Assembly (NCBI GenBank): GCA_014435945.1
Contig: GCA_014435945.1_4088.1
DNA from: a phage
Direction: 5' to 3' (one strand)
Length of the DNA: 64,000 nt
Program-made: the position numbers and the translations under genes
In this document: positions 1 through 64,000 of the stretch, in pieces
Position numbering within the stretch: position 1 is the stretch's first letter
How the letters are laid out: each line of letters begins with the position of its first letter
Notes under the pieces: model-generated
Told to the model about the DNA's origin: nothing
The model's input: the letters and a program-made list of their open reading frames with translations, nothing else
The model's database searches: none

Positions 1-207
1 GAAGCAGATATCCAGGCGGTTCAACGGCTTAACGATGAGTTAACGCCGGATGACTTAAGCAAGATTGTAGATCCTCAATTCTACGAAGATATCCACGACA
101 CCGCGTTAAGCGTCGAGGATGTACTAGATAAGCACTTTATTGATACTGATTTGCAGGTTTACGGTCGTAAAAACTTTATCACTATTCACGACATTTACAA
201 TAATTAA
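1..207 (+). CDS. hypothetical protein, 5'-truncated at window edge
   Basis: Frame-1 open from nt 1 to TAA 205-207; no start in window; early promoter follows. Confidence 0.5.
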   Translation, partial: EADIQAVQRLNDELTPDDLSKIVDPQFYEDIHDTALSVEDVLDKHFIDTDLQVYGRKNFITIHDIYNN

Positions 208-210
208 GTA

Positions 211-272
211 TTGACAAAGTATCTTAGTACTGTATAATAGTTTACATCGAGTGAGGGGAAACGGTTCCCCTC
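211..272 (+). promoter_or_regulatory. sigma70-like early promoter (class A) plus 5' leader stem-loop
   Basis: TTGACA 211-216, 16-nt spacer, TGtATAAT with hexamer 233-238; leader hairpin GAGGGGAA-ACGG-TTCCCCTC 253-272. Confidence 0.75.
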
Positions 273-295
273 CTAACAAAGAGAGAGAAATAAAA

Positions 296-478
296 ATGGC
301 TAAATGCACTATCTGTAATAAAGAAATAGTATTAGTTCCAAGTGCCCGTGAACGTGCCGCTCGGTTCGGTGGCAAAGCGTCAGACTATACAAAAATGTTT
401 ACTGCCCATGCAGCTTGCCAGGTAGCAAAACGTTCACAAGAAAGCGTAGAATTAATGCGTAAACTTTCCAAAAAATAA
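296..478 (+). CDS. small hypothetical protein (60 aa), Cys/His-containing
   Basis: ATG 296 after A-rich leader; track ORF 251-478 begins at GTG inside the leader hairpin, so internal ATG preferred. Confidence 0.6.
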   Translation: MAKCTICNKEIVLVPSARERAARFGGKASDYTKMFTAHAACQVAKRSQESVELMRKLSKK

Positions 479-481
479 GTA

Positions 482-542
482 TTGACAAAGTATCTTAGTA
501 CTGTATAATAGTTTACATCAAGTGAGGGGAATGGTTCCCCTC
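482..542 (+). promoter_or_regulatory. sigma70-like early promoter (class A) plus 5' leader stem-loop
   Basis: TTGACA 482-487, TATAAT 504-509 with TG upstream; near-identical copy of 211-238; hairpin 524-542. Confidence 0.75.
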
Positions 543-565
543 CTAACTAAAAGAGAGAAATAAAA

Positions 566-889
566 ATGGCTATGATCCTTGCCCAGAAAGTGGAACTGAA
601 AATTGTAACCTCCTTTGACATTAATGTTAATCGGTGGACTGATTCACACGGCAATACTTACCACTCTTGCTACGTGTCTGCGTTAATTGGCGACCGCTGG
701 GAAGACCTGGGACATGAAACCTTTACATACGGTTACGGTACACAAGGCGAATACACGGGCTTGGAGATCATTAAAGAAACCGTTATAGGTTTCAACCCGA
801 AAGAAAAAGTTATTCACCGCATCGAGGAAGAGATCAACAAAGAAATAACAGTTCGCTACCACGATGTAAAACGTAAGAAAGACATGTAA
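566..889 (+). CDS. hypothetical protein (107 aa)
   Basis: ORF directly downstream of promoter and leader; ATG 566. Confidence 0.7.
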   Translation: MAMILAQKVELKIVTSFDINVNRWTDSHGNTYHSCYVSALIGDRWEDLGHETFTYGYGTQGEYTGLEIIKETVIGFNPKEKVIHRIEEEINKEITVRYHDVKRKKDM

Positions 890-911
890 TAGAATCCATT
901 TAAAGTACTAT

Positions 912-940
912 TTGACATTGCCCAGATAGTACTTTATAAT
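912..940 (+). promoter_or_regulatory. sigma70-like promoter
   Basis: TTGACA 912-917, 17-nt spacer, TATAAT 935-940. Confidence 0.65.
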
Positions 941-984
941 AGACTCTAACTTGTAGTACTAACTTAACTAATAGGATGTATACC

Positions 985-1380
985 ATGATTACTAAATTCT
1001 ACGCTACCCGTGAAGCTGCCCGTATTGTTGCACGCGAGGAAGGAGCAGCATTTAAAGACATGGGCAAAGATGCACCGAAAGGTCAACGCTGGGCCGTACA
1101 GTTCAAAGAAATCTCTGATATTGTGAATTCACCTGAGCCAGTACTAACAGCAGCAGAACTAAAACGAGCGGATATGCTGGCGGCAATACTTGACGCACAA
1201 GATGAATTTATCGCTGATTCTGATATCAAAGTACAGGTAAACCATACCGCTTGGACTCACGCGGATCACCTGGCAAACCTTAAGCGTCCAAGTGAACTGA
1301 TTCGCAACCAGAAAGAGATCCGACATGATCGTAAGGGTAATCGTGTAACAGTATACAGTAAACGCCGCCAGGTTATCTAA
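985..1380 (+). CDS. hypothetical protein (131 aa)
   Basis: ATG 985 with AGGA 973-976 eight nt upstream; track ORF starts at 976 where RBS spacing is poor. Confidence 0.6.
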   Translation: MITKFYATREAARIVAREEGAAFKDMGKDAPKGQRWAVQFKEISDIVNSPEPVLTAAELKRADMLAAILDAQDEFIADSDIKVQVNHTAWTHADHLANLKRPSELIRNQKEIRHDRKGNRVTVYSKRRQVI

Positions 1381-1402
1381 TAACTTGCAGTACTAACAAC
1401 AC

Positions 1403-1428
1403 GGCGGGATCAGTTCCCGCCTTTTTTA
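1403..1428 (+). terminator. rho-independent terminator
   Basis: GGCGGGA-tcagt-TCCCGCC stem-loop followed by TTTTTT. Confidence 0.7.
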
Positions 1429-1441
1429 TAGGACAAACAAA

Positions 1442-1696
1442 ATGATTAAGGTTCAACTATATAAAGATAACATCTTACGGGTACACTATAAAGCACCGAA
1501 GAGAATCATCACAAAGGCCGTACAGCTTGCTAATGAGTTTATTAATGGTAACCTATTACCTAGGAAGTTAAGCAACGGGAAACTGCGTGTAATCGACGTG
1601 GACACTAACAACAGGATAGTAATCGAGAACACAGGAAAGATAAACCTTTATGAGCATCAACAATACAATAAGAAAATAAAACTAATATCACGTTGA
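1442..1696 (+). CDS. hypothetical protein (84 aa)
   Basis: ATG 1442 with AGGA 7 nt upstream. Confidence 0.6.
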   Translation: MIKVQLYKDNILRVHYKAPKRIITKAVQLANEFINGNLLPRKLSNGKLRVIDVDTNNRIVIENTGKINLYEHQQYNKKIKLISR

Positions 1697-1721
1697 CAGT
1701 ACTCAATTGTTTTAGTACTAT
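1693..1721 (+). promoter_or_regulatory. sigma70-like promoter (class C)
   Basis: TTGACA 1693-1698, 17-nt spacer, TACTAT 1716-1721; same module repeated at 1969 and 13931. Confidence 0.6.
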
Positions 1722-1749
1722 GTACACATACCAACACGGGAGAAACAAA

Positions 1750-1968
1750 ATGAAATTATCTAAAATCGAAAAGAAAACTATTGATGAAGCAGTTAAGCAC
1801 GGTTATACCTTTCGTAATGATTCACATTTTACCAATTTTCAACAAGGGTATCGTACTATTAAAAAACTAATTGACAAAGGTTTATTAGTTGAAGTCAATA
1901 ACGGTAACGGTATCGAGTATCAACCAACACAGGACGCATTTTATTTTAAGAAATATAATATTATCTAA
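1750..1968 (+). CDS. small hypothetical protein (72 aa)
   Basis: ATG 1750 (codon 20 of track ORF 1693-1968) after GGGAG; upstream part of track ORF is promoter sequence. Confidence 0.6.
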   Translation: MKLSKIEKKTIDEAVKHGYTFRNDSHFTNFQQGYRTIKKLIDKGLLVEVNNGNGIEYQPTQDAFYFKKYNII

Positions 1969-1997
1969 TTGACAGTACTCAAATGTTTTAGTACTAT
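1969..1997 (+). promoter_or_regulatory. sigma70-like promoter (class C)
   Basis: TTGACA 1969-1974, 17-nt spacer, TACTAT 1992-1997; duplicate of 1693-1721. Confidence 0.6.
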
Positions 1998-2025
1998 ATG
2001 TACATACCAACACGGGGAAAACAAA

Positions 2026-2268
2026 ATGATTACTTTAGAAAAACGTATCAAAGAAACTACATCGCTGGTGGAACTGTTAACAGTACTGAAATGTAAAACA
2101 ACACCATTCAGCACGCCGGACTTTATTAATATGGTTGATGTTAATGGTCGCTATCGCATCACGGTCGAACAAGGAGCGGCGAAAGTATTCAGTACTAAAA
2201 ACACGAAGGAAGTGATCCACGCCGTTAATGTTAAAAAAGTAGTTGCCATTGATAGTAAAGTACTGTAA
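2026..2268 (+). CDS. small hypothetical protein (80 aa)
   Basis: ATG 2026 (codon 20 of track ORF 1969-2268) after GGGGAAAACAAA leader. Confidence 0.6.
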   Translation: MITLEKRIKETTSLVELLTVLKCKTTPFSTPDFINMVDVNGRYRITVEQGAAKVFSTKNTKEVIHAVNVKKVVAIDSKVL

Positions 2269-2271
2269 TAT
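2243..2271 (+). promoter_or_regulatory. candidate sigma70-like promoter
   Basis: TTGCCA 2243-2248, 17-nt spacer, TGTAATAT at 2264-2271. Confidence 0.4.
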
Positions 2272-2299
2272 AGTTTCATTAACTCAAGGAGAACATGCA

Positions 2300-2884
2300 A
2301 TGCGTAATTATACTAAATTCATCCGTACACTGTCAGAAATGGAAACCAACAAAGAGATCCTTTCAGCTTGTCGGTTAGCTGACCTGGAGATCATCGGTGC
2401 TGGTTCTTCCCGTATAGTTTTCGCTTTAAATGATCGGTTAGTGATTAAGGTCGCGAATTGTGATGCGGGTGTAGAACAAAATGAAACTGAATGTATAGTA
2501 TGGAATTTTTTAGACTATGACCGCCCTCAGTTGAAACAGTACTTTGCAAAGGTGCATATGCATTTATGCGATCCTGATAATATGTTTATCGTTATGGATC
2601 GGTTGAGTACTGCAAGCAAAGGCAGTGTGAAGCACGTAAACGCGTGCAATGAATTAAAGTACAATATTAAACGTAATGCAATCGAACGCCAGCACCGCTT
2701 TGCTGATGCACTACAACACGTTGATGATACATTATCAACACTAACGATAAGAGATATCAGAAAACAGAATATCGGCCAGGATCGTAATGGACTTATTAAA
2801 GTACTTGATTACGGTTTAACCAGCAATATCTGGAATCAGTACTATAAAAAGCGTGATGTGGCAGCAAGTAAGGTAACACGATAA
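2300..2884 (+). CDS. minimal Ser/Thr protein kinase-like protein (194 aa)
   Basis: Gly-rich loop IIGAGSSRIVF, Lys in LVIKVA, catalytic-loop-like RDIRKQN, DYG (DFG-like) 19 residues later; AAGGAG 8 nt before ATG 2300. Confidence 0.55.
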   Translation: MRNYTKFIRTLSEMETNKEILSACRLADLEIIGAGSSRIVFALNDRLVIKVANCDAGVEQNETECIVWNFLDYDRPQLKQYFAKVHMHLCDPDNMFIVMDRLSTASKGSVKHVNACNELKYNIKRNAIERQHRFADALQHVDDTLSTLTIRDIRKQNIGQDRNGLIKVLDYGLTSNIWNQYYKKRDVAASKVTR

Positions 2885-2895
2885 AAAAGATTAAA

Positions 2896-2929
2896 AAAGG
2901 GATTGACTCCGGTCAGTCCCTTTGCTATT
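2896..2929 (+). terminator. hairpin terminator, part of a duplicated intergenic module
   Basis: 12-bp stem AAAGGGATTGAC / GTCAGTCCCTTT with 4-nt loop, A-run before and T-rich tail after; conserved box follows at 2958-2980. Confidence 0.6.
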
Positions 2930-3025
2930 ATATATCCATTGAGAGATAACTCACTGACCCATAGGGTGCGGAAGTGTATCTATTATATAAGTATTCAGTA
3001 CTGAAAACTATTTGATAAAAAGTAC

Positions 3026-3086
3026 TTGCAAACTATCTCAATGAGCGTATAATGTTTTATATCGAGAGGGGGAAATGGTTCTCCCT
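3026..3086 (+). promoter_or_regulatory. sigma70-like early promoter (class B) plus leader stem-loop
   Basis: TTGCAA 3026-3031, 16-nt spacer, TATAAT 3048-3053; G-rich leader hairpin 3067-3086. Confidence 0.7.
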
Positions 3087-3108
3087 GGTACTAAAAGGAA
3101 TCAAGACG

Positions 3109-3330
3109 ATGACTACTATGACCTGCGTTCACGCTTCAAATCTTCTGAATGATGCAGCATTTAAAGCAGGTGAAGAATATCAATGCTATCGGGATGAAAA
3201 TAAAAAAGTTTTCGTCGTTGATGCTAACGGTTTCCATATTGAATTACAATCCGGCTTCACTGGTGTTGATGGTAAATCAGTATGGGGCGTTAATGATGAT
3301 AATGGTCTTTATCACTTTATCCGTAATTAA
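3109..3330 (+). CDS. small hypothetical protein (73 aa)
   Basis: ATG 3109 after AAAAGGAA; the MFYIERGKWF extension in the track ORF is translated promoter/leader. Confidence 0.65.
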   Translation: MTTMTCVHASNLLNDAAFKAGEEYQCYRDENKKVFVVDANGFHIELQSGFTGVDGKSVWGVNDDNGLYHFIRN

Positions 3331-3333
3331 GTA

Positions 3334-3392
3334 TTGACAAAGTATCTCAGTACTGTATAATAGTTTACATCAAGGGGAGAATAGTTCTCCCC
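3334..3392 (+). promoter_or_regulatory. sigma70-like early promoter (class A) plus leader stem-loop
   Basis: TTGACA 3334-3339, TGtATAAT with hexamer 3356-3361; hairpin GGGGAGAA-tag-TTCTCCCC 3374-3392. Confidence 0.75.
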
Positions 3393-3413
3393 AATACTAA
3401 AAGGAATAAAATC

Positions 3414-3821
3414 ATGACTACTACTAATCAAGCTCGGTCCATCGCCAACGATAAAAATCATGCTGCAATGGTCGCTGGTTACATTGAAGCTATGCAATTC
3501 AGTACTGTACACAATGAGAACGGCGATTACCTGGAAGATTATGAATTATCAGAGCAAGCCCATCAAGCGGCAGTGATTGCATGTTCACGTTTCCTTGCTG
3601 TACATGGTGAAGATATGGAAACAGTACAAAAACACCATAATCCTGATTATACTTATAGTCATGCAGGTCATGATCTCTTTCTTACTCGCGAAGGTCACGG
3701 CACTGGTTTTTGGGATCGTGATATCGGTCACTATGATGATATATTCACTAAGTACTGCGAAGAAATCAACGTTTGCGATCCCTATGTAGGCGATGATAAT
3801 CTAATCTATATGGGCGAATAA
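3414..3821 (+). CDS. hypothetical protein (135 aa)
   Basis: ATG 3414 after AAAAGGAA RBS. Confidence 0.7.
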   Translation: MTTTNQARSIANDKNHAAMVAGYIEAMQFSTVHNENGDYLEDYELSEQAHQAAVIACSRFLAVHGEDMETVQKHHNPDYTYSHAGHDLFLTREGHGTGFWDRDIGHYDDIFTKYCEEINVCDPYVGDDNLIYMGE

Positions 3822-3827
3822 AAGTAT

Positions 3828-3886
3828 TTGACAAAGTATATTAGTACTGTATAATAGTTTACATCAAGGGGAGAATAGTTCTCCCC
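3828..3886 (+). promoter_or_regulatory. sigma70-like early promoter (class A) plus leader stem-loop
   Basis: TTGACA 3828-3833, TATAAT 3850-3855; hairpin 3868-3886. Confidence 0.75.
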
Positions 3887-3910
3887 ACACCAATAAAAGG
3901 AAACAAAATT

Positions 3911-4183
3911 ATGTCCAGCTACTCCGCTACTATGATCATTAAAGATATGAACGGTAATCCTACTTCTGCTGGTGGATCATTTGGAAACATTAATTTAGAT
4001 GGTCGGTTATCCATGCAATCAGCCATCGATGCAGCGAAAGAAGTTTTTAAGAATGAATGTACTGTTAGTAAGCTGGATTATATGGGATTCGCTATCGAGA
4101 AAACTAATCGTTTTGTGAACTACAAAAATCCACTGATGATTGATACTAACCTGAAAGCTAACGAAGTGGAATACTTATTATGA
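3911..4183 (+). CDS. hypothetical protein (90 aa)
   Basis: ATG 3911 after AAAAGGAA RBS. Confidence 0.7.
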   Translation: MSSYSATMIIKDMNGNPTSAGGSFGNINLDGRLSMQSAIDAAKEVFKNECTVSKLDYMGFAIEKTNRFVNYKNPLMIDTNLKANEVEYLL

Positions 4184-4371
4184 CAGTTGAAGAAGTTAAA
4201 AAAGTACTGGCAGTACTACGCTATCATAATCATTGCAAGGTGAAGAATGATCCTGATTATCTCGATTCATCCCTGGAAGAGGATACACTACAAGCAATAA
4301 GCCATATGCAAAAAATGCTTAAGCGTATGACCGAAAAGAATAGGCCGGACTATATCGGAAATAAAATTTAA
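4180..4371 (+). CDS. small hypothetical protein (63 aa)
   Basis: ATGA start/stop overlap with upstream gene. Confidence 0.55.
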   Translation: MTVEEVKKVLAVLRYHNHCKVKNDPDYLDSSLEEDTLQAISHMQKMLKRMTEKNRPDYIGNKI

Positions 4372-4378
4372 AAAGTAC

Positions 4379-4440
4379 TTGCATTGTAGTTAGATTAACG
4401 TATAATGTTTTATATCGAGAGGGGGAAATGGTTTCCCCTC
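4379..4440 (+). promoter_or_regulatory. sigma70-like early promoter (class B) plus leader stem-loop
   Basis: TTGCAT 4379-4384, 16-nt spacer, TATAAT 4401-4406; bulged G-rich hairpin 4419-4440. Confidence 0.7.
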
Positions 4441-4458
4441 AAGTCCAGGAGATACACA

Positions 4459-4722
4459 ATGAACACTATCGAAATCACTATCAATGCACACGTATACGAC
4501 AACGTAGTACTGCAAACTACTATGACCGCCAATGATACCAGTACTTTGCGGAATACTGTTATTAGTGCTGTATGTGCCGCTATCGGTGATGTCGCCCTGG
4601 AAAATGCAAAACACGTAAACGATGGTTTCACTATGTGCAAACGTGATAACGCAAAACATATCATCGTGGAAGGTTACGGCGGTGTAGAATTTAATGTTTA
4701 TATGAAAAAAGTACTTGCATAA
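4459..4722 (+). CDS. hypothetical protein (87 aa)
   Basis: ATG 4459 after CAGGAG; track ORF 4405 begins inside the leader. Confidence 0.65.
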   Translation: MNTIEITINAHVYDNVVLQTTMTANDTSTLRNTVISAVCAAIGDVALENAKHVNDGFTMCKRDNAKHIIVEGYGGVEFNVYMKKVLA

Positions 4723-4771
4723 TAACTAAAACAAAGTATAATGTTTTGCATAGGGGGAGATATCCTCCCCC
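4715..4771 (+). promoter_or_regulatory. sigma70-like early promoter (class B) plus leader stem-loop
   Basis: TTGCAT 4715-4720, TATAAT 4737-4742; hairpin GGGGGAG-atatc-CTCCCCC 4753-4771. Confidence 0.7.
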
Positions 4772-4789
4772 ACTAAAAGGAGTAATAAA

Positions 4790-5014
4790 ATGGCTAACTT
4801 TGATGAACTGATGCGGGAAGTAGCTAACCTGGCAGAAGAGAAGAAATCATTCGATTCTATCTATAACACCGCTCACCGTGATTCAGTACTGGCATGTAAC
4901 CAGGATCAAAAAGATGAACTAATCGCCACCTATCATGAAGCATGGAAGTACTACCGACAATGGGAGAAAGAAGAAAGTGAGTCTACCATTGACGGCCTCA
5001 ATAATCTAATCTAA
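4790..5014 (+). CDS. small hypothetical protein (74 aa)
   Basis: ATG 4790 after AAAAGGAG RBS. Confidence 0.7.
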   Translation: MANFDELMREVANLAEEKKSFDSIYNTAHRDSVLACNQDQKDELIATYHEAWKYYRQWEKEESESTIDGLNNLI

Positions 5015-5033
5015 AAGTTTTATTTCAGTACTA

Positions 5034-5063
5034 TTGACATAGCTTGATAGTACTGATGTAATA
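5034..5063 (+). promoter_or_regulatory. candidate sigma70-like promoter
   Basis: TTGACA 5034-5039 with imperfect -10 (TGTAAT/TAATAA) 17-19 nt downstream. Confidence 0.4.
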
Positions 5064-5090
5064 ACTTTACTAACTACAAGGGGAAACATA

Positions 5091-5348
5091 ATGGATCAAT
5101 TCACACAATATCGGGTAAATCCTCAAGCTATGGCCTACGTAGAAGACCATAAAACGTTACCAGTACTGCAACCAGTTAAAGGCCATATCTATCGTGCAAT
5201 GTCGTGGTGTACGGCCCAGGATGGCTATAAAACCGTAGCCGTGGGTATGTATTGCGGTAATGGTGAATGGTTTGATCCAAATAATCCGGTAGCCATTGAC
5301 AGTACTGAAAAAATGAAATGGGCCGACTACATCGAAGATATTTCATAA
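5091..5348 (+). CDS. hypothetical protein (85 aa)
   Basis: ATG 5091 after AAGGGGAAA. Confidence 0.65.
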   Translation: MDQFTQYRVNPQAMAYVEDHKTLPVLQPVKGHIYRAMSWCTAQDGYKTVAVGMYCGNGEWFDPNNPVAIDSTEKMKWADYIEDIS

Positions 5349-5355
5349 AAACTAT

Positions 5356-5416
5356 TTGACAGTACTAACCAGTAATGTATAATGTTTTACATAGAGCGGG
5401 GGAATAGTTCTCCCGC
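5356..5416 (+). promoter_or_regulatory. sigma70-like early promoter plus leader stem-loop
   Basis: TTGACA 5356-5361, 16-nt spacer, TATAAT 5378-5383; hairpin GCGGGGGAA-tag-TTCTCCCGC 5396-5416. Confidence 0.7.
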
Positions 5417-5438
5417 CAATAGTTTGGAGTAAAACATT

Positions 5439-5639
5439 ATGTCTATCGCTATCGCCCTGGTTGAAGTACTGAAAGAAGCTAAAGCCAACCTTATCGATGT
5501 ACAGATTAAGGAATTGCAAAACGGCTTAATCGGCTGTACTTGTACCGCTGGTGGAGCGGCAGACTATCGAGAACACGAATCACTCGAATCACTGGTTCGG
5601 TATCTTACCATGATCGTTGATGATTGGAGAATCATCTAA
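5439..5639 (+). CDS. small hypothetical protein (66 aa)
   Basis: ATG 5439 after TGGAG. Confidence 0.65.
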   Translation: MSIAIALVEVLKEAKANLIDVQIKELQNGLIGCTCTAGGAADYREHESLESLVRYLTMIVDDWRII

Positions 5640-5654
5640 CAAAAAAGAATAAAA

Positions 5655-5688
5655 AAAGGGATTGACTCAGGTCAGTCCCTTTGCTATT
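5655..5688 (+). terminator. hairpin terminator, second copy of the duplicated intergenic module
   Basis: Same 12-bp stem as 2896-2923 with loop tcag; conserved box at 5712-5735. Confidence 0.6.
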
Positions 5689-5804
5689 ATATACGCATAG
5701 ACAAAAACTAGCCCACAGGGTGCATAAGTGTATCCAAAATATATAGTTAATAACGGTGAGTAACTATCTGCTGGTGGAGTGAAAACTATTAATAAAAAAA
5801 AGTA

Positions 5805-5833
5805 TTGACAAAGTATATCAGTACTGCAATAAT
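5805..5833 (+). promoter_or_regulatory. sigma70-like early promoter (class A variant)
   Basis: TTGACA 5805-5810, 17-nt spacer, TGcAATAAT at 5825-5833. Confidence 0.6.
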
Positions 5834-5886
5834 GTATCTCGTAGGGCGGCAATGGTGCGACGGCCCACAAAGTTAGGAGATTCAAA

Positions 5887-6219
5887 ATGACTACTTCAAT
5901 CGCTATCGTTAAAGCTTTCATCCGTACTAATGTTTCCTCTGTATTCATCGACGGCCTCGACCGTAACGTAGAATACTCAATCATTATCGCACAAACGGCA
6001 AACGGTTCTCGGTACATCCTGAATGATAGTGAAGCAAATCACTACTACTTCACTAAAGCCACTGGCTTTAAACGCATCGATGCTGATGTAGTATACGCTA
6101 AGATGAATAAGCTGGTAGACAAGATTAACGCGAAAGGTACTATCGATTTACAGTACTGGACCGAAACCGATCCAGAATATGGATCTCACCGCTACCTGAA
6201 TCCAGGTATTAAAATGTAA
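5887..6219 (+). CDS. hypothetical protein (110 aa)
   Basis: ATG 5887 after AGGAG. Confidence 0.7.
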   Translation: MTTSIAIVKAFIRTNVSSVFIDGLDRNVEYSIIIAQTANGSRYILNDSEANHYYFTKATGFKRIDADVVYAKMNKLVDKINAKGTIDLQYWTETDPEYGSHRYLNPGIKM

Positions 6220-6226
6220 AAAGTAC

Positions 6227-6289
6227 TTGCATAGTACTTAGATTCATGTATAATGTTTTACATAGAGAGGGGGAAATGGTTCTCCCTCC
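6227..6289 (+). promoter_or_regulatory. sigma70-like early promoter (class B) plus leader stem-loop
   Basis: TTGCAT 6227-6232, 16-nt spacer, TATAAT 6249-6254; G-rich hairpin about 6267-6289. Confidence 0.7.
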
Positions 6290-6308
6290 TAAATTAAGGA
6301 GTTTTATC

Positions 6309-6710
6309 ATGACCTTCTCAATCACTTCCTTCGCTGACGTTTTAGTACTGGCTCGGACTTTTGGTAAAGATGCACTGGAGTACGCTGTAAGTAATGGCAC
6401 TATCCAACCGGAACAGTGCCGCATCATTGGAAACTGCAAACGTTGGGCGGTATCCAATACTATTGCACTGGAAAACTTCAACGATGGCAACAATGAATAT
6501 TCTGTTGATGTAGTATTCGAAGCCGTAGACCTGGGCGGTATCTATAACACTAACCTGAATGATGTGCGTATCGTTCGCACTGGCTTCGGTGCTTATGATG
6601 TATCTATCCGTGAAGCTATGGACAAGGGATACATTAGCAAGGACTTACTTGCTCACATCATGCAGCTATGGACGGAACGTAACGAAGCACGTACTATCTT
6701 AGGGCTGTAA
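6309..6710 (+). CDS. hypothetical protein (133 aa)
   Basis: ATG 6309 after AAGGAG; track ORF 6246 begins inside promoter/leader. Confidence 0.65.
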   Translation: MTFSITSFADVLVLARTFGKDALEYAVSNGTIQPEQCRIIGNCKRWAVSNTIALENFNDGNNEYSVDVVFEAVDLGGIYNTNLNDVRIVRTGFGAYDVSIREAMDKGYISKDLLAHIMQLWTERNEARTILGL

Positions 6711-6734
6711 GCAATACACATCACCAAACATCAT

Positions 6735-6754
6735 AGGCCGCTCTCTAGCGGCCT
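6735..6754 (+). other. stem-loop without U-tract
   Basis: GGCCGC-tctcta-GCGGCC palindrome after stop of 6309-6710. Confidence 0.35.
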
Positions 6755-6778
6755 TAACTATATCAGGAGTACATACAC

Positions 6779-6988
6779 ATGATCTATACAGTATACAACG
6801 TTCTAGGCACTATTGCAGGCGTACATGATAACGTCGATAGTGCTATGCGTACAGTACTGCAACAGGTTCCACTAAAGCCTAAGACCATTAAGCAGATGAC
6901 AGCACGACTAACCAGGGCGACGGCTGGCGTGGAAGTATGGCAGGACTATGGGGATACACAGATAATCGTAAGCGTAACGAAGGATTAA
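6779..6988 (+). CDS. small hypothetical protein (69 aa)
   Basis: ATG 6779 after CAGGAG. Confidence 0.65.
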   Translation: MIYTVYNVLGTIAGVHDNVDSAMRTVLQQVPLKPKTIKQMTARLTRATAGVEVWQDYGDTQIIVSVTKD

Positions 6989-7134
6989 TGCGTAAAGGGA
7001 TCTAGTACTGATTCAGAAAAAAGTCAAGGCGTTTTTAAAATTATGCGTTAAAAAAATGCATAGGTAATCCCTTGACTTTTTTGAAATAAAAGGGATTGGA
7101 CTATGGCAAAATGCGTAGGGGGCTAAAGGGCGGG
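6987..7134 (+). repeat. iteron-like direct repeats in a 250-bp intergenic region
   Basis: ATGCGTA(A/G)(A/G)GGG at about 6988 and 7109 with a variant near 7044; TAAAGGG core recurs near 6994, 7088, 7124, 7153. Confidence 0.4.
7017..7082 (+). other. 13-bp perfect inverted repeat (long hairpin, terminator-like)
   Basis: AAAAAAGTCAAGG 7017-7029 pairs with CCTTGACTTTTTT 7070-7082 across a 40-nt loop. Confidence 0.45.
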
Positions 7135-7179
7135 TAACCTTAGCGACTTCGATAAAGGGGTATTACTTATAAAATGTTA

Positions 7180-7207
7180 TTGACTTTTTATATGAATCGT
7201 ATATTAT
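7180..7207 (+). promoter_or_regulatory. candidate sigma70-like promoter for the F1 array
   Basis: TTGACT 7180-7185, 16-nt spacer, TATTAT 7202-7207. Confidence 0.45.
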
Positions 7208-7237
7208 TGGATTGATATTATTTTTAATGGAGTCCCT

Positions 7238-7435
7238 ATGCGTATTTTAACTCAAGAAGAGCACAACCACACACTCATATCCAACATGGCATATATCCTA
7301 CATATGTCACATATCCGTGGTATTGCATATAAGCGTGAATTGGTTATGAAACTTTTCATAGGAACTAACTATCAAGAAAAGTATATCGAACTATACTTAC
7401 AAGAATTACGAAGGGACATAAAAGGTAGACTATGA
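7238..7435 (+). CDS. F1 small paralog protein (65 aa)
   Basis: F1 member; C-terminal motif FIGTNYQEKYIELYL; first gene of tandem array. Confidence 0.65.
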   Translation: MRILTQEEHNHTLISNMAYILHMSHIRGIAYKRELVMKLFIGTNYQEKYIELYLQELRRDIKGRL

Positions 7436-7632
7436 AAATGCGTATTTTAAATAAAGAAGATTATCAAGAACTGTTACGTAAAAACATGGTAAAGATTTAT
7501 AACACAGACACAAACTTAGAACGAATTGAGTTATACCTTTTGATTACATTGGGAACAAGCTATCAGGGAAGATGGGTGATTCAATATATGGATGCATTGA
7601 AAAATGAAATATTATCCACGAGGAAACAATGA
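7432..7632 (+). CDS. F1 small paralog protein
   Basis: F1 motif LGTSYQGRWV; ATGA overlap with upstream stop. Confidence 0.65.
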   Translation: MKMRILNKEDYQELLRKNMVKIYNTDTNLERIELYLLITLGTSYQGRWVIQYMDALKNEILSTRKQ

Positions 7633-7838
7633 AAACTATAACACGAACCCAATCATACGGTCTTATCTTGAGATACATGGACTTAATGTTGGATATCAGA
7701 AAAGACCTTCCTAAAACTGCAATTGAAGTTGCAAGAGCAGAGATCCGCATGTTGGCTGTACTGAACACAAACCATCAGGAAGAGTATGTTGACGATTGGA
7801 TTCGATTTTTAATAGAAGATATTAAGAGGAAACTATGA
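7629..7838 (+). CDS. F1 small paralog protein
   Basis: F1 motif LNTNHQEEYV; ATGA overlap. Confidence 0.65.
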   Translation: MKTITRTQSYGLILRYMDLMLDIRKDLPKTAIEVARAEIRMLAVLNTNHQEEYVDDWIRFLIEDIKRKL

Positions 7839-8047
7839 TTTTTTTAACACCAGAAGAATATAAGATACGTTTTGTTTCTGTCCAGAATAAAATCTTAATT
7901 ATATACAATTCAAATGCAGACCTTAACTTATCAAGGGTATTAGAAAAAGATTTACTTATGGGTGCATTTTTGGATACAGACTTTCAGGTGTATTATGTAG
8001 GGGAATACTTAATTGCACTCCAGAATTACATTAAGAGTAAACTATGA
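7835..8047 (+). CDS. F1 small paralog protein
   Basis: F1 motif FLDTDFQVYYV; close paralog of 8044-8256. Confidence 0.65.
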   Translation: MIFLTPEEYKIRFVSVQNKILIIYNSNADLNLSRVLEKDLLMGAFLDTDFQVYYVGEYLIALQNYIKSKL

Positions 8048-8256
8048 ATAGCATTAACTCAAATCTATATACCGAACGCGTCGCTGCCAGACAACTTGAA
8101 ATTCTCATAGTATATGAAGAGACTGATGATTTAAACTTAGCATTAGTATTGGAAAATGATATACTATTGGGTGCATTCCTCGGCACAGACTATCAGGAGC
8201 ACTTCTTGAATGAGTATATAATTGCACTCCAGAAATACATTAAGAGCAAACTATGA
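8044..8256 (+). CDS. F1 small paralog protein
   Basis: F1 motif FLGTDYQEHFL; ATGA overlap. Confidence 0.65.
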   Translation: MNSINSNLYTERVAARQLEILIVYEETDDLNLALVLENDILLGAFLGTDYQEHFLNEYIIALQKYIKSKL

Positions 8257-8471
8257 AACATTTAAGTAATTACGAGAAGAATAAAATTATCGTTGCTGCA
8301 ATAAACAAATATTTTACACTTCCTCACACAGAAGGTTTATGTGTAAGGGAACACAGGATAAACACCACCGATATACGCATGATGGCTGTACTGGGGACGA
8401 ACTTTCAGGAAGAGTATGTTGTTGCACACATAGTTGCCCTCACTGATTTAATAAGGGACAAATGCAAATGA
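8253..8471 (+). CDS. F1 small paralog protein
   Basis: F1 motif VLGTNFQEEYV; N-term MKHLSNYEK. Confidence 0.65.
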   Translation: MKHLSNYEKNKIIVAAINKYFTLPHTEGLCVREHRINTTDIRMMAVLGTNFQEEYVVAHIVALTDLIRDKCK

Positions 8472-8686
8472 AAGACATAAACACTCAAGAATATCTTAAA
8501 CGATTAGAACAAGGGAAGAACTTTAGACTTCAAGTTTACGATGATGAATCACTAACATCCAATGAAAAGTATGTTATACTAACAGACTCAACATTAATAC
8601 CATTTGTAGGAACAAACTATCAGGAGGTTATGGTAGACAACCACATCACGGCCTTAAAATGTCATGTCAGGGATTTAGGTAAATGA
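8468..8686 (+). CDS. F1 small paralog protein
   Basis: F1 motif FVGTNYQEVMV; start set at ATGA overlap (track 8462). Confidence 0.6.
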   Translation: MKDINTQEYLKRLEQGKNFRLQVYDDESLTSNEKYVILTDSTLIPFVGTNYQEVMVDNHITALKCHVRDLGK

Positions 8687-8940
8687 AACACTTAACTGAT
8701 GATGAATTTGAAACTATAATTCGTAAACTAACCCCCATCACAAGGATAGTCTACGGTGACCCCAGCCTTACATGGAACCAAATGCGAGCTAAAGTTAATG
8801 AGCTATGGTTGCTGTACTTTATGGGGACTCAATATCAAGATAAGTTTTGCACAGAATATATCGAACAATTAACGAATGTTATACAGGATAAACTAGATGA
8901 TTATTTGCTCACAAAACATGAAGACTTTATCAGGAGTTGA
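8683..8940 (+). CDS. F1 small paralog protein
   Basis: F1 motif FMGTQYQDKF; N-term MKHLTDDEF. Confidence 0.65.
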   Translation: MKHLTDDEFETIIRKLTPITRIVYGDPSLTWNQMRAKVNELWLLYFMGTQYQDKFCTEYIEQLTNVIQDKLDDYLLTKHEDFIRS

Positions 8941-9169
8941 GTATCAAACTGCCCTATTCTCTTTAATCCATACCCTTAGAAAAAACAATGCCTTACATGG
9001 TGCACCTGAAGTGGATGTTATCAACGGTGAACTTTATCTTATGAAATTCATTGGAACAAACTATCAAGATCTGTTCATTCAACGATACTTATCAGCATTA
9101 AGAAACCAAATCCAATATAAAACCATCAAGGCCAAAAAAGAATGGAATAAACAATGCGACACAGACTAA
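8918..9169 (+). CDS. F1 small paralog protein
   Basis: F1 motif FIGTNYQDLFI; start chosen at MKTLSGVEY by family N-terminal consensus (track 8897). Confidence 0.55.
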   Translation: MKTLSGVEYQTALFSLIHTLRKNNALHGAPEVDVINGELYLMKFIGTNYQDLFIQRYLSALRNQIQYKTIKAKKEWNKQCDTD

Positions 9170-9405
9170 ATCACAAAATGTATTGTAAACTATTACAGAC
9201 ACTGGCACAGAAACACTATGACACGGTATCTGAAATATTACCCTATGATATCATGCGTTTACTTCACTGTGAGGCCGAGATGCTTGTACTGATGACAGGC
9301 ACAGATAAAAAAGCAATTGCCAAATCAATAGATATGTTCATCGAAGCACAATGTCAACACATTAGAACCGAGATATGGAGGCGAGAGAATGATAACCCTA
9401 AATGA
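9154..9405 (+). CDS. F1 small paralog protein (divergent)
   Basis: Degenerate F1 motif LMTGTDKKAIA; same size and position in array. Confidence 0.55.
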   Translation: MRHRLNHKMYCKLLQTLAQKHYDTVSEILPYDIMRLLHCEAEMLVLMTGTDKKAIAKSIDMFIEAQCQHIRTEIWRRENDNPK

Positions 9406-9604
9406 GTATCAGTATCATTGGAGGTTACAAGCTATAAGAAGGAAAGTTGTTAGTATTTCTTTAGACAAGTCTATTGCACAAGAGGACAAATGTGTTATAA
9501 TAGCTGAAATGAAGTTGGGTGCTTTCGTAGGAACAAACTATCAAAACATCTACACTGACGTATTGTTAAGTGCCTTACGTAACAAGGTGATATCAAAAGA
9601 ATGA
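9389..9604 (+). CDS. F1 small paralog protein
   Basis: F1 motif FVGTNYQNIY; N-term MITLNEYQY. Confidence 0.65.
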   Translation: MITLNEYQYHWRLQAIRRKVVSISLDKSIAQEDKCVIIAEMKLGAFVGTNYQNIYTDVLLSALRNKVISKE

Positions 9605-9819
9605 GAAAATTACAAGGCTTTGAATACATCAGACTCCTGAAAACATGTGCCAACAGAAGAGTAAAGATTCAATCTGATAAGAGCATCCCTGCCAACCTAA
9701 AACATGCAATGATAGCTGAACTCTATGCAGGGGCACTCATAGGGACAAACTATCAACAAATGTATATAGACATGTGGGTTGATGCATTAGTCAAGGAGAT
9801 CCAAAGTAAATGCAAATGA
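9601..9819 (+). CDS. F1 small paralog protein
   Basis: F1 motif LIGTNYQQMYI; ATGA overlap. Confidence 0.65.
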   Translation: MRKLQGFEYIRLLKTCANRRVKIQSDKSIPANLKHAMIAELYAGALIGTNYQQMYIDMWVDALVKEIQSKCK

Positions 9820-10028
9820 TTAATTTAAGTAAAGATGAATATTATGATCGTCTTGCAAAAACTTATCCAGCACGTAACGCCGTTTATAATAGTAACATTA
9901 TTGAACGCTCAAAGAAGTTGATTGTAGTGAATGAGATTAAGATGCTTTCAGTCTTAGGAACAAACTATCAAGAGAATGCTGTACTGTTGTTAATTGATGC
10001 CCTCCAGAGAGAGATACAAAGTAAATGA
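9816..10028 (+). CDS. F1 small paralog protein
   Basis: F1 motif VLGTNYQENAV; start at ATGA overlap (track 9810). Confidence 0.6.
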   Translation: MINLSKDEYYDRLAKTYPARNAVYNSNIIERSKKLIVVNEIKMLSVLGTNYQENAVLLLIDALQREIQSK

Positions 10029-10261
10029 TTAATTTATCTTTCCATGAATATCAAAAACGTTTAAATGCATCAAGGGATATAAGGATTCAAATCTTCAATA
10101 ACAAAAAATTGAAACCTGACACCAGAAGAATCAAAATAATAGAAGCAGAGTTATGCAACTTCCTGGGGACGAACCATCAGGAAGGTAAGATAAAAAACTA
10201 TCTTAGAGAACTAATGAATTGTATCGAAAATAAATGCGATGCTTTGGAGAATAAAAAATGA
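10025..10261 (+). CDS. F1 small paralog protein
   Basis: F1 motif FLGTNHQEGKI; N-term MINLSFHEY. Confidence 0.65.
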   Translation: MINLSFHEYQKRLNASRDIRIQIFNNKKLKPDTRRIKIIEAELCNFLGTNHQEGKIKNYLRELMNCIENKCDALENKK

Positions 10262-10515
10262 TCAATTTAAGTAAAGATGAATATACCGAGCGTATGACAA
10301 AAATCTCACCTAAACGTAATGCAATCTATTACAGCCAAGAAATTCCACACAGTAAGAAGATGATTATGTATCGTGAGTTAAAGATGGGTATGTTCTTAGG
10401 AACAAACTATCAAGAACCAGAAGTAAATCGCTTAATAAATGAATTACTCATGGAAATCAGAGGTAAGCTGTACTTTCATCAAATGACCCAGCCACTGAGG
10501 TGTACTAAGAAATGA
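10258..10515 (+). CDS. F1 small paralog protein
   Basis: F1 motif FLGTNYQEPEV; N-term MINLSKDEY. Confidence 0.65.
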   Translation: MINLSKDEYTERMTKISPKRNAIYYSQEIPHSKKMIMYRELKMGMFLGTNYQEPEVNRLINELLMEIRGKLYFHQMTQPLRCTKK

Positions 10516-10727
10516 TCAACATCACATTGCAAGAAAGATTCATCCGAATCAACTATGCAATTACCAAATTAGATGCTACTATAGACAACCAAAGTTTACC
10601 GTTCAAAACAAGAATGATATTAGAGTGCGAAGCCAAGTTAGGTGTACTGTTAGGGACGCAACACCAACAACGATATGTGGAAATCTGGATTGATCTTTTA
10701 ACCCAAAATGCACATGAGAGAATGTAA
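10512..10727 (+). CDS. F1 small paralog protein
   Basis: F1 motif LLGTQHQQRYV; ATGA overlap. Confidence 0.65.
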   Translation: MINITLQERFIRINYAITKLDATIDNQSLPFKTRMILECEAKLGVLLGTQHQQRYVEIWIDLLTQNAHERM

Positions 10728-10739
10728 ATGCAAAAGGAA

Positions 10740-10958
10740 ATGATATACTTAACACATGATGAATTTCAAGAGAAGATGTTAAAAGCCAATAACATTACTC
10801 TTAAGTTCGTTCCAAATCAATCAATATATGAAATGTCTGCGAATGTATTGTTTCAGAAGCTACCATACGTTCTTGGAACTGATAAACAAGAATTTATGGT
10901 TCAAAATATGATTGAGCATCTTGCAATGAGTATTATGGAAAAAGTAAATGCAAAATGA
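10740..10958 (+). CDS. F1 small paralog protein
   Basis: F1 motif VLGTDKQEFMV; start MIYLTHDEF by consensus (track 10728). Confidence 0.55.
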   Translation: MIYLTHDEFQEKMLKANNITLKFVPNQSIYEMSANVLFQKLPYVLGTDKQEFMVQNMIEHLAMSIMEKVNAK

Positions 10959-10959
10959 A

Positions 10960-11190
10960 ATGAAATACTTAACATATAATGAATACGTCGAGAGATTAGT
11001 TAGTGCCAAGAGATATGCCAATCAACTTCCTAATGATCCAAACCAAACCCCAGAGGAAAAGAATGCGGAAGCTCTATTCCAAGCACTACCATACCTTCTT
11101 GGAACTGATAGGCAGGAGTATCACGTTGAACGTATAATTAAATCTCTTAAAATCACTATTAAGGAAAAAGTAAATGCAAAAGCAAAATGA
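10960..11190 (+). CDS. F1 small paralog protein
   Basis: F1 motif LLGTDRQEYHV; start MKYLTYNEY (track 10948). Confidence 0.55.
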   Translation: MKYLTYNEYVERLVSAKRYANQLPNDPNQTPEEKNAEALFQALPYLLGTDRQEYHVERIIKSLKITIKEKVNAKAK

Positions 11191-11191
11191 A

Positions 11192-11437
11192 ATGAAATAC
11201 TTAACAGACGATGAGTTAAAAGAACGATTAATTAAATCCAGAAAACTTACAAATCAACTTCCAATCGACACAAACAAGTCACATGCCGAAAGGAGTGCAG
11301 AAGTTTTATACATTCAACTCCTGTACTTTCTTGGAACTGACAGACAAGAGTATTACATTGAAAGTATGCTTCGATATCTTAAATTCTCTATAAAGGAAAA
11401 GGTACATGCTCAAGAATTTAAAAATCCTAACAGTTAA
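11192..11437 (+). CDS. F1 small paralog protein
   Basis: F1 motif FLGTDRQEYYI; start MKYLTDDEL (track 11174). Confidence 0.55.
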   Translation: MKYLTDDELKERLIKSRKLTNQLPIDTNKSHAERSAEVLYIQLLYFLGTDRQEYYIESMLRYLKFSIKEKVHAQEFKNPNS

Positions 11438-11648
11438 TGAATATCATAAGATTGTAATGAAAACTAATAGTGAAATTTCTAAAAAATCAAACCCAAAGTA
11501 CATACTGGAACACACATTCGAAGAACGTCAATTAGCTCTAGTTGAAGCAAAACTTCTTGCACTCCTAGGAACAAACTATCAGGAAGAATACATCAGAAAA
11601 CTAATATACCTTTTAACTAAACACATCAGGAAAAGAAAAAAAGCATGA
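11406..11648 (+). CDS. F1 small paralog protein
   Basis: F1 motif LLGTNYQEEYI; 32-nt overlap with upstream gene, start uncertain. Confidence 0.55.
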   Translation: MLKNLKILTVNEYHKIVMKTNSEISKKSNPKYILEHTFEERQLALVEAKLLALLGTNYQEEYIRKLIYLLTKHIRKRKKA

Positions 11649-11875
11649 AACACTTGACAGATGATGAACATGGGCTTATAGTAATGGATGTAATCAACAT
11701 CGAATACAAAAAGTTGATACGCTACCGTTGTTATGAAGATAAGCAACTCGTTCTAGCAGAACAGAAGTTGTTTCGACTCTTAAACACAAACTTCCAAGCA
11801 CAATACGAAGAATCGTATTTGTACCTACTGTCGAGGAAAGCAAAAAGAGATTATGAAAATTTTAAACCACAGTGA
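11645..11875 (+). CDS. F1 small paralog protein
   Basis: F1 motif LLNTNFQAQYE; N-term MKHLTDDEH; ATGA overlap. Confidence 0.65.
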   Translation: MKHLTDDEHGLIVMDVINIEYKKLIRYRCYEDKQLVLAEQKLFRLLNTNFQAQYEESYLYLLSRKAKRDYENFKPQ

Positions 11876-12068
11876 ACAAACAGAATTGTTAATCTTTAAT
11901 ACAAGTAAATTCTTAAACATAACATTGTCTGATATAGATGAGGATGAAAAAGAGTTACTTAGAGCAGATTTAAGAGTTCTTTTATATGTTGGAACTAACT
12001 TCCAAGAGCAATTCGTTGAGGACTACATCGATGAACTTAAAGAATCTGTACTGAGAACATGCAAATGA
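11853..12068 (+). CDS. F1 small paralog protein
   Basis: F1 motif YVGTNFQEQFV; N-term MKILNHSEQ. Confidence 0.6.
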   Translation: MKILNHSEQTELLIFNTSKFLNITLSDIDEDEKELLRADLRVLLYVGTNFQEQFVEDYIDELKESVLRTCK

Positions 12069-12292
12069 AAATCCTTTCACCAAGTGAATACCACGAACTA
12101 TTAAGTAGTTTAATTCTAAAATTGTATATAGCAAAGACCACAGATTTACCTGATGAAGAAAAAAATATTCTAATGAGTGAAATCTATGTTAATTCTACCC
12201 TAGGGACTAACTATCAAGAATGTAATATTAATGATTACATCAATGAACTAAAAAGGTTTATCCAATGCAAATGCGAATCATTACCGAAGTAG
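12065..12292 (+). CDS. F1 small paralog protein
   Basis: F1 motif TLGTNYQECNI; start at ATGA overlap; near-duplicate of next gene. Confidence 0.6.
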   Translation: MKILSPSEYHELLSSLILKLYIAKTTDLPDEEKNILMSEIYVNSTLGTNYQECNINDYINELKRFIQCKCESLPK

Positions 12293-12507
12293 AATACCTA
12301 ACAATCATAAATGGACTGTTTTCGAAGTTATTTGCCATTAACACATCAAAACTTCCAGATACTGATAAAATTATTAAGTTAAATGAAATCTACGTTCAAG
12401 CTACTCTAGGAACAAACTATCAAGAAGCCAATGTGTATAATTACATTAATACACTCAAAAGGGTAATACAATTAAAATGCACAGACAGCACACACACAAA
12501 CCCCTAG
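12271..12507 (+). CDS. F1 small paralog protein
   Basis: F1 motif TLGTNYQEANV; start MRIITEVEY by analogy to 12065 (track 12265). Confidence 0.55.
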   Translation: MRIITEVEYLTIINGLFSKLFAINTSKLPDTDKIIKLNEIYVQATLGTNYQEANVYNYINTLKRVIQLKCTDSTHTNP

Positions 12508-12707
12508 GAACAGCAGAATACATTGAACTAATGGCTGCAAACTTCTCATCCTTTAAGAAACTGATGCAAGAATCAAATAATGATTTAGAATATCATATCA
12601 AAAGTTCAGATTTAAGATTACTACTCACTCTAGGAACAGACAGTCAGTACAAATTCGTACAGGAGCATATTAGAGCACTTTTAAATGGCATCAGGGATAA
12701 ACTATGA
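12477..12707 (+). CDS. F1 small paralog protein
   Basis: F1 motif TLGTDSQYKFV. Confidence 0.6.
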   Translation: MHRQHTHKPLGTAEYIELMAANFSSFKKLMQESNNDLEYHIKSSDLRLLLTLGTDSQYKFVQEHIRALLNGIRDKL

Positions 12708-12919
12708 AGGAAATATCAAATCAAGAGTACTTGGCACTGTTCAGAAAAAATAGTCAAGAATTTCTGAATATTGATACAAGGACTGATATAAGTGAACTTC
12801 AGAAAAATCTTTTGCGTTCAGAGATGATAGTACTGACACTCTTAGGAACACAGCATCAAGAGAGAACTGTTAATTCACACATAGGTATTCTTATACAGAT
12901 TGTACAGGAAAAGATATGA
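12704..12919 (+). CDS. F1 small paralog protein
   Basis: F1 motif LLGTQHQERTV; N-term MKEISNQEY; ATGA overlap. Confidence 0.65.
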   Translation: MKEISNQEYLALFRKNSQEFLNIDTRTDISELQKNLLRSEMIVLTLLGTQHQERTVNSHIGILIQIVQEKI

Positions 12920-13137
12920 GAATCATAACACAACAAGATATTCTTAAGTTCACAAGGGTTCATGCATCTGAATTTGATGCTATATTATCAAAAAGTTACA
13001 ATGACCCTTATACAGAAGATGTACTCTACAATGAATTATGGGTGTATATACTTTTAGGTACAGATCATCAAGAGCAAGCCGTACAGAAGTATTTGACAGC
13101 TTTACGTGATGCTACAGCTAATGGAGTACATGTTTAA
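12916..13137 (+). CDS. F1 small paralog protein
   Basis: F1 motif LLGTDHQEQAV; ATGA overlap. Confidence 0.65.
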   Translation: MRIITQQDILKFTRVHASEFDAILSKSYNDPYTEDVLYNELWVYILLGTDHQEQAVQKYLTALRDATANGVHV

Positions 13138-13138
13138 T

Positions 13139-13390
13139 ATGAAAGTACTGACAGAATTAGAAATGTATCATAGATTTAACAAGTACTATCATTTACTTAA
13201 ACCTATACAGAGGATTAAGTGTCCCTTTGTAGTGAAACAGGTATTAATTTATGAGCATAAGTTATTTGTATCATTAGGTACGAATGAACAAGAGTATTAT
13301 TTGAAGTTGTACTTAATTACATTAATAGATTTAATTCACTATAAAACCACACAATCCAAACAAGCTAATAAAGAGAAATATGAAAACTAA
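13139..13390 (+). CDS. F1 small paralog protein
   Basis: F1 motif SLGTNEQEYYL; start ATG 13139 just after upstream stop (track 13106). Confidence 0.55.
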   Translation: MKVLTELEMYHRFNKYYHLLKPIQRIKCPFVVKQVLIYEHKLFVSLGTNEQEYYLKLYLITLIDLIHYKTTQSKQANKEKYEN

Positions 13391-13718
13391 TATACAACTC
13401 AAGGTTTATAAATCATTTGCAAGTACATACATCAAATGCTATACATGTAACTATGTAATGGACTACAAAGGTAAGCCATTTACACTTACTTACGATAATA
13501 CAAGAGGTTTTTATATATCTTTTGCTGATTACAAATATAACATATACGAACACATTGACATTGAAGATTTAAGTACTTTATCACCAGAGGAATACTTTCA
13601 GGAATCGTTAGTATGGGATTTGGAGTTTCCTATGCCATTAGTACATAAAATGGTAGTCCAAATGAAAGAAGCTAAACCGGAGTTTAACGGTTATGAAGAA
13701 TACACAATTGAGTATTAA
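13380..13718 (+). CDS. F2 paralog protein (112 aa)
   Basis: F2 module EEYFQESLVWD followed by LVHKMVVQMKE; sits inside the F1 array. Confidence 0.6.
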   Translation: MKTNIQLKVYKSFASTYIKCYTCNYVMDYKGKPFTLTYDNTRGFYISFADYKYNIYEHIDIEDLSTLSPEEYFQESLVWDLEFPMPLVHKMVVQMKEAKPEFNGYEEYTIEY

Positions 13719-13934
13719 ATGAAAAGATTATCATACGAAGATTACACCAATCTTATCAGGACTTTACAACCAGAAATTAAAAGAATTAATTCTCTTCCTA
13801 TATCTAATGAAGAATGTTCAGTACTGAAAGATGAGTTAATCTTAAAACACACAGTAGGAACAAACTATCAAGCAGATAGTGTTCGATATTTAATTTGGGG
13901 GTTGATGTGTCAAATAAAGTCCAGACAAGCTTGA
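13719..13934 (+). CDS. F1 small paralog protein
   Basis: F1 motif TVGTNYQADSV; N-term MKRLSYEDY. Confidence 0.65.
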   Translation: MKRLSYEDYTNLIRTLQPEIKRINSLPISNEECSVLKDELILKHTVGTNYQADSVRYLIWGLMCQIKSRQA

Positions 13935-13960
13935 CAGTACTCTTCATTACTGCTATAGTA
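13931..13960 (+). promoter_or_regulatory. sigma70-like promoter (class C)
   Basis: TTGACAgtactc 13931-13936, 18-nt spacer, TATAGT 13955-13960; resembles 1693 and 1969. Confidence 0.5.
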
Positions 13961-13989
13961 CACTAACGTTAATCATTAGGGTAAAAATT

Positions 13990-14235
13990 ATGTTAAATTT
14001 TTTAAATTTCCTTATCGTCTTGTGTATTGTTCTTGGGATTGCACCATTTGTATTGTATTTCATGGATTCAGATGAAATGCAGAAGATGAATTGCACAAGG
14101 ACAGGACAGAGTAGAGAAGAGACGATTCTTATGCCTGTTACGGTTATTGTTAACAACATGCCCATTACAAACATGGTCCCTACCCTAACGACAACGTACC
14201 AGTACTCTTGTACAGACGGAGAGAGGTGGAGATAA
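13990..14235 (+). CDS. small membrane protein (81 aa)
   Basis: Hydrophobic N-terminus LNFLNFLIVLCIVLGIAPFVLYF; follows promoter. Confidence 0.55.
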   Translation: MLNFLNFLIVLCIVLGIAPFVLYFMDSDEMQKMNCTRTGQSREETILMPVTVIVNNMPITNMVPTLTTTYQYSCTDGERWR

Positions 14236-14558
14236 TGTGTAAGTTCAATTGTATTGTACGTAAGAATTCATGTTACATTGTAGTAGCTGATTTTAATACA
14301 GGTTCTGGGTTGAAGATATTTGAGTACAGAAAATGCAATAATTCTTTTCATTGGAAATTGGGTGCAAGAAAAACAAAAACAATTTCAGTACCGAATTTAT
14401 GTTCTATCTCTGAAGAAGAAGAGTTTCAGTACTTGTTAGTACATGATGATTCTTTAGGATTTACATTCGAAGACATGAAGGAAGTACAAAAGCAGATGAT
14501 TGCACATTGTCATCTTCCAAAGAATTTTGTTCAACGCGTATGTGAATTCTACATATAA
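14235..14558 (+). CDS. F2 paralog protein
   Basis: F2 module EEEFQYLLVHD; TAATG overlap; GGTGGAGA RBS (track 14208). Confidence 0.6.
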   Translation: MCKFNCIVRKNSCYIVVADFNTGSGLKIFEYRKCNNSFHWKLGARKTKTISVPNLCSISEEEEFQYLLVHDDSLGFTFEDMKEVQKQMIAHCHLPKNFVQRVCEFYI

Positions 14559-14567
14559 GAGAAGAAT

Positions 14568-14879
14568 ATGAAATTTAATATAGCAAAAACATCGAGTATA
14601 TGTATTTTTGGTTATGCAGAAGAGTTAGGTGATATTGACATTCTTTTGTACAAAAAGGATGGTGTTATGCATTTCAAGTACCAGGATGAAGAGGCAGACA
14701 ATTATCTTTTACCTAATTTAGTACAAATGCAGGAAGAGGAATTATTCCAGTACAGCTTAATATACGACATTGATATTTGCACGATGCCAGTATTAATTAG
14801 TATTCAAAAAGTGATGCTCGATATGTATGATAAGCTAATACAAGGTATGTCAGGGAGGATCATTGAAATTGACATATAA
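14568..14879 (+). CDS. F2 paralog protein
   Basis: F2 module EELFQYSLIYD then ISIQKVM. Confidence 0.6.
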   Translation: MKFNIAKTSSICIFGYAEELGDIDILLYKKDGVMHFKYQDEEADNYLLPNLVQMQEEELFQYSLIYDIDICTMPVLISIQKVMLDMYDKLIQGMSGRIIEIDI

Positions 14880-14907
14880 GAATATACCTAAAGGAGATGC
14901 AATATAA

Positions 14908-15159
14908 ATGTACAAAAAAATAAACCGTTATTTGTATGCATCAAAGTACAGGGATTTTTGTTTACGAGGGGGAGAGGAAGATTTTGCTCTGAGGTTATCG
15001 GAATTTAATATGTTATTTTATCTTGGGTCAAAAGAACAAGAAGATACAGTACAGAAATTTCTCAATCATCTTGTACAAAAAATTAATATGCAAATTTTGA
15101 TGCTTAAGTTACAGGATGAGATAAATGAATATGAATCCAGAAATAGTTCAGGATCTTAA
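14908..15159 (+). CDS. F1-like small protein
   Basis: F1-like motif YLGSKEQEDTV in C-terminal half. Confidence 0.55.
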   Translation: MYKKINRYLYASKYRDFCLRGGEEDFALRLSEFNMLFYLGSKEQEDTVQKFLNHLVQKINMQILMLKLQDEINEYESRNSSGS

Positions 15160-15514
15160 AAAAGTAATATTTCTTTTGAATACAAGAAGCTCTTTATATA
15201 AGGAATTCAAAGATAATGATGGTTCTTTTAAACCATTATGTATAGAATTCAATGATTTAATTACAGATGCATTGTTTGAATTTTCAGAGAAATATCAAGA
15301 TACCGTGTTTGGTGTTAAGAATGTTATTAGTCCAAGTTCAAGGAAGATAACGTTATCTCATTTTACATTTGACAATAAAGATTTATTCAGTTATAATCCT
15401 AGTACATCTTTATATTTTATTCCTAAAGGAGAAAAGAATAGTCCTATTCATTACGGATGGATTATATCTTATACAATAAATGGAACGGAGTATCCTATCA
15501 AATGGCACGATTAG
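15125..15514 (+). CDS. hypothetical protein (129 aa)
   Basis: Long ORF with 35-nt overlap on upstream gene; AGGATGAG RBS. Confidence 0.5.
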   Translation: MNMNPEIVQDLKKVIFLLNTRSSLYKEFKDNDGSFKPLCIEFNDLITDALFEFSEKYQDTVFGVKNVISPSSRKITLSHFTFDNKDLFSYNPSTSLYFIPKGEKNSPIHYGWIISYTINGTEYPIKWHD

Positions 15515-15654
15515 GGAGTGGAGATTATAATATGAATATATTATTAAGAAATATTAATGCAGATTATTGTGTATGGGTTAAGAATCGAGATATGATGTAT
15601 TATGATTTTTATTTAGATTGTGCCATTAAGCGTTTTTTAAGAGAAGAACATTAA
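15502..15654 (+). CDS. small hypothetical protein
   Basis: In-frame ATG 15502 or 15532 within track ORF 15457-15654; start unresolved. Confidence 0.35.
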   Translation: MARLGSGDYNMNILLRNINADYCVWVKNRDMMYYDFYLDCAIKRFLREEH

Positions 15655-15836
15655 TGAAAGACGTTAATACAAAAGCAATAAATGATTTAAATGATTCTTT
15701 ATTAGTAAGTATCAAGATGTATTACAATATACATTTAAAGGGTGGTATTGATGATTACAATTATTATCTTTCATTAGTTACAATAGAACATTTAAATTAT
15801 ATAGATCATTTATTACATCCAAATCCACCAATTTAA
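15654..15836 (+). CDS. small hypothetical protein (60 aa)
   Basis: ATG at stop of upstream ORF. Confidence 0.5.
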   Translation: MKDVNTKAINDLNDSLLVSIKMYYNIHLKGGIDDYNYYLSLVTIEHLNYIDHLLHPNPPI

Positions 15837-15847
15837 GGAATACCAAT

Positions 15848-16177
15848 ATGAATAAAATTATTTTAGCTCTAACATTTATTTTATCAATGTTCTCTAATAC
15901 AGTACAGGCCGCTGATTATGAAGTATATCAATTTGATTGCAGATTACAAAACAATGATAAAATTGATATATTTTTACATAGCACAGAAATTCCGTATTTG
16001 CAAATTGAGTCCACAAAGTACATTTATTTTGGTGAGAATTCAGTACAGGAATTTTTATTCAAGCACACATCAGAAGATGTAATTGTATCATTACAATACG
16101 TTGATGCATCATTATCGTTAATGCATTTCAAGAACGCAAAAGGTTTAGTTACAGTGCTTAAATGCACAAGGGTATAA
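15848..16177 (+). CDS. predicted secreted/periplasmic protein (109 aa)
   Basis: Signal-peptide-like N-terminus MNKIILALTFILSMFSNTVQA-AD; AAGGAA RBS. Confidence 0.6.
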   Translation: MNKIILALTFILSMFSNTVQAADYEVYQFDCRLQNNDKIDIFLHSTEIPYLQIESTKYIYFGENSVQEFLFKHTSEDVIVSLQYVDASLSLMHFKNAKGLVTVLKCTRV

Positions 16178-16178
16178 T

Positions 16179-16739
16179 ATGAATGATATTGAGTTATTGG
16201 TACATAAGATTTGCACAATATCGTTAGTGCTGAACAATGCGAATACAGTACAGAGTTCCCTTTTAAGAATTAATAAAGTTGGGAGTAGTTTATATTTGGA
16301 AGTAAAAGCTGGTTTTGCAGGTCAGTACAATGATAAAATCAAAGAAGAAGTTAAGGGAAGTGAAGATGCTTTCATTGAGGTTTGTGCAACAGTTGGTTCA
16401 AATCCAATTTCAGTATCACCGTTAATGCGAAATGAAAATTCAGAATTTAATTCCATTTTTGAAGGTTATTTGTGGTATAATGCTGGAGATGATTATTTTA
16501 TATATCAGAATTCCAAAACGGATTACAGTGAAGAAGGTATAAAATTCATTGATCCTTACAATGAAGCAGAAGTATTTCAGACATCCCTAATATACAATGC
16601 AAATCAAATGAAGTATCTTATGTTGTTTAGTACAATGCATTTGAATCCATTGAAAGATAATTTAAAATTTTTCATTCGTTTAGAATTAGTTGATATTGCT
16701 TATGATCTTTTAATGCAAGGATACAGTTATGAAGTATAA
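16179..16739 (+). CDS. F2 paralog protein
   Basis: F2 module AEVFQTSLIYN; C-terminus DLLMQGYSYEV shared with 16816-17322. Confidence 0.6.
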   Translation: MNDIELLVHKICTISLVLNNANTVQSSLLRINKVGSSLYLEVKAGFAGQYNDKIKEEVKGSEDAFIEVCATVGSNPISVSPLMRNENSEFNSIFEGYLWYNAGDDYFIYQNSKTDYSEEGIKFIDPYNEAEVFQTSLIYNANQMKYLMLFSTMHLNPLKDNLKFFIRLELVDIAYDLLMQGYSYEV

Positions 16740-16809
16740 AATGCTTTATACAAAAGATATGATTTATGTTGAATTAGAAGGCAATGACGATGTATCCATC
16801 AATAGGTAA
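16729..16809 (+). pseudogene. truncated remnant of an MKYKMLYT-type F2 gene
   Basis: 26-codon ORF MKYKMLYTKDMIYVELEGNDDVSINR matches N-termini of 17312 and 17644 genes then stops. Confidence 0.5.
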
Positions 16810-16815
16810 TAATAT

Positions 16816-17322
16816 ATGAATGAGATAGAATTATTAGCACACAAGATTAGTACAGTAATGCTTATGCTCAAGAATAATCATTCTATGCATAAGTACATTT
16901 TTATAGGTGATTTACGCATAGAAGATAGATATGATAAATTATCGTTTATGTTTAAAGATGAAAGTAATGCAAAAGTTTGTTTTGCAGCATTTGCCCAAGG
17001 CAATCCAGAACAAGCATCTCCTGTTATATACGAAAATAGTGAAGGGTATTTGTGGGTCAACACAAACGATTATTTCTTTTATGTTTTGAAACAAGATGAT
17101 GAAGTAGAAGCACGAATTGATTTAATTGATATTAGTACAGATTGTAGTGCTGAATTATTTCAGAAATCGTTATTATACAGTCCTCGTCAAATACATTATC
17201 TAAAGTTATTCAGTTCATTGTACGCGAATCCTTTAATTAAGGGTTTTAAATTTTATATCAAAATTCCGCACCTTTCAAACGTTTATGATTTATTAATGCA
17301 AGGATATAGTTATGAAGTATAA
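16816..17322 (+). CDS. F2 paralog protein
   Basis: F2 module AELFQKSLLYS; paralog of 16179-16739. Confidence 0.6.
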   Translation: MNEIELLAHKISTVMLMLKNNHSMHKYIFIGDLRIEDRYDKLSFMFKDESNAKVCFAAFAQGNPEQASPVIYENSEGYLWVNTNDYFFYVLKQDDEVEARIDLIDISTDCSAELFQKSLLYSPRQIHYLKLFSSLYANPLIKGFKFYIKIPHLSNVYDLLMQGYSYEV

Positions 17323-17623
17323 AATGCTTTATACATTAACATTAATATATGTAGAATTAGAATCCGATTCAGATGCATGGAATTTGGTTAAAGAGGTCGA
17401 TACCAATCAATGGTACATGGCAAATTTAGACGCACAGGTTGTTACGGATTATTTTATAGATTTTAATACATTATCTGAAGAAGAATTTTTCCAAATGCAA
17501 TTGGTGGTTGACATGTACGGGCATGACATGGTAACATTACGAAATATACAGAAAGCCGTTAATGAAATCCAAAGCAAGAAAGATTATGAGGTAGGAGAGT
17601 ATTATGAGATCGACGTACAGTGA
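17312..17623 (+). CDS. F2 paralog protein
   Basis: F2 module EEEFFQMQLVVD then TLRNIQKAVNEIQ. Confidence 0.6.
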   Translation: MKYKMLYTLTLIYVELESDSDAWNLVKEVDTNQWYMANLDAQVVTDYFIDFNTLSEEEFFQMQLVVDMYGHDMVTLRNIQKAVNEIQSKKDYEVGEYYEIDVQ

Positions 17624-17643
17624 AAGCAATGAGTACAATAGTT

Positions 17644-17961
17644 ATGATATATAAAATGCTTTATACAGTATCGGGGATATATGTAGAATTAGAACCCGAT
17701 TATCCAGATGGATGGAATTTTATTAAACGCTCCGATAGAAATACATGGCAAATGGAACATTTGGATAATGACGTAATATTAGACAATTTTGTGGATTTTA
17801 ATACATTATCAGAAGAAGAATTCTTCCAAATGCAATGTGTGCTTGACACAAAAGGATTTGATGTGCTATTATTAAAGAATATACAGAAAGCTGTTAACGA
17901 ATTAATATCCAATGACGAGTTAGGCAAAGTGAGGCTGTTCCATGATCTCGAAGTACAATGA
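17644..17961 (+). CDS. F2 paralog protein
   Basis: F2 module EEEFFQMQCVLD; start MIYKMLYT by paralogy (track 17620). Confidence 0.55.
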   Translation: MIYKMLYTVSGIYVELEPDYPDGWNFIKRSDRNTWQMEHLDNDVILDNFVDFNTLSEEEFFQMQCVLDTKGFDVLLLKNIQKAVNELISNDELGKVRLFHDLEVQ

Positions 17962-18517
17962 AAGCAATGAGTACAATGAAATTCAGTACACCTACGCTAA
18001 TGCAATCCTTATGGGACAAAAGTTAGCTTGTATTGTTGCAGCCTTATATAATGCACAGAAAGATTACAAGCGTCACATCCACAAATGTATTGGTATTATT
18101 CCATCGAAGTACAATACATATATTGCGTGCACGAGTCATTTTGATAAACGATTCAATACACCTGATACCCCAAATGCCCATAGTGTTATTGGTCTTTTGG
18201 ATTTTGCCCCTGGTGCTGTTATTGGAAAGAATGATTTAGAGTACGCATGGTATAATAAAAATGCCCCGTTAGTAATGGTAAAATATGATACAGAAACGAA
18301 CAAAGCAATAGAGTACAATACATATAAATCAGAGGAAGAATTTTTCCAAGGTTCATTGCTTGTACCAGTGCGATTGTTATTTTATAATGTCATAATGAGT
18401 ACAGTACACGATAGTCCATTACACAAGAATCACAAAATTAATTTCAATTTTTGTGCTTATGCGATTGATGGTGTTTATGAGTGCTTAATGGAGGTATTGA
18501 GTTATGAAGCTGAATAA
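17942..18517 (+). CDS. F2 paralog protein
   Basis: F2 module EEEFFQGSLLVP. Confidence 0.55.
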   Translation: MISKYNESNEYNEIQYTYANAILMGQKLACIVAALYNAQKDYKRHIHKCIGIIPSKYNTYIACTSHFDKRFNTPDTPNAHSVIGLLDFAPGAVIGKNDLEYAWYNKNAPLVMVKYDTETNKAIEYNTYKSEEEFFQGSLLVPVRLLFYNVIMSTVHDSPLHKNHKINFNFCAYAIDGVYECLMEVLSYEAE

Positions 18518-18845
18518 TACATTTGATATTAAGAAGTTAAGAGAATGGTTTTATAGTATTGAAATTGAAGCCATTCCTTATCATAGATATGAACAAAGTG
18601 ATTTACAAAGTATTGATATCAGAGAGTTGTACAAATATTATCAGAGTGCATTAGAGATGCATAAGTTATTTTTGAGTACAAATTTCATCCTAAATTACAA
18701 TTTTGAGGAATTTAATAATTATAATTTAGTACAGAAATATGTAGTAGCAAAGTACATGTACAATCAAGGTATCAAAGGTTGCCTCGAATTCAATACCGTT
18801 CTTATTTTAGTTGAGGTAATTTTATGCACCGCATGTCTGATTTAG
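18504..18845 (+). CDS. hypothetical protein (113 aa)
   Basis: ORF in array without clear F2 motif. Confidence 0.5.
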   Translation: MKLNNTFDIKKLREWFYSIEIEAIPYHRYEQSDLQSIDIRELYKYYQSALEMHKLFLSTNFILNYNFEEFNNYNLVQKYVVAKYMYNQGIKGCLEFNTVLILVEVILCTACLI

Positions 18846-19321
18846 AGTTCAGTTTAGATGCAGCCTTTAAATTTGTTCACAAAATAGAAACAATATATCG
18901 TACATTATGTGCAATAACATCAGTATCAAAAGAGTTTGATGTTGGTGAAAGGTATCAGGTGTGGAATAATTCATTTTATAATAAAGAACATTCTGCGACG
19001 GCATTTTATATTTTAGCATTTAATCCCAGCAATTGTTACCCAGAGAAGCATGAACGTTATCCAAATGACGACATGTGGTTTGAGTACAAAGAAGATGCTG
19101 ATATGTCGTCAATTGTAGTTCCTGATGATTTTAATGCACAAGATTTAACAGAAGAGTGGTGGTTCCAGCAGAATTTAGTACATGATGATATTGATTTATT
19201 TTTCTATATAGTGTTTAAAATGCTTTATCACAACAATATAGTTAAAGAAAGTTTATCGTTTTCATGTCTATATATTGATGATTTGTACAATGAAATTCAA
19301 ATAAACATGCCTGTATCGTAA
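18824..19321 (+). CDS. F2 paralog protein
   Basis: F2 module EWWFQQNLVHDD; GAGG RBS. Confidence 0.6.
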   Translation: MHRMSDLEFSLDAAFKFVHKIETIYRTLCAITSVSKEFDVGERYQVWNNSFYNKEHSATAFYILAFNPSNCYPEKHERYPNDDMWFEYKEDADMSSIVVPDDFNAQDLTEEWWFQQNLVHDDIDLFFYIVFKMLYHNNIVKESLSFSCLYIDDLYNEIQINMPVS

Positions 19322-19339
19322 GATATGGGCTTTTTTTGT

Positions 19340-19368
19340 TTGACACGAGTACAAATGCATGGTACAAT
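19340..19368 (+). promoter_or_regulatory. sigma70-like promoter
   Basis: TTGACA 19340-19345, 17-nt spacer, TACAAT 19363-19368. Confidence 0.55.
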
Positions 19369-19394
19369 GTGTAATCATTTTTAAGGAGATACCT

Positions 19395-19943
19395 ATGGAA
19401 AATTTTAAAATACCAGATGATTTCAATTCAGTACAAGAGATGGTACACAAGGTTCATTACATTTTTAATGAATTAATTATTGCCAATTCATCCAGTATGC
19501 AAATTGAGTTAAAGGATATTGATAGAGAAGAAGTTTTTTTGGGTTCCCCAAATTCAATCATTCCTTTTTATGGTCAGGACCGTTTATGGTTCATGAGAGA
19601 TACCCCAATTGACAAATACAAAATACAAAACAAATCAGAGAATGATTTTTCTTATTATTATCTTAAAATTTCATTACAAGTACAAGATATTAGTGCAATG
19701 GGTGAAATAAGTGCAGAGGATTATTTTCAGTACAGTACATTGCATAGTCCAGAAGAAATCTTTGTTGCTATGCTCGTTGCAAAATTGAGCACAGTTGATT
19801 TTGGGACATACCCACATAAATCATTCAAGATTATTATTCCTGCATTCGTCGATCTTTATGATTTCATTGTGCACAAGAAAGAAAGTACAGTGTACGATAT
19901 GTATCGTTCAAATTTCAGTATGATTACAGGGGCATTAAAATGA
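19395..19943 (+). CDS. F2 paralog protein
   Basis: F2 module EDYFQYSTLHS; AAGGAG 7 nt before ATG 19395 (track 19359). Confidence 0.6.
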   Translation: MENFKIPDDFNSVQEMVHKVHYIFNELIIANSSSMQIELKDIDREEVFLGSPNSIIPFYGQDRLWFMRDTPIDKYKIQNKSENDFSYYYLKISLQVQDISAMGEISAEDYFQYSTLHSPEEIFVAMLVAKLSTVDFGTYPHKSFKIIIPAFVDLYDFIVHKKESTVYDMYRSNFSMITGALK

Positions 19944-20548
19944 ACATAGATCAATTAATGAAGTACAGTACAAATGCAATTCCAGTGCTAAGTAAAGCAT
20001 TAGATGCATTCAATGCTAAGTACCCTGAAGGTTCAGAGTTAAATATTCCTTTTACCACAGAGGGGATTGTTGATACGTACATTGTAAACATCAGTAGTAC
20101 AGGTATTGTTTTGAAGCAGAAGTACGGCGAAGGTGAATATTATGGATTGAAGCTGGATAATATTTCAGGAGAGAAAACACCTTATGAGTTTTGGGTTCCG
20201 AATAACATTGAGTCATGGAAAACAAATATTAATAAGAGAGACGAAAGAAATTTACCTCTTGTACAAAATAATGAAAAAAGAATTGACGTATTTTATTATT
20301 ACAGTACAGACCAGTTTCCAGAAGAGATTTATTTAAATTCAGAGGTGCATGAAGATATTGAATCATTTTTCTTTCAGTTATCATTGGTACAGGATATCAT
20401 GCCTGTGCAAATGTTCAGGGATGAAATAAATTTAGCGAAAGAGATTTCGGATATGTTACCTGAATTTAGTGTTCTTTATGGTAGTAGAGCTTTACCTGAA
20501 AATGTATACAAAGAATTTATTTCCATTGTTAAAGGGTTGAATATATAA
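19940..20548 (+). CDS. F2 paralog protein
   Basis: F2 module ESFFFQLSLVQD; ATGA overlap. Confidence 0.6.
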   Translation: MNIDQLMKYSTNAIPVLSKALDAFNAKYPEGSELNIPFTTEGIVDTYIVNISSTGIVLKQKYGEGEYYGLKLDNISGEKTPYEFWVPNNIESWKTNINKRDERNLPLVQNNEKRIDVFYYYSTDQFPEEIYLNSEVHEDIESFFFQLSLVQDIMPVQMFRDEINLAKEISDMLPEFSVLYGSRALPENVYKEFISIVKGLNI

Positions 20549-20549
20549 T

Positions 20550-20744
20550 ATGACCGCCTATGATATCAAACAAAGGCATACGAAGTTTGATTTGTTCACA
20601 TACCAATTCCACAATGATATAGTGAATTTTAACATCAATGCGTCATTGCATCCTACATCACAAGATGATTTTGACAACAGAGTGCTTAACATAGTGGTGC
20701 TTTTGTGTTATAATCATTTCAGTGAATATTTTAACACAAGATAA
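20550..20744 (+). CDS. small hypothetical protein (64 aa)
   Basis: ORF directly after upstream stop. Confidence 0.5.
   Translation: MTAYDIKQRHTKFDLFTYQFHNDIVNFNINASLHPTSQDDFDNRVLNIVVLLCYNHFSEYFNTR
20686..20714 (+). promoter_or_regulatory. candidate extended -10 promoter
   Basis: TTAACA 20686-20691, 17-nt spacer, TGtTATAAT with hexamer 20709-20714. Confidence 0.4.
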
Positions 20745-20757
20745 GGTTGAGGCACAC

Positions 20758-21276
20758 ATGTATCAGGCCAAGTACAATACATCATATGTATTTGCACACA
20801 ACATTTTGAAGATCATCAAAGCGTTAGAGGGTGGATTGCTTAGTCATAAGTACACCAAAGTAGGTGACAATTGGTTCAGAAATGATGATGAGTTCAGAAG
20901 TCATAAGATTGTTTACAGCAATAATTACAGTGCCAATTACCTTCAGGATGTTGCTATGTGCTTCGAATACGTGTTACAGTTCAGGGGTTCCATCAGTCCA
21001 GAGCTAAGAGAACACATGTACATTCGATACCTACCAATGCTTAAGGATGAGAAATCAATATTCAATTCAGTACACCACAGAGTACGAGAGAGAACATTCA
21101 GGGATATTTTAGAAGATGAAGCTGCCTATTTTCAGCAATCATTGATTGATGCTCCTGATGTGTTACAGATGCAGAATTTGTATAATGTATTAGATGCGAA
21201 CATCGATACGGATATCTTTTTTTCCTTAAGTGATTATGAAACATTTTTGGAAGATTTAAAGGAAATAGGATTATGA
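20758..21276 (+). CDS. F2 paralog protein
   Basis: F2 module AAYFQQSLIDA; ATG 20758 after AAGGTTGAGG (track GTG 20722). Confidence 0.6.
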   Translation: MYQAKYNTSYVFAHNILKIIKALEGGLLSHKYTKVGDNWFRNDDEFRSHKIVYSNNYSANYLQDVAMCFEYVLQFRGSISPELREHMYIRYLPMLKDEKSIFNSVHHRVRERTFRDILEDEAAYFQQSLIDAPDVLQMQNLYNVLDANIDTDIFFSLSDYETFLEDLKEIGL

Positions 21277-21617
21277 GTAGATTTTCAGTGTATATAGTGA
21301 ACGTCAGTAAAGATGGTAGTTTAATTGAATTTGATGTAGTTGATAACAATGATAATTCATATGGTATTAAGGTACAGGACAATGATGTACAGTTCAGTAC
21401 AAGGACAAATTTTGAGAATCCAGTCCAAGTTCCGAATTTCATAGAAGATGAAGCTGCACGATTCCAATACGAAACGGCCTTTGATAATGTAGCGATGCAT
21501 ATTATTATGCAACAAAGTTTAGTTCAATTGCTTCAGGTATTCAGACAAAATATATATATACATGAAGTGTCGATTAATGGCATTCAAAGTTCCGTTTTGT
21601 TCGGTACAAATATGTAA
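21273..21617 (+). CDS. F2 paralog protein
   Basis: F2 module AARFQYETAFD; ATGA overlap. Confidence 0.55.
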   Translation: MSRFSVYIVNVSKDGSLIEFDVVDNNDNSYGIKVQDNDVQFSTRTNFENPVQVPNFIEDEAARFQYETAFDNVAMHIIMQQSLVQLLQVFRQNIYIHEVSINGIQSSVLFGTNM

Positions 21618-21627
21618 GGAAAGTACA

Positions 21628-22182
21628 ATGAGTTCAATGAGTTTATTAGATACATTAGAAAAAGACAGAAGTGCCATTAAGAGATTAAAAAATCTTGTCC
21701 AGAGCATTGCGAACAACGCTGAGAAGTTCAGTGACAATCTTAGTATAGGTGATATAACCAGTACAGGAATAAAATCCCTGAAGTCAGATTTATTAATTCA
21801 TAAGGAAGATAAATTATTATTTGTATTGAGTTCAGATTTAATGGTTGCAAGTAATGGTTTCAATTCGATATCAACACAAGATGGTAGCACAGGATTATAT
21901 CTATCACAGGGTGTCCAGACGAACGAACAAAAGTGTTTTAGTTCAGGAGTACAGAATCCCTTTAAGTTCAGTACAGAACAAGCTACAGAGCTTTTAGATG
22001 CATCAGAAGAGATGTTATTTCAGTACAAAACGGTTCATACAGATTTTGAATTACGATGCATGTACGCTGTTAAGCATTATGTTCAGGAGTTCGAGGATTT
22101 AAGTTATCTTTTAGTTCGAACGAATACAAAGAACATTGGTGCATTAGAAGATTACATTTCAAAAGTTGTTAAAGGGTGCTAA
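21628..22182 (+). CDS. F2 paralog protein
   Basis: F2 module EMLFQYKTVHTD; ATG 21628 after AAGGAAAG (track 21562). Confidence 0.55.
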   Translation: MSSMSLLDTLEKDRSAIKRLKNLVQSIANNAEKFSDNLSIGDITSTGIKSLKSDLLIHKEDKLLFVLSSDLMVASNGFNSISTQDGSTGLYLSQGVQTNEQKCFSSGVQNPFKFSTEQATELLDASEEMLFQYKTVHTDFELRCMYAVKHYVQEFEDLSYLLVRTNTKNIGALEDYISKVVKGC

Positions 22183-22191
22183 AGGGTGCTG

Positions 22192-22353
22192 ATGAAAGAG
22201 TTATTTGAAGAACAGTTCGATACATATGTGGATAATATTCTTTATTCTAGCCGTGCTAGTCAACGAGGAAATCGTGCTTACAACATAGATTACCTATTAA
22301 CGGTGCTGAGTTCACAGTACACCTACGCTGTACAGAGGACATATTATGAATAA
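22192..22353 (+). CDS. small hypothetical protein (53 aa)
   Basis: Unlisted small ORF filling gap; begins after a 10-bp tandem duplication AAAGGGTGCT x2. Confidence 0.35.
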   Translation: MKELFEEQFDTYVDNILYSSRASQRGNRAYNIDYLLTVLSSQYTYAVQRTYYE

Positions 22354-22549
22354 TTTTAGAGATGTTGCAAAGGAGAAGTTCAAGTGCAGTTTAGATTACG
22401 GTTTAAATGATTTTCTTACATGCACAATGTACAGGAATGATGATTATGAGCAATCCGTAATTTCGTTGCACAGATATTTCGAAATAATTTATGCAAGATA
22501 TCTTAGAAGGTTAGATGGGATAGGGGATTGGAATTATGATTACGTTTGA
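22346..22549 (+). CDS. small hypothetical protein (67 aa)
   Basis: ORF in array; no family motif. Confidence 0.5.
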   Translation: MNNFRDVAKEKFKCSLDYGLNDFLTCTMYRNDDYEQSVISLHRYFEIIYARYLRRLDGIGDWNYDYV

Positions 22550-22760
22550 AGAGCCGGAAGTGGTATATTGCTTTAGTGTGAAAGGTTTTGAATACATGAT
22601 GGATTCGATTTTGAAGGATACATATTTGGTTCAGATTGAAGTTACAGATAATACAGATAATGCATTACAACGAGTATTGAATATATACGAGAGGACGAGT
22701 CGAAGGCTTTGTGCAATGAAAAGGATTGAAGAAATCAAGCTTTCTAGGCTGAATAAATAG
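22536..22760 (+). CDS. small hypothetical protein (74 aa)
   Basis: ORF overlapping upstream stop. Confidence 0.5.
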   Translation: MITFEEPEVVYCFSVKGFEYMMDSILKDTYLVQIEVTDNTDNALQRVLNIYERTSRRLCAMKRIEEIKLSRLNK

Positions 22761-22957
22761 AGACGTTTCGTTTTCACAGGCCGCAGGAGGGGGGTCAAAA
22801 AAATTTTCGCTGAAAAACATGTTAAGGTATATGTTTAATATAAAGTTTTAAAATGTGTTCACAGAGTACAGTTCATGTTTCCTGAAACAAAAAATACCCC
22901 GCCGCGAACGTTCTCCTTATATTGGAGTTTACCTTATTAATTACAGTTGAGATTAAG

Positions 22958-23335
22958 ATGGAAATAAAATATAAAGAATTTTGTATAGGGACATGGATGT
23001 ACACGGGTGAGTTGATTACGTGTTGTAATTTGTACAAAGGTGATTTAAACTACACAAGGGGCAAGGTTATAAAGTTCTGGAATTCACAATTTTATTTAAT
23101 GGATCTTGGTACTGGATTTAGTTGTAAAGCAACCGATATGCTGGACTATACCTTAATGGATGATGCTGCACTATTTCAGGAGTCATTAGTATTTGACAAG
23201 AAGTACATCTGTACATTAGAAGAGATTGTTGAAATCCAGCGTAGAATTAAATGTATTCACAGGGAATGTATAGATAAATGGTGTAAAACTGGTGAAACTA
23301 ATTTTAGTAATCATTTCAATCTAGGGGAAGAGTGA
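22958..23335 (+). CDS. F2 paralog protein
   Basis: F2 module AALFQESLVFDKKYICTLEEIVEIQRR; ATG 22958 (track TTG 22922). Confidence 0.55.
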   Translation: MEIKYKEFCIGTWMYTGELITCCNLYKGDLNYTRGKVIKFWNSQFYLMDLGTGFSCKATDMLDYTLMDDAALFQESLVFDKKYICTLEEIVEIQRRIKCIHRECIDKWCKTGETNFSNHFNLGEE

Positions 23336-23691
23336 TGGAATTTGATTTTGTAATATCAGTACATTCTTTTAAGAACAGTTTTCAGTACTTTTGTAATTTA
23401 AACAAAGGTGATTTAATGCACAGTGCAAATGAGTATATTCATTACACTCAGGGTAAATTTACATTCATTGATTACAGTTCATTACAGTATCCGCATCAGG
23501 ATATGCCGGATTATACAGTACTTGATGAGGCTGAACTATTTCAGGAGTCATTAGTATTTGATAAGAAGTACTTGTGTACATTTGAAGAAGTAATTGCAAT
23601 ACAAAATGAAATGAAAGAGTATGACTCTTTGAATAAAGGCAATGTCAGTATTAATCAAGAATACAAATTCAATATAGGAATTCCAGAATGA
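23332..23691 (+). CDS. F2 paralog protein
   Basis: F2 module AELFQESLVFDKKYLCTFEEVIAIQNE; tandem triplet member. Confidence 0.6.
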   Translation: MMEFDFVISVHSFKNSFQYFCNLNKGDLMHSANEYIHYTQGKFTFIDYSSLQYPHQDMPDYTVLDEAELFQESLVFDKKYLCTFEEVIAIQNEMKEYDSLNKGNVSINQEYKFNIGIPE

Positions 23692-24032
23692 CATTTGATT
23701 TTTCTATGTTTATACCTAAGATTAGTACTTCACTGGAAGTGTATTGCAATCTTAACAAAGGTGATTATGAACACAAAATGGATCAGTACATTAAATTTAA
23801 TGGTTCTTACTTTAGCTTCATTGATTATCAGACCAAAGGAACAGTTGTAGAAAATATGAAAGACTATACAACAGTACAGGGTGAGGCTGAAATATTTCAA
23901 GAGTCATTAATATTTGACAAGAAGTACTTGTGTACACTAGAGGAAGTAATTGAACTCCAACAGAAGATGAAAGAATATAGAAGAATCTGTATAGAGACTG
24001 ATTCCAAAGATAGGTATTGTTTTAAGCTATGA
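23688..24032 (+). CDS. F2 paralog protein
   Basis: F2 module AEIFQESLIFDKKYLCTLEEVIELQQK; tandem triplet member. Confidence 0.6.
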   Translation: MTFDFSMFIPKISTSLEVYCNLNKGDYEHKMDQYIKFNGSYFSFIDYQTKGTVVENMKDYTTVQGEAEIFQESLIFDKKYLCTLEEVIELQQKMKEYRRICIETDSKDRYCFKL

Positions 24033-24214
24033 ATAAAAAAGAACAAATGGAATCATTCATGAATACAATGCTTCGACGATTCGTAATTGATATTAGACAT
24101 AACAACAGCATTAGGAATGACATGTACTTCGGTACATATGATATTAGTGAATTGTATATAGCTAATATTCACATGGTGTACCGAGATTATATCAAGACAC
24201 AACACAGGAGTTGA
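24029..24214 (+). CDS. small hypothetical protein (61 aa)
   Basis: ATGA overlap with upstream gene. Confidence 0.5.
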   Translation: MNKKEQMESFMNTMLRRFVIDIRHNNSIRNDMYFGTYDISELYIANIHMVYRDYIKTQHRS

Positions 24215-24215
24215 T

Positions 24216-24686
24216 ATGAGTTTTGCAAGAGCATTAGAAATTGCTAAGTTAATTGATTTATGTAAAAAGGAAATAGTACTCAATCGACTCAATGGGTATC
24301 TATTCAAGGAAGGTAAAGCTTATTGTCGAATGATATACGATGACAGTAGTGAGTACATTCACATGTACGAAGAAAACTTAGATTCTTCTGAAACAACACT
24401 CACTGGGTGTGATGTTAATCTGGAAGATAATTACATGTACTTCTGTCGTGATGCTGATATTTTAATACAATATACTGACATTATAACTGGTGCAGCAGAA
24501 AAACATCTTCCGTATTCAGTACTGGATAATGACTGGGGAAGTGAAGAGTTCTACTTCCAGCAGAATACTATCTACGAGGAATATGTGCTTGACAAGCTTG
24601 TCATTCTGTGGTACTTTAATAATACCGATTGTCCTAGCTTCTATCTGGACTTGGATCTACTACGAGTTATTAAAGAGGATATATGA
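24216..24686 (+). CDS. F2 paralog protein
   Basis: F2 module EEFYFQQNTIYEE; first of four similar genes (LVILWYF). Confidence 0.6.
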   Translation: MSFARALEIAKLIDLCKKEIVLNRLNGYLFKEGKAYCRMIYDDSSEYIHMYEENLDSSETTLTGCDVNLEDNYMYFCRDADILIQYTDIITGAAEKHLPYSVLDNDWGSEEFYFQQNTIYEEYVLDKLVILWYFNNTDCPSFYLDLDLLRVIKEDI

Positions 24687-25123
24687 GTTTAGCAAGTGCA
24701 CTTAAACTGGCACACAAAATACATCACTTCCACGATAACATAAAAAGTGGTTTCTATGGTGATAAAGTAAGTGCATTTGGTAATGAGTATTATCTATCAG
24801 GTATAAAGACATACTCTGATGATATTTTACTTATGGGCCATGATAAAGACAATACTATACAGTACTCTTCATGTAGTCAATATACTAGTTTTTTTGTATA
24901 TATTCCAGGTACTAAGATTACTTTTGACACATCAAATACACCTGTTGACTTCGGGGTACTTGATGGGCCGTGGGGTACTGAAGAGTATTACTTCCAACAG
25001 AGTCTTATTTTTAACCAAGAAATGCTTGATTCCTTGGTTGTTTTGTGGTACTTTAAGGAATTGAATTTTGAACCCTTCTTCCTTGACTGGGGAGCATGTG
25101 AATATTTAAGTACAGGGGATTAG
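24683..25123 (+). CDS. F2 paralog protein
   Basis: F2 module EEYYFQQSLIFNQ. Confidence 0.6.
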   Translation: MSLASALKLAHKIHHFHDNIKSGFYGDKVSAFGNEYYLSGIKTYSDDILLMGHDKDNTIQYSSCSQYTSFFVYIPGTKITFDTSNTPVDFGVLDGPWGTEEYYFQQSLIFNQEMLDSLVVLWYFKELNFEPFFLDWGACEYLSTGD

Positions 25124-25125
25124 TA

Positions 25126-25614
25126 ATGTCATTACAAAGTGCATTGAAAGAAGCAAAGAAGATTCATGAGTACATGATTATGGTACAAGAAGGTTCAGTG
25201 CCTGGTGTGTATAAAACATCTGATACTGAATTTTTTGTAAAAGACCGCGACGATTATGATGAGTCAGAGATACATGCAGAAACGTTAGTACTACACACTG
25301 ATACGGGTGATACTGATGACTGTGAATATCATATGTACAATCAGTACATTAGTTATTGTAGAGATGAAGATATTATAATTTACAGCCCTGATTACGATGA
25401 TTATGACACAATCATTCCGTATTCAGTACTGGAAGGTCCGTGGGATAGTGAAGAATATTACTTCCAGAACAGTACTGTGTACAATGAAGAAGAATTAGAT
25501 GTTATTGTAATTATGTGGTACTTTAAAAGTATTGGTTCTGGTAGTTTCTATTTCGATTATGAATACGTAGAGAATACTGTAGGGGAAGATAATGTCATTA
25601 CGAAGTGCTCTTGA
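25126..25614 (+). CDS. F2 paralog protein
   Basis: F2 module EEYYFQNSTVYNEE. Confidence 0.6.
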   Translation: MSLQSALKEAKKIHEYMIMVQEGSVPGVYKTSDTEFFVKDRDDYDESEIHAETLVLHTDTGDTDDCEYHMYNQYISYCRDEDIIIYSPDYDDYDTIIPYSVLEGPWDSEEYYFQNSTVYNEEELDVIVIMWYFKSIGSGSFYFDYEYVENTVGEDNVITKCS

Positions 25615-26035
25615 TAAAGCAAAAGAACTACAGGCATATATTGAAGATATTAAGGCTGGGAAGTTCGAAGAAGTATACAAAGCCGAGAATGGTAACTACT
25701 ACAAGGATATTGATTTTGCTACAACTACAGTTATTCTTGGGTTGAATTCCAAAAGTCCCGCAGATTTTTCACAATACAATCCAGATGCAGAATTTATCAG
25801 TTATGCTTATGGTGGTGAAATCCGTTTTTATAATCGCAGTAGACCGTTAAAATTGAACTTTGAAGTACTGAAAGGTCCGTGGGATAGTGAAGAATACTAC
25901 TTTCAGAATAGTACTTTGTATGATGATGAAGTAATAGATACTTTAGTTATTATGTGGTACTTTAAAAGTATTGATAGTACAAGATTTTATTTGGATTATG
26001 AATATGTACGTGAAGTATATAAGGGTAAACGATGA
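25592..26035 (+). CDS. F2 paralog protein
   Basis: F2 module EEYYFQNSTLYDDE. Confidence 0.6.
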   Translation: MSLRSALDKAKELQAYIEDIKAGKFEEVYKAENGNYYKDIDFATTTVILGLNSKSPADFSQYNPDAEFISYAYGGEIRFYNRSRPLKLNFEVLKGPWDSEEYYFQNSTLYDDEVIDTLVIMWYFKSIDSTRFYLDYEYVREVYKGKR

Positions 26036-26346
26036 AATTCTTATACAGTATTCAGTACATTCCAGGTACAATTAGTTTAATGTATTTCTTCGATCATGAT
26101 AATTTCCAGCACCTTGCCGTTAGAAGATGTAATGAATCTTTAATGATTGAATATCTTCACGATTGTGATTATATTCCTGACTTCCTTGAATGTGATTACA
26201 GAGATGATCATGAAACATTTCTTTTTCAGGAATCACTTATATGGGATAAGAGAATTAATTTTCATGCCTTAATTGAGATACAAAAACAAGTGAAGTACTA
26301 CTGGGATTACTTAATTACCCAAGAATATATAGAGATTGAAATATAA
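26032..26346 (+). CDS. F2 paralog protein
   Basis: F2 module ETFLFQESLIWD then LIEIQKQVKYY. Confidence 0.6.
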   Translation: MKFLYSIQYIPGTISLMYFFDHDNFQHLAVRRCNESLMIEYLHDCDYIPDFLECDYRDDHETFLFQESLIWDKRINFHALIEIQKQVKYYWDYLITQEYIEIEI

Positions 26347-26789
26347 TGTACGAAAGTGATCTTAAGCACGCTGAGGAATTAGTTAATATAGTAAAGTTCT
26401 TTCAAAATAATGTAAAGTACTTAGACGACAAAGGGGCATATATTAGTACTATAAGTGTTGGTACAGATATTCTAGGATTAGGTAATGAATATAAGTACGA
26501 GTCCCATGATTATGATTTGGAATTCAAGTACTTCGAATGGAATTCTGGAACTTTCTATTCAATCGATGAAAGTGGGGGATACATTGAATTCACAGAAGAA
26601 GAAGTACTATTCTTAAATTCAGAATATGCTTACTTCCAGTACAGTACTATATACCCAAATAGTGCATTAAGAGCTTTAGTAGTTTTTAATGCATTTCTGA
26701 AAGAGAACTTTAATAATTCTATATTCATTGATTTAAATTATGTATATGAACTAAATCAGGTGATATATATGGAGTCCAGAAAAAAATGA
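26346..26789 (+). CDS. F2 paralog protein
   Basis: F2 module YAYFQYSTIYPN. Confidence 0.6.
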   Translation: MYESDLKHAEELVNIVKFFQNNVKYLDDKGAYISTISVGTDILGLGNEYKYESHDYDLEFKYFEWNSGTFYSIDESGGYIEFTEEEVLFLNSEYAYFQYSTIYPNSALRALVVFNAFLKENFNNSIFIDLNYVYELNQVIYMESRKK

Positions 26790-27232
26790 GTTACGAAAGT
26801 GCAATCAAGAAAGCAAATGATATTCTAAAAGTTGTTAAGTTCTTCAAAGAAAATCCTGAATACGTAGATGATGAACGAAGAGAAGTTTCTAATGGCACGA
26901 AGATTACAATTGATTCTTTATTTGACACTAGCAACAACAACTGTAGTACTATTGAATTAGCATACGATTATATTTCATTGAACAGAAAATATGATGAAGT
27001 TACGATAGAGCGTCATGAGAATGAAGAATCTTTTAAAATTTCTGATATTTTATCTCTGAGTACAGAAGAAGGGTACTTCCAGGGAAGTACTGTTTATAAT
27101 GAAGGAACACTAGACAATCTATGTACATTTAGTGTACTATATCAGAAGTCAGTACTGGATATATTTTATCTAGACACTGAAAAACTTGATAGGTTAGTTG
27201 ATTTCGTTACTATAGAAGAGGCATCCGTTTGA
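26786..27232 (+). CDS. F2 paralog protein
   Basis: F2 module EGYFQGSTVYNEG. Confidence 0.6.
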   Translation: MSYESAIKKANDILKVVKFFKENPEYVDDERREVSNGTKITIDSLFDTSNNNCSTIELAYDYISLNRKYDEVTIERHENEESFKISDILSLSTEEGYFQGSTVYNEGTLDNLCTFSVLYQKSVLDIFYLDTEKLDRLVDFVTIEEASV

Positions 27233-27762
27233 GAAAAATTAACATTAATGATTATGATGCATTACAAGATTTATCAAAAAAGATTCGCACTATCGTACCA
27301 GTACTGAAAAAATGCAGTACTGGATTAATTGATCCTAGTACAGTTATTAGTGAGAAGTACGATTTCCATAAACTGTTACAAGGGAATGGTGCATTCCAGA
27401 AGTGTGAGATACGTGAGAAACACGTCATTGATACATCATTGCTTTCAATTGGTTCAGCCGTTCATAAGAATGTTGTATACCTTGAATCCAGATCTGAAAC
27501 TATTCGACAGATGACTTTTAAGAAAAAGTGTACTGAAATTGACGTGTACACTATGATATGGGGTTATCCAGAGTTATATCGTACTATTAATATTCCTAAG
27601 TACAATTACAATTCATTTGAAGAACAGTGCTTTCAACTATCTTGTACTGATCCTGACTATGCTATTATTCAGTTCTATATGGAATTACAGATGGCATTTA
27701 ACAGTAATTTAAATATCAATTTATTAAAGGTTGATTTCGATGAAGTATTCAAAAACATTTAA
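27229..27762 (+). CDS. F2 paralog protein
   Basis: F2 module EQCFQLSCTD; apparent TTG start overlapping upstream stop. Confidence 0.45.
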   Translation: MRKININDYDALQDLSKKIRTIVPVLKKCSTGLIDPSTVISEKYDFHKLLQGNGAFQKCEIREKHVIDTSLLSIGSAVHKNVVYLESRSETIRQMTFKKKCTEIDVYTMIWGYPELYRTINIPKYNYNSFEEQCFQLSCTDPDYAIIQFYMELQMAFNSNLNINLLKVDFDEVFKNI

Positions 27763-27958
27763 TCGAATTGAATACATGAGAACTGTGAGTGCAGTGTGGG
27801 ACATATGGTTCACTACTAAACCAAAAATGGATTACCATGACTTTAAGCTATTGTTTTTCGTTGGCTCTAACAAACAGGATGTTGCAATGAAGGGTTATAT
27901 TCAGCACTTACAGGAACTAATACAGAAGAGGGTTTATGAAAATAATAAACCAAGATGA
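27731..27958 (+). CDS. F1-like small protein
   Basis: F1-like motif FVGSNKQDVAM inside the F2 array. Confidence 0.55.
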   Translation: MISMKYSKTFNRIEYMRTVSAVWDIWFTTKPKMDYHDFKLLFFVGSNKQDVAMKGYIQHLQELIQKRVYENNKPR

Positions 27959-28127
27959 TATTGCTAAACTATTCAATATATATTCTTCTAAAATGATGCA
28001 AACCGACTCATATAGTACTGAATTCAAAGAATTAAAAGTACTGATGTATTTGGGCACACAGTATCAGGAACAAGTTGTTAAAGAATATATTGATTCTTTA
28101 CAGAAGGATATCCGTTATGTACAATGA
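27936..28127 (+). CDS. F1-like small protein
   Basis: F1 motif YLGTQYQEQVV. Confidence 0.55.
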   Translation: MKIINQDDIAKLFNIYSSKMMQTDSYSTEFKELKVLMYLGTQYQEQVVKEYIDSLQKDIRYVQ

Positions 28128-28671
28128 ACTTGACTTGGCATTTGAGCGTGTAAAAATCTTCATTGAAACTTATCTTATGCATGAAACTATACTGAAAACA
28201 AAAGGAATATGGTTCACTGATAAATTTCTTACTCTAGCTATGAGAGGTGGAATGAAACATCTGTACTGCACAGATAATGCAAGAATTTCAGTACTGAATT
28301 ATGATGAAAGTGTAGCATCCAGTACCAGTTTAATTTCTACATACAATGATAATGTTATTAGTATTATGTGCAATATGAATGTCCCATCTATTTCTGTATA
28401 TAAAAACTGTGATAGTTCATTGGAGTACAAGATTGAGCAGTACTTATATCCTAACACAGAAGAAAACATCTTTCAAAATAGTCTTATGTGGGATGATACA
28501 TCTACTAAGTGCATATATCTTTATAATAAATTAAAAGAGTACATTGTTGATAGTTCAATTAGTACTGCTGTATTCAGTGTTACTGTTTTTAATGATAATC
28601 GTGAAGATATGAGTTATTACAGAGACATTGTAAGAATACATGCAATGTATAAGGATCTACTATGTTATTAA
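28117..28671 (+). CDS. F2 paralog protein
   Basis: F2 module ENIFQNSLMWDD; ATG 28117 after AAGGA (track 28075). Confidence 0.55.
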   Translation: MYNELDLAFERVKIFIETYLMHETILKTKGIWFTDKFLTLAMRGGMKHLYCTDNARISVLNYDESVASSTSLISTYNDNVISIMCNMNVPSISVYKNCDSSLEYKIEQYLYPNTEENIFQNSLMWDDTSTKCIYLYNKLKEYIVDSSISTAVFSVTVFNDNREDMSYYRDIVRIHAMYKDLLCY

Positions 28672-29264
28672 ATGTAAATAAATGTTGTAGTACTGAGGTT
28701 CATTTGTATTTTAAGAAATTAGTAAATGATATTATCTATATGCAAGAAATCATTTATCACAAAAGAATGGACTTAGAAAAAGCATTAGTTCAGTTCTCTT
28801 TTAATCTCGATGGTGATATATCGTTAGATGGTGATGGATTGCGTATAGCATTTGACGGTAATACAAATAGGGTTTTCTTTTGGATAGATAATAAATTATG
28901 TTCATCAATATGTCGTACTTTTTATAACCCTATTTCGGACTTATATCAATTGGTGTATTCTAAAGGTGCAGTTGAAGCATCATACGGTGATAGCTTTGCA
29001 CTAGGGAAGAGTATCCCATATATGCAATCATTTGATATTGAATTAGTCAGTACTGATGAAGATGCGATGTTCACAAATGATATAACAATGCAGCGTGAAT
29101 CTGCAATGAGATATATTACAAATTCTATGCATACATTCTTCGAAAGAACAGAATTTGATAATGTGTATATAGCAAATGTAAATATTTTTACTGACCTTTG
29201 TCAGTTCTTGAGAAGTATTTTTGATTTCGATGAAAGCTATTGTAAGCTTTATACTGAGGTTTAA
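28662..29264 (+). CDS. hypothetical protein, degenerate F2-like
   Basis: 200-aa ORF in array; only weak motif DAMFTNDITMQ. Confidence 0.5.
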   Translation: MLLNVNKCCSTEVHLYFKKLVNDIIYMQEIIYHKRMDLEKALVQFSFNLDGDISLDGDGLRIAFDGNTNRVFFWIDNKLCSSICRTFYNPISDLYQLVYSKGAVEASYGDSFALGKSIPYMQSFDIELVSTDEDAMFTNDITMQRESAMRYITNSMHTFFERTEFDNVYIANVNIFTDLCQFLRSIFDFDESYCKLYTEV

Positions 29265-29269
29265 ATGCC

Positions 29270-29629
29270 ATGAATACCATTAGTATTACGTACTACACAA
29301 CGAAAAAATACGTTTGTTGTTTACTTTCGTTAAAGACAAATGATGATATGTTTGAAATGGCGGCATATACATTAGAATTGTCAGAAGATGGATTTCAATG
29401 TCATGAAGCGTACTCAAATACACGTGAAGATACAATTGATACTACGCTAATGCAAGAAGATGAGTTATTTCAAGAAAGTTTAGTATGGGATAAAAAATAC
29501 TATTGTGATTTTGATTTTCTTTGTTTAATCCAGAAAGAAATGAAAAGGATCTTCGACAATTATCCGGTGAAGAGATTGAGTACTAAGCCGGAGCAGTACA
29601 GGAGAATTTTATTCCGTTATGAAGACTGA
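29270..29629 (+). CDS. F2 paralog protein
   Basis: F2 module DELFQESLVWDKKY then LCLIQKEMKR. Confidence 0.6.
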   Translation: MNTISITYYTTKKYVCCLLSLKTNDDMFEMAAYTLELSEDGFQCHEAYSNTREDTIDTTLMQEDELFQESLVWDKKYYCDFDFLCLIQKEMKRIFDNYPVKRLSTKPEQYRRILFRYED

Positions 29630-29957
29630 ATTAGTAAAAATAATGTACGCAACTCACACCAAGTTATTATTGGTTAAAATGGATTACAACAGAAAACATA
29701 ATGAATTCTGTACATTAATCCGAAATGAGGAATCATTTACATTGCGTACAAATGATAAGCCAATGCTAACTATAAATGATTTTTCATGTTTAGATACAGG
29801 TGAATTGTTCCAGGAGTCATTAGTACTGGATAGTAGTATACATTTGGAAATTGAAGTACTACAACAGTACCAGATACTTTTGAATCGTATTATGGAAAAT
29901 TATCCATGTGAAGTTGGTGGACCAATGCAATTCAAATCAAAGATGTATGAACTATGA
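29619..29957 (+). CDS. F2 paralog protein
   Basis: F2 module GELFQESLVLD. Confidence 0.6.
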   Translation: MKTELVKIMYATHTKLLLVKMDYNRKHNEFCTLIRNEESFTLRTNDKPMLTINDFSCLDTGELFQESLVLDSSIHLEIEVLQQYQILLNRIMENYPCEVGGPMQFKSKMYEL

Positions 29958-29964
29958 GGTTAGT

Positions 29965-30498
29965 ATGTTAGATAAAATAAAGAACGAGGGAACTCTATAC
30001 AATCATCTTAAGTTGGATACGTTCGAGGCAGCAATCAGTACTGCACAAGATATAATTGATATTATCAAGTACATTAAAGAAAATAAGTTAAAATGTGTGA
30101 AAACGCCAGAACGTACAATGTACAAAGATGACGACCTTCACGTATCAGTTGTTAAGCCAAAAGATAAGGATGGTAATAGAGATTTCTATAATAACAGTGG
30201 ACAGTATGAATGTGAATATGATCCCGAATTTAGAGGTGGATTCATGTGCTTCAGTAAAACAGATACTTCACATGTTGAGATACGTACATTAAAAGGTCTA
30301 GGTAGATTTGAGTTCATGGATATAGAACTAAATGAAGAAAACTACTTCCAACAATCATTACTTAATACTGAATACAATTTAGGTGTACTATTCATGTACA
30401 AGTACTTATATGAGCACTTAAATGAAGACTTCTATCTGGACTTAGAAGATTACCATTTAGTATGGAAAGAAATGGTAGAACTTCGTGAGAACTCTTGA
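29965..30498 (+). CDS. F2 paralog protein
   Basis: F2 module ENYFQQSLLNTE; ATG 29965 after GAGG (track 29908). Confidence 0.55.
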   Translation: MLDKIKNEGTLYNHLKLDTFEAAISTAQDIIDIIKYIKENKLKCVKTPERTMYKDDDLHVSVVKPKDKDGNRDFYNNSGQYECEYDPEFRGGFMCFSKTDTSHVEIRTLKGLGRFEFMDIELNEENYFQQSLLNTEYNLGVLFMYKYLYEHLNEDFYLDLEDYHLVWKEMVELRENS

Positions 30499-30524
30499 CA
30501 CCCTCCAAATCTTTGTGATATAAT
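30495..30524 (+). promoter_or_regulatory. sigma70-like promoter with extended -10
   Basis: TTGACA 30495-30500, 18-nt spacer, TGaTATAAT with hexamer 30519-30524; -10 lies in inverted repeat TGTGATATAA / TTATATCACA. Confidence 0.6.
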
Positions 30525-30557
30525 CTCTTTATATTAATTGTAAAGGGTTATATCACA

Positions 30558-31040
30558 ATGTCCAAAGACCTATCATTTAGCAATGCACAAAAAATCGCAC
30601 AAAATATCATTAAACTTCATAAGTTCCTTTTAACAGTTAAAGAGAATATAATTCTCCCACGATGCACACTTTATGCGTACAAAAATTATTTGTCAATGAA
30701 TAGCAATTTGTTGTATACTACAGATGAGAATTTCTGTGGTATTCGTGTACTTGACGATGCACCAACAGGGGATTTTATCTCATATTGTTTCCATACATCT
30801 GATAGTTTTAAGTACTATCATCCTAGATTTAATGATGATGAATATGAATATGACACATTTAATGTTAGATCAGAAGAAGAATTCTTCCAGTACAGTACTT
30901 TGTACAATGAGAGAATCGTGTTTAGTTCTACAATTTTTACAGTACTTAAAGATGAACTCAATGACGCAGATGATAGATTCTATATGGATTTAAACTTCGT
31001 AGATGAAATCATTGAGTACATGGAGAAAAATGGTCTATGA
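30558..31040 (+). CDS. F2 paralog protein
   Basis: F2 module EEFFQYSTLYNE. Confidence 0.6.
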   Translation: MSKDLSFSNAQKIAQNIIKLHKFLLTVKENIILPRCTLYAYKNYLSMNSNLLYTTDENFCGIRVLDDAPTGDFISYCFHTSDSFKYYHPRFNDDEYEYDTFNVRSEEEFFQYSTLYNERIVFSSTIFTVLKDELNDADDRFYMDLNFVDEIIEYMEKNGL

Positions 31041-31519
31041 TTACAACAGAATATGATTACGATGGTGTTTTAGAATTTGCATCTAACATTCATCGCATTG
31101 CAAAGGAGTTCAGAAGTCCCCAACCTTTCGGTGGAATGCCTTTTGGTGGAATGTTCCAATATGACCAATTCAGTTCAACCAAAGGAAGACTTGCCTTTAA
31201 AAATAATAGGGACAATCAAGTATATGCTGAGTACTTTGACGATAATGACTTTCATTACAGAGGTGAATATATTTCATATTGCCAAGGGTCCGATTTGAAG
31301 ATTAACATTGATACATTTAGAGATTCAGTGCTTATCCCTTACAATGAGTTAGTTTTCATGACTGAAGAAATGTACTTCCAAGGGTCTTGTATTCATGATG
31401 CAAAAGTACTTAATGCTATATTACTTTATGGTGCACTACTTCATCATTACAAATACAAACAACGATTCTTTTTAGATTTAGATGTATACCATAAATGCGT
31501 GGATTATTTGAATGCATAA
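31037..31519 (+). CDS. F2 paralog protein
   Basis: F2 module EEMYFQGSCIHD; ATGA overlap. Confidence 0.6.
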   Translation: MITTEYDYDGVLEFASNIHRIAKEFRSPQPFGGMPFGGMFQYDQFSSTKGRLAFKNNRDNQVYAEYFDDNDFHYRGEYISYCQGSDLKINIDTFRDSVLIPYNELVFMTEEMYFQGSCIHDAKVLNAILLYGALLHHYKYKQRFFLDLDVYHKCVDYLNA

Positions 31520-31874
31520 TACAACAACAATTCAGTACATGACGGATGGCAATGATTGCTTTGCTTCAAGATATGAATTCACCAAGAACCATTTCGTAAC
31601 CTATATCCCTGAATATAATCAGTTTTATCTACAGATTTACCAAAATGATTCATATATGAATGAGATATATTCTGAAATAAAAATCCCTGATTATAGTACT
31701 TTATCAGAAGAGGAATTGTTTCAGGAGAGCACTGTCAATACTGAAGATGTGTACGAACTAATGGAATACCAGAAGGTACTTAAATATTTCCATGAAGTTC
31801 AGGATATACAAATGGATAGTGTTAAAACGTGGAATTATAACACATACGAGGTAAATTATGTTCGAAATGATTAA
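31512..31874 (+). CDS. F2 paralog protein
   Basis: F2 module EELFQESTVNTED. Confidence 0.6.
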   Translation: MHNTTTIQYMTDGNDCFASRYEFTKNHFVTYIPEYNQFYLQIYQNDSYMNEIYSEIKIPDYSTLSEEELFQESTVNTEDVYELMEYQKVLKYFHEVQDIQMDSVKTWNYNTYEVNYVRND

Positions 31875-32271
31875 AATTATGCAACGATGCATTGTTGACC
31901 AACATGGAATATATGGATATAGTTTAAGTGCAGCTATTGACAAAAACAAAACAACCTATGTAAGCTATAATTCAGTACTTGGATTTGATATATTCATTGA
32001 TGCCAACAATAAAATCAAACAAGCCAAGGATGTATCTATAATGACCCCTGATGAGCTATTTCAGTACAGCTTAGTTCTGCCCACCTGTATTGATTTACAA
32101 CGCCTAGGAGCTATACAGAAGGTTTTACGCGAACATAAAGTACAACCAAATAAAATTACACACATTCCAGAAACATTCTACAAACCCATAGAAGTAGAAA
32201 CACCTGATTATATGTTAAGTGATGATGAGTTCTACAAGAAACACTTCCCTGGTAAAGTTTGGAGAGACTAA
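31858..32271 (+). CDS. F2 paralog protein
   Basis: F2 module DELFQYSLVLP. Confidence 0.6.
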   Translation: MFEMIKIMQRCIVDQHGIYGYSLSAAIDKNKTTYVSYNSVLGFDIFIDANNKIKQAKDVSIMTPDELFQYSLVLPTCIDLQRLGAIQKVLREHKVQPNKITHIPETFYKPIEVETPDYMLSDDEFYKKHFPGKVWRD

Positions 32272-32753
32272 TGAACCGAAAGTACAGAGAAACTATGAAG
32301 TTCGCTAAGGAGTGTTTAGAGACAGTTGATTTCATTTTCGATAACAAAGACTCATTGGGTCGCCACTTCGTAATTACAAAGAAAGAAGATAAGAGATACA
32401 AATGTCAACGATTAGGATACAGTATTGAGTTCTCCTTAATGATTGATGGCATGATAAACTCCTTATATGAATGTGGTAAGACTGATTACATTTCATTTAG
32501 ATCTTGGAGTGAACGTGTCATGTTCTTGACTCCAAATGGAGTTGTATATCCTTTTCTTGATGATTTATCAGAAGAAAGTTACTTTCAAAATAGTTTAATT
32601 TACACAGAAAAAGAACTCAAAATGCTATTCATTATGTCGTACTTTAAAAAGTACTGCAATTTTAAATCATTATCTTTTGAGATCTCTGCAATGAAAGTAT
32701 TCATTAAAAATGTAAAAGAATTAAAGAGGATTTACGATGTACATAGAAAATGA
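32271..32753 (+). CDS. F2 paralog protein
   Basis: F2 module ESYFQNSLIYTE; ATG 32271 at TAATG overlap (track TTG 32259). Confidence 0.6.
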   Translation: MNRKYRETMKFAKECLETVDFIFDNKDSLGRHFVITKKEDKRYKCQRLGYSIEFSLMIDGMINSLYECGKTDYISFRSWSERVMFLTPNGVVYPFLDDLSEESYFQNSLIYTEKELKMLFIMSYFKKYCNFKSLSFEISAMKVFIKNVKELKRIYDVHRK

Positions 32754-33279
32754 TAATGTAAAATGCATTGCCGACATTTGTATAAAATTAATGAAAATTT
32801 TCATTAACCCAAAATACAAGACTCGTTCTTTACGTCATAATATTGATGATCATTGTGTAATTACTATTCTAGGTAGTATGCTTGATGTAAAGTACGATGG
32901 TAAATTGTTATTCGGTGTCCGAGAAGAGAAGATAGATGATGTCTTCTTTTCTCCTAAAGATAAGTTTGAACCTTCTGATTATAAAGTAATTATTCGTGAT
33001 GATAGTATCTACATTAGTAGTGACTATTCAAATTACGTCGAACAGATATACACTGAAAATGTTGACTACAACCATGAACTACTAGATTTACCAACATCAG
33101 ACATAGATATGGAGAGAATCAAATTTTCATTATCAAATAATGAGTACTTAGGTATACAAACATATTATGCACTTCAGGGAAAGATTCCACCTGCGATGTA
33201 TATAAGAATTGAGATTGGTAATGTATTCAGTGATACGGTTATATCAATTGCTGATAAAATATTGAAGGTACAATTATGA
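32737..33279 (+). CDS. hypothetical protein, degenerate F2-like
   Basis: 180-aa ORF in array; weak motif only. Confidence 0.5.
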   Translation: MYIENDNVKCIADICIKLMKIFINPKYKTRSLRHNIDDHCVITILGSMLDVKYDGKLLFGVREEKIDDVFFSPKDKFEPSDYKVIIRDDSIYISSDYSNYVEQIYTENVDYNHELLDLPTSDIDMERIKFSLSNNEYLGIQTYYALQGKIPPAMYIRIEIGNVFSDTVISIADKILKVQL

Positions 33280-33833
33280 ATTTTACTAATTATAATTTAC
33301 ATAGACTTGAATTACGTCATTGTATTGCATTTGCAAAAACATTAATGTGCATCATTGATACACTATCATCTAAAACTTTTCGAAAGGATAATGATTTATG
33401 CCTTAAAAAAGGTAAAGTACAAAAATACGATTATACAGATGAAACGTATTTTGATATCTTTTTGGGAACAAATGATAGTACAAGAGTAGGATGTTTGGGA
33501 ACAGTTGGGACACATTGCTTTACATGGAATCCAAATTCAAGTACAGTACGAATTGACACCAACGATACATGTTATGCTGACCTTAGTACTGAATCTGATT
33601 TAGAATCAGTTATGTTCCAACACATGTTAATCCATAAACCAAATGAAATTCTTTATCTTGTTGCTTTTAGTTATCTCTTACAAAATTATAAATCAGGTTT
33701 TACTATTGAAACTGATATCGATGAGATTATGGATGAGATTCCTAGTTTAAAAGATATTCTTGAAGAAAAAGATTTCTATCAGGACTTTAGAGATTTATAC
33801 AACATGCACAGGGAGTTATCTGATAATGAATAA
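33276..33833 (+). CDS. F2 paralog protein
   Basis: F2 module ESVMFQHMLIHKP. Confidence 0.55.
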   Translation: MNFTNYNLHRLELRHCIAFAKTLMCIIDTLSSKTFRKDNDLCLKKGKVQKYDYTDETYFDIFLGTNDSTRVGCLGTVGTHCFTWNPNSSTVRIDTNDTCYADLSTESDLESVMFQHMLIHKPNEILYLVAFSYLLQNYKSGFTIETDIDEIMDEIPSLKDILEEKDFYQDFRDLYNMHRELSDNE

Positions 33834-34344
33834 AGATGATATTCTAATCAGACTAATCAACAGTCTGTTAAATTTCGTGAATAGTGGCAGTGATACACAC
33901 AATGTAGGTGACATTGAATTCAAATCATTTGGAATGTACGGTGAGGAAAAAACATATTATGCATCAATGAAATTCCAAGATTATTATGAAATGTTAATTG
34001 CGTTAACATACGAAGATGTGGACCCAAGATGGAGTTCCAGTATTTCTCTGTCGAGAATGGTAATTCGTAGTAAACATCGTTACATTTCGTCAAAGAATAC
34101 TCCTAATTTGTTTGATATTGTTTTGAATGAAAATACCAACCCCCCATCTAAACATGATATCGTACCTTTAACTGATGAAGTACAGTTTCAATTGAGTACC
34201 ATTTGTGATGAAGATGTGATATCATGTATGAAAATTTACGAGAAGATTGGTAGTGATATCCCTAAGAACTATTACATAACAATAGATGGAACGTACCTCC
34301 GAGATGAGGCTCTAGCGTACATTGACAGCGTTTTACCAAAATAA
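33826..34344 (+). CDS. F2 paralog protein
   Basis: F2 module EVQFQLSTICDED; start at ATGAATAA overlap (track 33760). Confidence 0.55.
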   Translation: MNKDDILIRLINSLLNFVNSGSDTHNVGDIEFKSFGMYGEEKTYYASMKFQDYYEMLIALTYEDVDPRWSSSISLSRMVIRSKHRYISSKNTPNLFDIVLNENTNPPSKHDIVPLTDEVQFQLSTICDEDVISCMKIYEKIGSDIPKNYYITIDGTYLRDEALAYIDSVLPK

Positions 34345-34366
34345 AGACCCTTATGGGTCTTTTTGT
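34343..34366 (+). terminator. rho-independent terminator
   Basis: AAAGACCC-ttat-GGGTCTTT stem-loop followed by T-run. Confidence 0.65.
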
Positions 34367-34375
34367 GTTTAGTGC

Positions 34376-34404
34376 TTTACATGAGCATTCAGGTGTGTTA
34401 TAAT
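34376..34404 (+). promoter_or_regulatory. sigma70-like promoter with extended -10
   Basis: TTTACA 34376-34381, 17-nt spacer, TGtTATAAT with hexamer 34399-34404. Confidence 0.55.
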
Positions 34405-34431
34405 CGCTTTTAACAGAGTACAGGAGAAGAT

Positions 34432-34995
34432 ATGAGTACTGAATTAATTAAAGAAATCACATTGTTGGTAAAGCATTGTTTTAAGTTCATTGATGATAAT
34501 GGTTCACGCCAGTACATTAAAGTTAATGAGAAATATAACATTAACGTCCTAAAGAATGAAACCGTTAACAGTTATGCAAACATTGAGTTAGATGTTGAGG
34601 ACAAATACACAGCATTACACATCATTTCGTCCGGCGATAGAAAACAAGATTATCGTTCTACATTTTATGATGATAGTGTTACTGTTGGTTATAAATTTCA
34701 TAAAAATAAAATTGCTTATAAGAATACATACACACATGAAGTAATTGAAGAGTACAATTATAAAATTAAAAAAGACGAGTACGATGTACTTTTATTCAAT
34801 GCGAACCTCATACACAACGCTGGTACTGTTCGCAATCTTATGTTAGCATATGAAATTCCAAAGATTATAGAAAGAAATGAATTGATAATCTTTAAAACTA
34901 TATTAAAATTCAGTACAGAAGAATTAGAAGATCTAGTACTGGCTCTTAAGACGTTCATCAATGAACATGTACCTGTTAAATTAGAGGACTTATAA
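34432..34995 (+). CDS. hypothetical protein, degenerate F2-like
   Basis: ATG 34432 after CAGGAG; 187-aa ORF. Confidence 0.55.
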   Translation: MSTELIKEITLLVKHCFKFIDDNGSRQYIKVNEKYNINVLKNETVNSYANIELDVEDKYTALHIISSGDRKQDYRSTFYDDSVTVGYKFHKNKIAYKNTYTHEVIEEYNYKIKKDEYDVLLFNANLIHNAGTVRNLMLAYEIPKIIERNELIIFKTILKFSTEELEDLVLALKTFINEHVPVKLEDL

Positions 34996-35579
34996 TGCAA
35001 GCTGAACACATTCAAATTATGAAATTGATGCATGACATTGCAGAACTATCTGAAAAGCACAACATTACTGAACATGAGCCTATTGGAAATTATCGTCTTA
35101 AAGTTGAATGCAAATCACCATATCGTTTTGGTTCAGTAGTACTGGAGTCTTATAAAGTTTACGATTATGGAACGACGAAAAAAGGTTCATGGGATACTAT
35201 GGCAATGTATATCCGCACATCAAGGCATAGTGAGCAAATCGGTTCCATTACTCCAAACATGATATTTGTCAATGCTTTACACGAAGATATTAATCGAATT
35301 GTTGAATCTAATTTTGATGACGTAGAGAATGATACATATTTGGAAATTCCACCAGAACTAGATCAATGTGAAGACATTCGCGAAGGATACATTTTTCAGA
35401 GATCAGTACTTGACAACTTCAAGGAATTTGAGTACATGATGCTTTGCTATGAAACTGCAAAAGCTATTGACACTGGTGAATTGGTAATGTATAGTAAGTT
35501 CATTAACTGTGAATCCGATACATTAAAAGAGCTACACACGGCAATCAAAAACATCAAGGATACATATGAACGCTTATAG
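34995..35579 (+). CDS. F2 paralog protein
   Basis: F2 module EGYIFQRSVLDN. Confidence 0.55.
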   Translation: MQAEHIQIMKLMHDIAELSEKHNITEHEPIGNYRLKVECKSPYRFGSVVLESYKVYDYGTTKKGSWDTMAMYIRTSRHSEQIGSITPNMIFVNALHEDINRIVESNFDDVENDTYLEIPPELDQCEDIREGYIFQRSVLDNFKEFEYMMLCYETAKAIDTGELVMYSKFINCESDTLKELHTAIKNIKDTYERL

Positions 35580-36144
35580 TTATATGACAGCCCGACACCA
35601 ACAGCTATATGATATCAGTACAAAGATGCTACACATTGTTGGTAGTGCCAAAGAAATTAACAAACATTACCTCATTCGTGATGTGTCATTTTCATCTAAA
35701 TGTTTGTCCAAAGAATATTACGATCACGGTATTCTTACTATTTCTGGTGCCAGGAATATTTGTATTGTAAAAAATAATAGTAAAAGTAATGAAGAGTGCG
35801 AGATTAGATCCGATATCCAAATTAATGATGATGGAAGTTTTTCACACCATCCATTTCATATTAGTACTGTTGGTGTTTTATATAATATTAAAGTAATATT
35901 CGGTGATGAAGAGTATAAGTTAAAAGCTATCAATCCAGAATCAAGTACAGTTGATGAAGAACTGTTTCAGATGAGCACCGTTATACCTGAAGAGGTTCTT
36001 AGTACTGTTGTTTTTTGTAGTTTAATTTATCACACATACAAAAAGAACCAGTTCGATTTCCACATTTTAGGAACGTACATCTTCAATACTTTGAATGTTG
36101 ATCGTTTAAAAGCATTAAATGCAGCAATGGATAAGGTGCTATAA
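35566..36144 (+). CDS. F2 paralog protein
   Basis: F2 module EELFQMSTVIPEE. Confidence 0.6.
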   Translation: MNAYSYMTARHQQLYDISTKMLHIVGSAKEINKHYLIRDVSFSSKCLSKEYYDHGILTISGARNICIVKNNSKSNEECEIRSDIQINDDGSFSHHPFHISTVGVLYNIKVIFGDEEYKLKAINPESSTVDEELFQMSTVIPEEVLSTVVFCSLIYHTYKKNQFDFHILGTYIFNTLNVDRLKALNAAMDKVL

Positions 36145-36572
36145 TGACAAGAGATGATTGTTTGTACATATGGGATATAATTGAAACTACACTTTCAAAT
36201 CCAGAAAATTATAAAACAAAAAAAAGACAACGACACAAAATATGGATAGATTTGTTCGTTGAGGGCATACACGCAGTGACTATTTGGGATTCACCGAGGG
36301 CATCATCATCTACTCTGTTGGACAATGAATGCATTGATTGCATTAATTCCAATTTTCATCTCCACGGTACTACATATTTCGGCACATTTCTGGATATTGA
36401 AAGTAAAGATGATATTGATTCACTTGCTTTACAATACGGAGTACTGTATGATACTAAATTAATTTACGATTTAGTACTAGCTTCTTATGTGTATAAATTA
36501 ATGATGAAATACAATCACATTTCTGTATCAGTTTATACTAAGGATATTCTTTCATTAAGAGACAAAACATGA
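36144..36572 (+). CDS. hypothetical protein, degenerate F2-like
   Basis: ATGA overlap; weak motif SLALQYGVLYD. Confidence 0.5.
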   Translation: MTRDDCLYIWDIIETTLSNPENYKTKKRQRHKIWIDLFVEGIHAVTIWDSPRASSSTLLDNECIDCINSNFHLHGTTYFGTFLDIESKDDIDSLALQYGVLYDTKLIYDLVLASYVYKLMMKYNHISVSVYTKDILSLRDKT

Positions 36573-37075
36573 GTTTATTAAATGCACGAGAATTAGTTGA
36601 GATGTATGAGATCTTATCTTCATATAAAAATTCCCCAAAAGATGTAATTCTAAACAAAAAGTTCCATGTCAATGTTGATCATATGAAAAATATAGATATG
36701 ATTTCTTTAGTGGAAAGTCGCAAATCGGGTATTGAGCGTGATATCATGCGTTTGATTTATATTACCAAACCATCATATACTAATGATAGTTCAATTAGTA
36801 ATGAGACGTTTTTGTACACTCCTTATACTGATTGTACTTTAGTTTCAATGTCTAATCAGAAACAAGATACTATCCAATTCATCAATACCAGTACTGATAA
36901 CATTGAAGAAAATGAATTCCAAAACAATACATTAAGTTCATGTAGTAGTGTTATAACCTTTATGTCATATCTGTGGTCAATCAAATCAAATGCAATTGTA
37001 TATAGTTCTAATTACACACAAGATAGTATTGTTGAATCATTTAAAGTTCTAAAGGAATACTATGAAAATAACTAA
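36569..37075 (+). CDS. F2 paralog protein
   Basis: F2 module EENEFQNNTLSS. Confidence 0.55.
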   Translation: MSLLNARELVEMYEILSSYKNSPKDVILNKKFHVNVDHMKNIDMISLVESRKSGIERDIMRLIYITKPSYTNDSSISNETFLYTPYTDCTLVSMSNQKQDTIQFINTSTDNIEENEFQNNTLSSCSSVITFMSYLWSIKSNAIVYSSNYTQDSIVESFKVLKEYYENN

Positions 37076-37643
37076 TGATTTTATTAGAAGCTTAGTGCAC
37101 CCTATGCTTGGTGTTATGAAAAAATTACAAACTCTACCTGAAGACAACGATTACAAGTTTAATCGTTTTGATTCAGATGTGTTTTGTATTGAAATGGAAA
37201 TTAATAACAATCGTTATTTTCATTTAAAATTCAAAGAATCGTCGAGTTCGCACTACAACTTTGACATGAATTTTAAAATAAGCAATGATATTGAAGAAAA
37301 CGCAATATCAAATCATATTAGCAGAAATGGTTTCATGCATAGAACTAATATGTTCAATAATAAAAACAGTATTATATCTAAATGGAATCATCAATTCACT
37401 AAAATTTGTGATATTGATTGCAGTACATTTGGTGAAGAACAATACTTTCAGTTAAGTACAATACATGAACTTCCACCATATGATTGTGTAAAAACATGGT
37501 TTGATATTCATAATATAATTGATGATGCAATCGTACTTCCATTTGGGTTGTCAATATCATATACTGCACCTAAAACGTTTGTTTTTACTGAAGATATGAT
37601 TATGAAAAAGATATGGGCGATGATCCCACTTATGCTTGATTAA
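37062..37643 (+). CDS. F2 paralog protein
   Basis: F2 module EEQYFQLSTIHELP; paired with next gene. Confidence 0.6.
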   Translation: MKITNDFIRSLVHPMLGVMKKLQTLPEDNDYKFNRFDSDVFCIEMEINNNRYFHLKFKESSSSHYNFDMNFKISNDIEENAISNHISRNGFMHRTNMFNNKNSIISKWNHQFTKICDIDCSTFGEEQYFQLSTIHELPPYDCVKTWFDIHNIIDDAIVLPFGLSISYTAPKTFVFTEDMIMKKIWAMIPLMLD

Positions 37644-37654
37644 CGGAGAACTAC

Positions 37655-38206
37655 ATGAATCAAAGTCATGATCTTTTTAAATTATGTGCATCCAAAGATG
37701 TGGAAGGATGGGCAGATAAAATCAATACAATTATTAACCGTTATCTTGGCTTCTGTGCACGTTCACGAAGTGAAGGTTCAATGCGTTTCCAAATAACCAT
37801 GACAATCGATGGTGTTACGATTTATGTCAACGAAGAACGTCTTGGTATTAATCTCTATGATAGTTGTGTCTTTGCTATTCACCAGAAAATGGGGGCAGGT
37901 TGGGGTTGTAATAATATGAACACCAATGCTTTTTTCTGGGTAGGTCATAGCAACACAGTACTTGATCCTTCAAAGAAATCAAACCTTTTAGATGATAATT
38001 TGGTATATGATTTAGCTTACTCTGAAGAACAACATTTCCAGTTAAGTACAATACATAGCTTAGTTCAATATGAAGATTGTATCAAAGCATTAGAATTATG
38101 CCATTCACTTGAACTTAAAGAAAAATTGATACAAATTTACCCATTGTTCTTCCATGAAGAAGTACAATGCACACTAGATCATATTTTATATGGGTACGAC
38201 AAATGA
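37655..38206 (+). CDS. F2 paralog protein
   Basis: F2 module EEQHFQLSTIHSLV. Confidence 0.6.
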   Translation: MNQSHDLFKLCASKDVEGWADKINTIINRYLGFCARSRSEGSMRFQITMTIDGVTIYVNEERLGINLYDSCVFAIHQKMGAGWGCNNMNTNAFFWVGHSNTVLDPSKKSNLLDDNLVYDLAYSEEQHFQLSTIHSLVQYEDCIKALELCHSLELKEKLIQIYPLFFHEEVQCTLDHILYGYDK

Positions 38207-38805
38207 GAAAAAGTTATCAAGAAGCTATTGACCTAATTCGAGAAGTTATTAAGGTGGCTCCTGGTGCGATAGCATTCAAGAAGTCCCTATATAAAAAGTA
38301 TGGCTCTATGTCAAGTATGTGCTGTCAAAAGAAACGTAGTAAATTCACTACGCAGTACTGGCACGATTCTATTATCCTGAGTAATGAACATCAGCGTATT
38401 TTAACAATCGAATCAGTAGATAATCAATATGGTGAAGGAATGATTTGTGTTCCTGACTATGATGAAATTAATTTCAATTGTGGAGATTATGAGACAACAT
38501 TATTATTACACGAGGGTTACCCTGAAGGTGATGTAATGGCAGAGTATAATCCAAAAACCAAAATACTGAAACATGGTATGCAGTTCAAAATCAATAATAA
38601 AGATGATGTGGAAGCAGCACTAATGCAACTTAGTACTAGTGAACCTATCACTATTGATGTAGAAGAGTTATGGGGCATCATTTCAGTACTTAATGAGTGT
38701 TATAAAATTAAATCATTACATAAGTACTCTATCATTTTACATACTAATTGTGCAATGATAAAATGCAAGAACATACAAGAGATGGTGGTTCCAGATGAAC
38801 TTTAA
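38203..38805 (+). CDS. F2 paralog protein
   Basis: F2-like EAALMQLSTSEP; start at ATGA overlap (track 38167). Confidence 0.55.
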   Translation: MRKSYQEAIDLIREVIKVAPGAIAFKKSLYKKYGSMSSMCCQKKRSKFTTQYWHDSIILSNEHQRILTIESVDNQYGEGMICVPDYDEINFNCGDYETTLLLHEGYPEGDVMAEYNPKTKILKHGMQFKINNKDDVEAALMQLSTSEPITIDVEELWGIISVLNECYKIKSLHKYSIILHTNCAMIKCKNIQEMVVPDEL

Positions 38806-39379
38806 AGAAATAGAAAGTAAAATTAAGTACTTCAAAGATATTAAAAAACTTTGGGAAAAGTATAAAATTGATTATCAGTTCCAAGATGATGATACGGTTC
38901 AAAGCATTGATATTAATATTCGTGTGAAGTTCAAGAATGGCAATTATGGCGAAGTTAAATTGAATGCTATTGGTGTATTCCTTAAGGATTATGATGGTTC
39001 TTCACTCGCTCAATTCGATTTCACACCTGATCCTGATGATATGTTATTGAGTGAAGTCAATGCATATGACCTTGAGATGTTTAATGGTAAACCTTTACTA
39101 TTCCGCTTATCAGATGAATGGGATGAGATTTACTACACATACAAAGATGGTGTGATTCGAGACGTAAATGATGAAGTAGTAAATGATATGGAAGAACGTC
39201 TATTTCAAGAATCATGTGTGTCATCGGAGTCATATACATATCAATATCTACTTGACATGTTCGATTTGTATAGTAAAATAGATTCAGAAATGAGTACATT
39301 GGGTATTCATTATCTTACAATCAACGACTTTGCACAACTTGAAACAGCGGTTAAAGCCCTGGTCAAAGTACTGAAATAG
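38795..39379 (+). CDS. F2 paralog protein
   Basis: F2 module EERLFQESCVSSE. Confidence 0.6.
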   Translation: MNFKEIESKIKYFKDIKKLWEKYKIDYQFQDDDTVQSIDINIRVKFKNGNYGEVKLNAIGVFLKDYDGSSLAQFDFTPDPDDMLLSEVNAYDLEMFNGKPLLFRLSDEWDEIYYTYKDGVIRDVNDEVVNDMEERLFQESCVSSESYTYQYLLDMFDLYSKIDSEMSTLGIHYLTINDFAQLETAVKALVKVLK

Positions 39380-39388
39380 GAATGAATA

Positions 39389-39802
39389 ATGAAACTGTAT
39401 CATGCGAGTACTGTAAAAATTGATAACTTTTATATCCCGTATGGTGGCCTTCATATGGGAGGTAAACACAGTGCTTTAGAAGCTGCATTACGCAAACTGA
39501 GAAGCCCACTAAACGTCGTTGACGCTGATACAGTATACTTGCATACATTAGAAGTTGATGTTGATAACGTGCTTCTATGGACGGATATGGGCAGTGATGA
39601 TGAATGGCGTGGAGTGATTGAGTACTGCGAAATTAACGGCTATGATGCAGTTCAGTACCAAAACGATTACGAACCAGATACAGTTCCTAGCTATATGATT
39701 TGGGATACGTCTAAGGTTCGCATTATTGAAGTTGATGCGATGCATATGGATGAAGCTGAAATGATCATCGAAGATTTCCTTGATGAATATGAAGGTGTAT
39801 AA
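39389..39802 (+). CDS. hypothetical protein (137 aa), not F2
   Basis: N-terminus MKLYHASTVKIDNFYIPYGG; distinct from neighbours. Confidence 0.55.
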   Translation: MKLYHASTVKIDNFYIPYGGLHMGGKHSALEAALRKLRSPLNVVDADTVYLHTLEVDVDNVLLWTDMGSDDEWRGVIEYCEINGYDAVQYQNDYEPDTVPSYMIWDTSKVRIIEVDAMHMDEAEMIIEDFLDEYEGV

Positions 39803-40320
39803 TGATTGAACCTATGACAGTACTAGCACGTACTAAATTATTATTGAAGATTGGTGAGATATTCACTGATATTTTGTACAGTGGGATTGATATACATGAA
39901 TTAGGCATTAAGCAACCGTGGGAAATAACCAAGTTCTCTGCGTTCTATCGTTTATCATATAAAGGGGAAACGGTTCTGGACTGGAACCCCAAAGCCAAAT
40001 TCATGGAATATGCGGCGTTATATGGAAGCAATGGTGGTATAACAAATAATTTTAAAGAAATTAAAGTCCTAATTGGGTCAAAGGAATTTAATGATCTACT
40101 ATATCCAGAATTTAAGTTAACAGAAGAATTAATATTTCAGTACTCATTGATTTTAAAAGATCTTAATGATTTAAAGTACTACAAAGAGTTAGTAGATATT
40201 TTTATTAATACTCGACTTTCAAAAGATATTGTGATATTCTGGTATGTTGAGTATGTTACAGAGGAATTGCTTGAAGAATTTCTTCTAAATATGACAGCAA
40301 TCAAGGAGAAGTTATGTTAG
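39802..40320 (+). CDS. F2 paralog protein
   Basis: F2 module EELIFQYSLILKD. Confidence 0.6.
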   Translation: MIEPMTVLARTKLLLKIGEIFTDILYSGIDIHELGIKQPWEITKFSAFYRLSYKGETVLDWNPKAKFMEYAALYGSNGGITNNFKEIKVLIGSKEFNDLLYPEFKLTEELIFQYSLILKDLNDLKYYKELVDIFINTRLSKDIVIFWYVEYVTEELLEEFLLNMTAIKEKLC

Positions 40321-40787
40321 ATATTTTAGGAAACATCGATACAGCAAATTATTTTATTCAAGATGCACTGTTCAATACAGTACAGAAAGGGTTGGATGTA
40401 CGATGTAATATCCATCAGGGAGATGGGTATTTTGTTGATATCACTGAAACACGCAAGAACGTGTTCAATTTAAACATTACAACATTAGCACGTCAGAACA
40501 TTGCACGTATTTTGGTCAATAAAGATGAAGTAGTTCTTCGTTATAATTCCAAATTCTTGTTCACATACAAGAAGAAGACTGACATGTTCAGTACTAATTT
40601 GTTTGATGAACCCTTCAATCTGGAAGACTTAGAAGCAACTTTCTTTACACAGAACACTATGCTGAAATTCAATGATGTTGAATTTTCATCAGAAGTAATG
40701 TCTGAAACACTACAAATGGTTAAGGTAGTATTCTATGCTTTTCAACAGTTTAACGAAGAACGAAACAAGGTTAACAACAACAGATGA
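40314..40787 (+). CDS. F2 paralog protein
   Basis: F2-like EATFFTQNTMLKFND. Confidence 0.55.
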   Translation: MLDILGNIDTANYFIQDALFNTVQKGLDVRCNIHQGDGYFVDITETRKNVFNLNITTLARQNIARILVNKDEVVLRYNSKFLFTYKKKTDMFSTNLFDEPFNLEDLEATFFTQNTMLKFNDVEFSSEVMSETLQMVKVVFYAFQQFNEERNKVNNNR

Positions 40788-41148
40788 ACTAATCGCGGCG
40801 ATGGGAGCCAATGAGAAATACTTCAATGGGATTCATTTTTTTAAAACGGATCTTAGTGAAAGTAAAGTACTATATGTGTATGGTTCCCAGTACTGCATTG
40901 TTACAAAGCACCCCGACGCGATTTCACTAAAATTTAATACTTATTCAAAAAACTTCTTGACGATTAATAAAAGCAATGTTACTATGTCTGGTATAGGGAA
41001 TCAGGTTGTTGAGATTCCTTTGGACTCAATTGATTCTATTGAGTTCTTTCAATACGAGTGCTTAGGTGTTGATTTTGGTACGGTCAGTACTGAATCTATG
41101 CGAACATTAATTAATCTACTTAAAGGTAAAGTTCATGCTTTTAACTAA
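40735..41148 (+). CDS. F2 paralog protein
   Basis: F2 module SIEFFQYECLGVD; AAGG RBS; 53-nt overlap with upstream gene. Confidence 0.5.
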   Translation: MLFNSLTKNETRLTTTDELIAAMGANEKYFNGIHFFKTDLSESKVLYVYGSQYCIVTKHPDAISLKFNTYSKNFLTINKSNVTMSGIGNQVVEIPLDSIDSIEFFQYECLGVDFGTVSTESMRTLINLLKGKVHAFN

Positions 41149-41635
41149 TTCGATGAAGAATTCATTTAAAATTATCAAAGAAATACTAAATGGTTCTAAA
41201 AATCATAGTGGGTCTTCCTTTACTAGTGACCAGATCCAACACAGTACAAAGGATTGTACTGTAATCTTTGGGTTACATAGTCTGCGTTTGACAATAGTAA
41301 ATAATATTGATAACACAGCAATTGTAATCACCCCATGTCATATTCAGAATGAAACTGGTGTATACTTACACCACATGGGGACTGTATTCTACATCTTCAA
41401 TACTGAAGAAAATATTGTTAAAGAATACAACACACTCAATGTTGATGCGGGTGAGTTATTTCAATTGAGTACTGTCAATGATTGTAACTTCAGTGACAAT
41501 GCAGAAGTACTTCCATTGTTTCTAAGTCTTCTCAATAACATGGAAAAACTAACCACTGCATACAACAAAAATGACGTACCGCAAGCAGTATTGAATATCA
41601 CCGAAGCAATGGAGAAATACAAAGCTGTGACCTAA
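41135..41635 (+). CDS. F2 paralog protein
   Basis: F2 module AGELFQLSTVNDCN. Confidence 0.55.
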   Translation: MLLTNSMKNSFKIIKEILNGSKNHSGSSFTSDQIQHSTKDCTVIFGLHSLRLTIVNNIDNTAIVITPCHIQNETGVYLHHMGTVFYIFNTEENIVKEYNTLNVDAGELFQLSTVNDCNFSDNAEVLPLFLSLLNNMEKLTTAYNKNDVPQAVLNITEAMEKYKAVT

Positions 41636-41677
41636 TATATGTGCACATGGAGTGCCTTTGAAGATCAAGGATAGATC

Positions 41678-42151
41678 ATGGAGATTAAAACTGTTGAGAA
41701 TGGAAAGATAGATGACATTTTAGAGTTGGACGCATTCAAAGTTCATGATATAATGTTCAATGTAAAGGACATAATTCAGTGCTTGTTTTTATGCAGTAAA
41801 ACTATGCACGACTTCTTTCACAATCCAAATACTAATGTTTTTATACTAACAATCAGTACTAGCAATTCGTTTATCATGGGTATGCCTATGAGTACAAATG
41901 ACGAGTACATTGATTGTGTTATTCGTAACAATGATAATATTACCCCACAATCTGAAGTACGTAAGAAAAAGAATACATACACTATCAAAGATGATAAAAT
42001 CATGATGTGTTGTAGTAAAGGGTTTATTTTGGATAATTTTAAAGTGAAAGATAGTTATCATGATTTTAAAGTATCAGAGACACAAACTAATGTAGTTCTT
42101 TACGCAAGTGATATTGAAAGCCTAACAGTTAAAGATCCCGATTTGGAGTAA
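41678..42151 (+). CDS. hypothetical protein (157 aa)
   Basis: ORF with AAGG upstream; no family motif. Confidence 0.55.
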   Translation: MEIKTVENGKIDDILELDAFKVHDIMFNVKDIIQCLFLCSKTMHDFFHNPNTNVFILTISTSNSFIMGMPMSTNDEYIDCVIRNNDNITPQSEVRKKKNTYTIKDDKIMMCCSKGFILDNFKVKDSYHDFKVSETQTNVVLYASDIESLTVKDPDLE

Positions 42152-42153
42152 GT

Positions 42154-42285
42154 ATGGCTAAAAATGTAAACAACTTTGTACAAAAGCATATGAATGAGTT
42201 TAATAAACCTCAAACACATGTGGACCGTAAAAAAGCAATGAAGAATGGTAAAGTAAAACACAAGTCGAGATTTATTCTCGACTAA
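42154..42285 (+). CDS. small basic protein (43 aa)
   Basis: Unlisted ORF MAKNVNNFVQKHMNEFNKPQTHVDRKKAMKNGKVKHKSRFILD; GGAG 5 nt upstream; hairpin plus T-run 42264-42291 overlaps its end. Confidence 0.45.
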   Translation: MAKNVNNFVQKHMNEFNKPQTHVDRKKAMKNGKVKHKSRFILD

Positions 42286-42318
42286 TTTTTTGTCCGAAAT
42301 TTAGGAGATTGTATTACT

Positions 42319-43167
42319 ATGGATACAACAGATTTTCGTAATTTCAAAAAGTATTCAGTACTTGAACATATCAACGAATTTCTGAATTCCCCAACACCAT
42401 TTGGTATCAGTACATCAGATACATACGATGGATATAGAATCTTCCCATGCAATGACTTTCAAATTTCTGTCAAAAAAGGTACTTCAAAAGAAGTTGCAAT
42501 TCGTGATGTAGTACTGTATAGCGATTCTTCTATTTCTTACTGTCATGATGTGAACAATTTTGAATCTCTTTCAACACCTAATTGTTCATACTACAAATCG
42601 AATGACACTATGATGTACAAAGAAGAACACATCAATGGGGTTTCGTTTTATAAAACCGCCAGTGATAAATCTTATACATCTAGAGATGATTTTGGAAAAT
42701 ATACATGCACTATGTATACGGATGATGAAAAATCAAATCGTATTCATTCATTCGAATCCAAATTCAAAGAGAGTGAAGTTTCAAATATCACTATACAAGA
42801 ACAGGTTACCGAAGATGGTGTTGTGTATCGTAGTACTGCATTCTTCCGAATGAAAGATATTGCAACTGGTCGCCCAATGATGTATAATATTGACATATTC
42901 ATGAAAGGTGAAACATCGGAAGTGGTGATTAGTACTGGTTATCGTGCCAACTACACATTTACAATGCATTCACCTGATGCATCGTTGGTACATCTATTCA
43001 ACAATTTATATACTTTTCAATTCGAACTTGGTTTCGAAACAAATGAATATCAAATATTTGAGATATTAAAAAGTAATATTATTAAGAAATTGGAATATTA
43101 CTTCCAGTTAGGCGGGAAGATGAACATAGTTAATACTATGTTGTGCAACATAAAAGAAACAATGTAA
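42319..43167 (+). CDS. hypothetical protein (282 aa)
   Basis: ATG 42319 after AGGAGATTG; C-terminal EYYFQLGG resembles weak F2 motif. Confidence 0.6.
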   Translation: MDTTDFRNFKKYSVLEHINEFLNSPTPFGISTSDTYDGYRIFPCNDFQISVKKGTSKEVAIRDVVLYSDSSISYCHDVNNFESLSTPNCSYYKSNDTMMYKEEHINGVSFYKTASDKSYTSRDDFGKYTCTMYTDDEKSNRIHSFESKFKESEVSNITIQEQVTEDGVVYRSTAFFRMKDIATGRPMMYNIDIFMKGETSEVVISTGYRANYTFTMHSPDASLVHLFNNLYTFQFELGFETNEYQIFEILKSNIIKKLEYYFQLGGKMNIVNTMLCNIKETM

Positions 43168-43183
43168 TTATGGAGGATTTGGT

Positions 43184-43477
43184 ATGGATACTAAATTCAA
43201 ACTTATTTTCAAAACAGAACCGTATATCCCTTATACTGGTGAACGTTTTATTCCACCTGGTGCTGTGGAGATTGAGCATCCTGATGGAACAAAATTGTAT
43301 CTCAGCCCATGTTCATATGAACGTGCAGTTGAAATGCTAATTATGAATAGCAAACACTGTAGTAATAAGTACATTAGCTACTTATACAATGAACACATTC
43401 TAGAATTTAATGATGAGAATATGTTTATGCTGGCTATTAACGATTTCAATAACTGGCACGAAAGTTTGACTATTTGA
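43184..43477 (+). CDS. hypothetical protein (97 aa)
   Basis: ATG 43184 after GGAGGATTTGGT. Confidence 0.6.
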   Translation: MDTKFKLIFKTEPYIPYTGERFIPPGAVEIEHPDGTKLYLSPCSYERAVEMLIMNSKHCSNKYISYLYNEHILEFNDENMFMLAINDFNNWHESLTI

Positions 43478-43505
43478 TAAAATATTGTGGACATAACAAT
43501 TCCTT

Positions 43506-43515
43506 GTGATATAAT
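43506..43515 (+). promoter_or_regulatory. extended -10 promoter element
   Basis: GTGATATAAT with TG at 43507-43508 and hexamer 43510-43515; no good -35. Confidence 0.45.
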
Positions 43516-43548
43516 GTTCACATCTTTTTTTGATAAATGGAGATATAG

Positions 43549-43935
43549 ATGAATACAAGTTCTGTTCTAAAAGCGATTGGTGGTGTACTTCTGATTGAAG
43601 TCCAGGGTGAACCTAAGCTATGTTGCTTAGAAGACATGAAGAATACTAAACACTTCAGTACTGGACAGATTTTCAATGCTATTCGTGTTCTTAACGACAA
43701 ATCAGTACAAGACTATGGAAAGGTATGGCCTTCGTATGTAAATCCTGAAGGTGAAATTAGTGCTGATTGGAAAACAATTGAAGCAGTACGTGTGAGTTGT
43801 GAGAGCGATTGGGATTTCATCGTTGAAGTATGTGACCAACTGCAAGAAGATGTGCCAGAGATTGTCGAACGTAAAGAAGTTCTTGCACAACTTGATAAAT
43901 TCCGTCACGGTACTCTACCGTATGACGTAATCTAA
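43549..43935 (+). CDS. hypothetical protein (128 aa)
   Basis: ATG 43549 after GGAG. Confidence 0.6.
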   Translation: MNTSSVLKAIGGVLLIEVQGEPKLCCLEDMKNTKHFSTGQIFNAIRVLNDKSVQDYGKVWPSYVNPEGEISADWKTIEAVRVSCESDWDFIVEVCDQLQEDVPEIVERKEVLAQLDKFRHGTLPYDVI

Positions 43936-43986
43936 TCTGATTTATTAAAAACTATCTAACTAACATTATATAAAAAGGAATTTAAA

Positions 43987-44292
43987 ATGGAAGACAACGG
44001 AATGAAATTTGATATGTTTGAAGGTGTACCAGAGTTCGATTTCAATAAACTTGAAAATGGTGAAGAATCAGAACTAGTAAGTGTTACACTAAAATCAGAT
44101 ACCAAAAAGAAATATTCCCCATCAGTTCGTTCACGTTCTCAAGAAGAATATGAAACCTTCATTGATAGTATTCATTACGAAACGTTCCATCATGCAGATG
44201 GTACTCCGTATGAAGTTCGTGTTACAGTACTGAAGCCTGAAGTAAACCCAATGGAAAATCTACGTCCTGTTTACTGCTGGGCAAGCCACTAA
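43987..44292 (+). CDS. hypothetical protein (101 aa)
   Basis: ATG 43987 after AAAAGGAA. Confidence 0.6.
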   Translation: MEDNGMKFDMFEGVPEFDFNKLENGEESELVSVTLKSDTKKKYSPSVRSRSQEEYETFIDSIHYETFHHADGTPYEVRVTVLKPEVNPMENLRPVYCWASH

Positions 44293-44300
44293 TAAACCAA

Positions 44301-44331
44301 AGGACGGGATATAATATCTCGTCCTTTTTTT
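44301..44331 (+). terminator. rho-independent terminator
   Basis: 10-bp stem AGGACGGGAT / ATCTCGTCCT with one wobble, loop ATAAT, then TTTTTTT. Confidence 0.7.
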
Positions 44332-44343
44332 GTCTGGAGATAT

Positions 44344-45201
44344 ATGAAACTTTATCTAATCGTTGACTACAGTAAGGGTTATTATGACTACGCAGAAGAA
44401 TCTGAAGGGTATTGCTCGTCTACTAATGTCAATGTACGCACCAGTAATACACATGAGCATGAATCTATTACAAACCTAAAAGATTTCATCGCATATCGAG
44501 CATTTGAAAAGAATTTCTGTCGTAGTAGATATTCGAAGTTTGAGTACCCGTTGATTGATGTTCCTGATGAATTGATGTTCCAGTTAATGCTCACTGGAGT
44601 ACAAGATTATGATTACATCGCGTACAATCACATTACTAAGAAAATTTATATCGGTACGTCAACACATGACATTTCTATGTATGCATCATGCCCGGATGAT
44701 CGAATGAAGGATAGAAATTCACGAAATTCATACAGTAGTGGTTCAGTTGGTTTAAATGATGCATTAAATAAAAATTTATTCTTTGAGTACGAGTTTGATA
44801 ATCATCGAAGGAAAAAAGACCGAGAAGATTATTGTACTGAAATTGATAGTACCAATGGATATGAAGAAGTGAAAGAAGCGTTAATGCCATATATCCTTGA
44901 CAAGTACTACAAAGATTTTCAGTACTGTAGTAATTTTCTAATCCGAAATTCTATCATAATCGGTCGTCAAAGTACTGCATTCTCTAAGTACTACAATGAT
45001 TCCCCTGTTGCTGAAAATGAAAACTGTAATGTTCTCTCAATCCCACGTGAAGATATGGTATTCATGTTCACATCTTTCATTGAAGATGATGAGTTGTATG
45101 TAAAAAACAAGCACAGGTTCATGCCAAGTAAGATTGAGGTTATGAGAAGCTTAAGTGCAGATATCTTAACGAATTTCACTGAAAAAACAGAATACAACTG
45201 A
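44344..45201 (+). CDS. hypothetical protein (285 aa), F2-like
   Basis: Contains DELMFQLMLTGVQD; GGAG RBS. Confidence 0.55.
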   Translation: MKLYLIVDYSKGYYDYAEESEGYCSSTNVNVRTSNTHEHESITNLKDFIAYRAFEKNFCRSRYSKFEYPLIDVPDELMFQLMLTGVQDYDYIAYNHITKKIYIGTSTHDISMYASCPDDRMKDRNSRNSYSSGSVGLNDALNKNLFFEYEFDNHRRKKDREDYCTEIDSTNGYEEVKEALMPYILDKYYKDFQYCSNFLIRNSIIIGRQSTAFSKYYNDSPVAENENCNVLSIPREDMVFMFTSFIEDDELYVKNKHRFMPSKIEVMRSLSADILTNFTEKTEYN

Positions 45202-45230
45202 GACATACCATAAGTTTATGATATAATGTA

Positions 45231-45262
45231 AGGTGACAGCAGAATATGTTGTCACCTTTTTT
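45231..45262 (+). terminator. rho-independent terminator
   Basis: AGGTGACA stem, 11-nt loop, TGTCACCT then TTTTTT; GTGATATAAT-type element sits just upstream at 45219-45227. Confidence 0.65.
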
Positions 45263-45794
45263 AATCCTGAAAGGTTCCATATGGAAATGATTGAAGCCTA
45301 ATCCACTCGAAAAGTAGAGGGTAGATGAGTAGTCCTTTCAGTACGAACAGCAAATGAAACCCGTTAGATGATGGCATAGTTTGAACCACTCACGGCAATG
45401 CGGCTGTATAAAGAACTCCAATAGGATAAAGAGAGTTCCTCGATAGACATATAAGGATCGCACCTTACCAATTATCTAAGGGAGATTTCATGAGAAATTT
45501 GCGGTCGTAATTTATACAATATAGTTGCGTCCAAAATTCGTGAAATCAAATACAAGTACTGGTCATATGGTATTTGTATTATGTGTCGGGATGTTTAAGA
45601 CCGACGACCGTTGCTACAAGAACCGCGATAGAGAGAAACAGAGCAACCCGCTTTCGCCTCGTAAGAGAATTCGTGATATGAACTATGTGAAGGCCACCAG
45701 CGTCAAACTTTTTTTGTTCTTTCCCCTGCGGGGGGATGAAATATGCTCAAGCAAACCCCGTCAATATTAATTAAAACAAATCATAGTACTTTCG
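45263..45794 (+). other. unassigned noncoding island (candidate structured RNA or decayed gene)
   Basis: About 530 bp with no convincing ORF, visibly higher GC than flanks, 12-bp palindrome TTCCATATGGAA near 45273. Confidence 0.3.
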
Positions 45795-45823
45795 TTGAAT
45801 TAGACATGCGAAGCGTGTATAAT
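45795..45823 (+). promoter_or_regulatory. sigma70-like promoter with extended -10
   Basis: TTGAAT 45795-45800, 17-nt spacer, TGtATAAT with hexamer 45818-45823. Confidence 0.6.
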
Positions 45824-45884
45824 TCGACTGGTGTTGATGAAGTCAACGCCATGTACAGTCATTGATGTTTCCATAGGAATAATG

Positions 45885-46427
45885 ATGTCATTTATTAAAA
45901 AATCTAAAAGCGTCACTTATAAAACACTAGAATTTGTTGATTCAGACAATCAGAACCAAGACCAAGAGAATTTTACTGGTTTTGTTGTGATTAAAGAAAA
46001 GGGATGTATTTCGTACATCAAAGAGTTGCAGTGCGGTTTTGAATTAACTTCCATTAAGTTATTCCCAACCAAGAAGCCTACAATTCTTAAAGCTCGTTAT
46101 GGGAACTACTACGAAGAGCGTTATAGTAATAATCTAATCAGTGCGAAAGCACATATCGTCAATGGAGAACTAGAAGGAGAATATAGAAAATTCAACCCAC
46201 AAGGAAAATGTGTTTGGGTTAAATACTTCAATTCAGGAAATGATGTAACATCAGAAATTATTGAGTTTTTAGGTTTAACATGTACCCTTGAAACTCTTCA
46301 TGATTACAAATTTAATACTGAAGAAGAGTTTAATCTGATGATGCGTTATGGATCACATTTTAAATTTTTATATGAATACAACATTGACAGTAGTACTTTT
46401 GATGACATAGTACTTAACTGTCTATAA
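45885..46427 (+). CDS. hypothetical protein with MORN-like repeats
   Basis: AGGA 6 nt before ATG 45885 (ATG 45882 also possible); YxGxxxxG-type repeats e.g. NGELEGEYRKFNPQGKCVWVKYFNSG. Confidence 0.5.
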   Translation: MSFIKKSKSVTYKTLEFVDSDNQNQDQENFTGFVVIKEKGCISYIKELQCGFELTSIKLFPTKKPTILKARYGNYYEERYSNNLISAKAHIVNGELEGEYRKFNPQGKCVWVKYFNSGNDVTSEIIEFLGLTCTLETLHDYKFNTEEEFNLMMRYGSHFKFLYEYNIDSSTFDDIVLNCL

Positions 46428-46443
46428 TCAAAGGAAATTATGT

Positions 46444-46968
46444 ATGTCGAAGAAGGATGCTTCGAAGAAAAAACAATCAGTACATTTCAGTACTGGAAAA
46501 GATAACTGGACTACTCCAAAGGATTTCTTTGAAGATTTGGATGAACTCTGGGAATTTACACTAGATGCAGCGTGTGTCAAAGAAACTGCATTGTGTGATA
46601 AGTTCTTTACACCAGAAGACAATTCACTTGAACAGGACTGGGGAAACAATATCGTGTGGCTCAACCCACCGTACAGTGATTTGAAAACGTGGTTATCTAA
46701 GGCAGTTGATGCATATAACAAAGGTGCTACAGTACTGATTCTCGTACCATCAAGAACTGATACTATAGCCTTTCAGGATTATGCTGCGAAAGTTTGTGAT
46801 TGTATTTGTTTTATAAAAGGTCGCTTAAAGTTCGGTATCCCTGAAGAACCAGATAAAAAGACGGACAGTGCTCCATTCCCTAGTTGTTTAATAGTACTGG
46901 ATAAGTATTTGACTCCAGCTAAAATCAACTATCTTAAATCTATTGGTCAGGTGATGAAGAACATATGA
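46444..46968 (+). CDS. dam: phage Dam-type N6-adenine DNA methyltransferase
   Basis: DNWTTPKDFF, FTLDAAC and catalytic WLNPPYS motifs typical of the phage Dam N6A-MTase family; AAGGAAA RBS. Confidence 0.8.
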   Translation: MSKKDASKKKQSVHFSTGKDNWTTPKDFFEDLDELWEFTLDAACVKETALCDKFFTPEDNSLEQDWGNNIVWLNPPYSDLKTWLSKAVDAYNKGATVLILVPSRTDTIAFQDYAAKVCDCICFIKGRLKFGIPEEPDKKTDSAPFPSCLIVLDKYLTPAKINYLKSIGQVMKNI

Positions 46969-47498
46969 AAGAAACATGCGTAGTGACATTCGGAAGAATT
47001 AACCCTGTACATCGAGGTCATGGTTTAGTGTTTGAAAAAGCTCAAGCACTACAAGAACAGTACAATGCTGATTTGAAAATATTCCTTAGTACCAGTACTG
47101 ATGCCGTCAAAAACCCATTACCTCCTGAACTGAAAATGTACTATACAGAAGGATTTTACCCATCTGTACAAGAAAATATCTATACAGAAGATAATCTGTT
47201 TGATATAATGAGAGAACTGGATGGAAAGTACTTAGATGTTCTTTTCATATGTGGTTCAGACAGACTTGAACCATTCCAAAAAACGCTTGACACGTACAAT
47301 GGGAAGTTATATAATTTTTGTTCAATCAAGGCAGTTCAAGCTGGAATTGATCGAAATGTAAGTCGCTACAGTTCCACACAGATGCGTGAGTTTGCCAAGA
47401 ATGAAGATTTTAATAGCTTCAGTACTTTTCTACCTGGTAATGATGATGCACTGAAAACTAAACTATTTGAAGATGTAATAAAATACATGAGGAAATAA
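46965..47498 (+). CDS. HxGH nucleotidyltransferase, NMN adenylyltransferase-like
   Basis: N-terminal FGRINPVHRGH and C-terminal SRYSSTQMRE (ISSTxxR-like) of the cytidylyltransferase-like superfamily; about 177 aa. Confidence 0.6.
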   Translation: MKETCVVTFGRINPVHRGHGLVFEKAQALQEQYNADLKIFLSTSTDAVKNPLPPELKMYYTEGFYPSVQENIYTEDNLFDIMRELDGKYLDVLFICGSDRLEPFQKTLDTYNGKLYNFCSIKAVQAGIDRNVSRYSSTQMREFAKNEDFNSFSTFLPGNDDALKTKLFEDVIKYMRK

Positions 47499-47500
47499 CT

Positions 47501-47794
47501 ATGTCAGTACTGTTTAAAACTAACCCAGTACTTTGGGATCAGAATGAGGATTCGGGTTTCCGTTCAATCCATGTTGAATTCAAAGGTAATACGGTGGTTG
47601 CAATCATTGCAAACAAAACTTTAGGAAACTGGACTGCACAAGTTGTTCCTATGGGATATTCTTATACATCTGATGAAGTTGCGTTTCTGGCTGAATTATA
47701 TAGTCAAACACCATTCATCATCAATGTTTTAGAGCGTAGTGATAAGTTAACACATGACGAAGTAATTGACTTCCTGGCGAACTTACATGTCTGA
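47501..47794 (+). CDS. hypothetical protein (97 aa)
   Basis: ATG 47501 after GAGGAAATAACT. Confidence 0.6.
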   Translation: MSVLFKTNPVLWDQNEDSGFRSIHVEFKGNTVVAIIANKTLGNWTAQVVPMGYSYTSDEVAFLAELYSQTPFIINVLERSDKLTHDEVIDFLANLHV

Positions 47795-48074
47795 TGATTC
47801 GAATCTAACAGGTTATTTTTTACAAGAATCAATGATCAAATTCAGTGAACATTTTCCAGTACTAGATGGTGTGGAGATGTGGCATGTAAAACCACTCTTC
47901 CACACTTTCAGTAAAGAGCACAAAATGTTATTGACTGAGGCTTGTAAATCGAATAAAATATGCCAAATCAAGATTGGTGTAAATGTCTACAAAGGATTAG
48001 TCATCTTTTTTGACAACAACAGCAACTACTTTTATATTGTTAAGGAGCATTACGTTGACAAATACAAATACTAA
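47787..48074 (+). CDS. hypothetical protein (95 aa)
   Basis: ATG 47787 overlapping upstream stop (track TTG 47766). Confidence 0.55.
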   Translation: MSDDSNLTGYFLQESMIKFSEHFPVLDGVEMWHVKPLFHTFSKEHKMLLTEACKSNKICQIKIGVNVYKGLVIFFDNNSNYFYIVKEHYVDKYKY

Positions 48075-48672
48075 TACATACTTTCGTTATCTTCGCCTAG
48101 GGCTTTCCCTACGCCCAATCCGTGGTAAGTGTGATTCACTTGCTGATTTGGATTATGCATATGCATTACATTGTGATGGTGTTCAATATGTATTAGGTGA
48201 CTATGGCACATTCGAAGAATCCAATGACAGTTCAGAAATTATTGCTGGTGTTGCTAACCTTAACAACATTGCCAATAGTTCTCGTCATGAAATCGTTCTT
48301 GAAATTCAGAACTTCATTGAGAAAAATACTGGCAAGCGTACATGGTCATATGTCGGTACTGATGCACAAATGTCAATCGCATTTGGTAACGAAGATGGTT
48401 ATGTAGCACAACTTATTATGGATTTCGAATCAGAAGAGAAGTTCCTAGAATACAAGGAAAAAATCATCCAATCCTTGTTGCAAATGGGTATTCCTGAAGA
48501 TCGTATGCCTGAAATTCAAAGCATTGATGAGTTTGTTCTTATCCCATCTGATGAAAAATATGATGCGATGTTTACAGCACTGAACATTCCTGGTGTAGTT
48601 GTTGAGTACTTCGATGATGGTGATGCTGACATTTACCTAGATCTCGACGACGATGATGACGATGATGAATAA
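48055..48672 (+). CDS. acidic protein with poly-Asp C-terminal tail
   Basis: AAGGAG 48042-48047 seven nt before in-frame TTG 48055 (start uncertain); ends YLDLDDDDDDDE. Confidence 0.45.
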   Translation: MTNTNTNTYFRYLRLGLSLRPIRGKCDSLADLDYAYALHCDGVQYVLGDYGTFEESNDSSEIIAGVANLNNIANSSRHEIVLEIQNFIEKNTGKRTWSYVGTDAQMSIAFGNEDGYVAQLIMDFESEEKFLEYKEKIIQSLLQMGIPEDRMPEIQSIDEFVLIPSDEKYDAMFTALNIPGVVVEYFDDGDADIYLDLDDDDDDDE

Positions 48673-48678
48673 TACATA

Positions 48679-48707
48679 TAGCCCGACATAAGTTCGGGCT
48701 ATTTTTG
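48679..48707 (+). terminator. rho-independent terminator
   Basis: TAGCCCGA-cataagt-TCGGGCTA stem-loop followed by TTTTT. Confidence 0.7.
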
Positions 48708-48718
48708 TAAGGGGAAAT

Positions 48719-48988
48719 ATGAATTACAAACATATACAATTCACTTATATGGAATTATTTAAATTACACCATAATCACAGAAGTACTAACACAATTAATA
48801 AAAATGCGTTTACTCATAAATTATGGTCAAATTACCTAGAAGAATTACGTGAGTATTTTATTGATACTGAAATTTTCATTAATGGAAAAAAACGAAAGAT
48901 ACTTAGAGTCGATAGTTTTGGTGGTAGATTAGTACTTTCATATAAATTTGATAACGACTTATTCTCTGTTGATTTGGTGAATATATGA
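48719..48988 (+). CDS. F3 small paralog protein
   Basis: N-terminal MNYKHIQFTYMELF; first of five tandem F3 genes. Confidence 0.6.
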   Translation: MNYKHIQFTYMELFKLHHNHRSTNTINKNAFTHKLWSNYLEELREYFIDTEIFINGKKRKILRVDSFGGRLVLSYKFDNDLFSVDLVNI

Positions 48989-49245
48989 ATTATAAAGATT
49001 TCCAATTAACATTCAAGTGCATTCGTGACCTAGCAAATAAAAATAATAGTATATTTTTAGAAGATACATGTATTGAAATGATTAATATTGTGCGTGAGAG
49101 GATTAAAGAAAAATTCAGTACTGTAATTATCAACAACGATCATGCAGAATTTTCAGATATAATCATTAAGCTCGATGGTAAAGTAGAGGTACAGTTCTAC
49201 ACTGATTTTGGATTTACGAGTGTTCCTCTGGAGATATTCCCTTGA
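48985..49245 (+). CDS. F3 small paralog protein
   Basis: N-terminal MNYKDFQLTFKCI; ATGA overlap. Confidence 0.6.
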   Translation: MNYKDFQLTFKCIRDLANKNNSIFLEDTCIEMINIVRERIKEKFSTVIINNDHAEFSDIIIKLDGKVEVQFYTDFGFTSVPLEIFP

Positions 49246-49553
49246 AATTAAATTTGAATGATGTTCAATTCACGTATAAAAATATATATGGTTTGTATGA
49301 CATGTATCTTTTTAGTGGGAAGATTGGTGAACATGTCGAATCAAAAGAATCACCATTTATTAATAATTACTATGATTACTTAGATTCTATTGCTGAATAT
49401 ATAAAAAAGAATTACAGTACTTACACTGATGGAGATGATATATTCGAATATTCAGGTGTAAAATCTTATCAAGGTATTATCCATGTAGAATTTCTTGAAA
49501 AAACTGATAGGGAATTTATGGAGATTAAAGTTTTGAAGTTAACGGACCTATAA
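49242..49553 (+). CDS. F3 small paralog protein
   Basis: N-terminal MKLNLNDVQFTYKNIY. Confidence 0.6.
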   Translation: MKLNLNDVQFTYKNIYGLYDMYLFSGKIGEHVESKESPFINNYYDYLDSIAEYIKKNYSTYTDGDDIFEYSGVKSYQGIIHVEFLEKTDREFMEIKVLKLTDL

Positions 49554-49563
49554 GAGTTGACAT

Positions 49564-49875
49564 ATGAATATTAATGATATACAATTCACATACAAATTTT
49601 TGTATATCCAATACGCTACGGTTGATGCTGGAGAATATCTCTACGGTGAAATCTATCGTTCGGTATGGATAAAGTTTTTGGATGAATTACATGAATATTA
49701 CCATGATTTGTGTATAGTTCGTGATAATAAAATATACAAATTCCGCGATATTGTTAGTCATAGCGGTAAGCTACGATTGGAATTAAGTACTGATAGTGAT
49801 GTTGATTGGATTGGTGTAAATTTACTGGAGTTGGAGAATGAAAAACAACTTAAAGGAAATACAAGTATTTTATAA
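49564..49875 (+). CDS. F3 small paralog protein
   Basis: N-terminal MNINDIQFTYKFLY. Confidence 0.6.
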   Translation: MNINDIQFTYKFLYIQYATVDAGEYLYGEIYRSVWIKFLDELHEYYHDLCIVRDNKIYKFRDIVSHSGKLRLELSTDSDVDWIGVNLLELENEKQLKGNTSIL

Positions 49876-50122
49876 ATTCTTATACTTGTCATATGTAAAA
49901 GATGAGTACTATGAAAGTGTGTATTATTTTTTATGGCAACATTACCGTACTATAGTAAGAGATTTATATATAGGAAAATCTATCATATCCAATGGTGAAA
50001 AATGTATATGTACGGATGTCGTGAGTTATAATGGTTCTTTAACACTGTGTTTCAGATGCGTTAATAATAGTGGGTCATTTTCATTAAACATATATCAGTT
50101 AGAAGGAATAAATTTTGAATAA
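49838..50122 (+). CDS. F3 small paralog protein
   Basis: N-terminal MKNNLKEIQVFYKFLY; GGAG RBS inside upstream gene. Confidence 0.55.
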   Translation: MKNNLKEIQVFYKFLYLSYVKDEYYESVYYFLWQHYRTIVRDLYIGKSIISNGEKCICTDVVSYNGSLTLCFRCVNNSGSFSLNIYQLEGINFE

Positions 50123-50315
50123 ATGTCCATATTGCAACAGTACTCAATTAGCTCGTTTCCGTTTAGATTCAGACTGGGCCTCTGGTGCTGGGGATTTCTT
50201 TCCTATCAATGATGATGCGGAATACACTGAAGAACAGCACAAAGATTTCGATAAATCATGGCGACCTGACATTGAGTGCATTTATTGTCTGGCATGTGAG
50301 CGTATTCATGACTAA
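50115..50315 (+). CDS. small zinc-ribbon protein (66 aa)
   Basis: CPYC near N-terminus and CIYCLAC near C-terminus. Confidence 0.55.
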   Translation: MNKCPYCNSTQLARFRLDSDWASGAGDFFPINDDAEYTEEQHKDFDKSWRPDIECIYCLACERIHD

Positions 50316-50571
50316 AGCTGAACTGATCGTGCAAACACTGCGTTTATTGAGGGATTTAGATATACCACGCATGGATGTGAAACTTGAAGATATCTACATT
50401 GAATCTCTTAGTGAAGATTACACCGATACCGTAATGATGCTGAATGACGTGCTTTATCGTATAGATAGCATTAGTCGTATTGGAAGAACTTTAAAAGTTA
50501 ATATGGAACGAGTTGATAAACTTTATGTACATATATATAGTCTTCCCATTTCAATATTAAACTATAGATGA
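50308..50571 (+). CDS. hypothetical protein (87 aa)
   Basis: ATG 50308 overlapping upstream stop (track 50185). Confidence 0.5.
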   Translation: MTKAELIVQTLRLLRDLDIPRMDVKLEDIYIESLSEDYTDTVMMLNDVLYRIDSISRIGRTLKVNMERVDKLYVHIYSLPISILNYR

Positions 50572-50858
50572 ATATCATATTAATACAAAAAACATATGCT
50601 CTACTGATGAAAGAATATACTAATACTTATGATGAAAAGTGTAGTGCAAATCATCATATGTATAAATTCATTACTCAAGAGTACAGGGATTATATATATG
50701 CTGCGTTAGTGGGTAGATATTTCAGTACTAAAAAACGAAAAGAACTAAAAGTTGTGGATGTTACATTTTTCTACAACGGGCATATAACAATTCATGGTGT
50801 GGAACATAATTCACAAATATATCGTAACTACTCATCTAACGAGGTAACATTTTTATGA
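50568..50858 (+). CDS. F3-like small protein
   Basis: N-terminal MNIILIQKTYALLMKEY resembles F3; ATGA overlap. Confidence 0.55.
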   Translation: MNIILIQKTYALLMKEYTNTYDEKCSANHHMYKFITQEYRDYIYAALVGRYFSTKKRKELKVVDVTFFYNGHITIHGVEHNSQIYRNYSSNEVTFL

Positions 50859-51028
50859 GAGCATTATTTTTTATCTGGAGTCTTTTCTCACTAGCAGTAC
50901 TGACAGTAAGTGGGATTTGTTTCCTTTCAACAATGAATGTCTGGTACATTAATTTACTATTCCCATTCGTAGGTGTAGGTTTAGGATTTACTTTACATAG
51001 TGTTTGTAAGGATTTTAATGGCAAATAA
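50855..51028 (+). CDS. small membrane protein (57 aa)
   Basis: Unlisted ORF MRALFFIWSLFSLAVLTVSGICFLSTMNVWYINLLFPFVGVGLGFTLHS, two hydrophobic segments; ATGA overlap. Confidence 0.45.
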   Translation: MRALFFIWSLFSLAVLTVSGICFLSTMNVWYINLLFPFVGVGLGFTLHSVCKDFNGK

Positions 51029-51302
51029 ATCGAATGAAGTACTTGTTGCTGAAACAATGAAGATGGTTTATGCCATAACAACTAGTAATGATATGTCTTA
51101 CCCAATTAAGTCCAAGTTGAGGGATATAACTCTTCAGGTTATACAGCAGTACTACAAATCTAAACACAAAAGTATTATTAATGTTTATCGTGACTATGAA
51201 AGGATTCGCATTTTGTTCTGGAACAAGAATCGAGTTCGTTCGGAATGTGATATAGAAAACTTTAAATTTGAGAATCTTTATTGTTACAGAGCGGGACAAT
51301 AG
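51018..51302 (+). CDS. hypothetical protein (94 aa)
   Basis: ATG 51018 after AAGGA (track 51000). Confidence 0.5.
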   Translation: MANKSNEVLVAETMKMVYAITTSNDMSYPIKSKLRDITLQVIQQYYKSKHKSIINVYRDYERIRILFWNKNRVRSECDIENFKFENLYCYRAGQ

Positions 51303-51311
51303 CTCAAGTAG

Positions 51312-51320
51312 TGATATAAT
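51312..51320 (+). promoter_or_regulatory. extended -10 promoter element
   Basis: TGaTATAAT with hexamer 51315-51320; no clear -35. Confidence 0.4.
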
Positions 51321-51360
51321 ATTGGATGAGGAACAATAACTAACACAAGGAGTGTGTAAA

Positions 51361-52089
51361 GTGCTTGACCGTATCCGTTTCGCTACAGAGATGGCGAATG
51401 AATTAAACATGGCAAATTTTCAAATGTTAACATCAGTGATGGCTGAACATGCATGTGCTTATTCTGTAAGTGGTGTGCAGTGCGGTCAGGAGAATATGTT
51501 AGCAGATGTATATAGCGAAGTTCAAAGTAAACAATACAGTGTAAAGACGTACAAGGATAAGTTCGTTAGTCTTTATATGAATGAAGACATTGCAGAAGAC
51601 CGCAAATATACTGATTTTATTATTGAACGAAGAGTATCAGGTGTATCCAACCCAAATGCTGACAGTACTACAGTATTTGAAGAAGTACTTCAAGATATAT
51701 ATGAAAATGAATTGAAAAGTAAGAATCATTACAATGTACGTGAAACTAACACAGTGCTCTTGGGATATGATGAAGACGATCAATATTATTATTTCCGTAT
51801 GACTGAAGTTCCTTTTGAATATAAATCACCAAGTACTACTGCTGTAAAAGAATTTACCGAGAAAAGCAAGAACTACAAGAAACATGAAGGTAACCGTTGT
51901 AGTATAAATGGTTATAATGAAGATGGTGTTCATATATATGAATGGGTTCATCCTAATTGCCAGACATATACCCGTTGCTTGAAGAAACGTTATAATTTAG
52001 AAGACAATGAATCCTTCTACTTTAAAGTTAAGAAACAAGGCTATACTCGCCCTGAAGATTCAGAATTGATGGGTATGGTATATTTCTAA
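51361..52089 (+). CDS. hypothetical protein (about 242 aa)
   Basis: AAGGAG 51347-51352 eight nt before in-frame GTG 51361; start uncertain. Confidence 0.55.
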   Translation: MLDRIRFATEMANELNMANFQMLTSVMAEHACAYSVSGVQCGQENMLADVYSEVQSKQYSVKTYKDKFVSLYMNEDIAEDRKYTDFIIERRVSGVSNPNADSTTVFEEVLQDIYENELKSKNHYNVRETNTVLLGYDEDDQYYYFRMTEVPFEYKSPSTTAVKEFTEKSKNYKKHEGNRCSINGYNEDGVHIYEWVHPNCQTYTRCLKKRYNLEDNESFYFKVKKQGYTRPEDSELMGMVYF

Positions 52090-52098
52090 GGAACTGTT

Positions 52099-52380
52099 AT
52101 GGATTTTTACCTACACACATGGTCATACGAACAATACATTACATTATATCTTGAGATTATTAATACTGATCCCAGATATGGTTGTGATTTTGCTGATATT
52201 ATAAAAGAGTATGCAGATGAGTTTGAGTTTGTATATCTTGGCTCTGACCTATTCGTGAAGAGTGTAGGTAAAACCGGACGCATCACTGAGATTGATTATG
52301 ATACTGTTAGTGTGAATTTCTATGTTGATTTTCCTTGTGATGGCGTTGATGGTGTATATTGTCTATATGAAATAATTTAA
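52099..52380 (+). CDS. hypothetical protein (93 aa)
   Basis: ATG 52099 after AAGGAACTGTT. Confidence 0.6.
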   Translation: MDFYLHTWSYEQYITLYLEIINTDPRYGCDFADIIKEYADEFEFVYLGSDLFVKSVGKTGRITEIDYDTVSVNFYVDFPCDGVDGVYCLYEII

Positions 52381-52385
52381 ATTTT

Positions 52386-52411
52386 GAGGCCAGCGTTTGC
52401 TGGTCTTTTTT
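52386..52411 (+). terminator. rho-independent terminator
   Basis: GAGGCCAGC-gttt-GCTGGTCTT stem-loop followed by TTTTT. Confidence 0.65.
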
Positions 52412-52424
52412 CGCAGGTACAAAG

Positions 52425-52727
52425 ATGATTAGTATAGATTTAATTAACAGTACTATAAAGTTGTTGGCTGATGTAGTAAGAGAATCCAATGGAACTTTAT
52501 ACCCATCAATGTATAAAATCTTTGAACGATACATCAAGGATTGTAACATATCCTTATATGGACTGGCGGTTGATATAGACGACCACTATGAAATTAATAC
52601 TTCATATAAAACTGGAATGTTAATTGGTATTAATATAAAGATGGGATATTTTCCTTATTACTGTATAGGATTACCAGATAGTACTATGGTAGATTATCCA
52701 GCCAGTATTATTAAACTAAGAGGATAA
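52425..52727 (+). CDS. hypothetical protein (100 aa)
   Basis: ORF after terminator. Confidence 0.55.
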   Translation: MISIDLINSTIKLLADVVRESNGTLYPSMYKIFERYIKDCNISLYGLAVDIDDHYEINTSYKTGMLIGINIKMGYFPYYCIGLPDSTMVDYPASIIKLRG

Positions 52728-52734
52728 AACTAAA

Positions 52735-53313
52735 ATGAATGTATTAGAATTATGTACTAAGCTGATTACTATGCGTAATGAGTGGTACGATTGGTTTTAT
52801 AATGGTACTGATATGGATTTTTCAAAATATCCATTTATGGAATCAGGATGTGATGCAAGATACCGCTGGTTGAGCAAAGATTGTTCTGGTTTACATATTC
52901 TAGTTGACGATAGTGGTCAGGGAATTATAAAAGATTTACTTCAAGTTCAACAACTCGTCCATGATAATTTGTGTGATAACGATCCATACCTTGGAAATAT
53001 GATTTATGTAAGTGAAGATGATTGCATATTCGTTATCCAGCGTCATGGTAATTCTATGTTTTATATAGCAGACAGCAGTACTCCAGAAGGTGCAGCAGCA
53101 GATGGACTTATGCCTAAGATTGATATATTGGAATTTGGATTACCTGAGCACTTCCAGATTGGTACTTTATACGATATTCCCCCACTTGAGTTCTTTGAAG
53201 AATTTAAATTGTACTACAATGATCTTCAAAAATTGAGTACTGATCGTCGCATTGAAATAACTGTTAAGTACATGGACGGAACGAAATTAACCGATACGAG
53301 GATAGAATTTTGA
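52735..53313 (+). CDS. hypothetical protein, F2-like
   Basis: Contains PEHFQIGTLYD. Confidence 0.55.
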   Translation: MNVLELCTKLITMRNEWYDWFYNGTDMDFSKYPFMESGCDARYRWLSKDCSGLHILVDDSGQGIIKDLLQVQQLVHDNLCDNDPYLGNMIYVSEDDCIFVIQRHGNSMFYIADSSTPEGAAADGLMPKIDILEFGLPEHFQIGTLYDIPPLEFFEEFKLYYNDLQKLSTDRRIEITVKYMDGTKLTDTRIEF

Positions 53314-53999
53314 TTAAAGATTTAGATAGAATTTTATATGTACTGAGGGGTGTAATTACATTACAACCACAGGTTAATCGTATGGAGAGAGCCTTTGAAT
53401 TAAAATCAAGAGAAACTCCATATTCACATATATCAAATGTAGTTGGTTCATTCAGTACTGAAGACTCGCCTTATGATATTTGTGTATGTGAAGTACAGCC
53501 AAGTTCGGATCTTGGATTTGCTATTTTTGATAAAAATCAAAATCTCATTAGTATGTTTCAGTGCAATAATCCTTTTTGGAAAACATGCCTGTATCCAGAG
53601 TGGGCTATGCTTGATCCAACAAAGAGTTCCATTAAAGTATATGACTCTAAAAATGATGAAGTCGTTATTGATTTGGATGAGTCAATGTCAGAGGAAGAAC
53701 ACTTTCAGCTAATGATGATGCGTGCTATGCCTGAGTACAATGCAATGATTAACACGGTGCAATACATTAAGGATACCATGCCATCATTGCGTACACATGA
53801 GTTTTGCCATCCTGTATTGTATGAACATTTGGATTTAGATTTCAGTACTATTAAATTTAAAGATAATGTTATTAATTACATTCAAGAGAATGTTAAATTT
53901 GATTTTATTAGTACAATGACAAATAATCCAAATACTAATTTCAGGCATCAGTACAATGAATCTTTGTCTGGTGGTCGTGATACAACTTGGTGGAAATAA
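53310..53999 (+). CDS. hypothetical protein, F2-like
   Basis: Contains EEEHFQLMMMRAM; ATGA overlap. Confidence 0.55.
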   Translation: MIKDLDRILYVLRGVITLQPQVNRMERAFELKSRETPYSHISNVVGSFSTEDSPYDICVCEVQPSSDLGFAIFDKNQNLISMFQCNNPFWKTCLYPEWAMLDPTKSSIKVYDSKNDEVVIDLDESMSEEEHFQLMMMRAMPEYNAMINTVQYIKDTMPSLRTHEFCHPVLYEHLDLDFSTIKFKDNVINYIQENVKFDFISTMTNNPNTNFRHQYNESLSGGRDTTWWK

Positions 54000-54000
54000 T

Positions 54001-54264
54001 ATGAATATCCAAGATAGATTGCAATTATTGCACACACTTGAAGAAGCTGCTTTTGAACTTGTTAATAAAATTGCACAAGAACTCCCAAAAGGAACCAAAG
54101 TTCGTGTTCGTGAAATGGATTATTTAACGGGAAAAATTGATGAAAAAGTTCTAACAGTGATCAAAGTAACATACTATGAATCAGAGTTATCAATTCAATG
54201 TAATTCAGATAATGGTTACGTTTCCTACTATGGTACAGATGTAGATATAGAGGTAATAAAATGA
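54001..54264 (+). CDS. F4 small paralog protein
   Basis: Motif ELPKGTKVRVRE; ATG 54001 right after upstream stop (track 53956). Confidence 0.55.
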   Translation: MNIQDRLQLLHTLEEAAFELVNKIAQELPKGTKVRVREMDYLTGKIDEKVLTVIKVTYYESELSIQCNSDNGYVSYYGTDVDIEVIK

Positions 54265-55403
54265 CCCTTTTACAAATATATGAAGATTTAATGCACTTAT
54301 GTAATACCCGTGAGGCTTTCTTTTATGTGGATCATAAAAGTCCTGCTGGTGGAACATATCGTGTATTCAGTTATCGTCTAGCATCATATACCGATTTCAT
54401 GCAACCCAATGCATTAGAAACCCGTGGTTCTATGTGGGAAATTGATGAAGACGGTGATATGATTCGTTGTGCTGCTCGTACTATGAAAAAGTTCTTCAAT
54501 GCTTACGAAAATCCTGCTACAATGTTCCCTGCTGATACCTCATTCGATGACATTGCAGTAGTGATGCCTAAGTTGGATGGTTCAGTAATCAGTACTTACC
54601 GTGATAATGATGGTGTAATTCGTTGTAAATCACATACTGCATTGTATTCAGATCATGCGATTAACAGTACTCGTCTTCTCAATGAGAACCAAAATTTGTA
54701 TCAATACATTGACGAAGCAGACCGTTTGGGCTATACTGTTAATCTGGAGTATACAAGTCCAGAGTACCGTATTGTATTACCATACCAGGTTGAACAATTA
54801 TTTGTACTAAACGTTCGCCATCGCAAGAGTGGTGAACTATTATGTGGTTCTGCATTACGTAATAAGTTCCCATGCCTTGCACAGTACAGTACTAACATGA
54901 CAGGTAAAGATATTCATTACACTTTCCCTGCTCGTGCTACATTCAAAGAAAGTGTTGAAGAAGTTAAGAAAATGCTTGACATTGAAGGTTTTGTGTGCAT
55001 CCTAAATAATGGTACAATGTGCAAAATCAAAACCGACTGGTATTGTTCTTTGCATTTAACGAAAGACAGTATTATAATCGATTCCCATTTATATGAAGCT
55101 GTATTAAATGGTTCGAGTGATGATTTAAAACAGTTGTTCAGTACTGACGAATATGCTACCCAAAAGATATTAAGAATGGAACAACTAGTCTTTTCGTGCT
55201 ATAATGCTTTACAAGATGAAGTTGAAAGCTTCGTCAAGGAACACAAGCACTTGGAGCGAAAGGAATTCGCTAAGAAGGTTCAGGAGTGTTTAACTAATGA
55301 ACTGAATCGTCAGGGCTTGGCCTTTGCAATGTACAACAATAAGAAAGTCGATTACAAAGAGACTCTTATTAAGTACATGAAAATTGTACTAAAGGATTTT
55401 TAG
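54261..55403 (+). CDS. rnlA: RNA ligase 1 (T4 RnlA-like)
   Basis: Collinear with T4 Rnl1: CNTREAFFYVDH, GGTYRVFSYRLASY, ETRGSMWE, KxDGS lysine motif MPKLDGSVISTY, KIKTDWYCSLH; 380 aa. Confidence 0.85.
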   Translation: MTLLQIYEDLMHLCNTREAFFYVDHKSPAGGTYRVFSYRLASYTDFMQPNALETRGSMWEIDEDGDMIRCAARTMKKFFNAYENPATMFPADTSFDDIAVVMPKLDGSVISTYRDNDGVIRCKSHTALYSDHAINSTRLLNENQNLYQYIDEADRLGYTVNLEYTSPEYRIVLPYQVEQLFVLNVRHRKSGELLCGSALRNKFPCLAQYSTNMTGKDIHYTFPARATFKESVEEVKKMLDIEGFVCILNNGTMCKIKTDWYCSLHLTKDSIIIDSHLYEAVLNGSSDDLKQLFSTDEYATQKILRMEQLVFSCYNALQDEVESFVKEHKHLERKEFAKKVQECLTNELNRQGLAFAMYNNKKVDYKETLIKYMKIVLKDF

Positions 55404-55432
55404 TACTATCTAGCCTAGCACAAGGAGAAGTG

Positions 55433-55687
55433 ATGGCTAAACCTAAGTATAAAAATGACGGTTCCCTTTCTCCGACAGAATTCAGGAAAATACAAGAAGA
55501 AATCGATGAATTACAGCACAAACGCTCTAAGAAAGGTGTGAAGATTAGTAAGAAACGAATCGAGAATACTTTCGGGTGTAGTAGTACTGAATACAAGAAG
55601 AAAAGGAAACCAAAAGGTGTTAAGCCGAGAATACATGATGTAACTCGCTATACATCGAAACGTGAAAATAAATTCGACCCACTATAA
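55433..55687 (+). CDS. small highly basic protein (84 aa)
   Basis: AAGGAG 5 nt before ATG 55433; Lys/Arg-rich. Confidence 0.55.
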   Translation: MAKPKYKNDGSLSPTEFRKIQEEIDELQHKRSKKGVKISKKRIENTFGCSSTEYKKKRKPKGVKPRIHDVTRYTSKRENKFDPL

Positions 55688-55696
55688 GGAGTTCAT

Positions 55697-55933
55697 ATGA
55701 AAGTTGAAGTTCAGCATAGTATTGTTCAGGATATGTCAGTAGTTAAATTTCTTTCCTTGAAAGATTATTTCAGATGTATCAAGTTCCTAGAAGAATCTCA
55801 ATTACAGTGGACCCCATTAAAGTACAGTTCATCCAATGATACTGCTAGTATTCGTTGTGATGAATCTGTACTTGTGAAAATCTCCAAGCGATTTGGGATT
55901 GGGAAATACAATGATAAACAATGCACAAAGTAA
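55697..55933 (+). CDS. small hypothetical protein (78 aa)
   Basis: ATG 55697 after AAGGAG. Confidence 0.6.
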   Translation: MKVEVQHSIVQDMSVVKFLSLKDYFRCIKFLEESQLQWTPLKYSSSNDTASIRCDESVLVKISKRFGIGKYNDKQCTK

Positions 55934-56222
55934 TTTACTATATATAAAGTCAGTAGAAGCTGAAATTAAAAATTCAGTACAAACTATCGTCGATGAAATG
56001 ATTGACAAATACAAGAGCAATCTTATTGGAAAGAAAGTCAGATGTTGGGATTACACATTCAAACACTGGTACGATTCCGAGATTGTGAAAGTTGATGTGA
56101 ATACTGATAGTAATGGTCTAATTAATGGTATTGCGTATATTGGTGTTTTAATACGCAAGGGAACACCACAGGAATGGCTCACATATCATAATATAGAGCA
56201 TGTTAAATTTTTAGAGGATTAA
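55911..56222 (+). CDS. F4 small paralog protein
   Basis: Motif KYKSNLIGKKVRCW; start 55911 uncertain (track 55893). Confidence 0.5.
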   Translation: MINNAQSNLLYIKSVEAEIKNSVQTIVDEMIDKYKSNLIGKKVRCWDYTFKHWYDSEIVKVDVNTDSNGLINGIAYIGVLIRKGTPQEWLTYHNIEHVKFLED

Positions 56223-56225
56223 AGG

Positions 56226-57158
56226 ATGCCAACTATCACACTAACAGTTGGATTGCCAGGGTGTGGTAAAACTACATGGGCAGTGCAAGAGATTAAAAAA
56301 GCCAAATCCAAGACTATCAACATCAACCGTGATGATATTCGTGAATCTATGGCTGGGTCACATGATGCTTACAAATTCAACGATGCTAATGAGCAGTACG
56401 TAACTAATTTACAGTTCAGTGCAGCAAATTCAGCCGCAGAGAATGGTTGGAACATCATCATATCCGATACGAACCTTAAACAACATTTCCGTAATCTATG
56501 GAAAGTATGGGCTACAGATAATGGTTATGATTACAAAGAAAAGAATTTCTATGATGATTTTGTACCTAATGAAGACCGTGGTGCAGATGTTCATGAATTC
56601 TTTAAGATTAAAGAGTTCGTAAAACTTTGTAAGAAATATAACCTCCAGCGTGAGCGTTCAGTACAAGATAATATCATTGACACTATGGCAGATACGTACT
56701 ATTATAGTAAGGCATTACACATTGGTTACTATGGTAATTCACGCGAAGCTGCTATTATCGTTGATATCGACGGTACTCTTGCTCATAAATGGGGACGTAA
56801 CCCGTTCGATGAAAGTACTGTTCTCCAGGACACACCAGACGAAGAAGTTATTTTGTCTATTATCGCAGAAGCAGTTTTTCATAAACGCAAGATTATCGTC
56901 ATGAGTGGGCGTACTGAAGGGTGTCGTGCTGATACCGAACAGTGGCTTAAGAATTGGGGTATTCCTTACGATGCATTGTTTATGCGAGACATTGATGATA
57001 AACGTCCTGATGATGTTGTCAAATTCGACCTGTACATGAAAAATGTGGTTGATCATTACGATGTTAAAAAGGTATATGATGACCGCAATCAAGTTGTGTT
57101 CATGTGGCGTAAGTTACTTGGGTTGAAAGTTTTTCAAGTGGCTGAAGGAAATTTCTAA
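56226..57158 (+). CDS. pseT: polynucleotide 5'-kinase/3'-phosphatase (T4 Pnk-like)
   Basis: P-loop GLPGCGKTT, NINRDD, ISDTN, phosphatase DIDGTLA and DDR motifs; collinear with T4 Pnk over full length. Confidence 0.88.
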   Translation: MPTITLTVGLPGCGKTTWAVQEIKKAKSKTININRDDIRESMAGSHDAYKFNDANEQYVTNLQFSAANSAAENGWNIIISDTNLKQHFRNLWKVWATDNGYDYKEKNFYDDFVPNEDRGADVHEFFKIKEFVKLCKKYNLQRERSVQDNIIDTMADTYYYSKALHIGYYGNSREAAIIVDIDGTLAHKWGRNPFDESTVLQDTPDEEVILSIIAEAVFHKRKIIVMSGRTEGCRADTEQWLKNWGIPYDALFMRDIDDKRPDDVVKFDLYMKNVVDHYDVKKVYDDRNQVVFMWRKLLGLKVFQVAEGNF

Positions 57159-57163
57159 TACAA

Positions 57164-57194
57164 AAGGGATCATATATTGGTCCCTTTTTCTTTT
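57164..57194 (+). terminator. rho-independent terminator
   Basis: AAGGGATCA-tatat-TGGTCCCTT stem-loop followed by T-rich run. Confidence 0.7.
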
Positions 57195-57225
57195 AAGGTA
57201 CATTATAGTGAATGTAACAACACAG

Positions 57226-57384
57226 ATGTTATTACGAAAAGACTACTTAGAAAATATAGAACGATACTATAGATTGTCTTTGTATGAAAATAAGCATAAA
57301 AATTATAGTTTTGATAAACTACTAAATTCTAGTACTGAAGATTATCTATTTTCATCAATGTTTTATGTGAGAGGATTATTGTAA
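57226..57384 (+). CDS. small hypothetical protein (52 aa)
   Basis: Unlisted ORF filling gap; stop overlaps next start (TAATG); weak RBS. Confidence 0.3.
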   Translation: MLLRKDYLENIERYYRLSLYENKHKNYSFDKLLNSSTEDYLFSSMFYVRGLL

Positions 57385-57644
57385 TGGATAAATTTCACAC
57401 AGATATATCACAGATAGGTAATCTTATCAATAGTCTAATTACTGATTTAGAAGAAAAGTACTTAGGACGAAATGTATACTTAGAAATGTATGAAACATAT
57501 GGTGTTATTGATATGATTTATTACAGTGCATTGAAGTATGAAATACGTTTAACTGTATGTTTATATGAAAAAGGTACATTTAAAAGAAGTACTGCAATTC
57601 GCCAAGTTGGAGTTGATGACATGGAATTATACGAGGAACACTGA
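57384..57644 (+). CDS. F4 small paralog protein
   Basis: Motif EEKYLGRNVYLEMY. Confidence 0.55.
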   Translation: MDKFHTDISQIGNLINSLITDLEEKYLGRNVYLEMYETYGVIDMIYYSALKYEIRLTVCLYEKGTFKRSTAIRQVGVDDMELYEEH

Positions 57645-57895
57645 TGTTTGAGCAGGACTTAGAGCTATTCAAAAGTTATGTCGAGTACTTAGTTACATTA
57701 GAAAAAGAGCTAACGACAAAGTACAAAGGTATTCGTGTTCTGTGCTGGTATGATGATTCGGATTATAAACGTGAACTCACCATTGACCGAATCTATTTCA
57801 TCGACGGTGTATTGAATGTGCATGGTGTAAATGATTTTGGACATTCATATACTTATTCGAATAATGCTAAATTCAAGAGGATTGACAATGAATGA
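57644..57895 (+). CDS. F4 small paralog protein
   Basis: Motif TKYKGIRVLCWYDD; ATGA-type overlap. Confidence 0.55.
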   Translation: MFEQDLELFKSYVEYLVTLEKELTTKYKGIRVLCWYDDSDYKRELTIDRIYFIDGVLNVHGVNDFGHSYTYSNNAKFKRIDNE

Positions 57896-58190
57896 GTACT
57901 ATCAAAATTTATTCAATTACATAAAACTAATAGATGATCTTGCTTTCGATTTTCTTAGTACTGATAAAGTTGGTGAGCCTTTATATTATGATTGTATTGG
58001 AACACTTTGTTCAGATGAAAAGAATATATTAGAAAATAAATTACCGTCATCACAGTGCTTAATCAATGGTTCCAAAGCAGTAATAACTGATGTTAATTTT
58101 TATAAATCTCTTAATACTATTTGTTATGTATTCAATAACACTGTGTTTAAACATGTAACAAGTAATATTAAATCTGTGAGGTTCTTATGA
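57888..58190 (+). CDS. hypothetical protein (100 aa)
   Basis: ATG 57888 overlapping upstream stop (track 57831). Confidence 0.5.
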   Translation: MNEYYQNLFNYIKLIDDLAFDFLSTDKVGEPLYYDCIGTLCSDEKNILENKLPSSQCLINGSKAVITDVNFYKSLNTICYVFNNTVFKHVTSNIKSVRFL

Positions 58191-58483
58191 ATTTAAAACT
58201 TTTGTTAGAACAGGTACATTTATTGTATAGCTGTGCTGATGGTTCTGATAAGGAGTATAGTGAAGTTTATTTAGAACTGTTTAGAACGGAAATACACATA
58301 ATTAGAAGATACTTAATTGATAATAAAACTGAAGTAAAAGTTAGATACCATAATGGTACTTTAAAGAATGGTATAATTATTGGATTGATAGTTACACGAA
58401 TGTCTAGTAATATTAAAGTTGCAGTTAGATTAATGACTGATGATGGTGTCTACACCATAGAAGTAAGTGAGATTATATATTAA
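58187..58483 (+). CDS. hypothetical protein, F4-like
   Basis: ATGA overlap; KTEVKVRYHNG resembles F4. Confidence 0.5.
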   Translation: MNLKLLLEQVHLLYSCADGSDKEYSEVYLELFRTEIHIIRRYLIDNKTEVKVRYHNGTLKNGIIIGLIVTRMSSNIKVAVRLMTDDGVYTIEVSEIIY

Positions 58484-58789
58484 ATGGATATACAAACATT
58501 CAATAAACTAAAGTACTATGACAATGGTTTTGCTATTATCATTGATGAACTAGATGGAATACCATATGAGTATCATAATGATGTAATGAAGATAGTAAAA
58601 AGTATTTGTAATGATTTAAAAACTATTTTCGAAAATGAATATGTATACGACTTAGGTACAAACAATAAGAAACTATACATAAAGAAATTCTGTGGAACGC
58701 ATTGTGGTCTGATGGTTGATTTAGGTTTAAGTGCTGACAACAATTTCGAAGCATGTAGTTTATATCTGGATGAAATGCGAATCTCATGA
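58484..58789 (+). CDS. hypothetical protein (101 aa)
   Basis: ATG immediately after upstream stop. Confidence 0.5.
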   Translation: MDIQTFNKLKYYDNGFAIIIDELDGIPYEYHNDVMKIVKSICNDLKTIFENEYVYDLGTNNKKLYIKKFCGTHCGLMVDLGLSADNNFEACSLYLDEMRIS

Positions 58790-58806
58790 GACATATCTTG
58801 ATTCGG

Positions 58807-58815
58807 TGATATAAT
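58807..58815 (+). promoter_or_regulatory. extended -10 promoter element
   Basis: GTGATATAAT with TG 58807-58808 and hexamer 58810-58815. Confidence 0.4.
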
Positions 58816-58846
58816 TTCATTACAACACTGACATGGAGTAGTTGTT

Positions 58847-59176
58847 GTGAATAACGATTTTTTAAAAATGTGGGAAAAAACAATAGTAATTCTATCTAGT
58901 TCATTAATGCACATTATCAGTACTGATAATTCTTATAGTTCACATACATTTGATTTAATATGTAATAACTATGTAAATGGTATATCAGATGAAATATGTC
59001 CATTCATTGCGTATTCACCGGATGGTATTGAAGAATTTAATATATGCAACATCAGTTGTGGTTTTGGTGATTGGCTTGTGTTAAATGATCGAGGTGGAAT
59101 ATGTTTATACATCGAAGATATTGGTAAATTTATATACAAAGGAGTAGAATATGTTAACAATCGCAGCAGTTATTAG
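58847..59176 (+). CDS. hypothetical Cys-rich protein (109 aa)
   Basis: GGAG 8 nt before GTG 58847; in-frame ATG at 58868 is an alternative. Confidence 0.45.
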   Translation: MNNDFLKMWEKTIVILSSSLMHIISTDNSYSSHTFDLICNNYVNGISDEICPFIAYSPDGIEEFNICNISCGFGDWLVLNDRGGICLYIEDIGKFIYKGVEYVNNRSSY

Positions 59177-59747
59177 TGTACTTGGTGTAGTTATTGCAGG
59201 TATGCTTGCATACAATTACAATCGTAGTGTTATCGGCTATGTACTACTTAGTCTAGTACTAACCCCAGTACTCACCATCGTTACTTTATTAGTTCTAGGT
59301 GAACGTAATATCAACTTCATGATTAATGATAAACGTGATCAGGTTACACCAGAACCTGAAAAAGTTATTCCTGAAGAACAAGAAGAACTTAAAGTTGAAG
59401 TTCAAATGCAAGTGAATGTTCACAATGCACTTGATGAAACTGATCCAAAAGTTAATGTTACTGTTGTTCCTGTCGTCAATGAAGTAAAGCCTAAAGCAGC
59501 ACCGAAAAGTACTAAAGCACCAAAGAGCACCAAGACTACAAAGAAAGCTCGCTATACTAAAGGGAAGAATAAAAACAAAGTCCAAGATGAACCACAACAA
59601 GGTACACACGACCATACTTCCCATATTATTACAGCAGCCACCACCGCAGCAATCGTAACGCCATATATCTCTTCTGCTGATACTGGTTCATATGATAGCT
59701 CTAGCTGTGATTCAAGCTCTAGTTCAAGTTCCGGTAGCTGTGATTAA
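59151..59747 (+). CDS. membrane protein with Lys-rich and Ser/Cys-rich tail
   Basis: Two hydrophobic segments at N-terminus, then KPKAAPKSTKAPKSTKTTKK and C-terminal SSSCDSSSSSSSGSCD. Confidence 0.55.
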   Translation: MLTIAAVISVLGVVIAGMLAYNYNRSVIGYVLLSLVLTPVLTIVTLLVLGERNINFMINDKRDQVTPEPEKVIPEEQEELKVEVQMQVNVHNALDETDPKVNVTVVPVVNEVKPKAAPKSTKAPKSTKTTKKARYTKGKNKNKVQDEPQQGTHDHTSHIITAATTAAIVTPYISSADTGSYDSSSCDSSSSSSSGSCD

Positions 59748-59749
59748 CA

Positions 59750-60082
59750 ATGAAACATCTTGCACAATATAATCAGTACTTGATTGCGTTGCATCAAATG
59801 AAAGATGATTTCTATAAAAGTGCAGAAACAGAACTCGTCGGTAAGATAGTAAAATTTACTGACGAGTACATCAACCGATATGCGGAAATGGACGATGATC
59901 CAGAGTATGAATCATACTACCAGTACATAAATTCCAATACAAGAATGAGAATTATTGAAATTATGAAATACGGTATACGTTTAATTGCACAAGTAGAATA
60001 CATCAATCACGATGCAATTGATGCCGCTGCCTTTGGTGATGAAATAAGTTTAGAATATCTTATTCAAGTTGATGAGGAATAA
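59750..60082 (+). CDS. F4 small paralog protein
   Basis: Motif ETELVGKIVKFTDEY. Confidence 0.55.
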   Translation: MKHLAQYNQYLIALHQMKDDFYKSAETELVGKIVKFTDEYINRYAEMDDDPEYESYYQYINSNTRMRIIEIMKYGIRLIAQVEYINHDAIDAAAFGDEISLEYLIQVDEE

Positions 60083-60084
60083 TA

Positions 60085-60300
60085 ATGACTACCTTTTTTG
60101 CAATATATGGATTTGTTGCGTTTTGCTCATTTATATGTAACTTTCTAGTACTGAATTGGAAATGTTTCAAAGATGAAATCATAACTGCAATGAGTCTACA
60201 ATCAGCAGCACTAATGGCTATAATTTGGCCTGTAACTATGGTGTATCTTTTTATCTCAATAACAAAAGATATCATATCCCACTTCAAGAGAAAGAAATAA
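60085..60300 (+). CDS. small membrane protein (71 aa)
   Basis: Two hydrophobic helices FFAIYGFVAFCSFICNFLVL and AALMAIIWPVTMVYLFI. Confidence 0.55.
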   Translation: MTTFFAIYGFVAFCSFICNFLVLNWKCFKDEIITAMSLQSAALMAIIWPVTMVYLFISITKDIISHFKRKK

Positions 60301-60551
60301 TGTTCAACACCGACTATTCACATTTGCGATATCTTATGTCTTTGGCTGATGATTTTATTAATGATTTGAAGCCGAAGTATATTGGACAAGAAGTATCTTT
60401 GATAAACTCAAGGGGTTATGGGAAGTACATTATCGCTGATATGTATATTAGCGGTGGTGAATGGCGTTTCAAAGTTAATACGTATCTTAAAGATGGTTCT
60501 TTTGCAGGTACACAAGTTACAAAACACACTAACATTATATGGTTGAAATAA
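60300..60551 (+). CDS. F4 small paralog protein
   Basis: Motif KPKYIGQEVSLIN; TAATG overlap (track 60225). Confidence 0.55.
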   Translation: MFNTDYSHLRYLMSLADDFINDLKPKYIGQEVSLINSRGYGKYIIADMYISGGEWRFKVNTYLKDGSFAGTQVTKHTNIIWLK

Positions 60552-60553
60552 TA

Positions 60554-61297
60554 ATGAAACATTTTTTGGAAATTACAGTACCGGATGATAAAGATTTATA
60601 TATCGTTGGTGATTTACACGGCAATGGAAAACTGTGGGATGCTACCAAGAAAGAATTTGGTATCACCAATAATGACTATGTTTTTTGTGTAGGTGATGTT
60701 ATTGACCGTGGTGACCAGAATTCCAAACTACTATTTGAATTCCTTTTCGGTGAAAACCGTTTTATGATTGCTGGGAACCACGAGATCATGTGTGTTGATT
60801 CTGAAACTCACCGTGACTGGCATCACTGTTGGGTACAAAATGGTGGAGATAAGTTCATTGATGAAGTTGGTGAGACAGGTATACAGTTCTTCCGTCAGTA
60901 CTTAAAGGATCTCCCTATGATTATCCAAATCAATCACCGAGGATTGAAGATTGGTCTAGTTCATGCTGGTGTTCCATTGGAATATACCACATGGGAACGT
61001 TTCGTTAGTGGGACAAAATCACTTAGTGCTGATATAATTGAGAAGTGCTTGTGGGACCGTGATACATTCGACTACTGCAAGAAAAATAACACATATTACG
61101 TCCCTAGACTTGATGGCATCCATTGCGTCTTTAGTGGTCATACCGCAGTATCCGACCCACTCATCTACGGTAATCGTATCTGGATTGATAGTCAGTTTTT
61201 AACTGGTGATTTGACTCTTGCAACTCCCCAAAGTGGCGGGATGAGATACTTACGTAAAGAAAAAGATGAGTATTCATTTAACCGCTTCAAAAGGTAA
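60554..61297 (+). CDS. Ser/Thr protein phosphatase (calcineurin-like metallophosphoesterase)
   Basis: GDLHG, GDVIDRGD and GNHE metal-binding motifs in canonical order; start 60554 or 60539. Confidence 0.8.
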   Translation: MKHFLEITVPDDKDLYIVGDLHGNGKLWDATKKEFGITNNDYVFCVGDVIDRGDQNSKLLFEFLFGENRFMIAGNHEIMCVDSETHRDWHHCWVQNGGDKFIDEVGETGIQFFRQYLKDLPMIIQINHRGLKIGLVHAGVPLEYTTWERFVSGTKSLSADIIEKCLWDRDTFDYCKKNNTYYVPRLDGIHCVFSGHTAVSDPLIYGNRIWIDSQFLTGDLTLATPQSGGMRYLRKEKDEYSFNRFKR

Positions 61298-61301
61298 TAA
61301 T

Positions 61302-61571
61302 ATGCATGATGATATTAAAAAATCATTGTATGATTTATATATTATGAAAAAAACCATCAATTCTATACTTGCCGACCAGATCAAACAGGTACGTAACTTC
61401 CTATCAAAAAAACTTATTGGTGCAGAGGTTAAATTCCATTACAAAAAAAATGTCGTGGTTGATGGTGTTATTAGAAGAGTAGTTACAATTTCAGACCAAA
61501 CAATATATGTTGAAGTTGAATATGATGGTAAATTATCACAATTAAGTACTGAAGATTTAACATTTTTATAA
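61302..61571 (+). CDS. F4 small paralog protein
   Basis: Motif SKKLIGAEVKFHY (track 61266). Confidence 0.5.
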   Translation: MHDDIKKSLYDLYIMKKTINSILADQIKQVRNFLSKKLIGAEVKFHYKKNVVVDGVIRRVVTISDQTIYVEVEYDGKLSQLSTEDLTFL

Positions 61572-61581
61572 GGAAATAGAA

Positions 61582-61809
61582 ATGAAAGTAATTCAAGTTA
61601 TGGTAGAAAAATACCAAACTGAAGATGGCCGTATTTTTGATTCAGCTAAACAAGCTGAACATCATGAACGTATTATTTCTGGTGCACGTAAAGTATGCCC
61701 TACATGTAATGGAACACAACAAGTACCATCTGAAGACTATCGCAGTTATTATGCTTGTCCACATTGTGATGGTAAAGGGTTTGTAGAAAAACAAGAGGTA
61801 TGGAAATGA
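61582..61809 (+). CDS. small zinc-finger protein (DnaJ-type CxxCxGxG)
   Basis: CPTCNGTQ and CPHCDGKG motifs; AAGGAA RBS. Confidence 0.6.
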   Translation: MKVIQVMVEKYQTEDGRIFDSAKQAEHHERIISGARKVCPTCNGTQQVPSEDYRSYYACPHCDGKGFVEKQEVWK

Positions 61810-62219
61810 AATTATATTGCTTAACAAACATGTACTGCCAAGGTGTACAAGCTGGAATTCAAGCATTTCATGCTGGCGTAAAACTAATTAAAGAATATGA
61901 AGGTACTGCTTTCAGTACTATTATTGATGAATGGTATTATGACCACGAAACTATTGTAGTACTAAATGCTGGCGGTCATGATAAGTTAAATTCTTATTAT
62001 GATGACCTTTGTAAGCAGGGAAAAGTGCCATTCGCTAAATTCAATGAAGCCGGATTAAATGATGCAACTACATGTGTAGCAGTACTGTGTACATCTGAAA
62101 TGGTTGAAGACATGTCTGTTATGCGTATGAATCTTCCTGCTGGGGATCAACTAATGCAAGTAAAATATGGTGCATTGTTTAACACATTAAAAGCAATTAG
62201 TACAATGAGGACTGTTTGA
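61806..62219 (+). CDS. hypothetical protein (137 aa)
   Basis: ATGA overlap at 61806 (track 61800). Confidence 0.55.
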   Translation: MKLYCLTNMYCQGVQAGIQAFHAGVKLIKEYEGTAFSTIIDEWYYDHETIVVLNAGGHDKLNSYYDDLCKQGKVPFAKFNEAGLNDATTCVAVLCTSEMVEDMSVMRMNLPAGDQLMQVKYGALFNTLKAISTMRTV

Positions 62220-63418
62220 TGGATTTTCCAGAGAAGTTATTTGTTGCTCGTTCGTATGTAAATCATAACCAAGTTACTGGTTACATTATAGATGCCACAA
62301 AATCGCACACAAAAGCGTTTGAGACTAAAAAAGAAAAGGCCGAGTACTGGGCTAAGAAAAACAATCTACCTTCACTATGGATTGATAATGTGCCTACAAT
62401 TGGGTTTTCTGTGGTACATAAGCTCACTGTTCATGCTCGTGAAACATACTTCACCATACGTCACCCTGAAGGTTTCGAGTTCTTGGTGAGTGCTAAAAAC
62501 ATGAACGACCTTATCATCAACAATGATATTGTTAAGGGTGTATTTGTTGAACCTATGTTCTTCAATAATAGTTTAGAACTAATTAACGGTAAAACTAAAA
62601 CCTTTGCTAAATTGGTTGAGAAGGAAAATAAGAAAGAACAACAAAAAGAAGTTGTTTCTAAATTGAAAGTGGGTGATGGTTTTAGACACAATAAAGAAGA
62701 TTACTATTATTGTGGTAAAGTAAATGCTATTTGTATCAAGAAAACTAAAGAGTTTTCATTTTCTGATAAGAGTTCCAAGTATCACTTAGTATATAATACT
62801 ACTCGTGGGACATATGCTCTTAATGCTCGTCTTGAAACTTATGCATTAGAACCAAGTGCTGCACTGAATGTGAAAACTACAGTTCAAGATGAAATTGTTA
62901 AAGCTAATGCATTTTGGCAAAATATCCAACGAAATCGCCATAACCCATTATGTGAAAGCAATGTACCAGTACTGATAAGTGATAAGTCGTTTAAAGCACA
63001 AGATTTGAAAGTAAAGTACGAAGAAATCAATCCTGATGATATAATGAGTAATGGACGATTCAACGAGAACGTACCGTTCATGTGTAAAGTTGATGAACAG
63101 GCATATCGTGTTTTCTTTGGTGTAAAGAACAATACAACCAGAAGTTATTATGGTCGTAATGGTGATTATATTCTTCAATACACTGATGTATTTGAACGAT
63201 ACAGTGCGTATCCAGTTGAAATTGATGCTAATGGCATTATGACAATGGATGTGGATTTAAACGAACATGTATCATTTGGTACATGGAATGGATACCGTTC
63301 TCCTTTCTTCCCACCAACAGAAAATAAAACATCATCAACTCGTTACTACCAAGAAAAACCTTGTCACGTCCAGCTATCACTAAGTAATACACTTTACATT
63401 GGAAAGTATTATCTATAA
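62216..63418 (+). CDS. hypothetical protein (400 aa)
   Basis: Long ORF with ATGA overlap; no recognised motif. Confidence 0.65.
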   Translation: MMDFPEKLFVARSYVNHNQVTGYIIDATKSHTKAFETKKEKAEYWAKKNNLPSLWIDNVPTIGFSVVHKLTVHARETYFTIRHPEGFEFLVSAKNMNDLIINNDIVKGVFVEPMFFNNSLELINGKTKTFAKLVEKENKKEQQKEVVSKLKVGDGFRHNKEDYYYCGKVNAICIKKTKEFSFSDKSSKYHLVYNTTRGTYALNARLETYALEPSAALNVKTTVQDEIVKANAFWQNIQRNRHNPLCESNVPVLISDKSFKAQDLKVKYEEINPDDIMSNGRFNENVPFMCKVDEQAYRVFFGVKNNTTRSYYGRNGDYILQYTDVFERYSAYPVEIDANGIMTMDVDLNEHVSFGTWNGYRSPFFPPTENKTSSTRYYQEKPCHVQLSLSNTLYIGKYYL

Positions 63419-63429
63419 GGGAATATATA

Positions 63430-64000
63430 ATGAGCATTTTAGCAATTCTTGAAAGCATTAAAAATACTAGCAGTACTCTGGGTAAAAAAGCTATCCTTGA
63501 ACAAAACAAAGATAACCAAACATTACAAAAAGTACTGAAATATACACTAGACCCTTCAATTGTAAGTGGGTATAAAAAGCTACCACAAGCTGATGATGTA
63601 TATCAACATATGACATTAGACGAAGCTATTGATAAGCTAGAATGCATTTACAAACGTGGTGTGACCGGAAATGCTGGACGTGACTTCATTGCTTCAGTAC
63701 TGGGTTCAGTATCAGAAGATGACCAAGAAGTTCTTCGTAAAATGCTCACGAAGAACCTTGATTGTGGTATCCAAGAAAAGAACTGCAATGATGTGTTCGG
63801 GAAAGGTTTCATCAAAGACGAACCATACATGCGTTGTTCGTTGATTGACAAAAAGACTGCAAAGAACATTAACTTCAAAGATTATGGTTATGCTATATCA
63901 GAAGTGAAAATGGATGGTCAGTACTTGAACCACGTTGTCATTAATGGTTCATTAACTTCTACATCCCGTAATGGTAAACTATACGACTTCCTGGGTTGTC
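63430..64000 (+). CDS. ATP-dependent DNA ligase (T4 gp30-like), 3'-truncated at window edge
   Basis: N-terminus MSILAILESIKNTSSTLGKKAILEQNKDNQTLQKVL parallels T4 ligase; lysine motif EVKMDG; frame open to window end. Confidence 0.8.
   Translation, partial: MSILAILESIKNTSSTLGKKAILEQNKDNQTLQKVLKYTLDPSIVSGYKKLPQADDVYQHMTLDEAIDKLECIYKRGVTGNAGRDFIASVLGSVSEDDQEVLRKMLTKNLDCGIQEKNCNDVFGKGFIKDEPYMRCSLIDKKTAKNINFKDYGYAISEVKMDGQYLNHVVINGSLTSTSRNGKLYDFLGC

Follow-up and report, generated by a model that had tools for sequence, protein, structure and literature searches.

The question raised by this locus is why one short glutamine-centred motif recurs in protein after protein along a 64,000-nucleotide stretch of phage DNA (hereafter the window), which comes from an Asteriusvirus (PBECO4/121Q-like), a jumbo phage of E. 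coli. The preliminary description had given the core as E-E-x-[FY]-F-Q-[EQYNG]-S, likened it to the recognition sequence of 3C/NIa-type cysteine proteases and speculated about a signal that releases or targets variable N-terminal domains, while holding a purely structural role to be at least as likely. Our data favor the structural role: the motif is probably a built-in structural element of one large family of cytoplasmic proteins specific to RaK2-like jumbo phages and not a cleavage or sorting signal.

The array (Table 1) was delimited by counting non-nested plus-strand ORFs of at least 95 aa from 13300 to 41700. The motif is present in 46 of the 56 ORFs; about five carry a degenerate form and about five are unrelated inserts, so that the motif is absent or degraded in some ten ORFs of the interval, for example with FT, FN or LQ replacing FQ. 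The existence of such degenerate members was counted against regarding the motif as a structural keystone. A strict pattern, [ED] x2-3 [FM]Q x [..][..], is matched by 42 of the 56 ORFs, a slightly looser one by 46 and E-x-x-Φ-F-Q by 29, whereas residue shuffles gave means of 0.99 and 0.44, that is, about one match expected against 46 observed. An HMM built on the members recovered 44 array ORFs at E<0.01, and its iteration recovered 45 ORFs of the window at the same threshold, which reveals many mutually similar paralogues in one genome. The family also extends beyond the interval of 16179-41635 described earlier: three members lie to the left of 16179 and one or two at 52735-53999. The motif is thus the signature shared by some 50 small proteins, duplicated in tandem, that form one paralogous family. 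These proteins are 103-229 aa long and mostly acidic (median pI 4.9), and the phage spends about 20 kb on them, about 6% of a genome of 350-386 kb.

Table 1. Members of the tandem family and putative expression signals in the window
Feature	Coordinates	Strand	Remarks
Tandem array of the multigene family	13380..41635	+	56 non-nested ORFs, 95-212 aa
Member, short	13380-13718	+	SPEEYFQESLVWD
σ70-consensus promoter-like site	13931..13959	+	TTGACA-17-TATAGT with TG; intergenic gap of array
Member, short	14208-14558	+	SEEEEFQYLLVHD
Member, short	14568-14879	+	QEEELFQYSLIYD
Member	16179-16739	+	NEAEVFQTSLIYN
Member	16816-17322	+	CSAELFQKSLLYS
Two members	17312-17623, 17620-17961	+	SEEEFFQMQ..
Member	17942-18517	+	SEEEFFQGSLLVP
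Member	18824-19321	+	TEEWWFQQNLVHD
Terminator-like hairpin, then promoter-like site	19309-19330, 19340-19368	+	11/12 matches, TG; gap between two members
Member	19359-19943	+	SAEDYFQYSTLHS
Member	19940-20548	+	IESFFFQLSLVQD
Promoter-like site	20686..20714	+	11/12 matches, with TG; gap 20548-20722
Member	20722-21276	+	DEAAYFQQSLIDA
Member	21273-21617	+	DEAARFQYETAFD
Member	21562-22182	+	SEEMLFQYKTVHT
Three short members	22922..24032	+	137, 119, 114 aa; D[ED]A[AE]LFQESLVFD
Modelled short member	23332-23691	+	motif at nt 23524-23562
Seven members, span	24216..27232	+	
First four of the seven	24216-24686, 24683-25123, 25126-25614, 25592-26035	+	
Last three of the seven	26032-26346, 26346-26789, 26786-27232	+	
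Modelled long member	25126-25614	+	motif SEEYYFQNSTVYN at nt 25447-25485
Member with literal TEV consensus	26786-27232	+	EEGYFQG
Members within 27229..34344	27229-27762, 28075-28671, 29270-29629, 29619-29957, 29908-30498, 30558-31040	+	
Degenerate or doubtful ORFs	28662-29264, 32737-33279	+	..MFTN.. in the first
Perfect σ70 consensus promoter-like site	30495..30524	+	TTGACA-18-TATAAT, 12/12, TG; gap 30498-30558
Member with literal TEV consensus	31037-31519	+	EEMYFQG
Members within 27229..34344, continued	31512-31874, 31858-32271, 32259-32753, 33276-33833, 33760-34344	+	
Terminator-like hairpin, then promoter-like site	34343-34362, 34376-34404	+	11/12 matches, TG; gap 34344-34432
Degenerate forms	34432-34995, 36144-36572, 40314-40787	+	LFNA, ALQY, FFTQ respectively
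Members within 34995..41635	34995-35579, 35566-36144, 36569-37075, 37062-37643, 37655-38206	+	
Member with LMQ	38167-38805	+	
Members within 34995..41635, continued	38795-39379, 39802-40320, 40735-41148, 41135-41635	+	
Probable outlier, 11 kb downstream of array	52735-53313	+	192 aa; GLPEHFQIGTLYD; weak HMM match
Clear outlier, 11 kb downstream of array	53310-53999	+	229 aa; SEEEHFQLMMMRA; SEEEHFQL; HMM E 4e-12

The core described earlier is therefore real, but its residue sets and extent need correcting: position -2 is most often Leu and not F/Y alone, +1 takes L and M too, and the block continues for five more residues. The full motif of the 46 window members reads [S/T/D]-E-E-x-Φ-F-Q-x-S-[L/T]-[V/I/L]-Φ-[D/N]. 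Numbered from the glutamine (Q46), it starts at -6 with S15, T8 or D7, followed by E36 at -5, E28 or A8 at -4, a variable -3 (E18), L14, Y13, F6 or I4 at -2 and F45 at -1. Position +1 is variable (Y10, E9, L7, Q5, N5, M3, G3); then come S36 at +2, L23 or T17 at +3, V18, I15 or L9 at +4, an aromatic residue or H at +5 and D19, N6 or P6 at +6. The block is located 31-70 residues from the C-terminus, and the N-termini differ between short and long members. The window, phAPEC6, RaK2 and metagenomes together supplied 131 representatives with less than 60% identity; in these, F and Q occur in 129/130 each, S in 117/131 and the two E in 109/130 and 97/130, with +1 free, these counts being partly circular because the profiles that define membership are dominated by the motif itself. 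Any other column conserved in the representative alignment is hydrophobic and shows the periodicity of a helix or a strand.

It is the protein that is constrained, since synonymous codons are free at the motif. Their choice at the E, F, Q and S positions (GAA/GAG, TTT/TTC, CAA/CAG) matches the background, and the motif Ser is encoded by both AGY and TCN codons. The 37 ortholog pairs with phAPEC6 give a dN/dS of 0.14 for the motif, against 0.27 for the N-terminal and 0.22 for the C-terminal part, and the dS of the motif (0.71) is not below that of the flanks. In dN/dS, individual pairs range from 0.06 to 0.6, and the pooled values of 0.14-0.27 point to purifying selection on real coding genes.

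The family, its motif and its tandem arrays recur in phAPEC6 (44 members by HMM), in Klebsiella phage RaK2 and in the uncultured phage contigs L004 and L008; one uncultured contig is a distant relative of Salmonella and Erwinia jumbo phages. Orthologues are 27% to 96% identical, and the motif persists between genera too diverged for their DNA to align, RaK2, L004 and L008 included. PBECO4, Ecwhy_1 and EC.P1 have no DNA matching 16179-24200 of the window. We are thus dealing with a lineage-specific tandem multigene family, the co-oriented arrangement of which is conserved in relatives while its content varies. Neither Pfam nor NCBIfam holds a model for it. In PHROGs, window members match groups 9317, 12674, 15629, 13866, 19795, 34636, 30625 and 32531 (E 1e-50 to 1e-155); these profiles cross-match one another and are all annotated as 'unknown function'. 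PHROGs therefore divides one superfamily into many unannotated groups, and the shared motif and common fold are unrecorded there. With one simple motif as a diagnostic, annotators can join these separate 'hypothetical' groups, and experimenters have a defined target.

The place of the motif in these proteins was examined in two AlphaFold predictions made from different alignments. In the long member (pLDDT 87, pTM 0.83) the motif is a helix at residues 109-115, with blocks at pLDDT 97-98; in the short member (pLDDT 85, pTM 0.81) it is a helix at residues 66-75, with blocks at pLDDT 95 and then 83, inside one domain. Both models place a variable antiparallel β-sheet before the motif helix, and after it an amphipathic helix of greater length, a β-strand ('FYLD') and, where the member is long, one last helix; the additional N-terminal helix of long members belongs to the same predicted domain. 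Lying between the variable sheet and the C-terminal helices, the motif helix is thus inside the domain and is not a linker. Comparison of the predicted fold with solved structures gave no match. A helical motif within a compact domain in both models is one of the reasons why we favor the structural role.

The conservation pattern suggests how such an element could work; that F and Q are buried, and that Q and S form hydrogen bonds, is deduced from periodicity and not from atomic coordinates. S, T or D at -6 would be the helix N-cap, and E-E-(E) would fill the first helical turn. The hydrophobic residue at -2, F at -1, L/T at +3, V/I at +4 and the aromatic residue at +5 would pack in the hydrophobic core. 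The only two positions free to vary, -3 and +1, are separated by one helical turn and would therefore line the side exposed to solvent. The turn into the next segment is probably held in place by hydrogen bonds, buried or capping, from the invariant Q and from the Ser at +2, and D/N at +6 would cap the following helix. Diversification of this fast-evolving family would then be concentrated in the β-sheet half, the helical scaffold remaining constant.

One would argue that three polar residues (E, Q, S), near-invariant in sequences otherwise only 10-25% identical, are more than most purely structural motifs display; this near-invariance, which we counted against the structural reading, could indicate a shared functional surface. 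A polar face of E-E, Q and S, the sole conserved polar residues of the family, might dock every paralogue on one partner, and we regard this as possible but doubtful. On this view the helix still belongs to the fold; a hub protein of the host or a machine of the phage might be the partner, and the variable β-sheet would select different targets in an adaptor- or F-box-like manner. The conservation across non-aligning genera (RaK2, L004, L008) agrees with docking, as does the fact that relatives encode ClpP-like, HslV-like and Clp-ATPase proteins of their own. Two ClpP-like genes and one HslV-like gene are found in relatives 2.5-8 kb past the window's end, and the Clp ATPase gene is at position 168 kb, approximately, of fEgEco12. 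However, capping of the usual kind accounts for S/T-E-E-E where a helix begins and for D/N ahead of the next one, and needs no partner. Additionally, we found neither a candidate partner nor any fold or sequence similarity to known adaptors, and the comparison for co-occurrence with Clp/HslV genes covered fEgEco12. It is quite improbable that the roughly 50 paralogues are a phage adaptor repertoire, in which the motif helix docks all of them on one machine and each β-sheet captures a different host protein. The most tempting candidate for this machine is the phage's Clp-ATPase, ClpP and HslV proteolytic set. If this were true, captured host proteins, for example a defence factor, would be degraded or inhibited, and F-box-like targeted degradation would exist in a bacteriophage.

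The protease-site reading, in which a Gln-directed (3C/NIa-like) or other protease cuts at the motif, or a sorting signal frees or targets the variable N-terminal parts, is very improbable. The resemblance is literal: Glu at P6, an aromatic residue at P3, Phe at P2 and Gln at P1 are shared with the TEV NIa and picornain 3C sites (ENLYFQ|S/G; E-x-x-Y-x-Q|G/S), E-x-x-Y-x-Q occurs in 12 members, and two (26786-27232 and 31037-31519) have the strict TEV consensus ExxYxQ[GS]. The P1 Gln is kept in all 46 window members and in 129/130 representatives, and the phage lineage encodes several proteases. Yet the resemblance is superficial. As the preliminary description itself had pointed out, a large residue mostly follows Q, and Ser sits one position after P1'. 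In our count P1' is large in 43/46 members, most often Y, E, L, Q or N, and is G in 3/46 and never S or A; Ser comes next in 36 of 46. In contrast to the viral sites, the segment is predicted to be helical with high confidence and integral to a single compact domain, and it has no polyprotein context. Cleavage in long members would split the fold and release nothing, because the N-terminal helix is part of the same predicted domain. No protease gene had been evident in the window, and Pfam likewise detected none in 12 ORFs of at least 174 aa outside the array (59151-59747, 198 aa, left out). Leaving aside approximately 490 hypothetical proteins, the annotation table of fEgEco12, a complete relative, has no entry for a cysteine or 3C-type protease, and the annotations of the lineage contain no chymotrypsin-like Cys protease. 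The proteases annotated in fEgEco12 are ClpP-like, HslV-like, a Clp ATPase and T4 gp21-like (confirmed by Pfam and PHROGs), that is, compartmental or gp21-like. Of the two enzymes that the preliminary description proposed to search for, a prohead protease is encoded in the lineage and a 3C-like one is not among the annotated proteins.

Substrates of the T4 prohead protease gp21 have an N-terminal targeting peptide and are cut after Glu, not Gln. The lineage also has a gp21-like enzyme (fEgEco12 Gp348, phAPEC6 gp227c, RaK2 gp092), but the motif here is internal and Gln-centred, and no member occurs in virions. The phAPEC6 orthologues are gp404c-gp466c, and the phAPEC6 virion proteome, jumping from gp347 to gp549, contains none of them (PMC7247149). 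RaK2 members fall in ORF363-438, and the RaK2 virion list, jumping from gp275 to gp493, has none either (PMC3622015 Table S3). Therefore, the family is not capsid-targeted cargo. A T4-type internal protein, targeted to the capsid and processed by the prohead protease, was rejected on the virion absence and the lack of an N-terminal targeting peptide with a Glu-directed cleavage motif at its end. The TEV/3C resemblance is best taken as coincidence. Setting the protease idea aside spares proteomics designed around a protease, and the two literal TEV sites matter if those members are expressed with TEV-cleavable tags.

That the conservation of the block serves the DNA or RNA, for instance through micro-homology for recombination between paralogues, has practically no probability: the tandem layout and the variable array content among relatives suggest frequent recombination (PMC13070987), but background codon usage and the unreduced dS of the motif contradict a nucleotide-level signal.

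Returning to the structural element in cytoplasmic proteins, promoter-like consensus matches indicate that the family genes are probably expressed early. Intergenic gaps are few, and they contain the best σ70-consensus sites (11-12/12), of which two immediately follow terminator-like hairpins; the total of σ70-like matches in the region shows no excess over shuffles. Dam methylase, T4-type RNA ligase 1 and PNKP are among the products of neighbouring genes. Host RNA polymerase would transcribe the family as early genes, and the products may work within the infected cell, to take over the host or to counter its defences.

Large DNA viruses have comparable multigene families, such as MGF360/505 of ASFV and the paralogous host-range and immune-evasion families of poxviruses. 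There is no sequence or fold relationship to these, and the host here is bacterial. The likeness, a general-knowledge analogy and not membership, lies in dozens of divergent tandem paralogues near a genome end; bases 1-8494 of the window match a stretch of vB_Ec-M-J bearing a feature annotated as 'Direct Terminal Repeats'. As in those families, the proteins are non-virion, the content differs between close relatives, and a shared scaffold carries variable surfaces.

A large paralogous family, undescribed although its members are already sequenced, has the core motif E-E-x-Φ-F-Q-x-S as its diagnostic signature. The plus strand at 13380-41635 contains 56 tightly packed, non-nested ORFs of 95-212 aa, and in 46 of them an acidic run is followed by F-Q and, two residues further on, by S; 42 of the 56 conform to a stricter pattern and 29 to E-x-x-Φ-F-Q, while shuffling the residues of these proteins yields about 1 and 0.4 matches by chance. 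Numbered from Q as position 0, the profile of the 46 sequences reads [S15 T8 D7]-E36-E28-x-[L14 Y13 F6 I4]-F45-Q46-x-S36-[L23 T17]-[V18 I15 L9]-[Y/H/F/W]-[D19 N6 P6], and Q is placed 31-70 residues (median near 50) from the C-terminus. An iterated HMM built from the members recovered 45 window ORFs at E<0.01. The motif reported in the preliminary description at 16179-41635 is therefore real, being found in 46 of 56 ORFs versus about one by shuffling, and its consensus and coordinates need only small corrections, since members at 13380-14879 and 53310-53999 lie outside that interval.

Family members and flanking genes in the window, and protease-related genes of the related jumbo phage fEgEco12 (L002 is a locus of that phage)
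Feature	Position	Strand	Basis or remark
Short members left of 16179-41635	13380-13718, 14208-14558, 14568-14879	+	HMM
Outlying member SEEEHFQL	53310-53999	+	HMM
Weaker candidate member, PEHFQIGTLYD	52735-53313	+	HMM, weak
Degenerate motif (FT, FN or LQ instead of FQ), architecture kept	28662, 34432, 36144, 40314	+	Array ORFs
About five unrelated inserts	15125, 15848, 18504, 39389, 41678	+	No family membership
Weak protein-kinase-like ORF	2243-2884	+	Flanks array
Dam-type N6-adenine methyltransferase	46444-46968	+	Flanks array
T4 Rnl1-like RNA ligase (T4-type RNA ligase 1)	54261-55403	+	Flanks array
Polynucleotide kinase-phosphatase	56226-57158	+	Flanks array
Calcineurin-like phosphoesterase	60539-61297	+	Flanks array; serine/threonine-protein phosphatase in fEgEco12 annotation
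g207 (fEgEco12)	L002 80543-85721		ClpP by Pfam/PHROGs, 1e-41
g214 (fEgEco12)	L002 80543-85721		Weak ClpP-like (Pfam/PHROGs); annotated 'head maturation protease'
g216 (fEgEco12)	L002 80543-85721		HslV-like (Pfam/PHROGs)
Gp327 (fEgEco12)	Apart from L002 cluster		Clp ATPase (annotation table)
Gp348 (fEgEco12)			T4 gp21-like prohead protease, matched to PDB 5JBL (annotation table)

Pfam, NCBIfam and a sequence-profile search of the PDB gave no match for the family members, PHROGs spreads them over many families of unknown function, and BFVD yielded matches in 121Q, RaK2, GAP32, Serratia BF and Yersinia fHe-Yen9, all of them uncharacterised. When the gappy full-length alignment served as query, the homologous-protein search gave Asteriusvirus proteins only. 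A profile of the C-terminal module searched against 1.84 billion representative proteins gave 101 hits at E<1e-3, two of which, P0028 (997 aa, top-scoring) and P0058 (773 aa), were rejected as false positives, since they translate long tandem DNA repeats in which the unit by chance contains ...LFQYSVI... or ...TFQHPLIL.... The other hits are 49-224 aa long, many share just 25-45% identity with any member in the window, and almost all of them contain [ST]EExΦFQxS[TL][VIL][YH][DN]. There are 44 members in phAPEC6 (gp404c-gp466c), at least 30 in Klebsiella phage RaK2, recognised as such at 100% identity (within ORF363-438), at least 25 on an IMG/VR contig that is a distant relative of the Salmonella 7t3 / Erwinia pEa_SNUABM_47 group, and about 15-20 on a metagenomic contig that has no DNA or protein match within the phage collection; the query for related loci was a 9-sequence subset of members. 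Among 131 pooled representatives below 60% identity F and Q are each conserved in 129 of 130, S in 117 of 131 and the two E's in 109 and 97 of 130, with the residue after Q free, counts that are partly circular because the motif weighs heavily in the profiles defining membership. A description of the family was not found in the literature on Asteriusvirus, on RaK2 or in jumbo-phage reviews; the RaK2 paper states that paralogues make up ~10% of its gene products.

The predicted structures make it fairly probable that the motif is the structural keystone of the fold. A long member (25126-25614, 162 aa) was modeled by AlphaFold2 with an alignment of 37 window paralogues (mean pLDDT 87, pTM 0.83), and the model consists of a helix 3-22, seven strands in the variable part 28-97, a short helix 99-103, helices 109-115 and 121-135, a strand 141-144 and a helix 145-152, where helix 109-115 is the motif E-E-Y-Y-F-Q-N, in blocks of pLDDT 97-98. 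The model of a short member (23332-23691, 119 aa), based on a separate 14-sequence alignment (pLDDT 85, pTM 0.81), has five strands, the motif helix 66-75 (E-A-E-L-F-Q-E-S-L-V), a helix 84-101 and a strand 109-113. In both models the motif helix lies mid-way in one compact α+β domain and is not a linker, and the conservation pattern is consistent with such an embedded helix: hydrophobic residues occupy -2, -1, +3, +4 and +5, free variation is confined to -3 and +1, which are spaced one helical turn, and in the long model D/N at +6 precedes the next helix. With S/T/D at -6, the E-E-(E) run after it would make up a standard helix N-cap and first turn; the hydrophobic positions are presumably buried, and hydrogen bonds of Q and S would probably fix the turn to the next segment. 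The S/T-E-E-E start of the motif also resembles an acidophilic, CK2-like S/T-x-x-E phosphorylation site, and the kinase-like ORF and the phosphoesterase lie in the same region. It is possible, but rather unlikely, that the motif is also a docking surface shared by the family.

One might argue that the motif, as the preliminary description speculated, is a shared processing or sorting signal comparable to the sites of 3C/NIa-type proteases. We consider this very improbable. The motif is predicted to be helical and integral to the domain in both AlphaFold models, and cleavage would split a single domain, as the N-terminal helix of the long members belongs to the same predicted fold. Gly directly follows Q (position P1') in 3 of 46 sequences, Ser or Ala in none, and the strict TEV consensus is found only in 26786-27232 (EEGYFQG) and 31037-31519 (EEMYFQG). 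The protease inventory also argues against cleavage: none is present among the larger ORFs of the window, as had been noted earlier, and the annotated fEgEco12 set of g207, g214, g216, Gp327 and Gp348 includes no sequence-specific Gln-directed enzyme; gp21 cleaves after Glu. No 'cysteine' or 'serine protease' entries occur in the fEgEco12 annotation table, and its g432 'peptidase' was rejected as a protease, being a Rv2179c-like exoribonuclease by Pfam. The g207-g214-g216 cluster lies 2.5-8 kb past the position of the window's right end in relatives, whose compartmental protease set (two ClpP-type, an HslV-like and a Clp ATPase) is unusually rich for a phage. Finally, no family member is listed in the virion proteomes of phAPEC6 (PMC7247149) and RaK2 (PMC3622015 Table S3), thus a capsid-targeting role is unlikely. 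The Gln-centered likeness to TEV or 3C sites is most likely coincidental and is literal in two members only, which is a caveat for the expression of these two with TEV-cleavable tags.

Selection evidently acts on the motif as protein. In 37 pairs of window members and phAPEC6 orthologues the pooled dN/dS is 0.14 for the motif, 0.27 for the part upstream and 0.22 for the part downstream of it; single pairs show 27%-96% amino-acid identity and dN/dS of 0.06-0.6, and the non-family neighbors right of the array have mostly 0.03-0.19. These values indicate that the family consists of real, fairly fast-evolving genes. There is practically no chance that the block is conserved as DNA, a nucleotide-level signal, because the conserved E, F, Q and S use synonymous codons in background proportions (Ser by AGY and TCN alike) and the motif dS of 0.71 is not reduced.

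By megablast the window falls within the Asteriusvirus group of jumbo phages infecting E. coli (PBECO4, 121Q, phAPEC6, CMSTMSU; 348-386 kb). Over 16179-41000 the identity is 97-98% to vB_Ec-M-J, WPEC3 and CMSTMSU and ~85% to the PBECO4/121Q/phAPEC6 branch, and all genes under this match are annotated 'hypothetical protein'. Megablast finds nothing matching 16179-24200 in PBECO4, Ecwhy_1, EC.P1 and UB, which are close relatives otherwise, so the left part of the array is replaced or strongly diverged between strains. The gene content of the array varies among close relatives, and in the fEgEco12 paper the greatest variation is described in blocks rich in hypothetical genes (PMC13070987). Since 1-8494 matches a vB_Ec-M-J stretch bearing a feature annotated 'Direct Terminal Repeats', the array is near a genome end.

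Several other elements accompany the array. The insert at 39389-39802 (+, 137 aa) belongs to phrog_11632 (unknown function) and has no match in the Pfam or PDB sequence search; the orthologue in ph0011, another phage, carries the annotation 'putative ADP-ribosyl transferase'. The 109-aa ORF at 15848-16177 (+) begins with a signal-peptide-like sequence, MNKIILALTFILSMFSNTVQA, is without the family motif and, judging by sequence, probably encodes an exported protein outside the family. The widest break in the packed array, 740 bp at 22182-22922, lacks ORFs of at least 80 aa and contains only one of 74 aa, at 22536-22760; the corresponding area of phAPEC6 contains small ORFs, plus an ORF with the annotation 'amidohydrolase 3'. 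At ~7800-12700 (+) a second tandem run of very small ORFs (70-90 aa) with recurring peptides (QNEMKYLT.DE, ..LFQ.LPY. at 10728, 10948, 11174; ..IALQ.YIKS at 7835, 8044) looks like another paralogous family.

The RNA ligase and the adjacent polynucleotide kinase-phosphatase are a tRNA-repair pair. In T4 the Dam methylase, RNA ligase 1 and polynucleotide kinase-phosphatase types have counter-defence functions, and the genes flanking the array are consistent with a region of early or counter-defence genes. The region's best-matching σ70-consensus sites fall in the few intergenic gaps (13931, 19340, 20686, 30495, 34376, 43488); the 30495 site is a 12/12 match with an extended -10 TG, and terminator-like hairpins directly precede two of these sites. 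The total of promoter-like matches is not above shuffles, so early transcription from these sites is only suggested. The family proteins are mostly acidic (median pI 4.9), and no signal peptides or membrane segments are visible in their sequences. The early-type sites, the counter-defence-type neighbors and the variable gene content lead to the reading that the family may be a repertoire of early, intracellular proteins for host interaction.

The family is of moderate interest for its size, for an array conserved across genera and for a fold without a match. As a kind, tandem multigene families of early phage proteins are known, and by analogy the organisation of this array may be compared to that of the multigene families at the genome ends of large eukaryotic DNA viruses.

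Follow-up and report, generated by a model that had tools for sequence, protein, structure and literature searches.

Jumbo phages of Enterobacterales carry several copies of a conserved element that very probably encodes a large structured non-coding RNA

A conserved element at 45262-45770 (+ strand) in the DNA of an Asteriusvirus jumbo coliphage is very probably the gene for a highly structured non-coding RNA (ncRNA) of ~470-520 nt, whose family is absent from both Rfam and the searchable literature. The element was found in a 64,000-nucleotide stretch of phage DNA (hereafter, the window), to which the 352-kb genome of phage TH47 is near-identical, and the large structured ncRNA genes of this kind would form a new family. 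In 62-70 deposited jumbo-phage genomes, the corresponding loci have been left blank or filled with spurious small open reading frames (ORFs). At the element itself, small genes for a 'hypothetical protein' appear in some automatic annotations.

The original prediction, made from the letters of the window, had described the intergenic gap at 45202-45794 as a non-coding island that is richer in GC than its surroundings, and both descriptions proved accurate. The gap contains no credible ORF; its longest frame, at 45525-45770, would start with TTG and encode 81 aa. In the 25 homologous copies compared, the longest ORFs vary in strand, position, and length (28-91 aa), and no coding frame is therefore conserved. 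The GC content of 45262-45770 is 0.413, compared with a window mean of 0.338, and this value is reached by just 2.7% of 509-nt windows. The palindrome TTCCATATGGAA and the small GC hairpin CCCCTGCGGGG that had drawn attention are located at 45275-45286 and 45723-45733 and correspond to the conserved RNA helices P1a and P12, respectively. A terminator-like hairpin at 45230-45258 followed by a T-run, and the promoter of the next gene (TTGAAT-17-TATAAT, 45795-45823), were also recovered; the extended -10 element lies where it had been placed, at 45219-45227, although it reads A-TGATATAAT and not GTGATATAAT. These features stand far above chance, as no other stretch of the locus is so conserved and the helices in the gap co-vary. 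The conserved part falls a little short of the full gap, with identity to phage G17 falling from 97% to 83% at 45771. A small conserved ORF starting from GGGGGGAUGAAA was also considered and rejected, as the frames differ among copies and run for just two codons in copy 4 and in a Yersinia copy.

Purifying selection has acted more strongly on the element than on the neighboring protein genes. The element shares 97.3% identity with its counterpart in phage G17, compared with 82-84% for the flanking ORFs, and retains ~71% identity over ~500 nt with phages GAP32, BF, and Munch, whose flanking regions have no DNA similarity to those of the window and only 25-43% identity at the protein level. Comparison with related phages thus revealed a syntenic element that is conserved across jumbo-myophage genera and non-coding. 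In TH47, nhmmer identified four full-length copies, which share one strand and lie at 6, 90, 206, and 302 kb; a covariance model agreed, with four matches there and a single one in the window. Four to five copies per genome are present in GAP32, in Serratia phage BF, and in the Yersinia, Erwinia, Salmonella, and Klebsiella jumbo phages, and BLAST returned four to five places per genome across 62-70 phage records. An exact-pattern scan of genome contigs, which would miss the variant found in a bacterial island (described below), yielded two true copies, both on phage-like contigs of ~200 kb, and four chance matches. No copy was found in a search of plasmids.

The structural evidence was obtained from an alignment of 25 non-redundant copies. 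The fold that RNAalifold produced globally from a MAFFT alignment was poor, with similar energies on both strands, and the approach was replaced by covariation-based helix finding and hand curation. In the resulting fold of 13 helices, pseudoknot included, which was derived by hand from the same sequences, 94.7% of 1,818 cells are paired, compared with 77.2% in shuffles and 36-45% in slid controls; the shuffle control leaves phylogenetic relatedness in, while the slid controls remove it. Of the 75 pairs, 48 have changed on both sides, in a total of 315 cells; covariation scores 0.483 versus 0.169, and none of 500 shuffles reached any observed measure. Cells with G·U pairs outnumber those with A·C by 109 to 27 (~4:1), an excess that identifies the + strand as the RNA. 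The folding z-score is weak on the + strand (-1.55) and -0.07 on the - strand, and the centroid fold of the + strand recovers most of the helices defined by covariation. A covariance model, designated 'R1', scored 107 bits (E ~1e-24) at 45589-45707, its sole match in the window. Of the readings offered in the original prediction, that of a structured non-coding RNA is therefore the one strongly supported by the covariation, the pseudoknot, the strand-specific G·U excess, and a dedicated promoter.

All features of the RNA lie on the + strand, and its 5' domain spans 45267-45341. Helix P1 (45267-45274/45334-45341), with both-side changes in 7 of 8 pairs, encloses both P1a and P1b (45298-45300/45322-45324, 45303-45304/45320-45321, and 45306-45308/45317-45319); P1b, with both-side changes in 6 of 8, carries a conserved GAAAAGUA loop, and an invariant joiner, GAUGAG, is located at 45324-45329. 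P2 (45347-45351/45403-45407) occurs in six sequence variants, each paired at 5/5 positions, and its region (45347-45407) contains the invariant blocks GAAACCCGUUAG and CACGGCAAUGCGGC. Within it, P2a (45361-45364/45392-45395) surrounds a swappable arm at 45367-45391, which other copies have exchanged or lost in one piece. P3 (45413-45418/45433-45438) has ~13 variants with both-side changes in 6 of 6 pairs and is linked by an invariant GAUAGACAUAU to P4 (45452-45456/45463-45467), after which comes the invariant UAAGGGAG (45477-45484). A further helix, P5 (45484-45489/45542-45547), is proposed from inspection of the alignments by eye, with GTCAAA/TTTGAC, GTTAAATTT/AAATTTAAC, and TTCTGAAT/ATTCAGAA as examples; it would close an optional peripheral module (45494-45539) with a UACAAUAUAG loop, which in other paralogues sits on P10, and short capped hairpins are found where the module is absent.

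P7 (45549-45559/45570-45580) shows both-side changes in 10 of 11 pairs, and its loop (UCAUAU, 45563-45568) forms a pseudoknot with AUAUGA at 45676-45681. The pseudoknot is paired at 6/6 positions in all 25 sequences through five variants, and it co-varies again, with further variants, in the distant copies of group D. The 3' core (45585-45681) is the most conserved part of the RNA. It comprises P8 (45585-45589/45601-45605), followed by the invariant GACCGUUG (45606-45613); P9 (45624-45628/45671-45675); P11 (45631-45635/45651-45655), which has an invariant 15-nt loop, AAACAGAGCAACCCG; and P10 (45658-45660/45665-45667), which is capped by a GUAA tetraloop. Throughout the fold, peripheral arms are swapped or deleted whole, and the junction sequences are invariant.

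Downstream of the core, the repeat R1 (CCAGCGUCAA, 45697-45706) precedes a U-run (45709-45715) and a conserved 3' tail (45721-45770). The tail contains P12 (CCCC UGC GGGG, 45723-45733), an invariant GGGGGGAUGAA (45730-45740), and a second repeat, R2 (CCCCGUCAA, 45756-45764), and conservation ends at ~45770. The state of R2 equals that of R1 in all 48 main-family copies, and the two repeats stay identical through six sequence states, which requires selection and not merely historical duplication. Because paralogues of one genome carry different states, the repeats do not follow any one binding protein encoded by that genome. R1 and R2 are probably two equivalent sites for recognition or processing. 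A search for a pairing partner common to both repeats gave no column of comparable mutual information, and pairing of CGUC with the invariant GAUG, be it in the 5' domain or in the tail, was set aside, as one-sided changes are uncompensated. A local R1 hairpin (GAYGN/NCGUC) is likely in most paralogues and is weak in the window copy. The tail motif occurs four times in the 352 kb of TH47, once per copy, and the idea that it is a general promoter motif was discarded given this confinement.

Transcription would be driven from a promoter belonging to the element itself. The arrangement GRRACR, N11-17, TGnTAhAAT is present upstream of 23 of the 25 copies, and the 21 occurrences of this promoter class in TH47 are all on the strand of the element. 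In the window, a consensus scan located the promoter at 45199-45227 (+), with a -35-like TGAGACA (45199-45205) that overlaps the stop codon of the upstream ORF and the extended -10 element described above. It matches a divergent RpoD-like 'TGAAACG -35' promoter class reported for phages CBB and GAP32, where it lies upstream of DNA-synthesis genes (PMC5259590). Given that association, the RNA would probably be transcribed in the middle phase, as an autonomous unit and by the host RNA polymerase. No transcriptome of this jumbo-phage clade was found in the literature searched.

The boundaries of the transcript differ among copies. The hairpin AAGGTGACAGCAGAATATGTTGTCACCTT with its T-run (45230-45264, +) is the terminator of the upstream 285-aa gene, and the order -10, hairpin, RNA is shared by the window copy, G17, BF, GAP32, XbC2, and Munch, while the other paralogues have the order terminator, promoter, RNA. 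Lying between the -10 element and the RNA body, the hairpin may double as a 5' hairpin of the RNA or an attenuator. At the 3' side, a hairpin with a T-run follows R1 in 27 of 43 copies, and the orthologue group of the window has the T-run alone. In this group, the sole promoter is upstream of a strong terminator-like hairpin and no canonical terminator follows R1, so the window copy could arise by read-through or processing and could run into the downstream operon. In most copies the terminator comes before the conserved tail, an order that does not sit easily with an RNA running simply from promoter to terminator.

Comparison with known RNAs indicated no established family. The 4,227 covariance models of Rfam 15, including ROOL, GOLLD, OLE, RNase P, introns, tmRNA, 6S, riboswitches, and T-box, gave no match at the gathering score in the whole window. 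At E≤10, just two matches to snoRNA models were obtained in the window, at 45135-45206 and hence outside the element, and searches of 11 divergent copies returned no match inside the element and no recurring family. Covariance-model scanning with Rfam, tRNA, and intron models, the check suggested with the original prediction, thus came back empty for the element because the family is not in Rfam. ARAGORN detected no tRNA or tmRNA (permuted forms included) in the window, and in TH47 it found four tRNAs only, at 160-165 kb, none near a copy (nearest ~14 kb). The RNA-seq-defined ncRNA001 and ncRNA002 of the related phage PA5oct showed no homology (nhmmer --max, E≤100), and in the same comparison covariance model 'R1' had no match in L048.

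Two candidate resemblances were rejected. Two short segments, AGAUGA...ACGA.CAG...AACCCG and ACGACC.GU.GC...AGAGAGC.AACC.GC, resemble parts of M1 RNA, the RNA of RNase P. The RNase P models had no match at E≤10, sensitive BLAST against 5,426 E. coli genomes revealed no similarity to rnpB, and the helix topology differs, with P1 of the element enclosing just ~60 nt. A hammerhead-like CAGAUGAG...GAAAC was dismissed on inspection of the alignments: an A stands where the conserved U would be expected, and positions one and two are variable (UAGAUGAG, CAGUUGAG, ACGAUGAG).

Outside phages, two E. coli chromosomes (2 of 5,426 E. coli genomes) contain a complete copy within an integrative defence island. 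The copy scores 111.6 bits, its similarity to phages is confined to ~545 nt without flanking phage genes, and the 700 nt after it are non-coding and unrelated. The island encodes the candidate defence genes PDC-M45 and PDC-S16, and no replication gene was found beside the copy. Homologous ncRNA genes in a bacterial defence locus and in phages recall ToxI and pseudo-ToxI and suggest RNA mimicry. ToxI, however, consists of 36-nt repeats in tandem, which its toxin processes, whereas the element forms a single 500-nt fold without a tandem array and is universal and multi-copy in the phages but very rare in bacteria; moreover, ToxN-like families had no matches in the island or among the phage neighbors (Pfam, PADLOC, PHROGs). 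As a speculation, the island copy might be a captured decoy or mimic in phage-host conflict.

The closest parallels in kind are ROOL and GOLLD, large 'ornate' RNAs of phages and prophages that cryo-EM has shown to form RNA-only homo-oligomeric cages (PMC12286853). The element and these RNAs are comparable in size (~500-800 nt), have many helices, pseudoknots, long invariant junctions, and modular arms around a conserved core, and are borne by phages or prophages independently of coding frames. The element differs in occurring in Enterobacterales phages and not in Bacillota or rumen phages, in not being tRNA-adjacent, and in having four to five diverged paralogues per genome, each kept across genera. 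As judged from sequence, the element would thus be an RNA of the same kind, that is, a large phage RNA with covarying helices and conserved junctions, and not a member of a homologous family. Another structured phage RNA, the phi29 pRNA, is ~174 nt long, single-copy, and encoded at the genome end, and its loop-loop pairing can be intermolecular. The P7 loop of the element similarly pairs with a downstream segment whose sequence differs between paralogues. No sequence or model match links the two, and the pairing in the element may equally be an intramolecular pseudoknot.

From such general features, the RNA would act in its folded form and in trans. The combination of invariant unpaired sequence with a modular periphery appears to resemble ribozymes, scaffold RNAs of ribonucleoproteins (RNPs), and ornate RNAs such as ROOL and GOLLD. 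Our committed guess is that the RNA serves as a subunit or scaffold of a phage ribonucleoprotein or of an RNA-only assembly, in which case the diverged paralogues might co-assemble or supply dosage. A bolder proposal is that the family constitutes a new class of large catalytic or self-assembling RNA at the core of the infection machinery of this 350-kb phage clade, with the paralogues forming a hetero-oligomeric RNA or RNP particle in genome replication, the island copy acting as a decoy or trigger against these phages, and R1 and R2 serving as twin processing or assembly sites; we hold this extended version tentatively and regard it as rather unlikely.

A role in replication could also be exerted in cis. 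ColE1 RNA II is ~550 nt long and must fold for hybrid formation, and phage T4 has multiple origins, with oriF and oriG giving middle-promoter transcripts. By analogy, each copy of the element may mark a replication origin, with its RNA forming an R-loop near the G6 run and priming the leading strand, an explanation to which we assign a small chance. Both the element and these origin RNAs combine an RNA of ~500 nt with its own promoter and a G-rich segment near the 3' end, and, as with the T4 origin transcripts, the copies are dispersed over a T4-like genome and use a promoter class tied to replication genes; to our knowledge, no sequence similarity exists between the element and ColE1 RNA II or oriF/oriG. 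The four to five dispersed, co-oriented copies per ~350-kb genome are reminiscent of the multiple origins of T4, and a cis-acting role would explain why each position has been kept, in synteny, from genus to genus. On the non-template strand, the copies carry an invariant GGGGGG run followed by AT-rich DNA; such runs are rare, occurring at seven loci on the element's strand in TH47, four of which are the copies. The phages of this clade also encode a T4-like replisome (PMC5259590), and the promoter class, as noted, is the one reported upstream of DNA-synthesis genes. However, a canonical terminator precedes the G-run in most copies (27 of 43), so most transcripts would stop short of the hybrid site, a terminator placement that distinguishes the element from ColE1 RNA II and the T4 transcripts. 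Its fold is also far more elaborate and conserved than theirs, and 13 helices with a pseudoknot and long invariant junctions far exceed the needs of known origin transcripts. No GC-skew inflection occurs at any copy, the skew following the coding strand; the E. coli island copy lacks an accompanying replication gene; and neither iteron arrays nor DnaA boxes were noticed, with R1 and R2 amounting to just two repeats whose sequence differs between paralogues of one genome.

It is very unlikely that the element is a cis-regulatory leader whose fold responds to a ligand, tRNA, or protein by turning the terminator behind R1 on or off and so controls the downstream genes. The architecture of the 3' region gives this model its appeal: a terminator hairpin is embedded between conserved segments, conservation continues past it, and the G-run can pair with either the C-run (P12) or R2 in 21 of 25 copies, resembling alternative structures. 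In the window, the element is followed by an operon of a 198-aa ORF, a Dam methylase, and a nucleotidyltransferase, with which it is likely co-transcribed given the lack of a strong terminator in its orthologue group, and another copy, in Yersinia phage fHe-Yen9-04, likewise precedes an adenine methyltransferase. The wider genomic context argues otherwise. Neighboring genes differ among the four paralogues and none is common to them; copy 3 is antiparallel to both adjoining genes, and group D copies face a baseplate-hub gene on the opposite strand. With unrelated genes downstream, the 'regulatory site' of the original prediction is thus unlikely as the main role. In addition, the downstream gene in the window has its own promoter at 45795-45823, the island copy precedes only unrelated non-coding DNA over 700 nt, and a leader of 500 nt would be larger than any riboswitch or T-box known to us.

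The prediction had also raised the possibility of a decayed intron or homing-element remnant, and we regard a mobile-element relic, whether a degenerate group I or II intron or the target or remnant of a homing endonuclease persisting as non-functional DNA, as highly improbable. Its attraction lies in the multi-copy, dispersed distribution and in the company the copies keep, as HNH/Endonuclease-VII-like and T5orf172/MUG113-like ORFs and a paralogous pair of unknown ORFs adjoin copies 2-4 and a 'phage endonuclease' adjoins a Yersinia copy. The element has also moved alone into a bacterial island, and R1 and R2 are direct repeats, as expected of target-site duplications. A relic, however, would not be conserved above its adjacent genes or keep its helices by compensatory change, observations that mark the element as functional and not decaying. 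No insertion of an intron was seen, since a stop codon and terminator of its own close the upstream ORF and the following ORF has a separate promoter; no ORF is interrupted, copy 3 lies antisense to its neighbors, and group I and II intron models were unmatched even at E≤10 in 12 copies. The copies are, furthermore, syntenic across genera and not variably present, and R1 and R2 remain coupled through six states. Least credible is a DNA-level element (a binding array, packaging signal, or recombination site) or an unrecognized small protein gene: the R1/R2 pair co-varies in identity like repeated protein-binding sites and automatic annotations do show 'hypothetical protein' genes, but compensatory pairs and a 4:1 ratio of G·U to A·C are expected of RNA and not of duplex DNA sites, the repeat states differ between paralogues within one genome, and no ORF is conserved in position, strand, or frame, with 1-2-nt indels present within conserved blocks.

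A gene for a large structured ncRNA therefore remains our preferred interpretation. Large, highly conserved structured RNAs are rare, and the well-understood ones (ribosomal RNA, RNase P, and group I and II introns) are nearly all catalytic or the cores of RNPs; the orphan classes OLE, ROOL, and GOLLD are few and have become important targets of structural biology. The present family occurs in cultured coliphages with tractable hosts, such as 121Q, PBECO4, G17, and phAPEC6, among others, and, with fewer than 60 sequences, covariation already defines nearly the whole secondary structure. Its four to five paralogues kept separate across genera, the coupled R1/R2 repeats, and the lone island copy are attractive features for study. 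The family thus offers a testable entry to the RNA functions of giant phages and to possible RNA mimicry in phage-host conflict.

A structured RNA read from the + strand occupies 45262-45770, within the gap that separates a 285-aa ORF (44344-45201, stop codon included) from the following one (45831-46427). This gap is unannotated in curated relatives, and its longest internal ORF is 81 aa. The original prediction had described it as GC-richer than its surroundings, palindromic and lacking any ORF with a plausible start or RBS, and all of its features were present: the extended -10 A-TGATATAAT (45219-45227, promoter scan), a terminator hairpin with a 12-bp stem (45230-45258) and then a T-run, the palindrome TTCCATATGGAA (45275-45286), the GC hairpin CCCCTGCGGGG (45723-45733) and the downstream promoter TTGAAT-17-TATAAT (45795-45823). 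GC content is 0.413 across the element against 0.338 for the whole window, and just 2.7% of same-size windows are as GC-rich.

Structural analysis was based on 25 non-redundant copies (alignment A2), in which helices were drawn from stacked covarying columns and by eye and then tested formally. The 13 helices comprise 75 pairs, with standard pairs in 94.7% of cells, compared with 77.2% after column shuffling and 36-45% in controls with the 3' partners slid by 1-3 columns. Both sides have changed in 48 of these pairs (315 cells); covariation scores 0.483, as opposed to 0.169 in shuffles, and none of 500 shuffles matched any observed measure. Helix P2 occurs as ACAGC/GCTGT, AGTGC/GCACT, TGAGC/GCTCA, TGTGC/GCACA, ATAGC/GCTAT and AGAGC/GCTCT, with all five pairs kept throughout, and P3 has about 13 variants. 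A long-range pseudoknot joins the P7 loop to a segment ~110 nt downstream and is fully paired (6/6) in each of its variants, TCATAT/ATATGA, TCATGT/ACATGA, TTGTAT/ATACAA, TCGAAT/ATTCGA and TTATGT/ACATAA. Counts are 109 for G·U and 27 for A·C cells, folding relative to shuffles gives z = -1.55 for the + strand and z = -0.07 for the - strand, and the + strand centroid fold independently recovered most covariation helices. No ORF conserved in strand, position or frame was found across the copies. The two-sided changes, the pseudoknot, the G·U excess and the + strand fold together bear out the structured noncoding RNA originally suggested.

A decayed remnant, the alternative offered alongside it, is ruled out because the element is conserved beyond its flanking genes. 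The window comes from an Asteriusvirus jumbo coliphage, sharing 99.1% identity with phage Turkey3 and about 87% with 121Q, and conservation of the gap, queried alone, exceeds that of the surrounding genes. Relative to phage G17, identity is 97.3% in the element, 83.6% in the upstream ORF, 81.7% in the downstream ORF and 81.9% in the Dam methylase gene, and falls to 83% directly past 45770. The element aligns at ~71% over ~500 nt with GAP32, Serratia BF and Salmonella Munch, where the flanking DNA gives no meaningful alignment and the flanking proteins are just 25-43% identical.

Comparison with known RNAs, including the covariance-model scan that had been proposed (Rfam, tRNA and intron models), left the element unmatched: Rfam 15 gave no match at the gathering score and none within the element at E<=10 in 12 copies, and ARAGORN found nothing. 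An apparent resemblance of two stretches to RNase P RNA is supported neither by Rfam models (E<=10) nor by BLAST against E. coli genomes. The invariant P11 loop AAACAGAGCAACCCG (45636-45650) is presumably similar, in the same sense, to the universal 16S rRNA segment ...GAGCGCAACCC..., which may be coincidence. Full-text literature searches yielded no description of the RNA family, and a 2023 survey of viral structured RNAs covers no motif longer than 151 nt. The PA5oct ncRNAs 001 and 002 are unrelated to the element. The element shows none of the features that define known RNA families. By kind, the nearest RNAs are ROOL and GOLLD.

Related genomes have four to five matching places each. A 118-position covariance model built on the 3' core matched once in the window, the single copy there (45589-45707, 107 bits), four times in the near-identical phage TH47 and in none of the control loci. 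In the complete TH47 genome, which lacks annotation and matches the window at 98.5% identity, an HMM based on seven orthologues located four full-length copies, at 49.4, 146.0, 261.9 and 345.5 kb, all on one strand, corresponding to + in the window. These paralogues have a common conserved core, around which whole hairpin arms have been inserted, deleted or relocated. Clustering gives about five paralogue lineages, each found in more than one genus, so that the paralogues must be old and have been maintained one by one. IMG/VR contributed 26 loci, every one on contigs of jumbo-phage size or fragments, metagenomes 38 loci, and the species-representative genome set two true copies, both on ~200-kb contigs of enterobacterial assemblies; a plasmid search found no copy. 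In Escherichia phage UE-S1 (L002 3955-4542) part of the orthologue is duplicated internally (HMM positions 2-147 followed by 93-515), which makes its gap ~50 bp longer.

More distant relatives occur in uncultured phages of 41-44% GC. Five metagenomic loci (group D: L061, L064, L073, L076, L079), located on phage contigs that encode portal and baseplate-hub proteins, have retained the 3' half alone, with the UAAGGGAG-like segment, P5, P7, the pseudoknot, P8, GACCGUUG, P9, P11, P10 and the conserved G-run tail; their 5' half has diverged past HMM recognition. Their pseudoknots co-vary again (TTTGTGT/ACACAAA, CTCATAT/ATATGAG, TTTACGT/ACGTAAA), and two further loci (group E: L072, L087) are intermediate. 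As both groups keep the 3' core, it is the ancestral and most constrained part. The 3' part of L073 seems identical to L064 in one segment and to L061 in another, which could reflect recombination or a chimeric assembly.

Sensitive BLAST of 5,426 complete E. coli genomes revealed a complete, diverged copy in two chromosomes, those of LR-29-1 (L049 12001-12542; NZ_AP027515.1 3478976-3479517) and EEC_W5 (L050 9001-9542). This copy has the extended -10, all core blocks, the terminator and the tail, scores 111.6 bits with the core model, and occupies part of a 1.4-kb gap without annotation in a ~10-kb integrative island inserted between ffs and ybaA. The island encodes a tyrosine integrase split by IS3, the candidate defence systems PDC-M45 (DuOB + DUF488, with an adjoining mSLOG-DUF4326 gene) and PDC-S16 (DUF2188), a serine recombinase and several unknown genes. 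Its phage similarity is confined to the ~545-nt RNA, with a top match of 80.6% to a Serratia BF / Erwinia-phage paralogue, and none of the flanking proteins is encoded beside phage copies; therefore, the RNA gene moved alone into this conflict locus. Unannotated DNA continues for ~700 nt 3' of the island RNA (L049 12560-13260).

Two direct repeats mark the 3' end, R1 (YCA(G/U)CGUCAR, 45697-45706) just before the terminator and R2 (YC(C/U)CGUCAR, 45756-45764) where the tail ends. In all 48 main-family copies the two repeats share one state, with five states occurring among the copies; a sixth, CCA(A)CGAAG, appears in both repeats of group D. Since states vary among the paralogues of one genome, it is inside the individual copy that the repeats are coupled. 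A third column co-varying with them was not found, and changes in their candidate pairings were uncompensated. The simplest idea is that R1 and R2 are twin recognition or processing sites.

Upstream of 23 of the 25 copies lies a promoter of the form G(G/A)(G/A)AC(A/G), 11-17 nt, TGnTATAAT, whose upstream box is TGAAACG in several genera. In CBB and GAP32, TGAAACG is the '-35' of a 'divergent RpoD-like' class found mostly before DNA-synthesis genes (PMC5259590). The class has 21 sites in TH47, always on the same strand as the RNA, three of them at RNA copies. A narrower pattern (TGRRACR, N14-18, TGnTAhAAT) matches at window 61009 and misses the promoter of the RNA copy. After R1, a stable hairpin and T-run follow in 27 of 43 copies, whereas the window's orthologue group has a T-run alone or neither. 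Other paralogues show the order terminator, promoter, RNA; in the window's group (45199-45264 in the window) the -10 lies 2-3 nt 5' of the preceding gene's terminator hairpin, an arrangement kept in G17, BF, GAP32, XbC2 and Munch. Transcripts from this -10 would start inside or at the base of the hairpin, which might serve as an attenuator or a 5'-stabilising hairpin. Because of this order and the lack of a canonical terminator after R1, expression of the window copy is less clear than that of its paralogues: it could rely on read-through or on partial termination, or the RNA could carry the hairpin at its 5' end.

The four TH47 copies have neighbours that are unrelated from copy to copy. Copy 1 lies between two ORFs of unknown function, upstream of the Dam methylase; copy 2 follows a sigma-70-like gene; copy 3 is on the opposite strand to an Endonuclease-VII-like ORF, a T5orf172/MUG113 ORF and a T4-type baseplate gene; and the ORF that comes after copy 4 is paralogous to the unknown one adjoining copy 2 (the two ORFs being 210 and 213 aa). 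The sigma-70-like gene, two genes and ~1.5 kb upstream of copy 2 (rc ~204.4-205.2 kb), encodes 261 aa with Sigma70_r2 and Sigma70_r3, and the phage therefore encodes a sigma factor. Around TH47 copies 2-4 (L010, L013, L014) and in Yersinia (L005 886-1380), several copies adjoin likely free-standing nuclease genes: a weak HNH_5 ORF after copy 2, the Endonuclease-VII/HNH-like (164 aa) and T5orf172/MUG113 (340 aa) ORFs at copy 3, and a 'phage endonuclease' at the Yersinia copy. Highly conserved RNA genes may be homing-endonuclease targets.

The main rival explanation, a transcript that primes replication origins, would fit the copy number and dispersion, the promoter class and the G-run, but a terminator precedes the G-run, the fold is complex and no origin signature of any kind is present. 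Genomic context gives it zero positive support: no GC-skew inflection occurs at the TH47 copies, no tRNA gene lies near them and the invariant tail motif is restricted to the four copies, which, with the unrelated neighbours, favours an autonomous RNA gene over a leader.

Transcription of the RNA gene would be autonomous, from the replication-phase promoter class, and the RNA would probably act in trans, perhaps as an RNP, a ribozyme or a self-assembling molecule; the host island copy could conceivably be a decoy or mimic. What the analysis does show is that large structured RNA genes form a new family in this jumbo-phage clade, ancient and multi-copy, with one member in the window.

Follow-up and report, generated by a model that had tools for sequence, protein, structure and literature searches.

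Does a short string of genes in the early region of a jumbo coliphage genome, to the right of the terminal repeat, form a self-contained cassette that restores NAD+ during infection, as an earlier note had proposed, or does it belong to something larger? We addressed this question in the 64,000-nt stretch of DNA that contains the genes (the window), whose whole sequence is 99.7% identical to that of Escherichia phage EC.P1. The closest fully annotated genome is that of phage vB_Ec-M-J, with 98% identity over the cassette region. The three genes, encoding a protein of unassigned function (g1), a phage Dam and a nucleotidyltransferase (NTase), are real yet fairly ordinary; the surprise is a folded RNA upstream of them. 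The explanation that we moderately favor, taken as a whole, is that, in this jumbo coliphage of the genus Asteriusvirus, the cassette forms the middle part of a single conserved unit of early transcription, headed and possibly controlled by a previously undescribed class of pseudoknotted RNA of ~485-580 nt; separately, the NTase may represent an uncharacterised activity.

Gene order and conservation of the locus

All three open reading frames were confirmed from the sequence (Table 1). Their description as coupled holds for Dam and the NTase, where stop and start codons overlap in an ATGA that is conserved in synteny across three jumbo-phage genera; the gap between g1 and Dam is 16 nt. Treating the three as a unit proved to be an arbitrary cut, since the packed genes run on through three further small reading frames to a hairpin. 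The order g0, RNA, g1, Dam and NTase is kept in GAP32 (Mimasvirus) and RCIP0023 (a Rak2-like Klebsiella phage), of which only GAP32 has a match to the next gene, g4. No paralogues of g1, Dam or the NTase were found within the window, and a tRNA scan over its whole length returned nothing.

The start of g1 at 45885 is the one annotated in relatives, and the longer frame from a GTG at 45831 is a product of mechanical extension. The protein is 31-34% identical to its orthologue GAP32_067. The suggestion that it is MORN-like found no support: g1 had no match in Pfam, and its structural model is of low confidence, too poor to decide the matter.

Table 1 Features of the locus (all coordinates refer to the window)
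Feature	Coordinates	Strand	Remarks
Sigma-70-type promoter, extended -10, GAGACA-16-TGATATAAT	45200-45227	+	10/12 match with TG; conserved upstream of the RNA
12-bp hairpin and T-run	45230-45258	+	Directly after the -10 of the upstream promoter; overlaps the RNA transcript start
Large structured RNA, ~510 nt	45260-45773	+	Sole copy in the window; member of a 4-5-copy family of Rak2-like jumbo phages
Promoter-like site of the earlier note, TTGAAT-17-TATAAT	45795-45823	+	10/12 match; 62 nt upstream of g1, in non-coding DNA
g1, 180 aa, function unassigned	45885-46427	+	PHROG 16210, E 1.8e-81; predicted beta-hairpins, then helices
Phage Dam-family N6-adenine DNA methyltransferase, 174 aa	46444-46968	+	PF05869, PHROG 111, TIGR01712
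HIGH-motif (HRGH / SSTQMR) nucleotidyltransferase, 177 aa	46965-47498	+	Phage 'cytitidyltransferase' family
g4, 97 aa	47501-47794	+	PHROG 14956; 33% identity to GAP32_070; same gene string
Two overlapping small ORFs before the terminator	47787-48074, 48055-48672	+	EcMJ_158, EcMJ_159; the second with an acidic tail
Terminator-like hairpin and T-run	48678-48702	+	Probable end of the transcription unit

The Dam methyltransferase

Judging from its sequence, the product of the second gene is an N6-adenine methyltransferase of PF05869, as had been read from its motifs. The match reached E 2.5e-32 and 112.3 bits against a cut-off of 28.1, with residues 17-161 aligned to profile positions 7-153 of 169. 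The motifs TPKDFF (aa 24-29), DAAC (41-44) and NPPY (74-77) are all present, the last being the catalytic (D/N)PPY motif (nt 46663-46674). A phmmer search against PDB sequences gave no match. The protein shares with the phage methyltransferases of PF05869 and TIGR01712, which we take to be T1 Dam-like, a full-length Pfam match, a size of ~170 aa, the NPPY motif, an early-gene location and a presumed anti-restriction role. It differs from them in falling just short of the NCBIfam equivalog TIGR01712 (92.5 bits, cut-off 97.05), in its translational coupling to a nucleotidyltransferase and in the two-fold depletion of GATC in the window, a pattern that plain self-protection at GATC sites would not lead one to expect. 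The enzyme would methylate adenines of the phage DNA with SAM early in infection and thereby blunt restriction.

The nucleotidyltransferase belongs to a large phage family

The third gene encodes a Rossmann-like nucleotidyltransferase of the HIGH/ISxTxxR type, a member of a large, phage-specific 'cytitidyltransferase' family (PHROG 3041, cyanophage T4-GC190). Its match to PHROG 3041 ('cytidyltransferase') has an E-value of 4.1e-54. Its PF01467 score of 16.9 bits falls short of the 21-bit cut-off, which is exceeded by its orthologue GAP32_069 (27.4) and by P0171 (33.1); among 70 long members of the family, 49 match PF01467 (E<=1e-3). The AlphaFold2 model is confident (pLDDT 85) and resembles PPAT, NadM, ArgRS and archaeal NMNAT about equally, pointing to a generic HUP-class nucleotidyltransferase fold. 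A phmmer search with the protein against PDB sequences gave no match, and the family profile produced marginal ones: a TmcAL-like protein (1.6e-5), NadD (2e-4), NadR (1e-3), archaeal NMNAT (6e-3) and PPAT (7e-3).

Word-indexed searches recovered close relatives only, so that an exhaustive profile search was needed to delineate the family, which comprises 3445 cluster representatives (E<=1e-3). It occurs in 566 phage records, mostly T4-like cyanophages, next to genes for gp41, MazG, gp61, DNA polymerase B and RNR. The window protein is 32-35% identical to its cyanophage counterparts (S-SM2 SSM2_161, S-SZBM1_140; tblastn E 1e-15 to 1e-23) and shares with them invariant H, R (GSDR), S and R positions; both are uncharacterised. 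It is a bare 177-aa domain, whereas most members from cyanophages, pelagiphages and metagenomes have extensions of 200-1000 aa, composed of a K/E-rich linker, DUF5824 and sometimes a Zeta-toxin-like kinase or Hint domain. Long C-terminal regions are fused to the NTase domain in two thirds of the top 150 members, and the domains identified in the 70 long ones were DUF5824 (15), Zeta-toxin/AAA_33 kinase (5), Hint (1) and ParB_N (1). At least one extended member is virion-associated: the protein was detected in the S-SZBM1 virion, in a study that describes its role as unclear (PMC9146016). The reading frames that follow the NTase are not a split-off C-terminal extension, as an HMM of the extension matched no reading frame in the window. 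A literature search on the spelling 'cytitidyltransferase' found nothing relevant.

The enzyme would transfer an NMP, probably AMP from ATP, to a small acceptor bearing a phosphate or carboxylate, with release of PPi, and would serve the replication and nucleotide-metabolism or the host-takeover program of the phage. Virion delivery and fusion to polyvalent-protein-type modules elsewhere in the family would fit a role in immediate-early takeover of the host or in countering its defences, by a chemistry distinct from NAD synthesis. As to other substrates, CoaD/PPAT gave the best Foldseek matches (E 5e-6, TM about 0.6) and is of similar size (~160 aa); PPAT carries TxGH, as do most members of the NTase family. 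The profile matches to CoaD/PPAT are nevertheless marginal, and there is no CoA-pathway context. We regard it as distinctly unlikely that the protein is a TmcAL/CitC-type adenylate-forming or PPAT/FMNAT-like enzyme, or a nucleic-acid-related modifier or activator working with Dam or the neighboring RNA. The best PDB E-value of the family profile does belong to the TmcAL-like MJ0951, with xNPxHxGH and ISGTKIR...LP motifs in common, a weak Citrate_ly_lig match was seen in one member, the family is at home in replication modules, and the syntenic Dam-NTase overlap would suit a joint role. Yet the MJ0951 match spans only 39 C-terminal residues and a weak N-terminal motif, the NTase matches none of the specific families significantly over its full length, and no linkage was seen between the other RNA copies and the other NTase carriers. 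Whichever its acceptor, the 177-aa protein, small and soluble, represents a very large family of phage enzymes and offers a handy entry for biochemistry.

The nucleotidyltransferase and NAD metabolism

The earlier note had identified this protein as an NMN/NaMN adenylyltransferase that replenishes NAD+ against NAD-depleting defences. The HRGH (aa 16-19) and SSTQMR (aa 136-141) motifs behind this identification were confirmed, and the resemblance to NMNAT stands at the level of superfamily and fold. The motifs (H/T)xGH and ISxTxxR are common to the whole HIGH superfamily, however, and do not discriminate for NMNAT. Somewhat more specific are the full-length alignments of the family profile to S. 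aureus NadD and to a NadR-type NMNAT, and the GRxNPxHxGH sequence of the NTase, which resembles the GRFQPxHxGH motif of NadM and NadR.

Against these similarities, every NAD-family model failed, with scores far under the cut-offs (18.6 bits against 112.45 for TIGR00482; 16.9 against 150 for NF000840). The note had named a non-NAD cytidylyltransferase as the alternative outcome; the best curated match is to the generic 'cytidyltransferase' family, and no specific non-NAD family wins either. Compared with NadM, NadR and NadD, including the NadM-Nudix proteins of CBB and GAP32 and KVP40 NatV, presumably a phage NMN adenylyltransferase of the NARP2 pathway, the protein shows ~15% identity and has neither a Nudix fusion nor an adjacent Nampt gene. 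CBB NadM as a tblastn query did not match the NTase gene even at E<=10. Fusion to Nudix, NAPRTase or an AAA_28-type kinase was never seen in the 70 long members.

The genomic context lends no support to a NAD-replenishing role. In vB_Ec-M-J no gene is annotated for Nampt, NadM, PnuC or a PRPP-synthetase-like protein, tblastn of this genome found no Nampt and no NadM, and on these grounds the genome offers no Nampt, Adps or Namat partner. To our knowledge, E. coli itself has no Nampt, so that, with no phage partner, NAD+ could not be regenerated from nicotinamide by an NMNAT on its own. In eight other contexts examined, no NAD-salvage partner lay within 3-6 kb of the NTase gene. Relatives that do possess Nampt keep the two apart: GAP32, 7t3 and RCIP0023 carry the NTase orthologue and Nampt 23-25 kb from each other, and CBB has a canonical NadM-Nudix gene beside Nampt at the corresponding position. 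This coexistence with a canonical enzyme argues against redundancy, without proving a different substrate. Hundreds of cyanophage carriers apparently have no Nampt: the family occurs in 375 Synechococcus phage records, and Synechococcus is outside the ten commonest Nampt-carrying groups (<55 records).

The NTase is thus probably no NAD-rescue enzyme, and we infer that it stands outside any Nampt-type NAD-reconstitution pathway. NMN or NaMN is the single most likely acceptor, at a likelihood that is still low, and the full proposal of NAD+ replenishment against defences is unlikely. In its favor, Asteriusvirus has kept Sir2 and a Nudix gene, and jumbo-phage relatives invest in NAD metabolism (PMC5259590; PMC11662467). 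The value of the cassette is mainly corrective, in that the 177-aa gene should not be listed among phage NMNATs or assigned to a NAD-reconstitution pathway. It is also wrongly named 'ribonucleotide reductase A' in several GenBank records.

A large structured RNA upstream of g1

The segment between the upstream promoter and g1 is, on the strength of covariation across its copies, a real structured RNA. Members of its family were found at 273 places in 62 phage records, with 4-5 copies in every related jumbo phage genome examined, and nhmmer on the window returned a single copy (E 4e-127). At the DNA level the RNA is ~71% identical to its GAP32 equivalent, compared with 31-41% identity for the flanking proteins. 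In the alignment, 80 pairs are 96.9% paired and 51 of them show compensatory double substitutions, values reached in none of 500 shuffles; pairing falls to about 40% when the partners are slid. The single-sequence fold (z -1.7) was uninformative, and the comparative analysis alone was decisive.

The same block might instead be a DNA-level element, such as an origin or a regulatory repeat, or contain small protein-coding genes, a reading that is very improbable. It is repeated in intergenic gaps, like some DNA repeats, and several GenBank records place 'hypothetical protein' ORFs under it. The compensatory changes speak against both versions, and invariant G-U pairs make the covariation signal strand-specific. 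Indels are confined to variable stretches between conserved blocks, with lengths that are not multiples of three, and every copy in the alignment comes with a promoter of its own in the same orientation.

Rfam gave no match over the whole window at gathering thresholds and chance-level matches only at E<=10 on three different RNA copies. We rejected identification of the RNA as a group I intron, a tmRNA, an RNase P RNA, a riboswitch or a guide RNA, since Rfam and ARAGORN gave no match, no gene is interrupted and neither an RT nor a nuclease lies next to it. In a pattern scan of bacterial genomes, two of 120 matches were real, probably from phage contigs in MAGs, and the rest arose by chance. 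A literature search for large RNAs of jumbo phages found nothing relevant.

ROOL and GOLLD are large phage-associated structured RNAs, and putL and putR of HK022 are promoter-proximal antiterminator RNAs. The RNA described here resembles them in being phage-borne, large, promoter-proximal and ornate, with multiple helices and pseudoknots, and in the terminator-like hairpin that follows most copies. It differs from them in matching none of the Rfam models, in being multi-copy and restricted to Rak2-like jumbo phages, in its size, far above that of the put RNAs, and in having no adjacent tRNAs. It could be a cis-acting transcription or termination device, or a trans-acting RNA or ribozyme. New RNAs of such size are rare and have repeatedly proved to be ribozymes, assemblies or regulators. 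The larger pay-off of the locus is thus this new, multi-pseudoknot RNA with strong covariation, present in several copies in one jumbo-phage lineage; with the present copy carried by a coliphage, E. coli offers a direct test system.

Transcription of the locus

The promoter upstream of the RNA is well conserved: its -10 region, including the TG, is kept in all five aligned RNA copies, and a GGGACA or GAGACA -35 is present in the four Asteriusvirus ones. Unlike most paralogous copies, the RNA at the Dam locus has no internal terminator-like hairpin, nor do other Dam-locus copies, which suggests that transcripts from the conserved promoter probably read through into g1, Dam and the NTase. The unit would then run from this promoter through the RNA, g1, Dam, the NTase and the three small ORFs to the distal terminator, with the RNA doubling as the 5' leader of the operon. 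The hairpin directly after the promoter is likely the terminator of the upstream gene (44344-45201), in accordance with the terminator annotation of its equivalent in GAP32; it could also end transcripts, which would count against read-through.

The earlier note had instead placed a strong promoter at 45795-45823. The site is present as described, with 17-nt spacing, a perfect -10 and a non-coding location, and it is identical in vB_Ec-M-J. Its description as strong found no support: matches of this quality occur at chance density (27 in the 5.5-kb neighborhood against 25.8 expected from shuffles) and the site is poorly conserved. Both the -35 and the -10 are degraded in 121Q. Although gene order is kept in GAP32, two GAP32-like IMG/VR contigs and RCIP0023, the aligned stretch of GAP32 and of the two contigs lacks the site, and nothing comparable was found in RCIP0023. 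An autonomous three-gene cassette driven from this site, with the RNA as an unrelated, separately terminated gene, is therefore doubtful; in the Dam-locus copy there is no terminator between the RNA and g1, and the gene string extends beyond the NTase. The site may be the functional promoter in the present lineage, which would count against the RNA acting as a leader. If the leader model holds, it may be a lineage-specific promoter of at most secondary importance. The NTase gene itself contains a sigma-70 site with a perfect 12/12 match to the consensus (47287-47315), and the transcription unit may thus be more complex.

Gene content of the locus

Region 45500-47800 of the window shares 99.7% nucleotide identity with Escherichia phage EC.P1 and 98-99% with eight further listed coliphage records, among them vB_Ec-M-J, classed as an Asteriusvirus; PBECO4, 121Q and slurp01 reach ~84%. 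By the annotation of vB_Ec-M-J, the locus lies among small early genes, right of a 21.5-kb terminal repeat. All three genes that the earlier note had described as a promoter-driven cassette are present as open reading frames (ORFs): gene 1, a Dam methyltransferase and a nucleotidyltransferase (NTase). An ATGA overlap joins the latter two, in line with the proposed coupling. The cassette does not end at 47498, since three more closely packed ORFs follow the NTase and end in a terminator-like hairpin (48678-48702). The first of them, of 97 aa, is conserved in Mimasvirus GAP32, the sole lineage in which it was compared. Gene 1 starts in relatives at the ATG at 45885, the GTG at 45831 being a mechanical extension. 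It belongs to PHROG 16210, which has no assigned function, and matches nothing in Pfam or NCBIfam at E<=1. Its GAP32 orthologue, GAP32_067, is 31-34% identical, and its AlphaFold model is poor (pLDDT 56.5), with eight hairpin strands followed by helices. The MORN-like label that the earlier note gave it is a tentative one.

The Dam-type adenine methyltransferase (46444-46968) was correctly recognized: it carries TPKDFF, DAAC and NPPY, clearly matches PF05869 (E 2.5e-32, 112 bits, cut-off 28) and is assigned to PHROG 111; it scores slightly below the TIGR01712 cut-off (92.5 bits against 97.05). It would methylate phage DNA both on entry and during replication. GATC occurs 116 times in the whole window, a two-fold depletion relative to the 215.9 +/- 12.5 expected; GCGC is absent (30.7 +/- 5.7 expected) and GTAC is 1.6-fold enriched. 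Together these form a strong signature of restriction-site avoidance, which complicates a simple 'GATC Dam' reading. The cassette is real yet ordinary, and its Dam is a known enzyme.

A structured RNA family upstream of gene 1

What makes the locus interesting is the family of large structured RNAs represented next to the cassette. The ~680 nt that separate gene 1 from the gene before it (44344-45201) contain no credible ORF; the small ORFs drawn over the RNA in GenBank records were judged spurious. Over ~480 nt this DNA is ~71% identical to that of GAP32, with many long invariant blocks, while the flanking proteins share only 31-41% amino-acid identity, far below that of the DNA. The order preceding gene, RNA, gene 1, Dam, NTase is found in three lineages: Asteriusvirus, GAP32 and Klebsiella phage RCIP0023.

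Using blastn, we located the RNA at 273 places in 62 phage records (4-5 copies per genome), all Rak2-like jumbo phages of Escherichia, Salmonella, Erwinia, Yersinia, Serratia, Cronobacter, Pectobacterium, Xanthomonas or Klebsiella. The four copies of vB_Ec-M-J (at 59.4, 112.1, 196.4 and 307.3 kb) lie on one strand, each within a 650-850-nt gap. With nhmmer, the window holds a single copy (45262-45770, E 4e-127) and RCIP0023 a diverged one in the equivalent gap (E 1.4e-42). More copies were collected by a pattern scan of IMG/VR, and 26 copies differing by >4% were aligned (A7); the same kind of scan on bacterial genomes yielded two real copies among the 120 matches listed. Rfam gave no match at gathering thresholds and chance-level matches only at E<=10 for three different copies, and literature searches found no description of the RNA.

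Copies of the upstream RNA, with retrieved stretches given by their L-numbers
Feature	Location	Strand	Promoter
RNA copy, window	45260-45773	+	45200-45227
RNA paralogues	L007:32076-32652; L009:16337-16844; L011:27273-27766
RNA copy, GAP32	L006:2258-2773
RNA copy, RCIP0023	L061:1205-1672

RNAalifold predicted 72 pairs on the alignment, with compensatory changes in 44. After adding two pseudoknot helices by eye and removing one conflicting pair, the final structure comprises 80 pairs in 16 helices, including the two pseudoknots, for an RNA of ~485-580 nt. Its positions are paired in 96.9% of alignment cells, compared with 80.0 +/- 0.5% in shuffles and 38-45% in slid controls; double changes occur in 51 of the 80 pairs (shuffles, 32.7), and the covariation score is 0.458 (shuffles, 0.165; slid controls, 0.07-0.09). 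None of 500 shuffles matched the observed value on any measure. The plus strand was assigned because of invariant G-U pairs and the promoters.

Most copies contain an internal terminator-like hairpin and U-run ~25 nt 5' of a conserved 3' module (A7 columns ~553-585, e.g. in L009:16337-16844 and L023:6092-6637; context CCCCUGCGGGGGGAUGAAA...CUCGUCAG). This hairpin is missing in the Dam-locus copies (window 45700-45730, 121Q, GAP32, RCIP0023), so transcripts from the 45200-45227 promoter probably run through the RNA into gene 1, Dam and NTase; the 307-kb copy lacks the hairpin too. The 5' GAUGAG could pair with either of two similar 3' segments, AUCAUCGUCAG and AUCUCGUCAG, a hint of alternative structures. 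In addition, a ~35-nt hairpin module (containing UACAAUAUAGAUCCGUCUAAAAUU) occupies A7 columns ~300-335 or ~470-500 depending on the copy, which looks like the transposition of a sub-domain inside the molecule.

Promoters of the locus

A TGnTAtAAT -10 element precedes the RNA in each of five copies aligned for comparison, and the four Asteriusvirus copies also have a G(A/G)GACA -35. This conserved promoter probably transcribes the RNA and then the three genes. The promoter at 45795-45823 that had been called strong is present as TTGAAT-17-TATAAT, but its strength is not borne out: it matches the consensus at 10/12 positions, and comparable sites number 27 in the surrounding 5.5 kb, where shuffles give 25.8. 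In 121Q the site is degraded; the aligned stretches of GAP32 and of two GAP32-like IMG/VR contigs lack a counterpart, and a search of RCIP0023 revealed nothing comparable. It would at most serve this lineage as a secondary promoter. The NTase coding sequence itself contains, at 47287-47315 (+), a site that matches the sigma-70 consensus at all 12 positions (TTGACA-17-TATAAT) and could drive the downstream small genes.

The nucleotidyltransferase and the NAD-salvage question

The 177-aa NTase (46965-47498) does contain the motifs expected of an NMN adenylyltransferase (NMNAT), as HRGH and SSTQMR. Pfam returned sub-threshold FAD_syn and CTP_transf_like and nothing else, and NCBIfam sub-threshold RibF and NadD, in both cases within the region of the N-terminal motif. 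Against PDB sequences, a broader profile of the family (A2) gave marginal matches only: TmcAL-like MJ0951 (1.6e-5, C-terminal motif only), S. aureus NadD (2e-4, full length), NadR-type (1e-3), archaeal NMNAT (6e-3) and PPAT (7e-3). AlphaFold gives a confident model (pLDDT 85.4, pTM 0.80), for which Foldseek ranks PPAT first (E 5e-6, TM ~0.6); the predicted fold is a generic HUP-class nucleotidyltransferase one, with no clear subfamily. The protein falls firmly into PHROG 3041 'cytidyltransferase' (E 4e-54) and adds a new member to a phage nucleotidyltransferase family that is known but uncharacterised. It would adenylylate or cytidylylate an acceptor early during infection. Several GenBank records label orthologues 'ribonucleotide reductase A' or 'NrdB' and one 'phosphopantetheine adenylyltransferase' (records among 121Q, Ecwhy_1, fEgEco12, 7t3 and metaG-MbCM1); these look like propagated mis-annotations.

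An exhaustive profile search at E<=1e-3 returned 3445 cluster representatives of the family. Among the top 150, the domain stands alone in 39, is N-terminal in 101 proteins of 260-1224 aa and lies elsewhere in 10. Of the closest representatives (P0030-P0170), two thirds are long proteins of this kind (e.g. P0101, P0041, P0036), in which the domain is combined with a K/E-rich linker; 95 of 103 C-terminal extensions are mutually homologous. Pfam identified DUF5824 (15), Zeta_toxin/AAA_33 kinase (5), Hint (1) and ParB_N (1) in 70 long members, and detected neither Nudix nor NAPRTase nor any further domain related to NAD. We take this architecture to resemble that of 'polyvalent' injected phage proteins. 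It is also consistent with detection in the virion proteome of cyanophage S-SZBM1 of a 362-aa homologue, whose function the authors call unclear (PMC9146016).

By tblastn, the family occurs in 566 phage records (Synechococcus 375, 'Cyanophage' 61, Prochlorococcus 24), further carriers being pelagiphage HTVC008M and Rak2-like and PA5oct-like jumbo phages; the usual annotation is 'cytitidyltransferase'. In S-SM2 the homologue is T4-GC190, between gp41, MazG and gp61, and in metagenomic contigs it adjoins DNA polymerase B or lies near RNR and a Nudix gene.

The related jumbo phages CBB and GAP32 reportedly have genes for NMNAT as well as Nampt and PnuC (PMC5259590). In the CBB record, genes for a bifunctional NMNAT/ADP-ribose pyrophosphatase (CBB_113) and Nampt (CBB_115) lie upstream of those for Sir2 and PhoH; the record mentions a Cronobacter-phage protein similar to CBB_113. 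The complete vB_Ec-M-J annotation contains no gene for Nampt, NMNAT, a PRPP-synthetase-like protein or PnuC. When this genome and the window were searched by local tblastn with CBB Nampt and NadM-Nudix, nothing matched at E<=10; the Sir2 control matched at 44% identity. A tblastn search with CBB Nampt matched 2017 phage records, and its 60 top-ranked matches, which extend down to 36% identity, include no record that also matches the window. In CBB, NadM-Nudix, Nampt and Sir2 lie upstream of PhoH (L004:1-6120); the matching vB_Ec-M-J position, ~9 kb past the window end (L007:7169-8385), has only Sir2 and a stand-alone NUDIX, so the salvage pair is missing there in Asteriusvirus.

GAP32, 7t3 and RCIP0023 have both an NTase orthologue and Nampt, 23-25 kb apart, and the ten groups that most often carry Nampt do not include the Synechococcus phages, in which the family is mainly found. 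Together with the vB_Ec-M-J result, this argues that the family is decoupled from Nampt-type salvage. The proposed counter-defence through NAD+ is weakly supported, and a NARP2-like anti-defence role is not supported. NMN/NaMN is the single most plausible acceptor, itself a rather doubtful assignment, and recycling of ligase-derived NMN is a possible role.

Elsewhere in vB_Ec-M-J, close to the right end of the genome, the minus strand carries a tandem array of 14 paralogues (L012:3206-20767), each of ~380 aa and annotated 'regulator of chromosome condensation' (RCC1-like).
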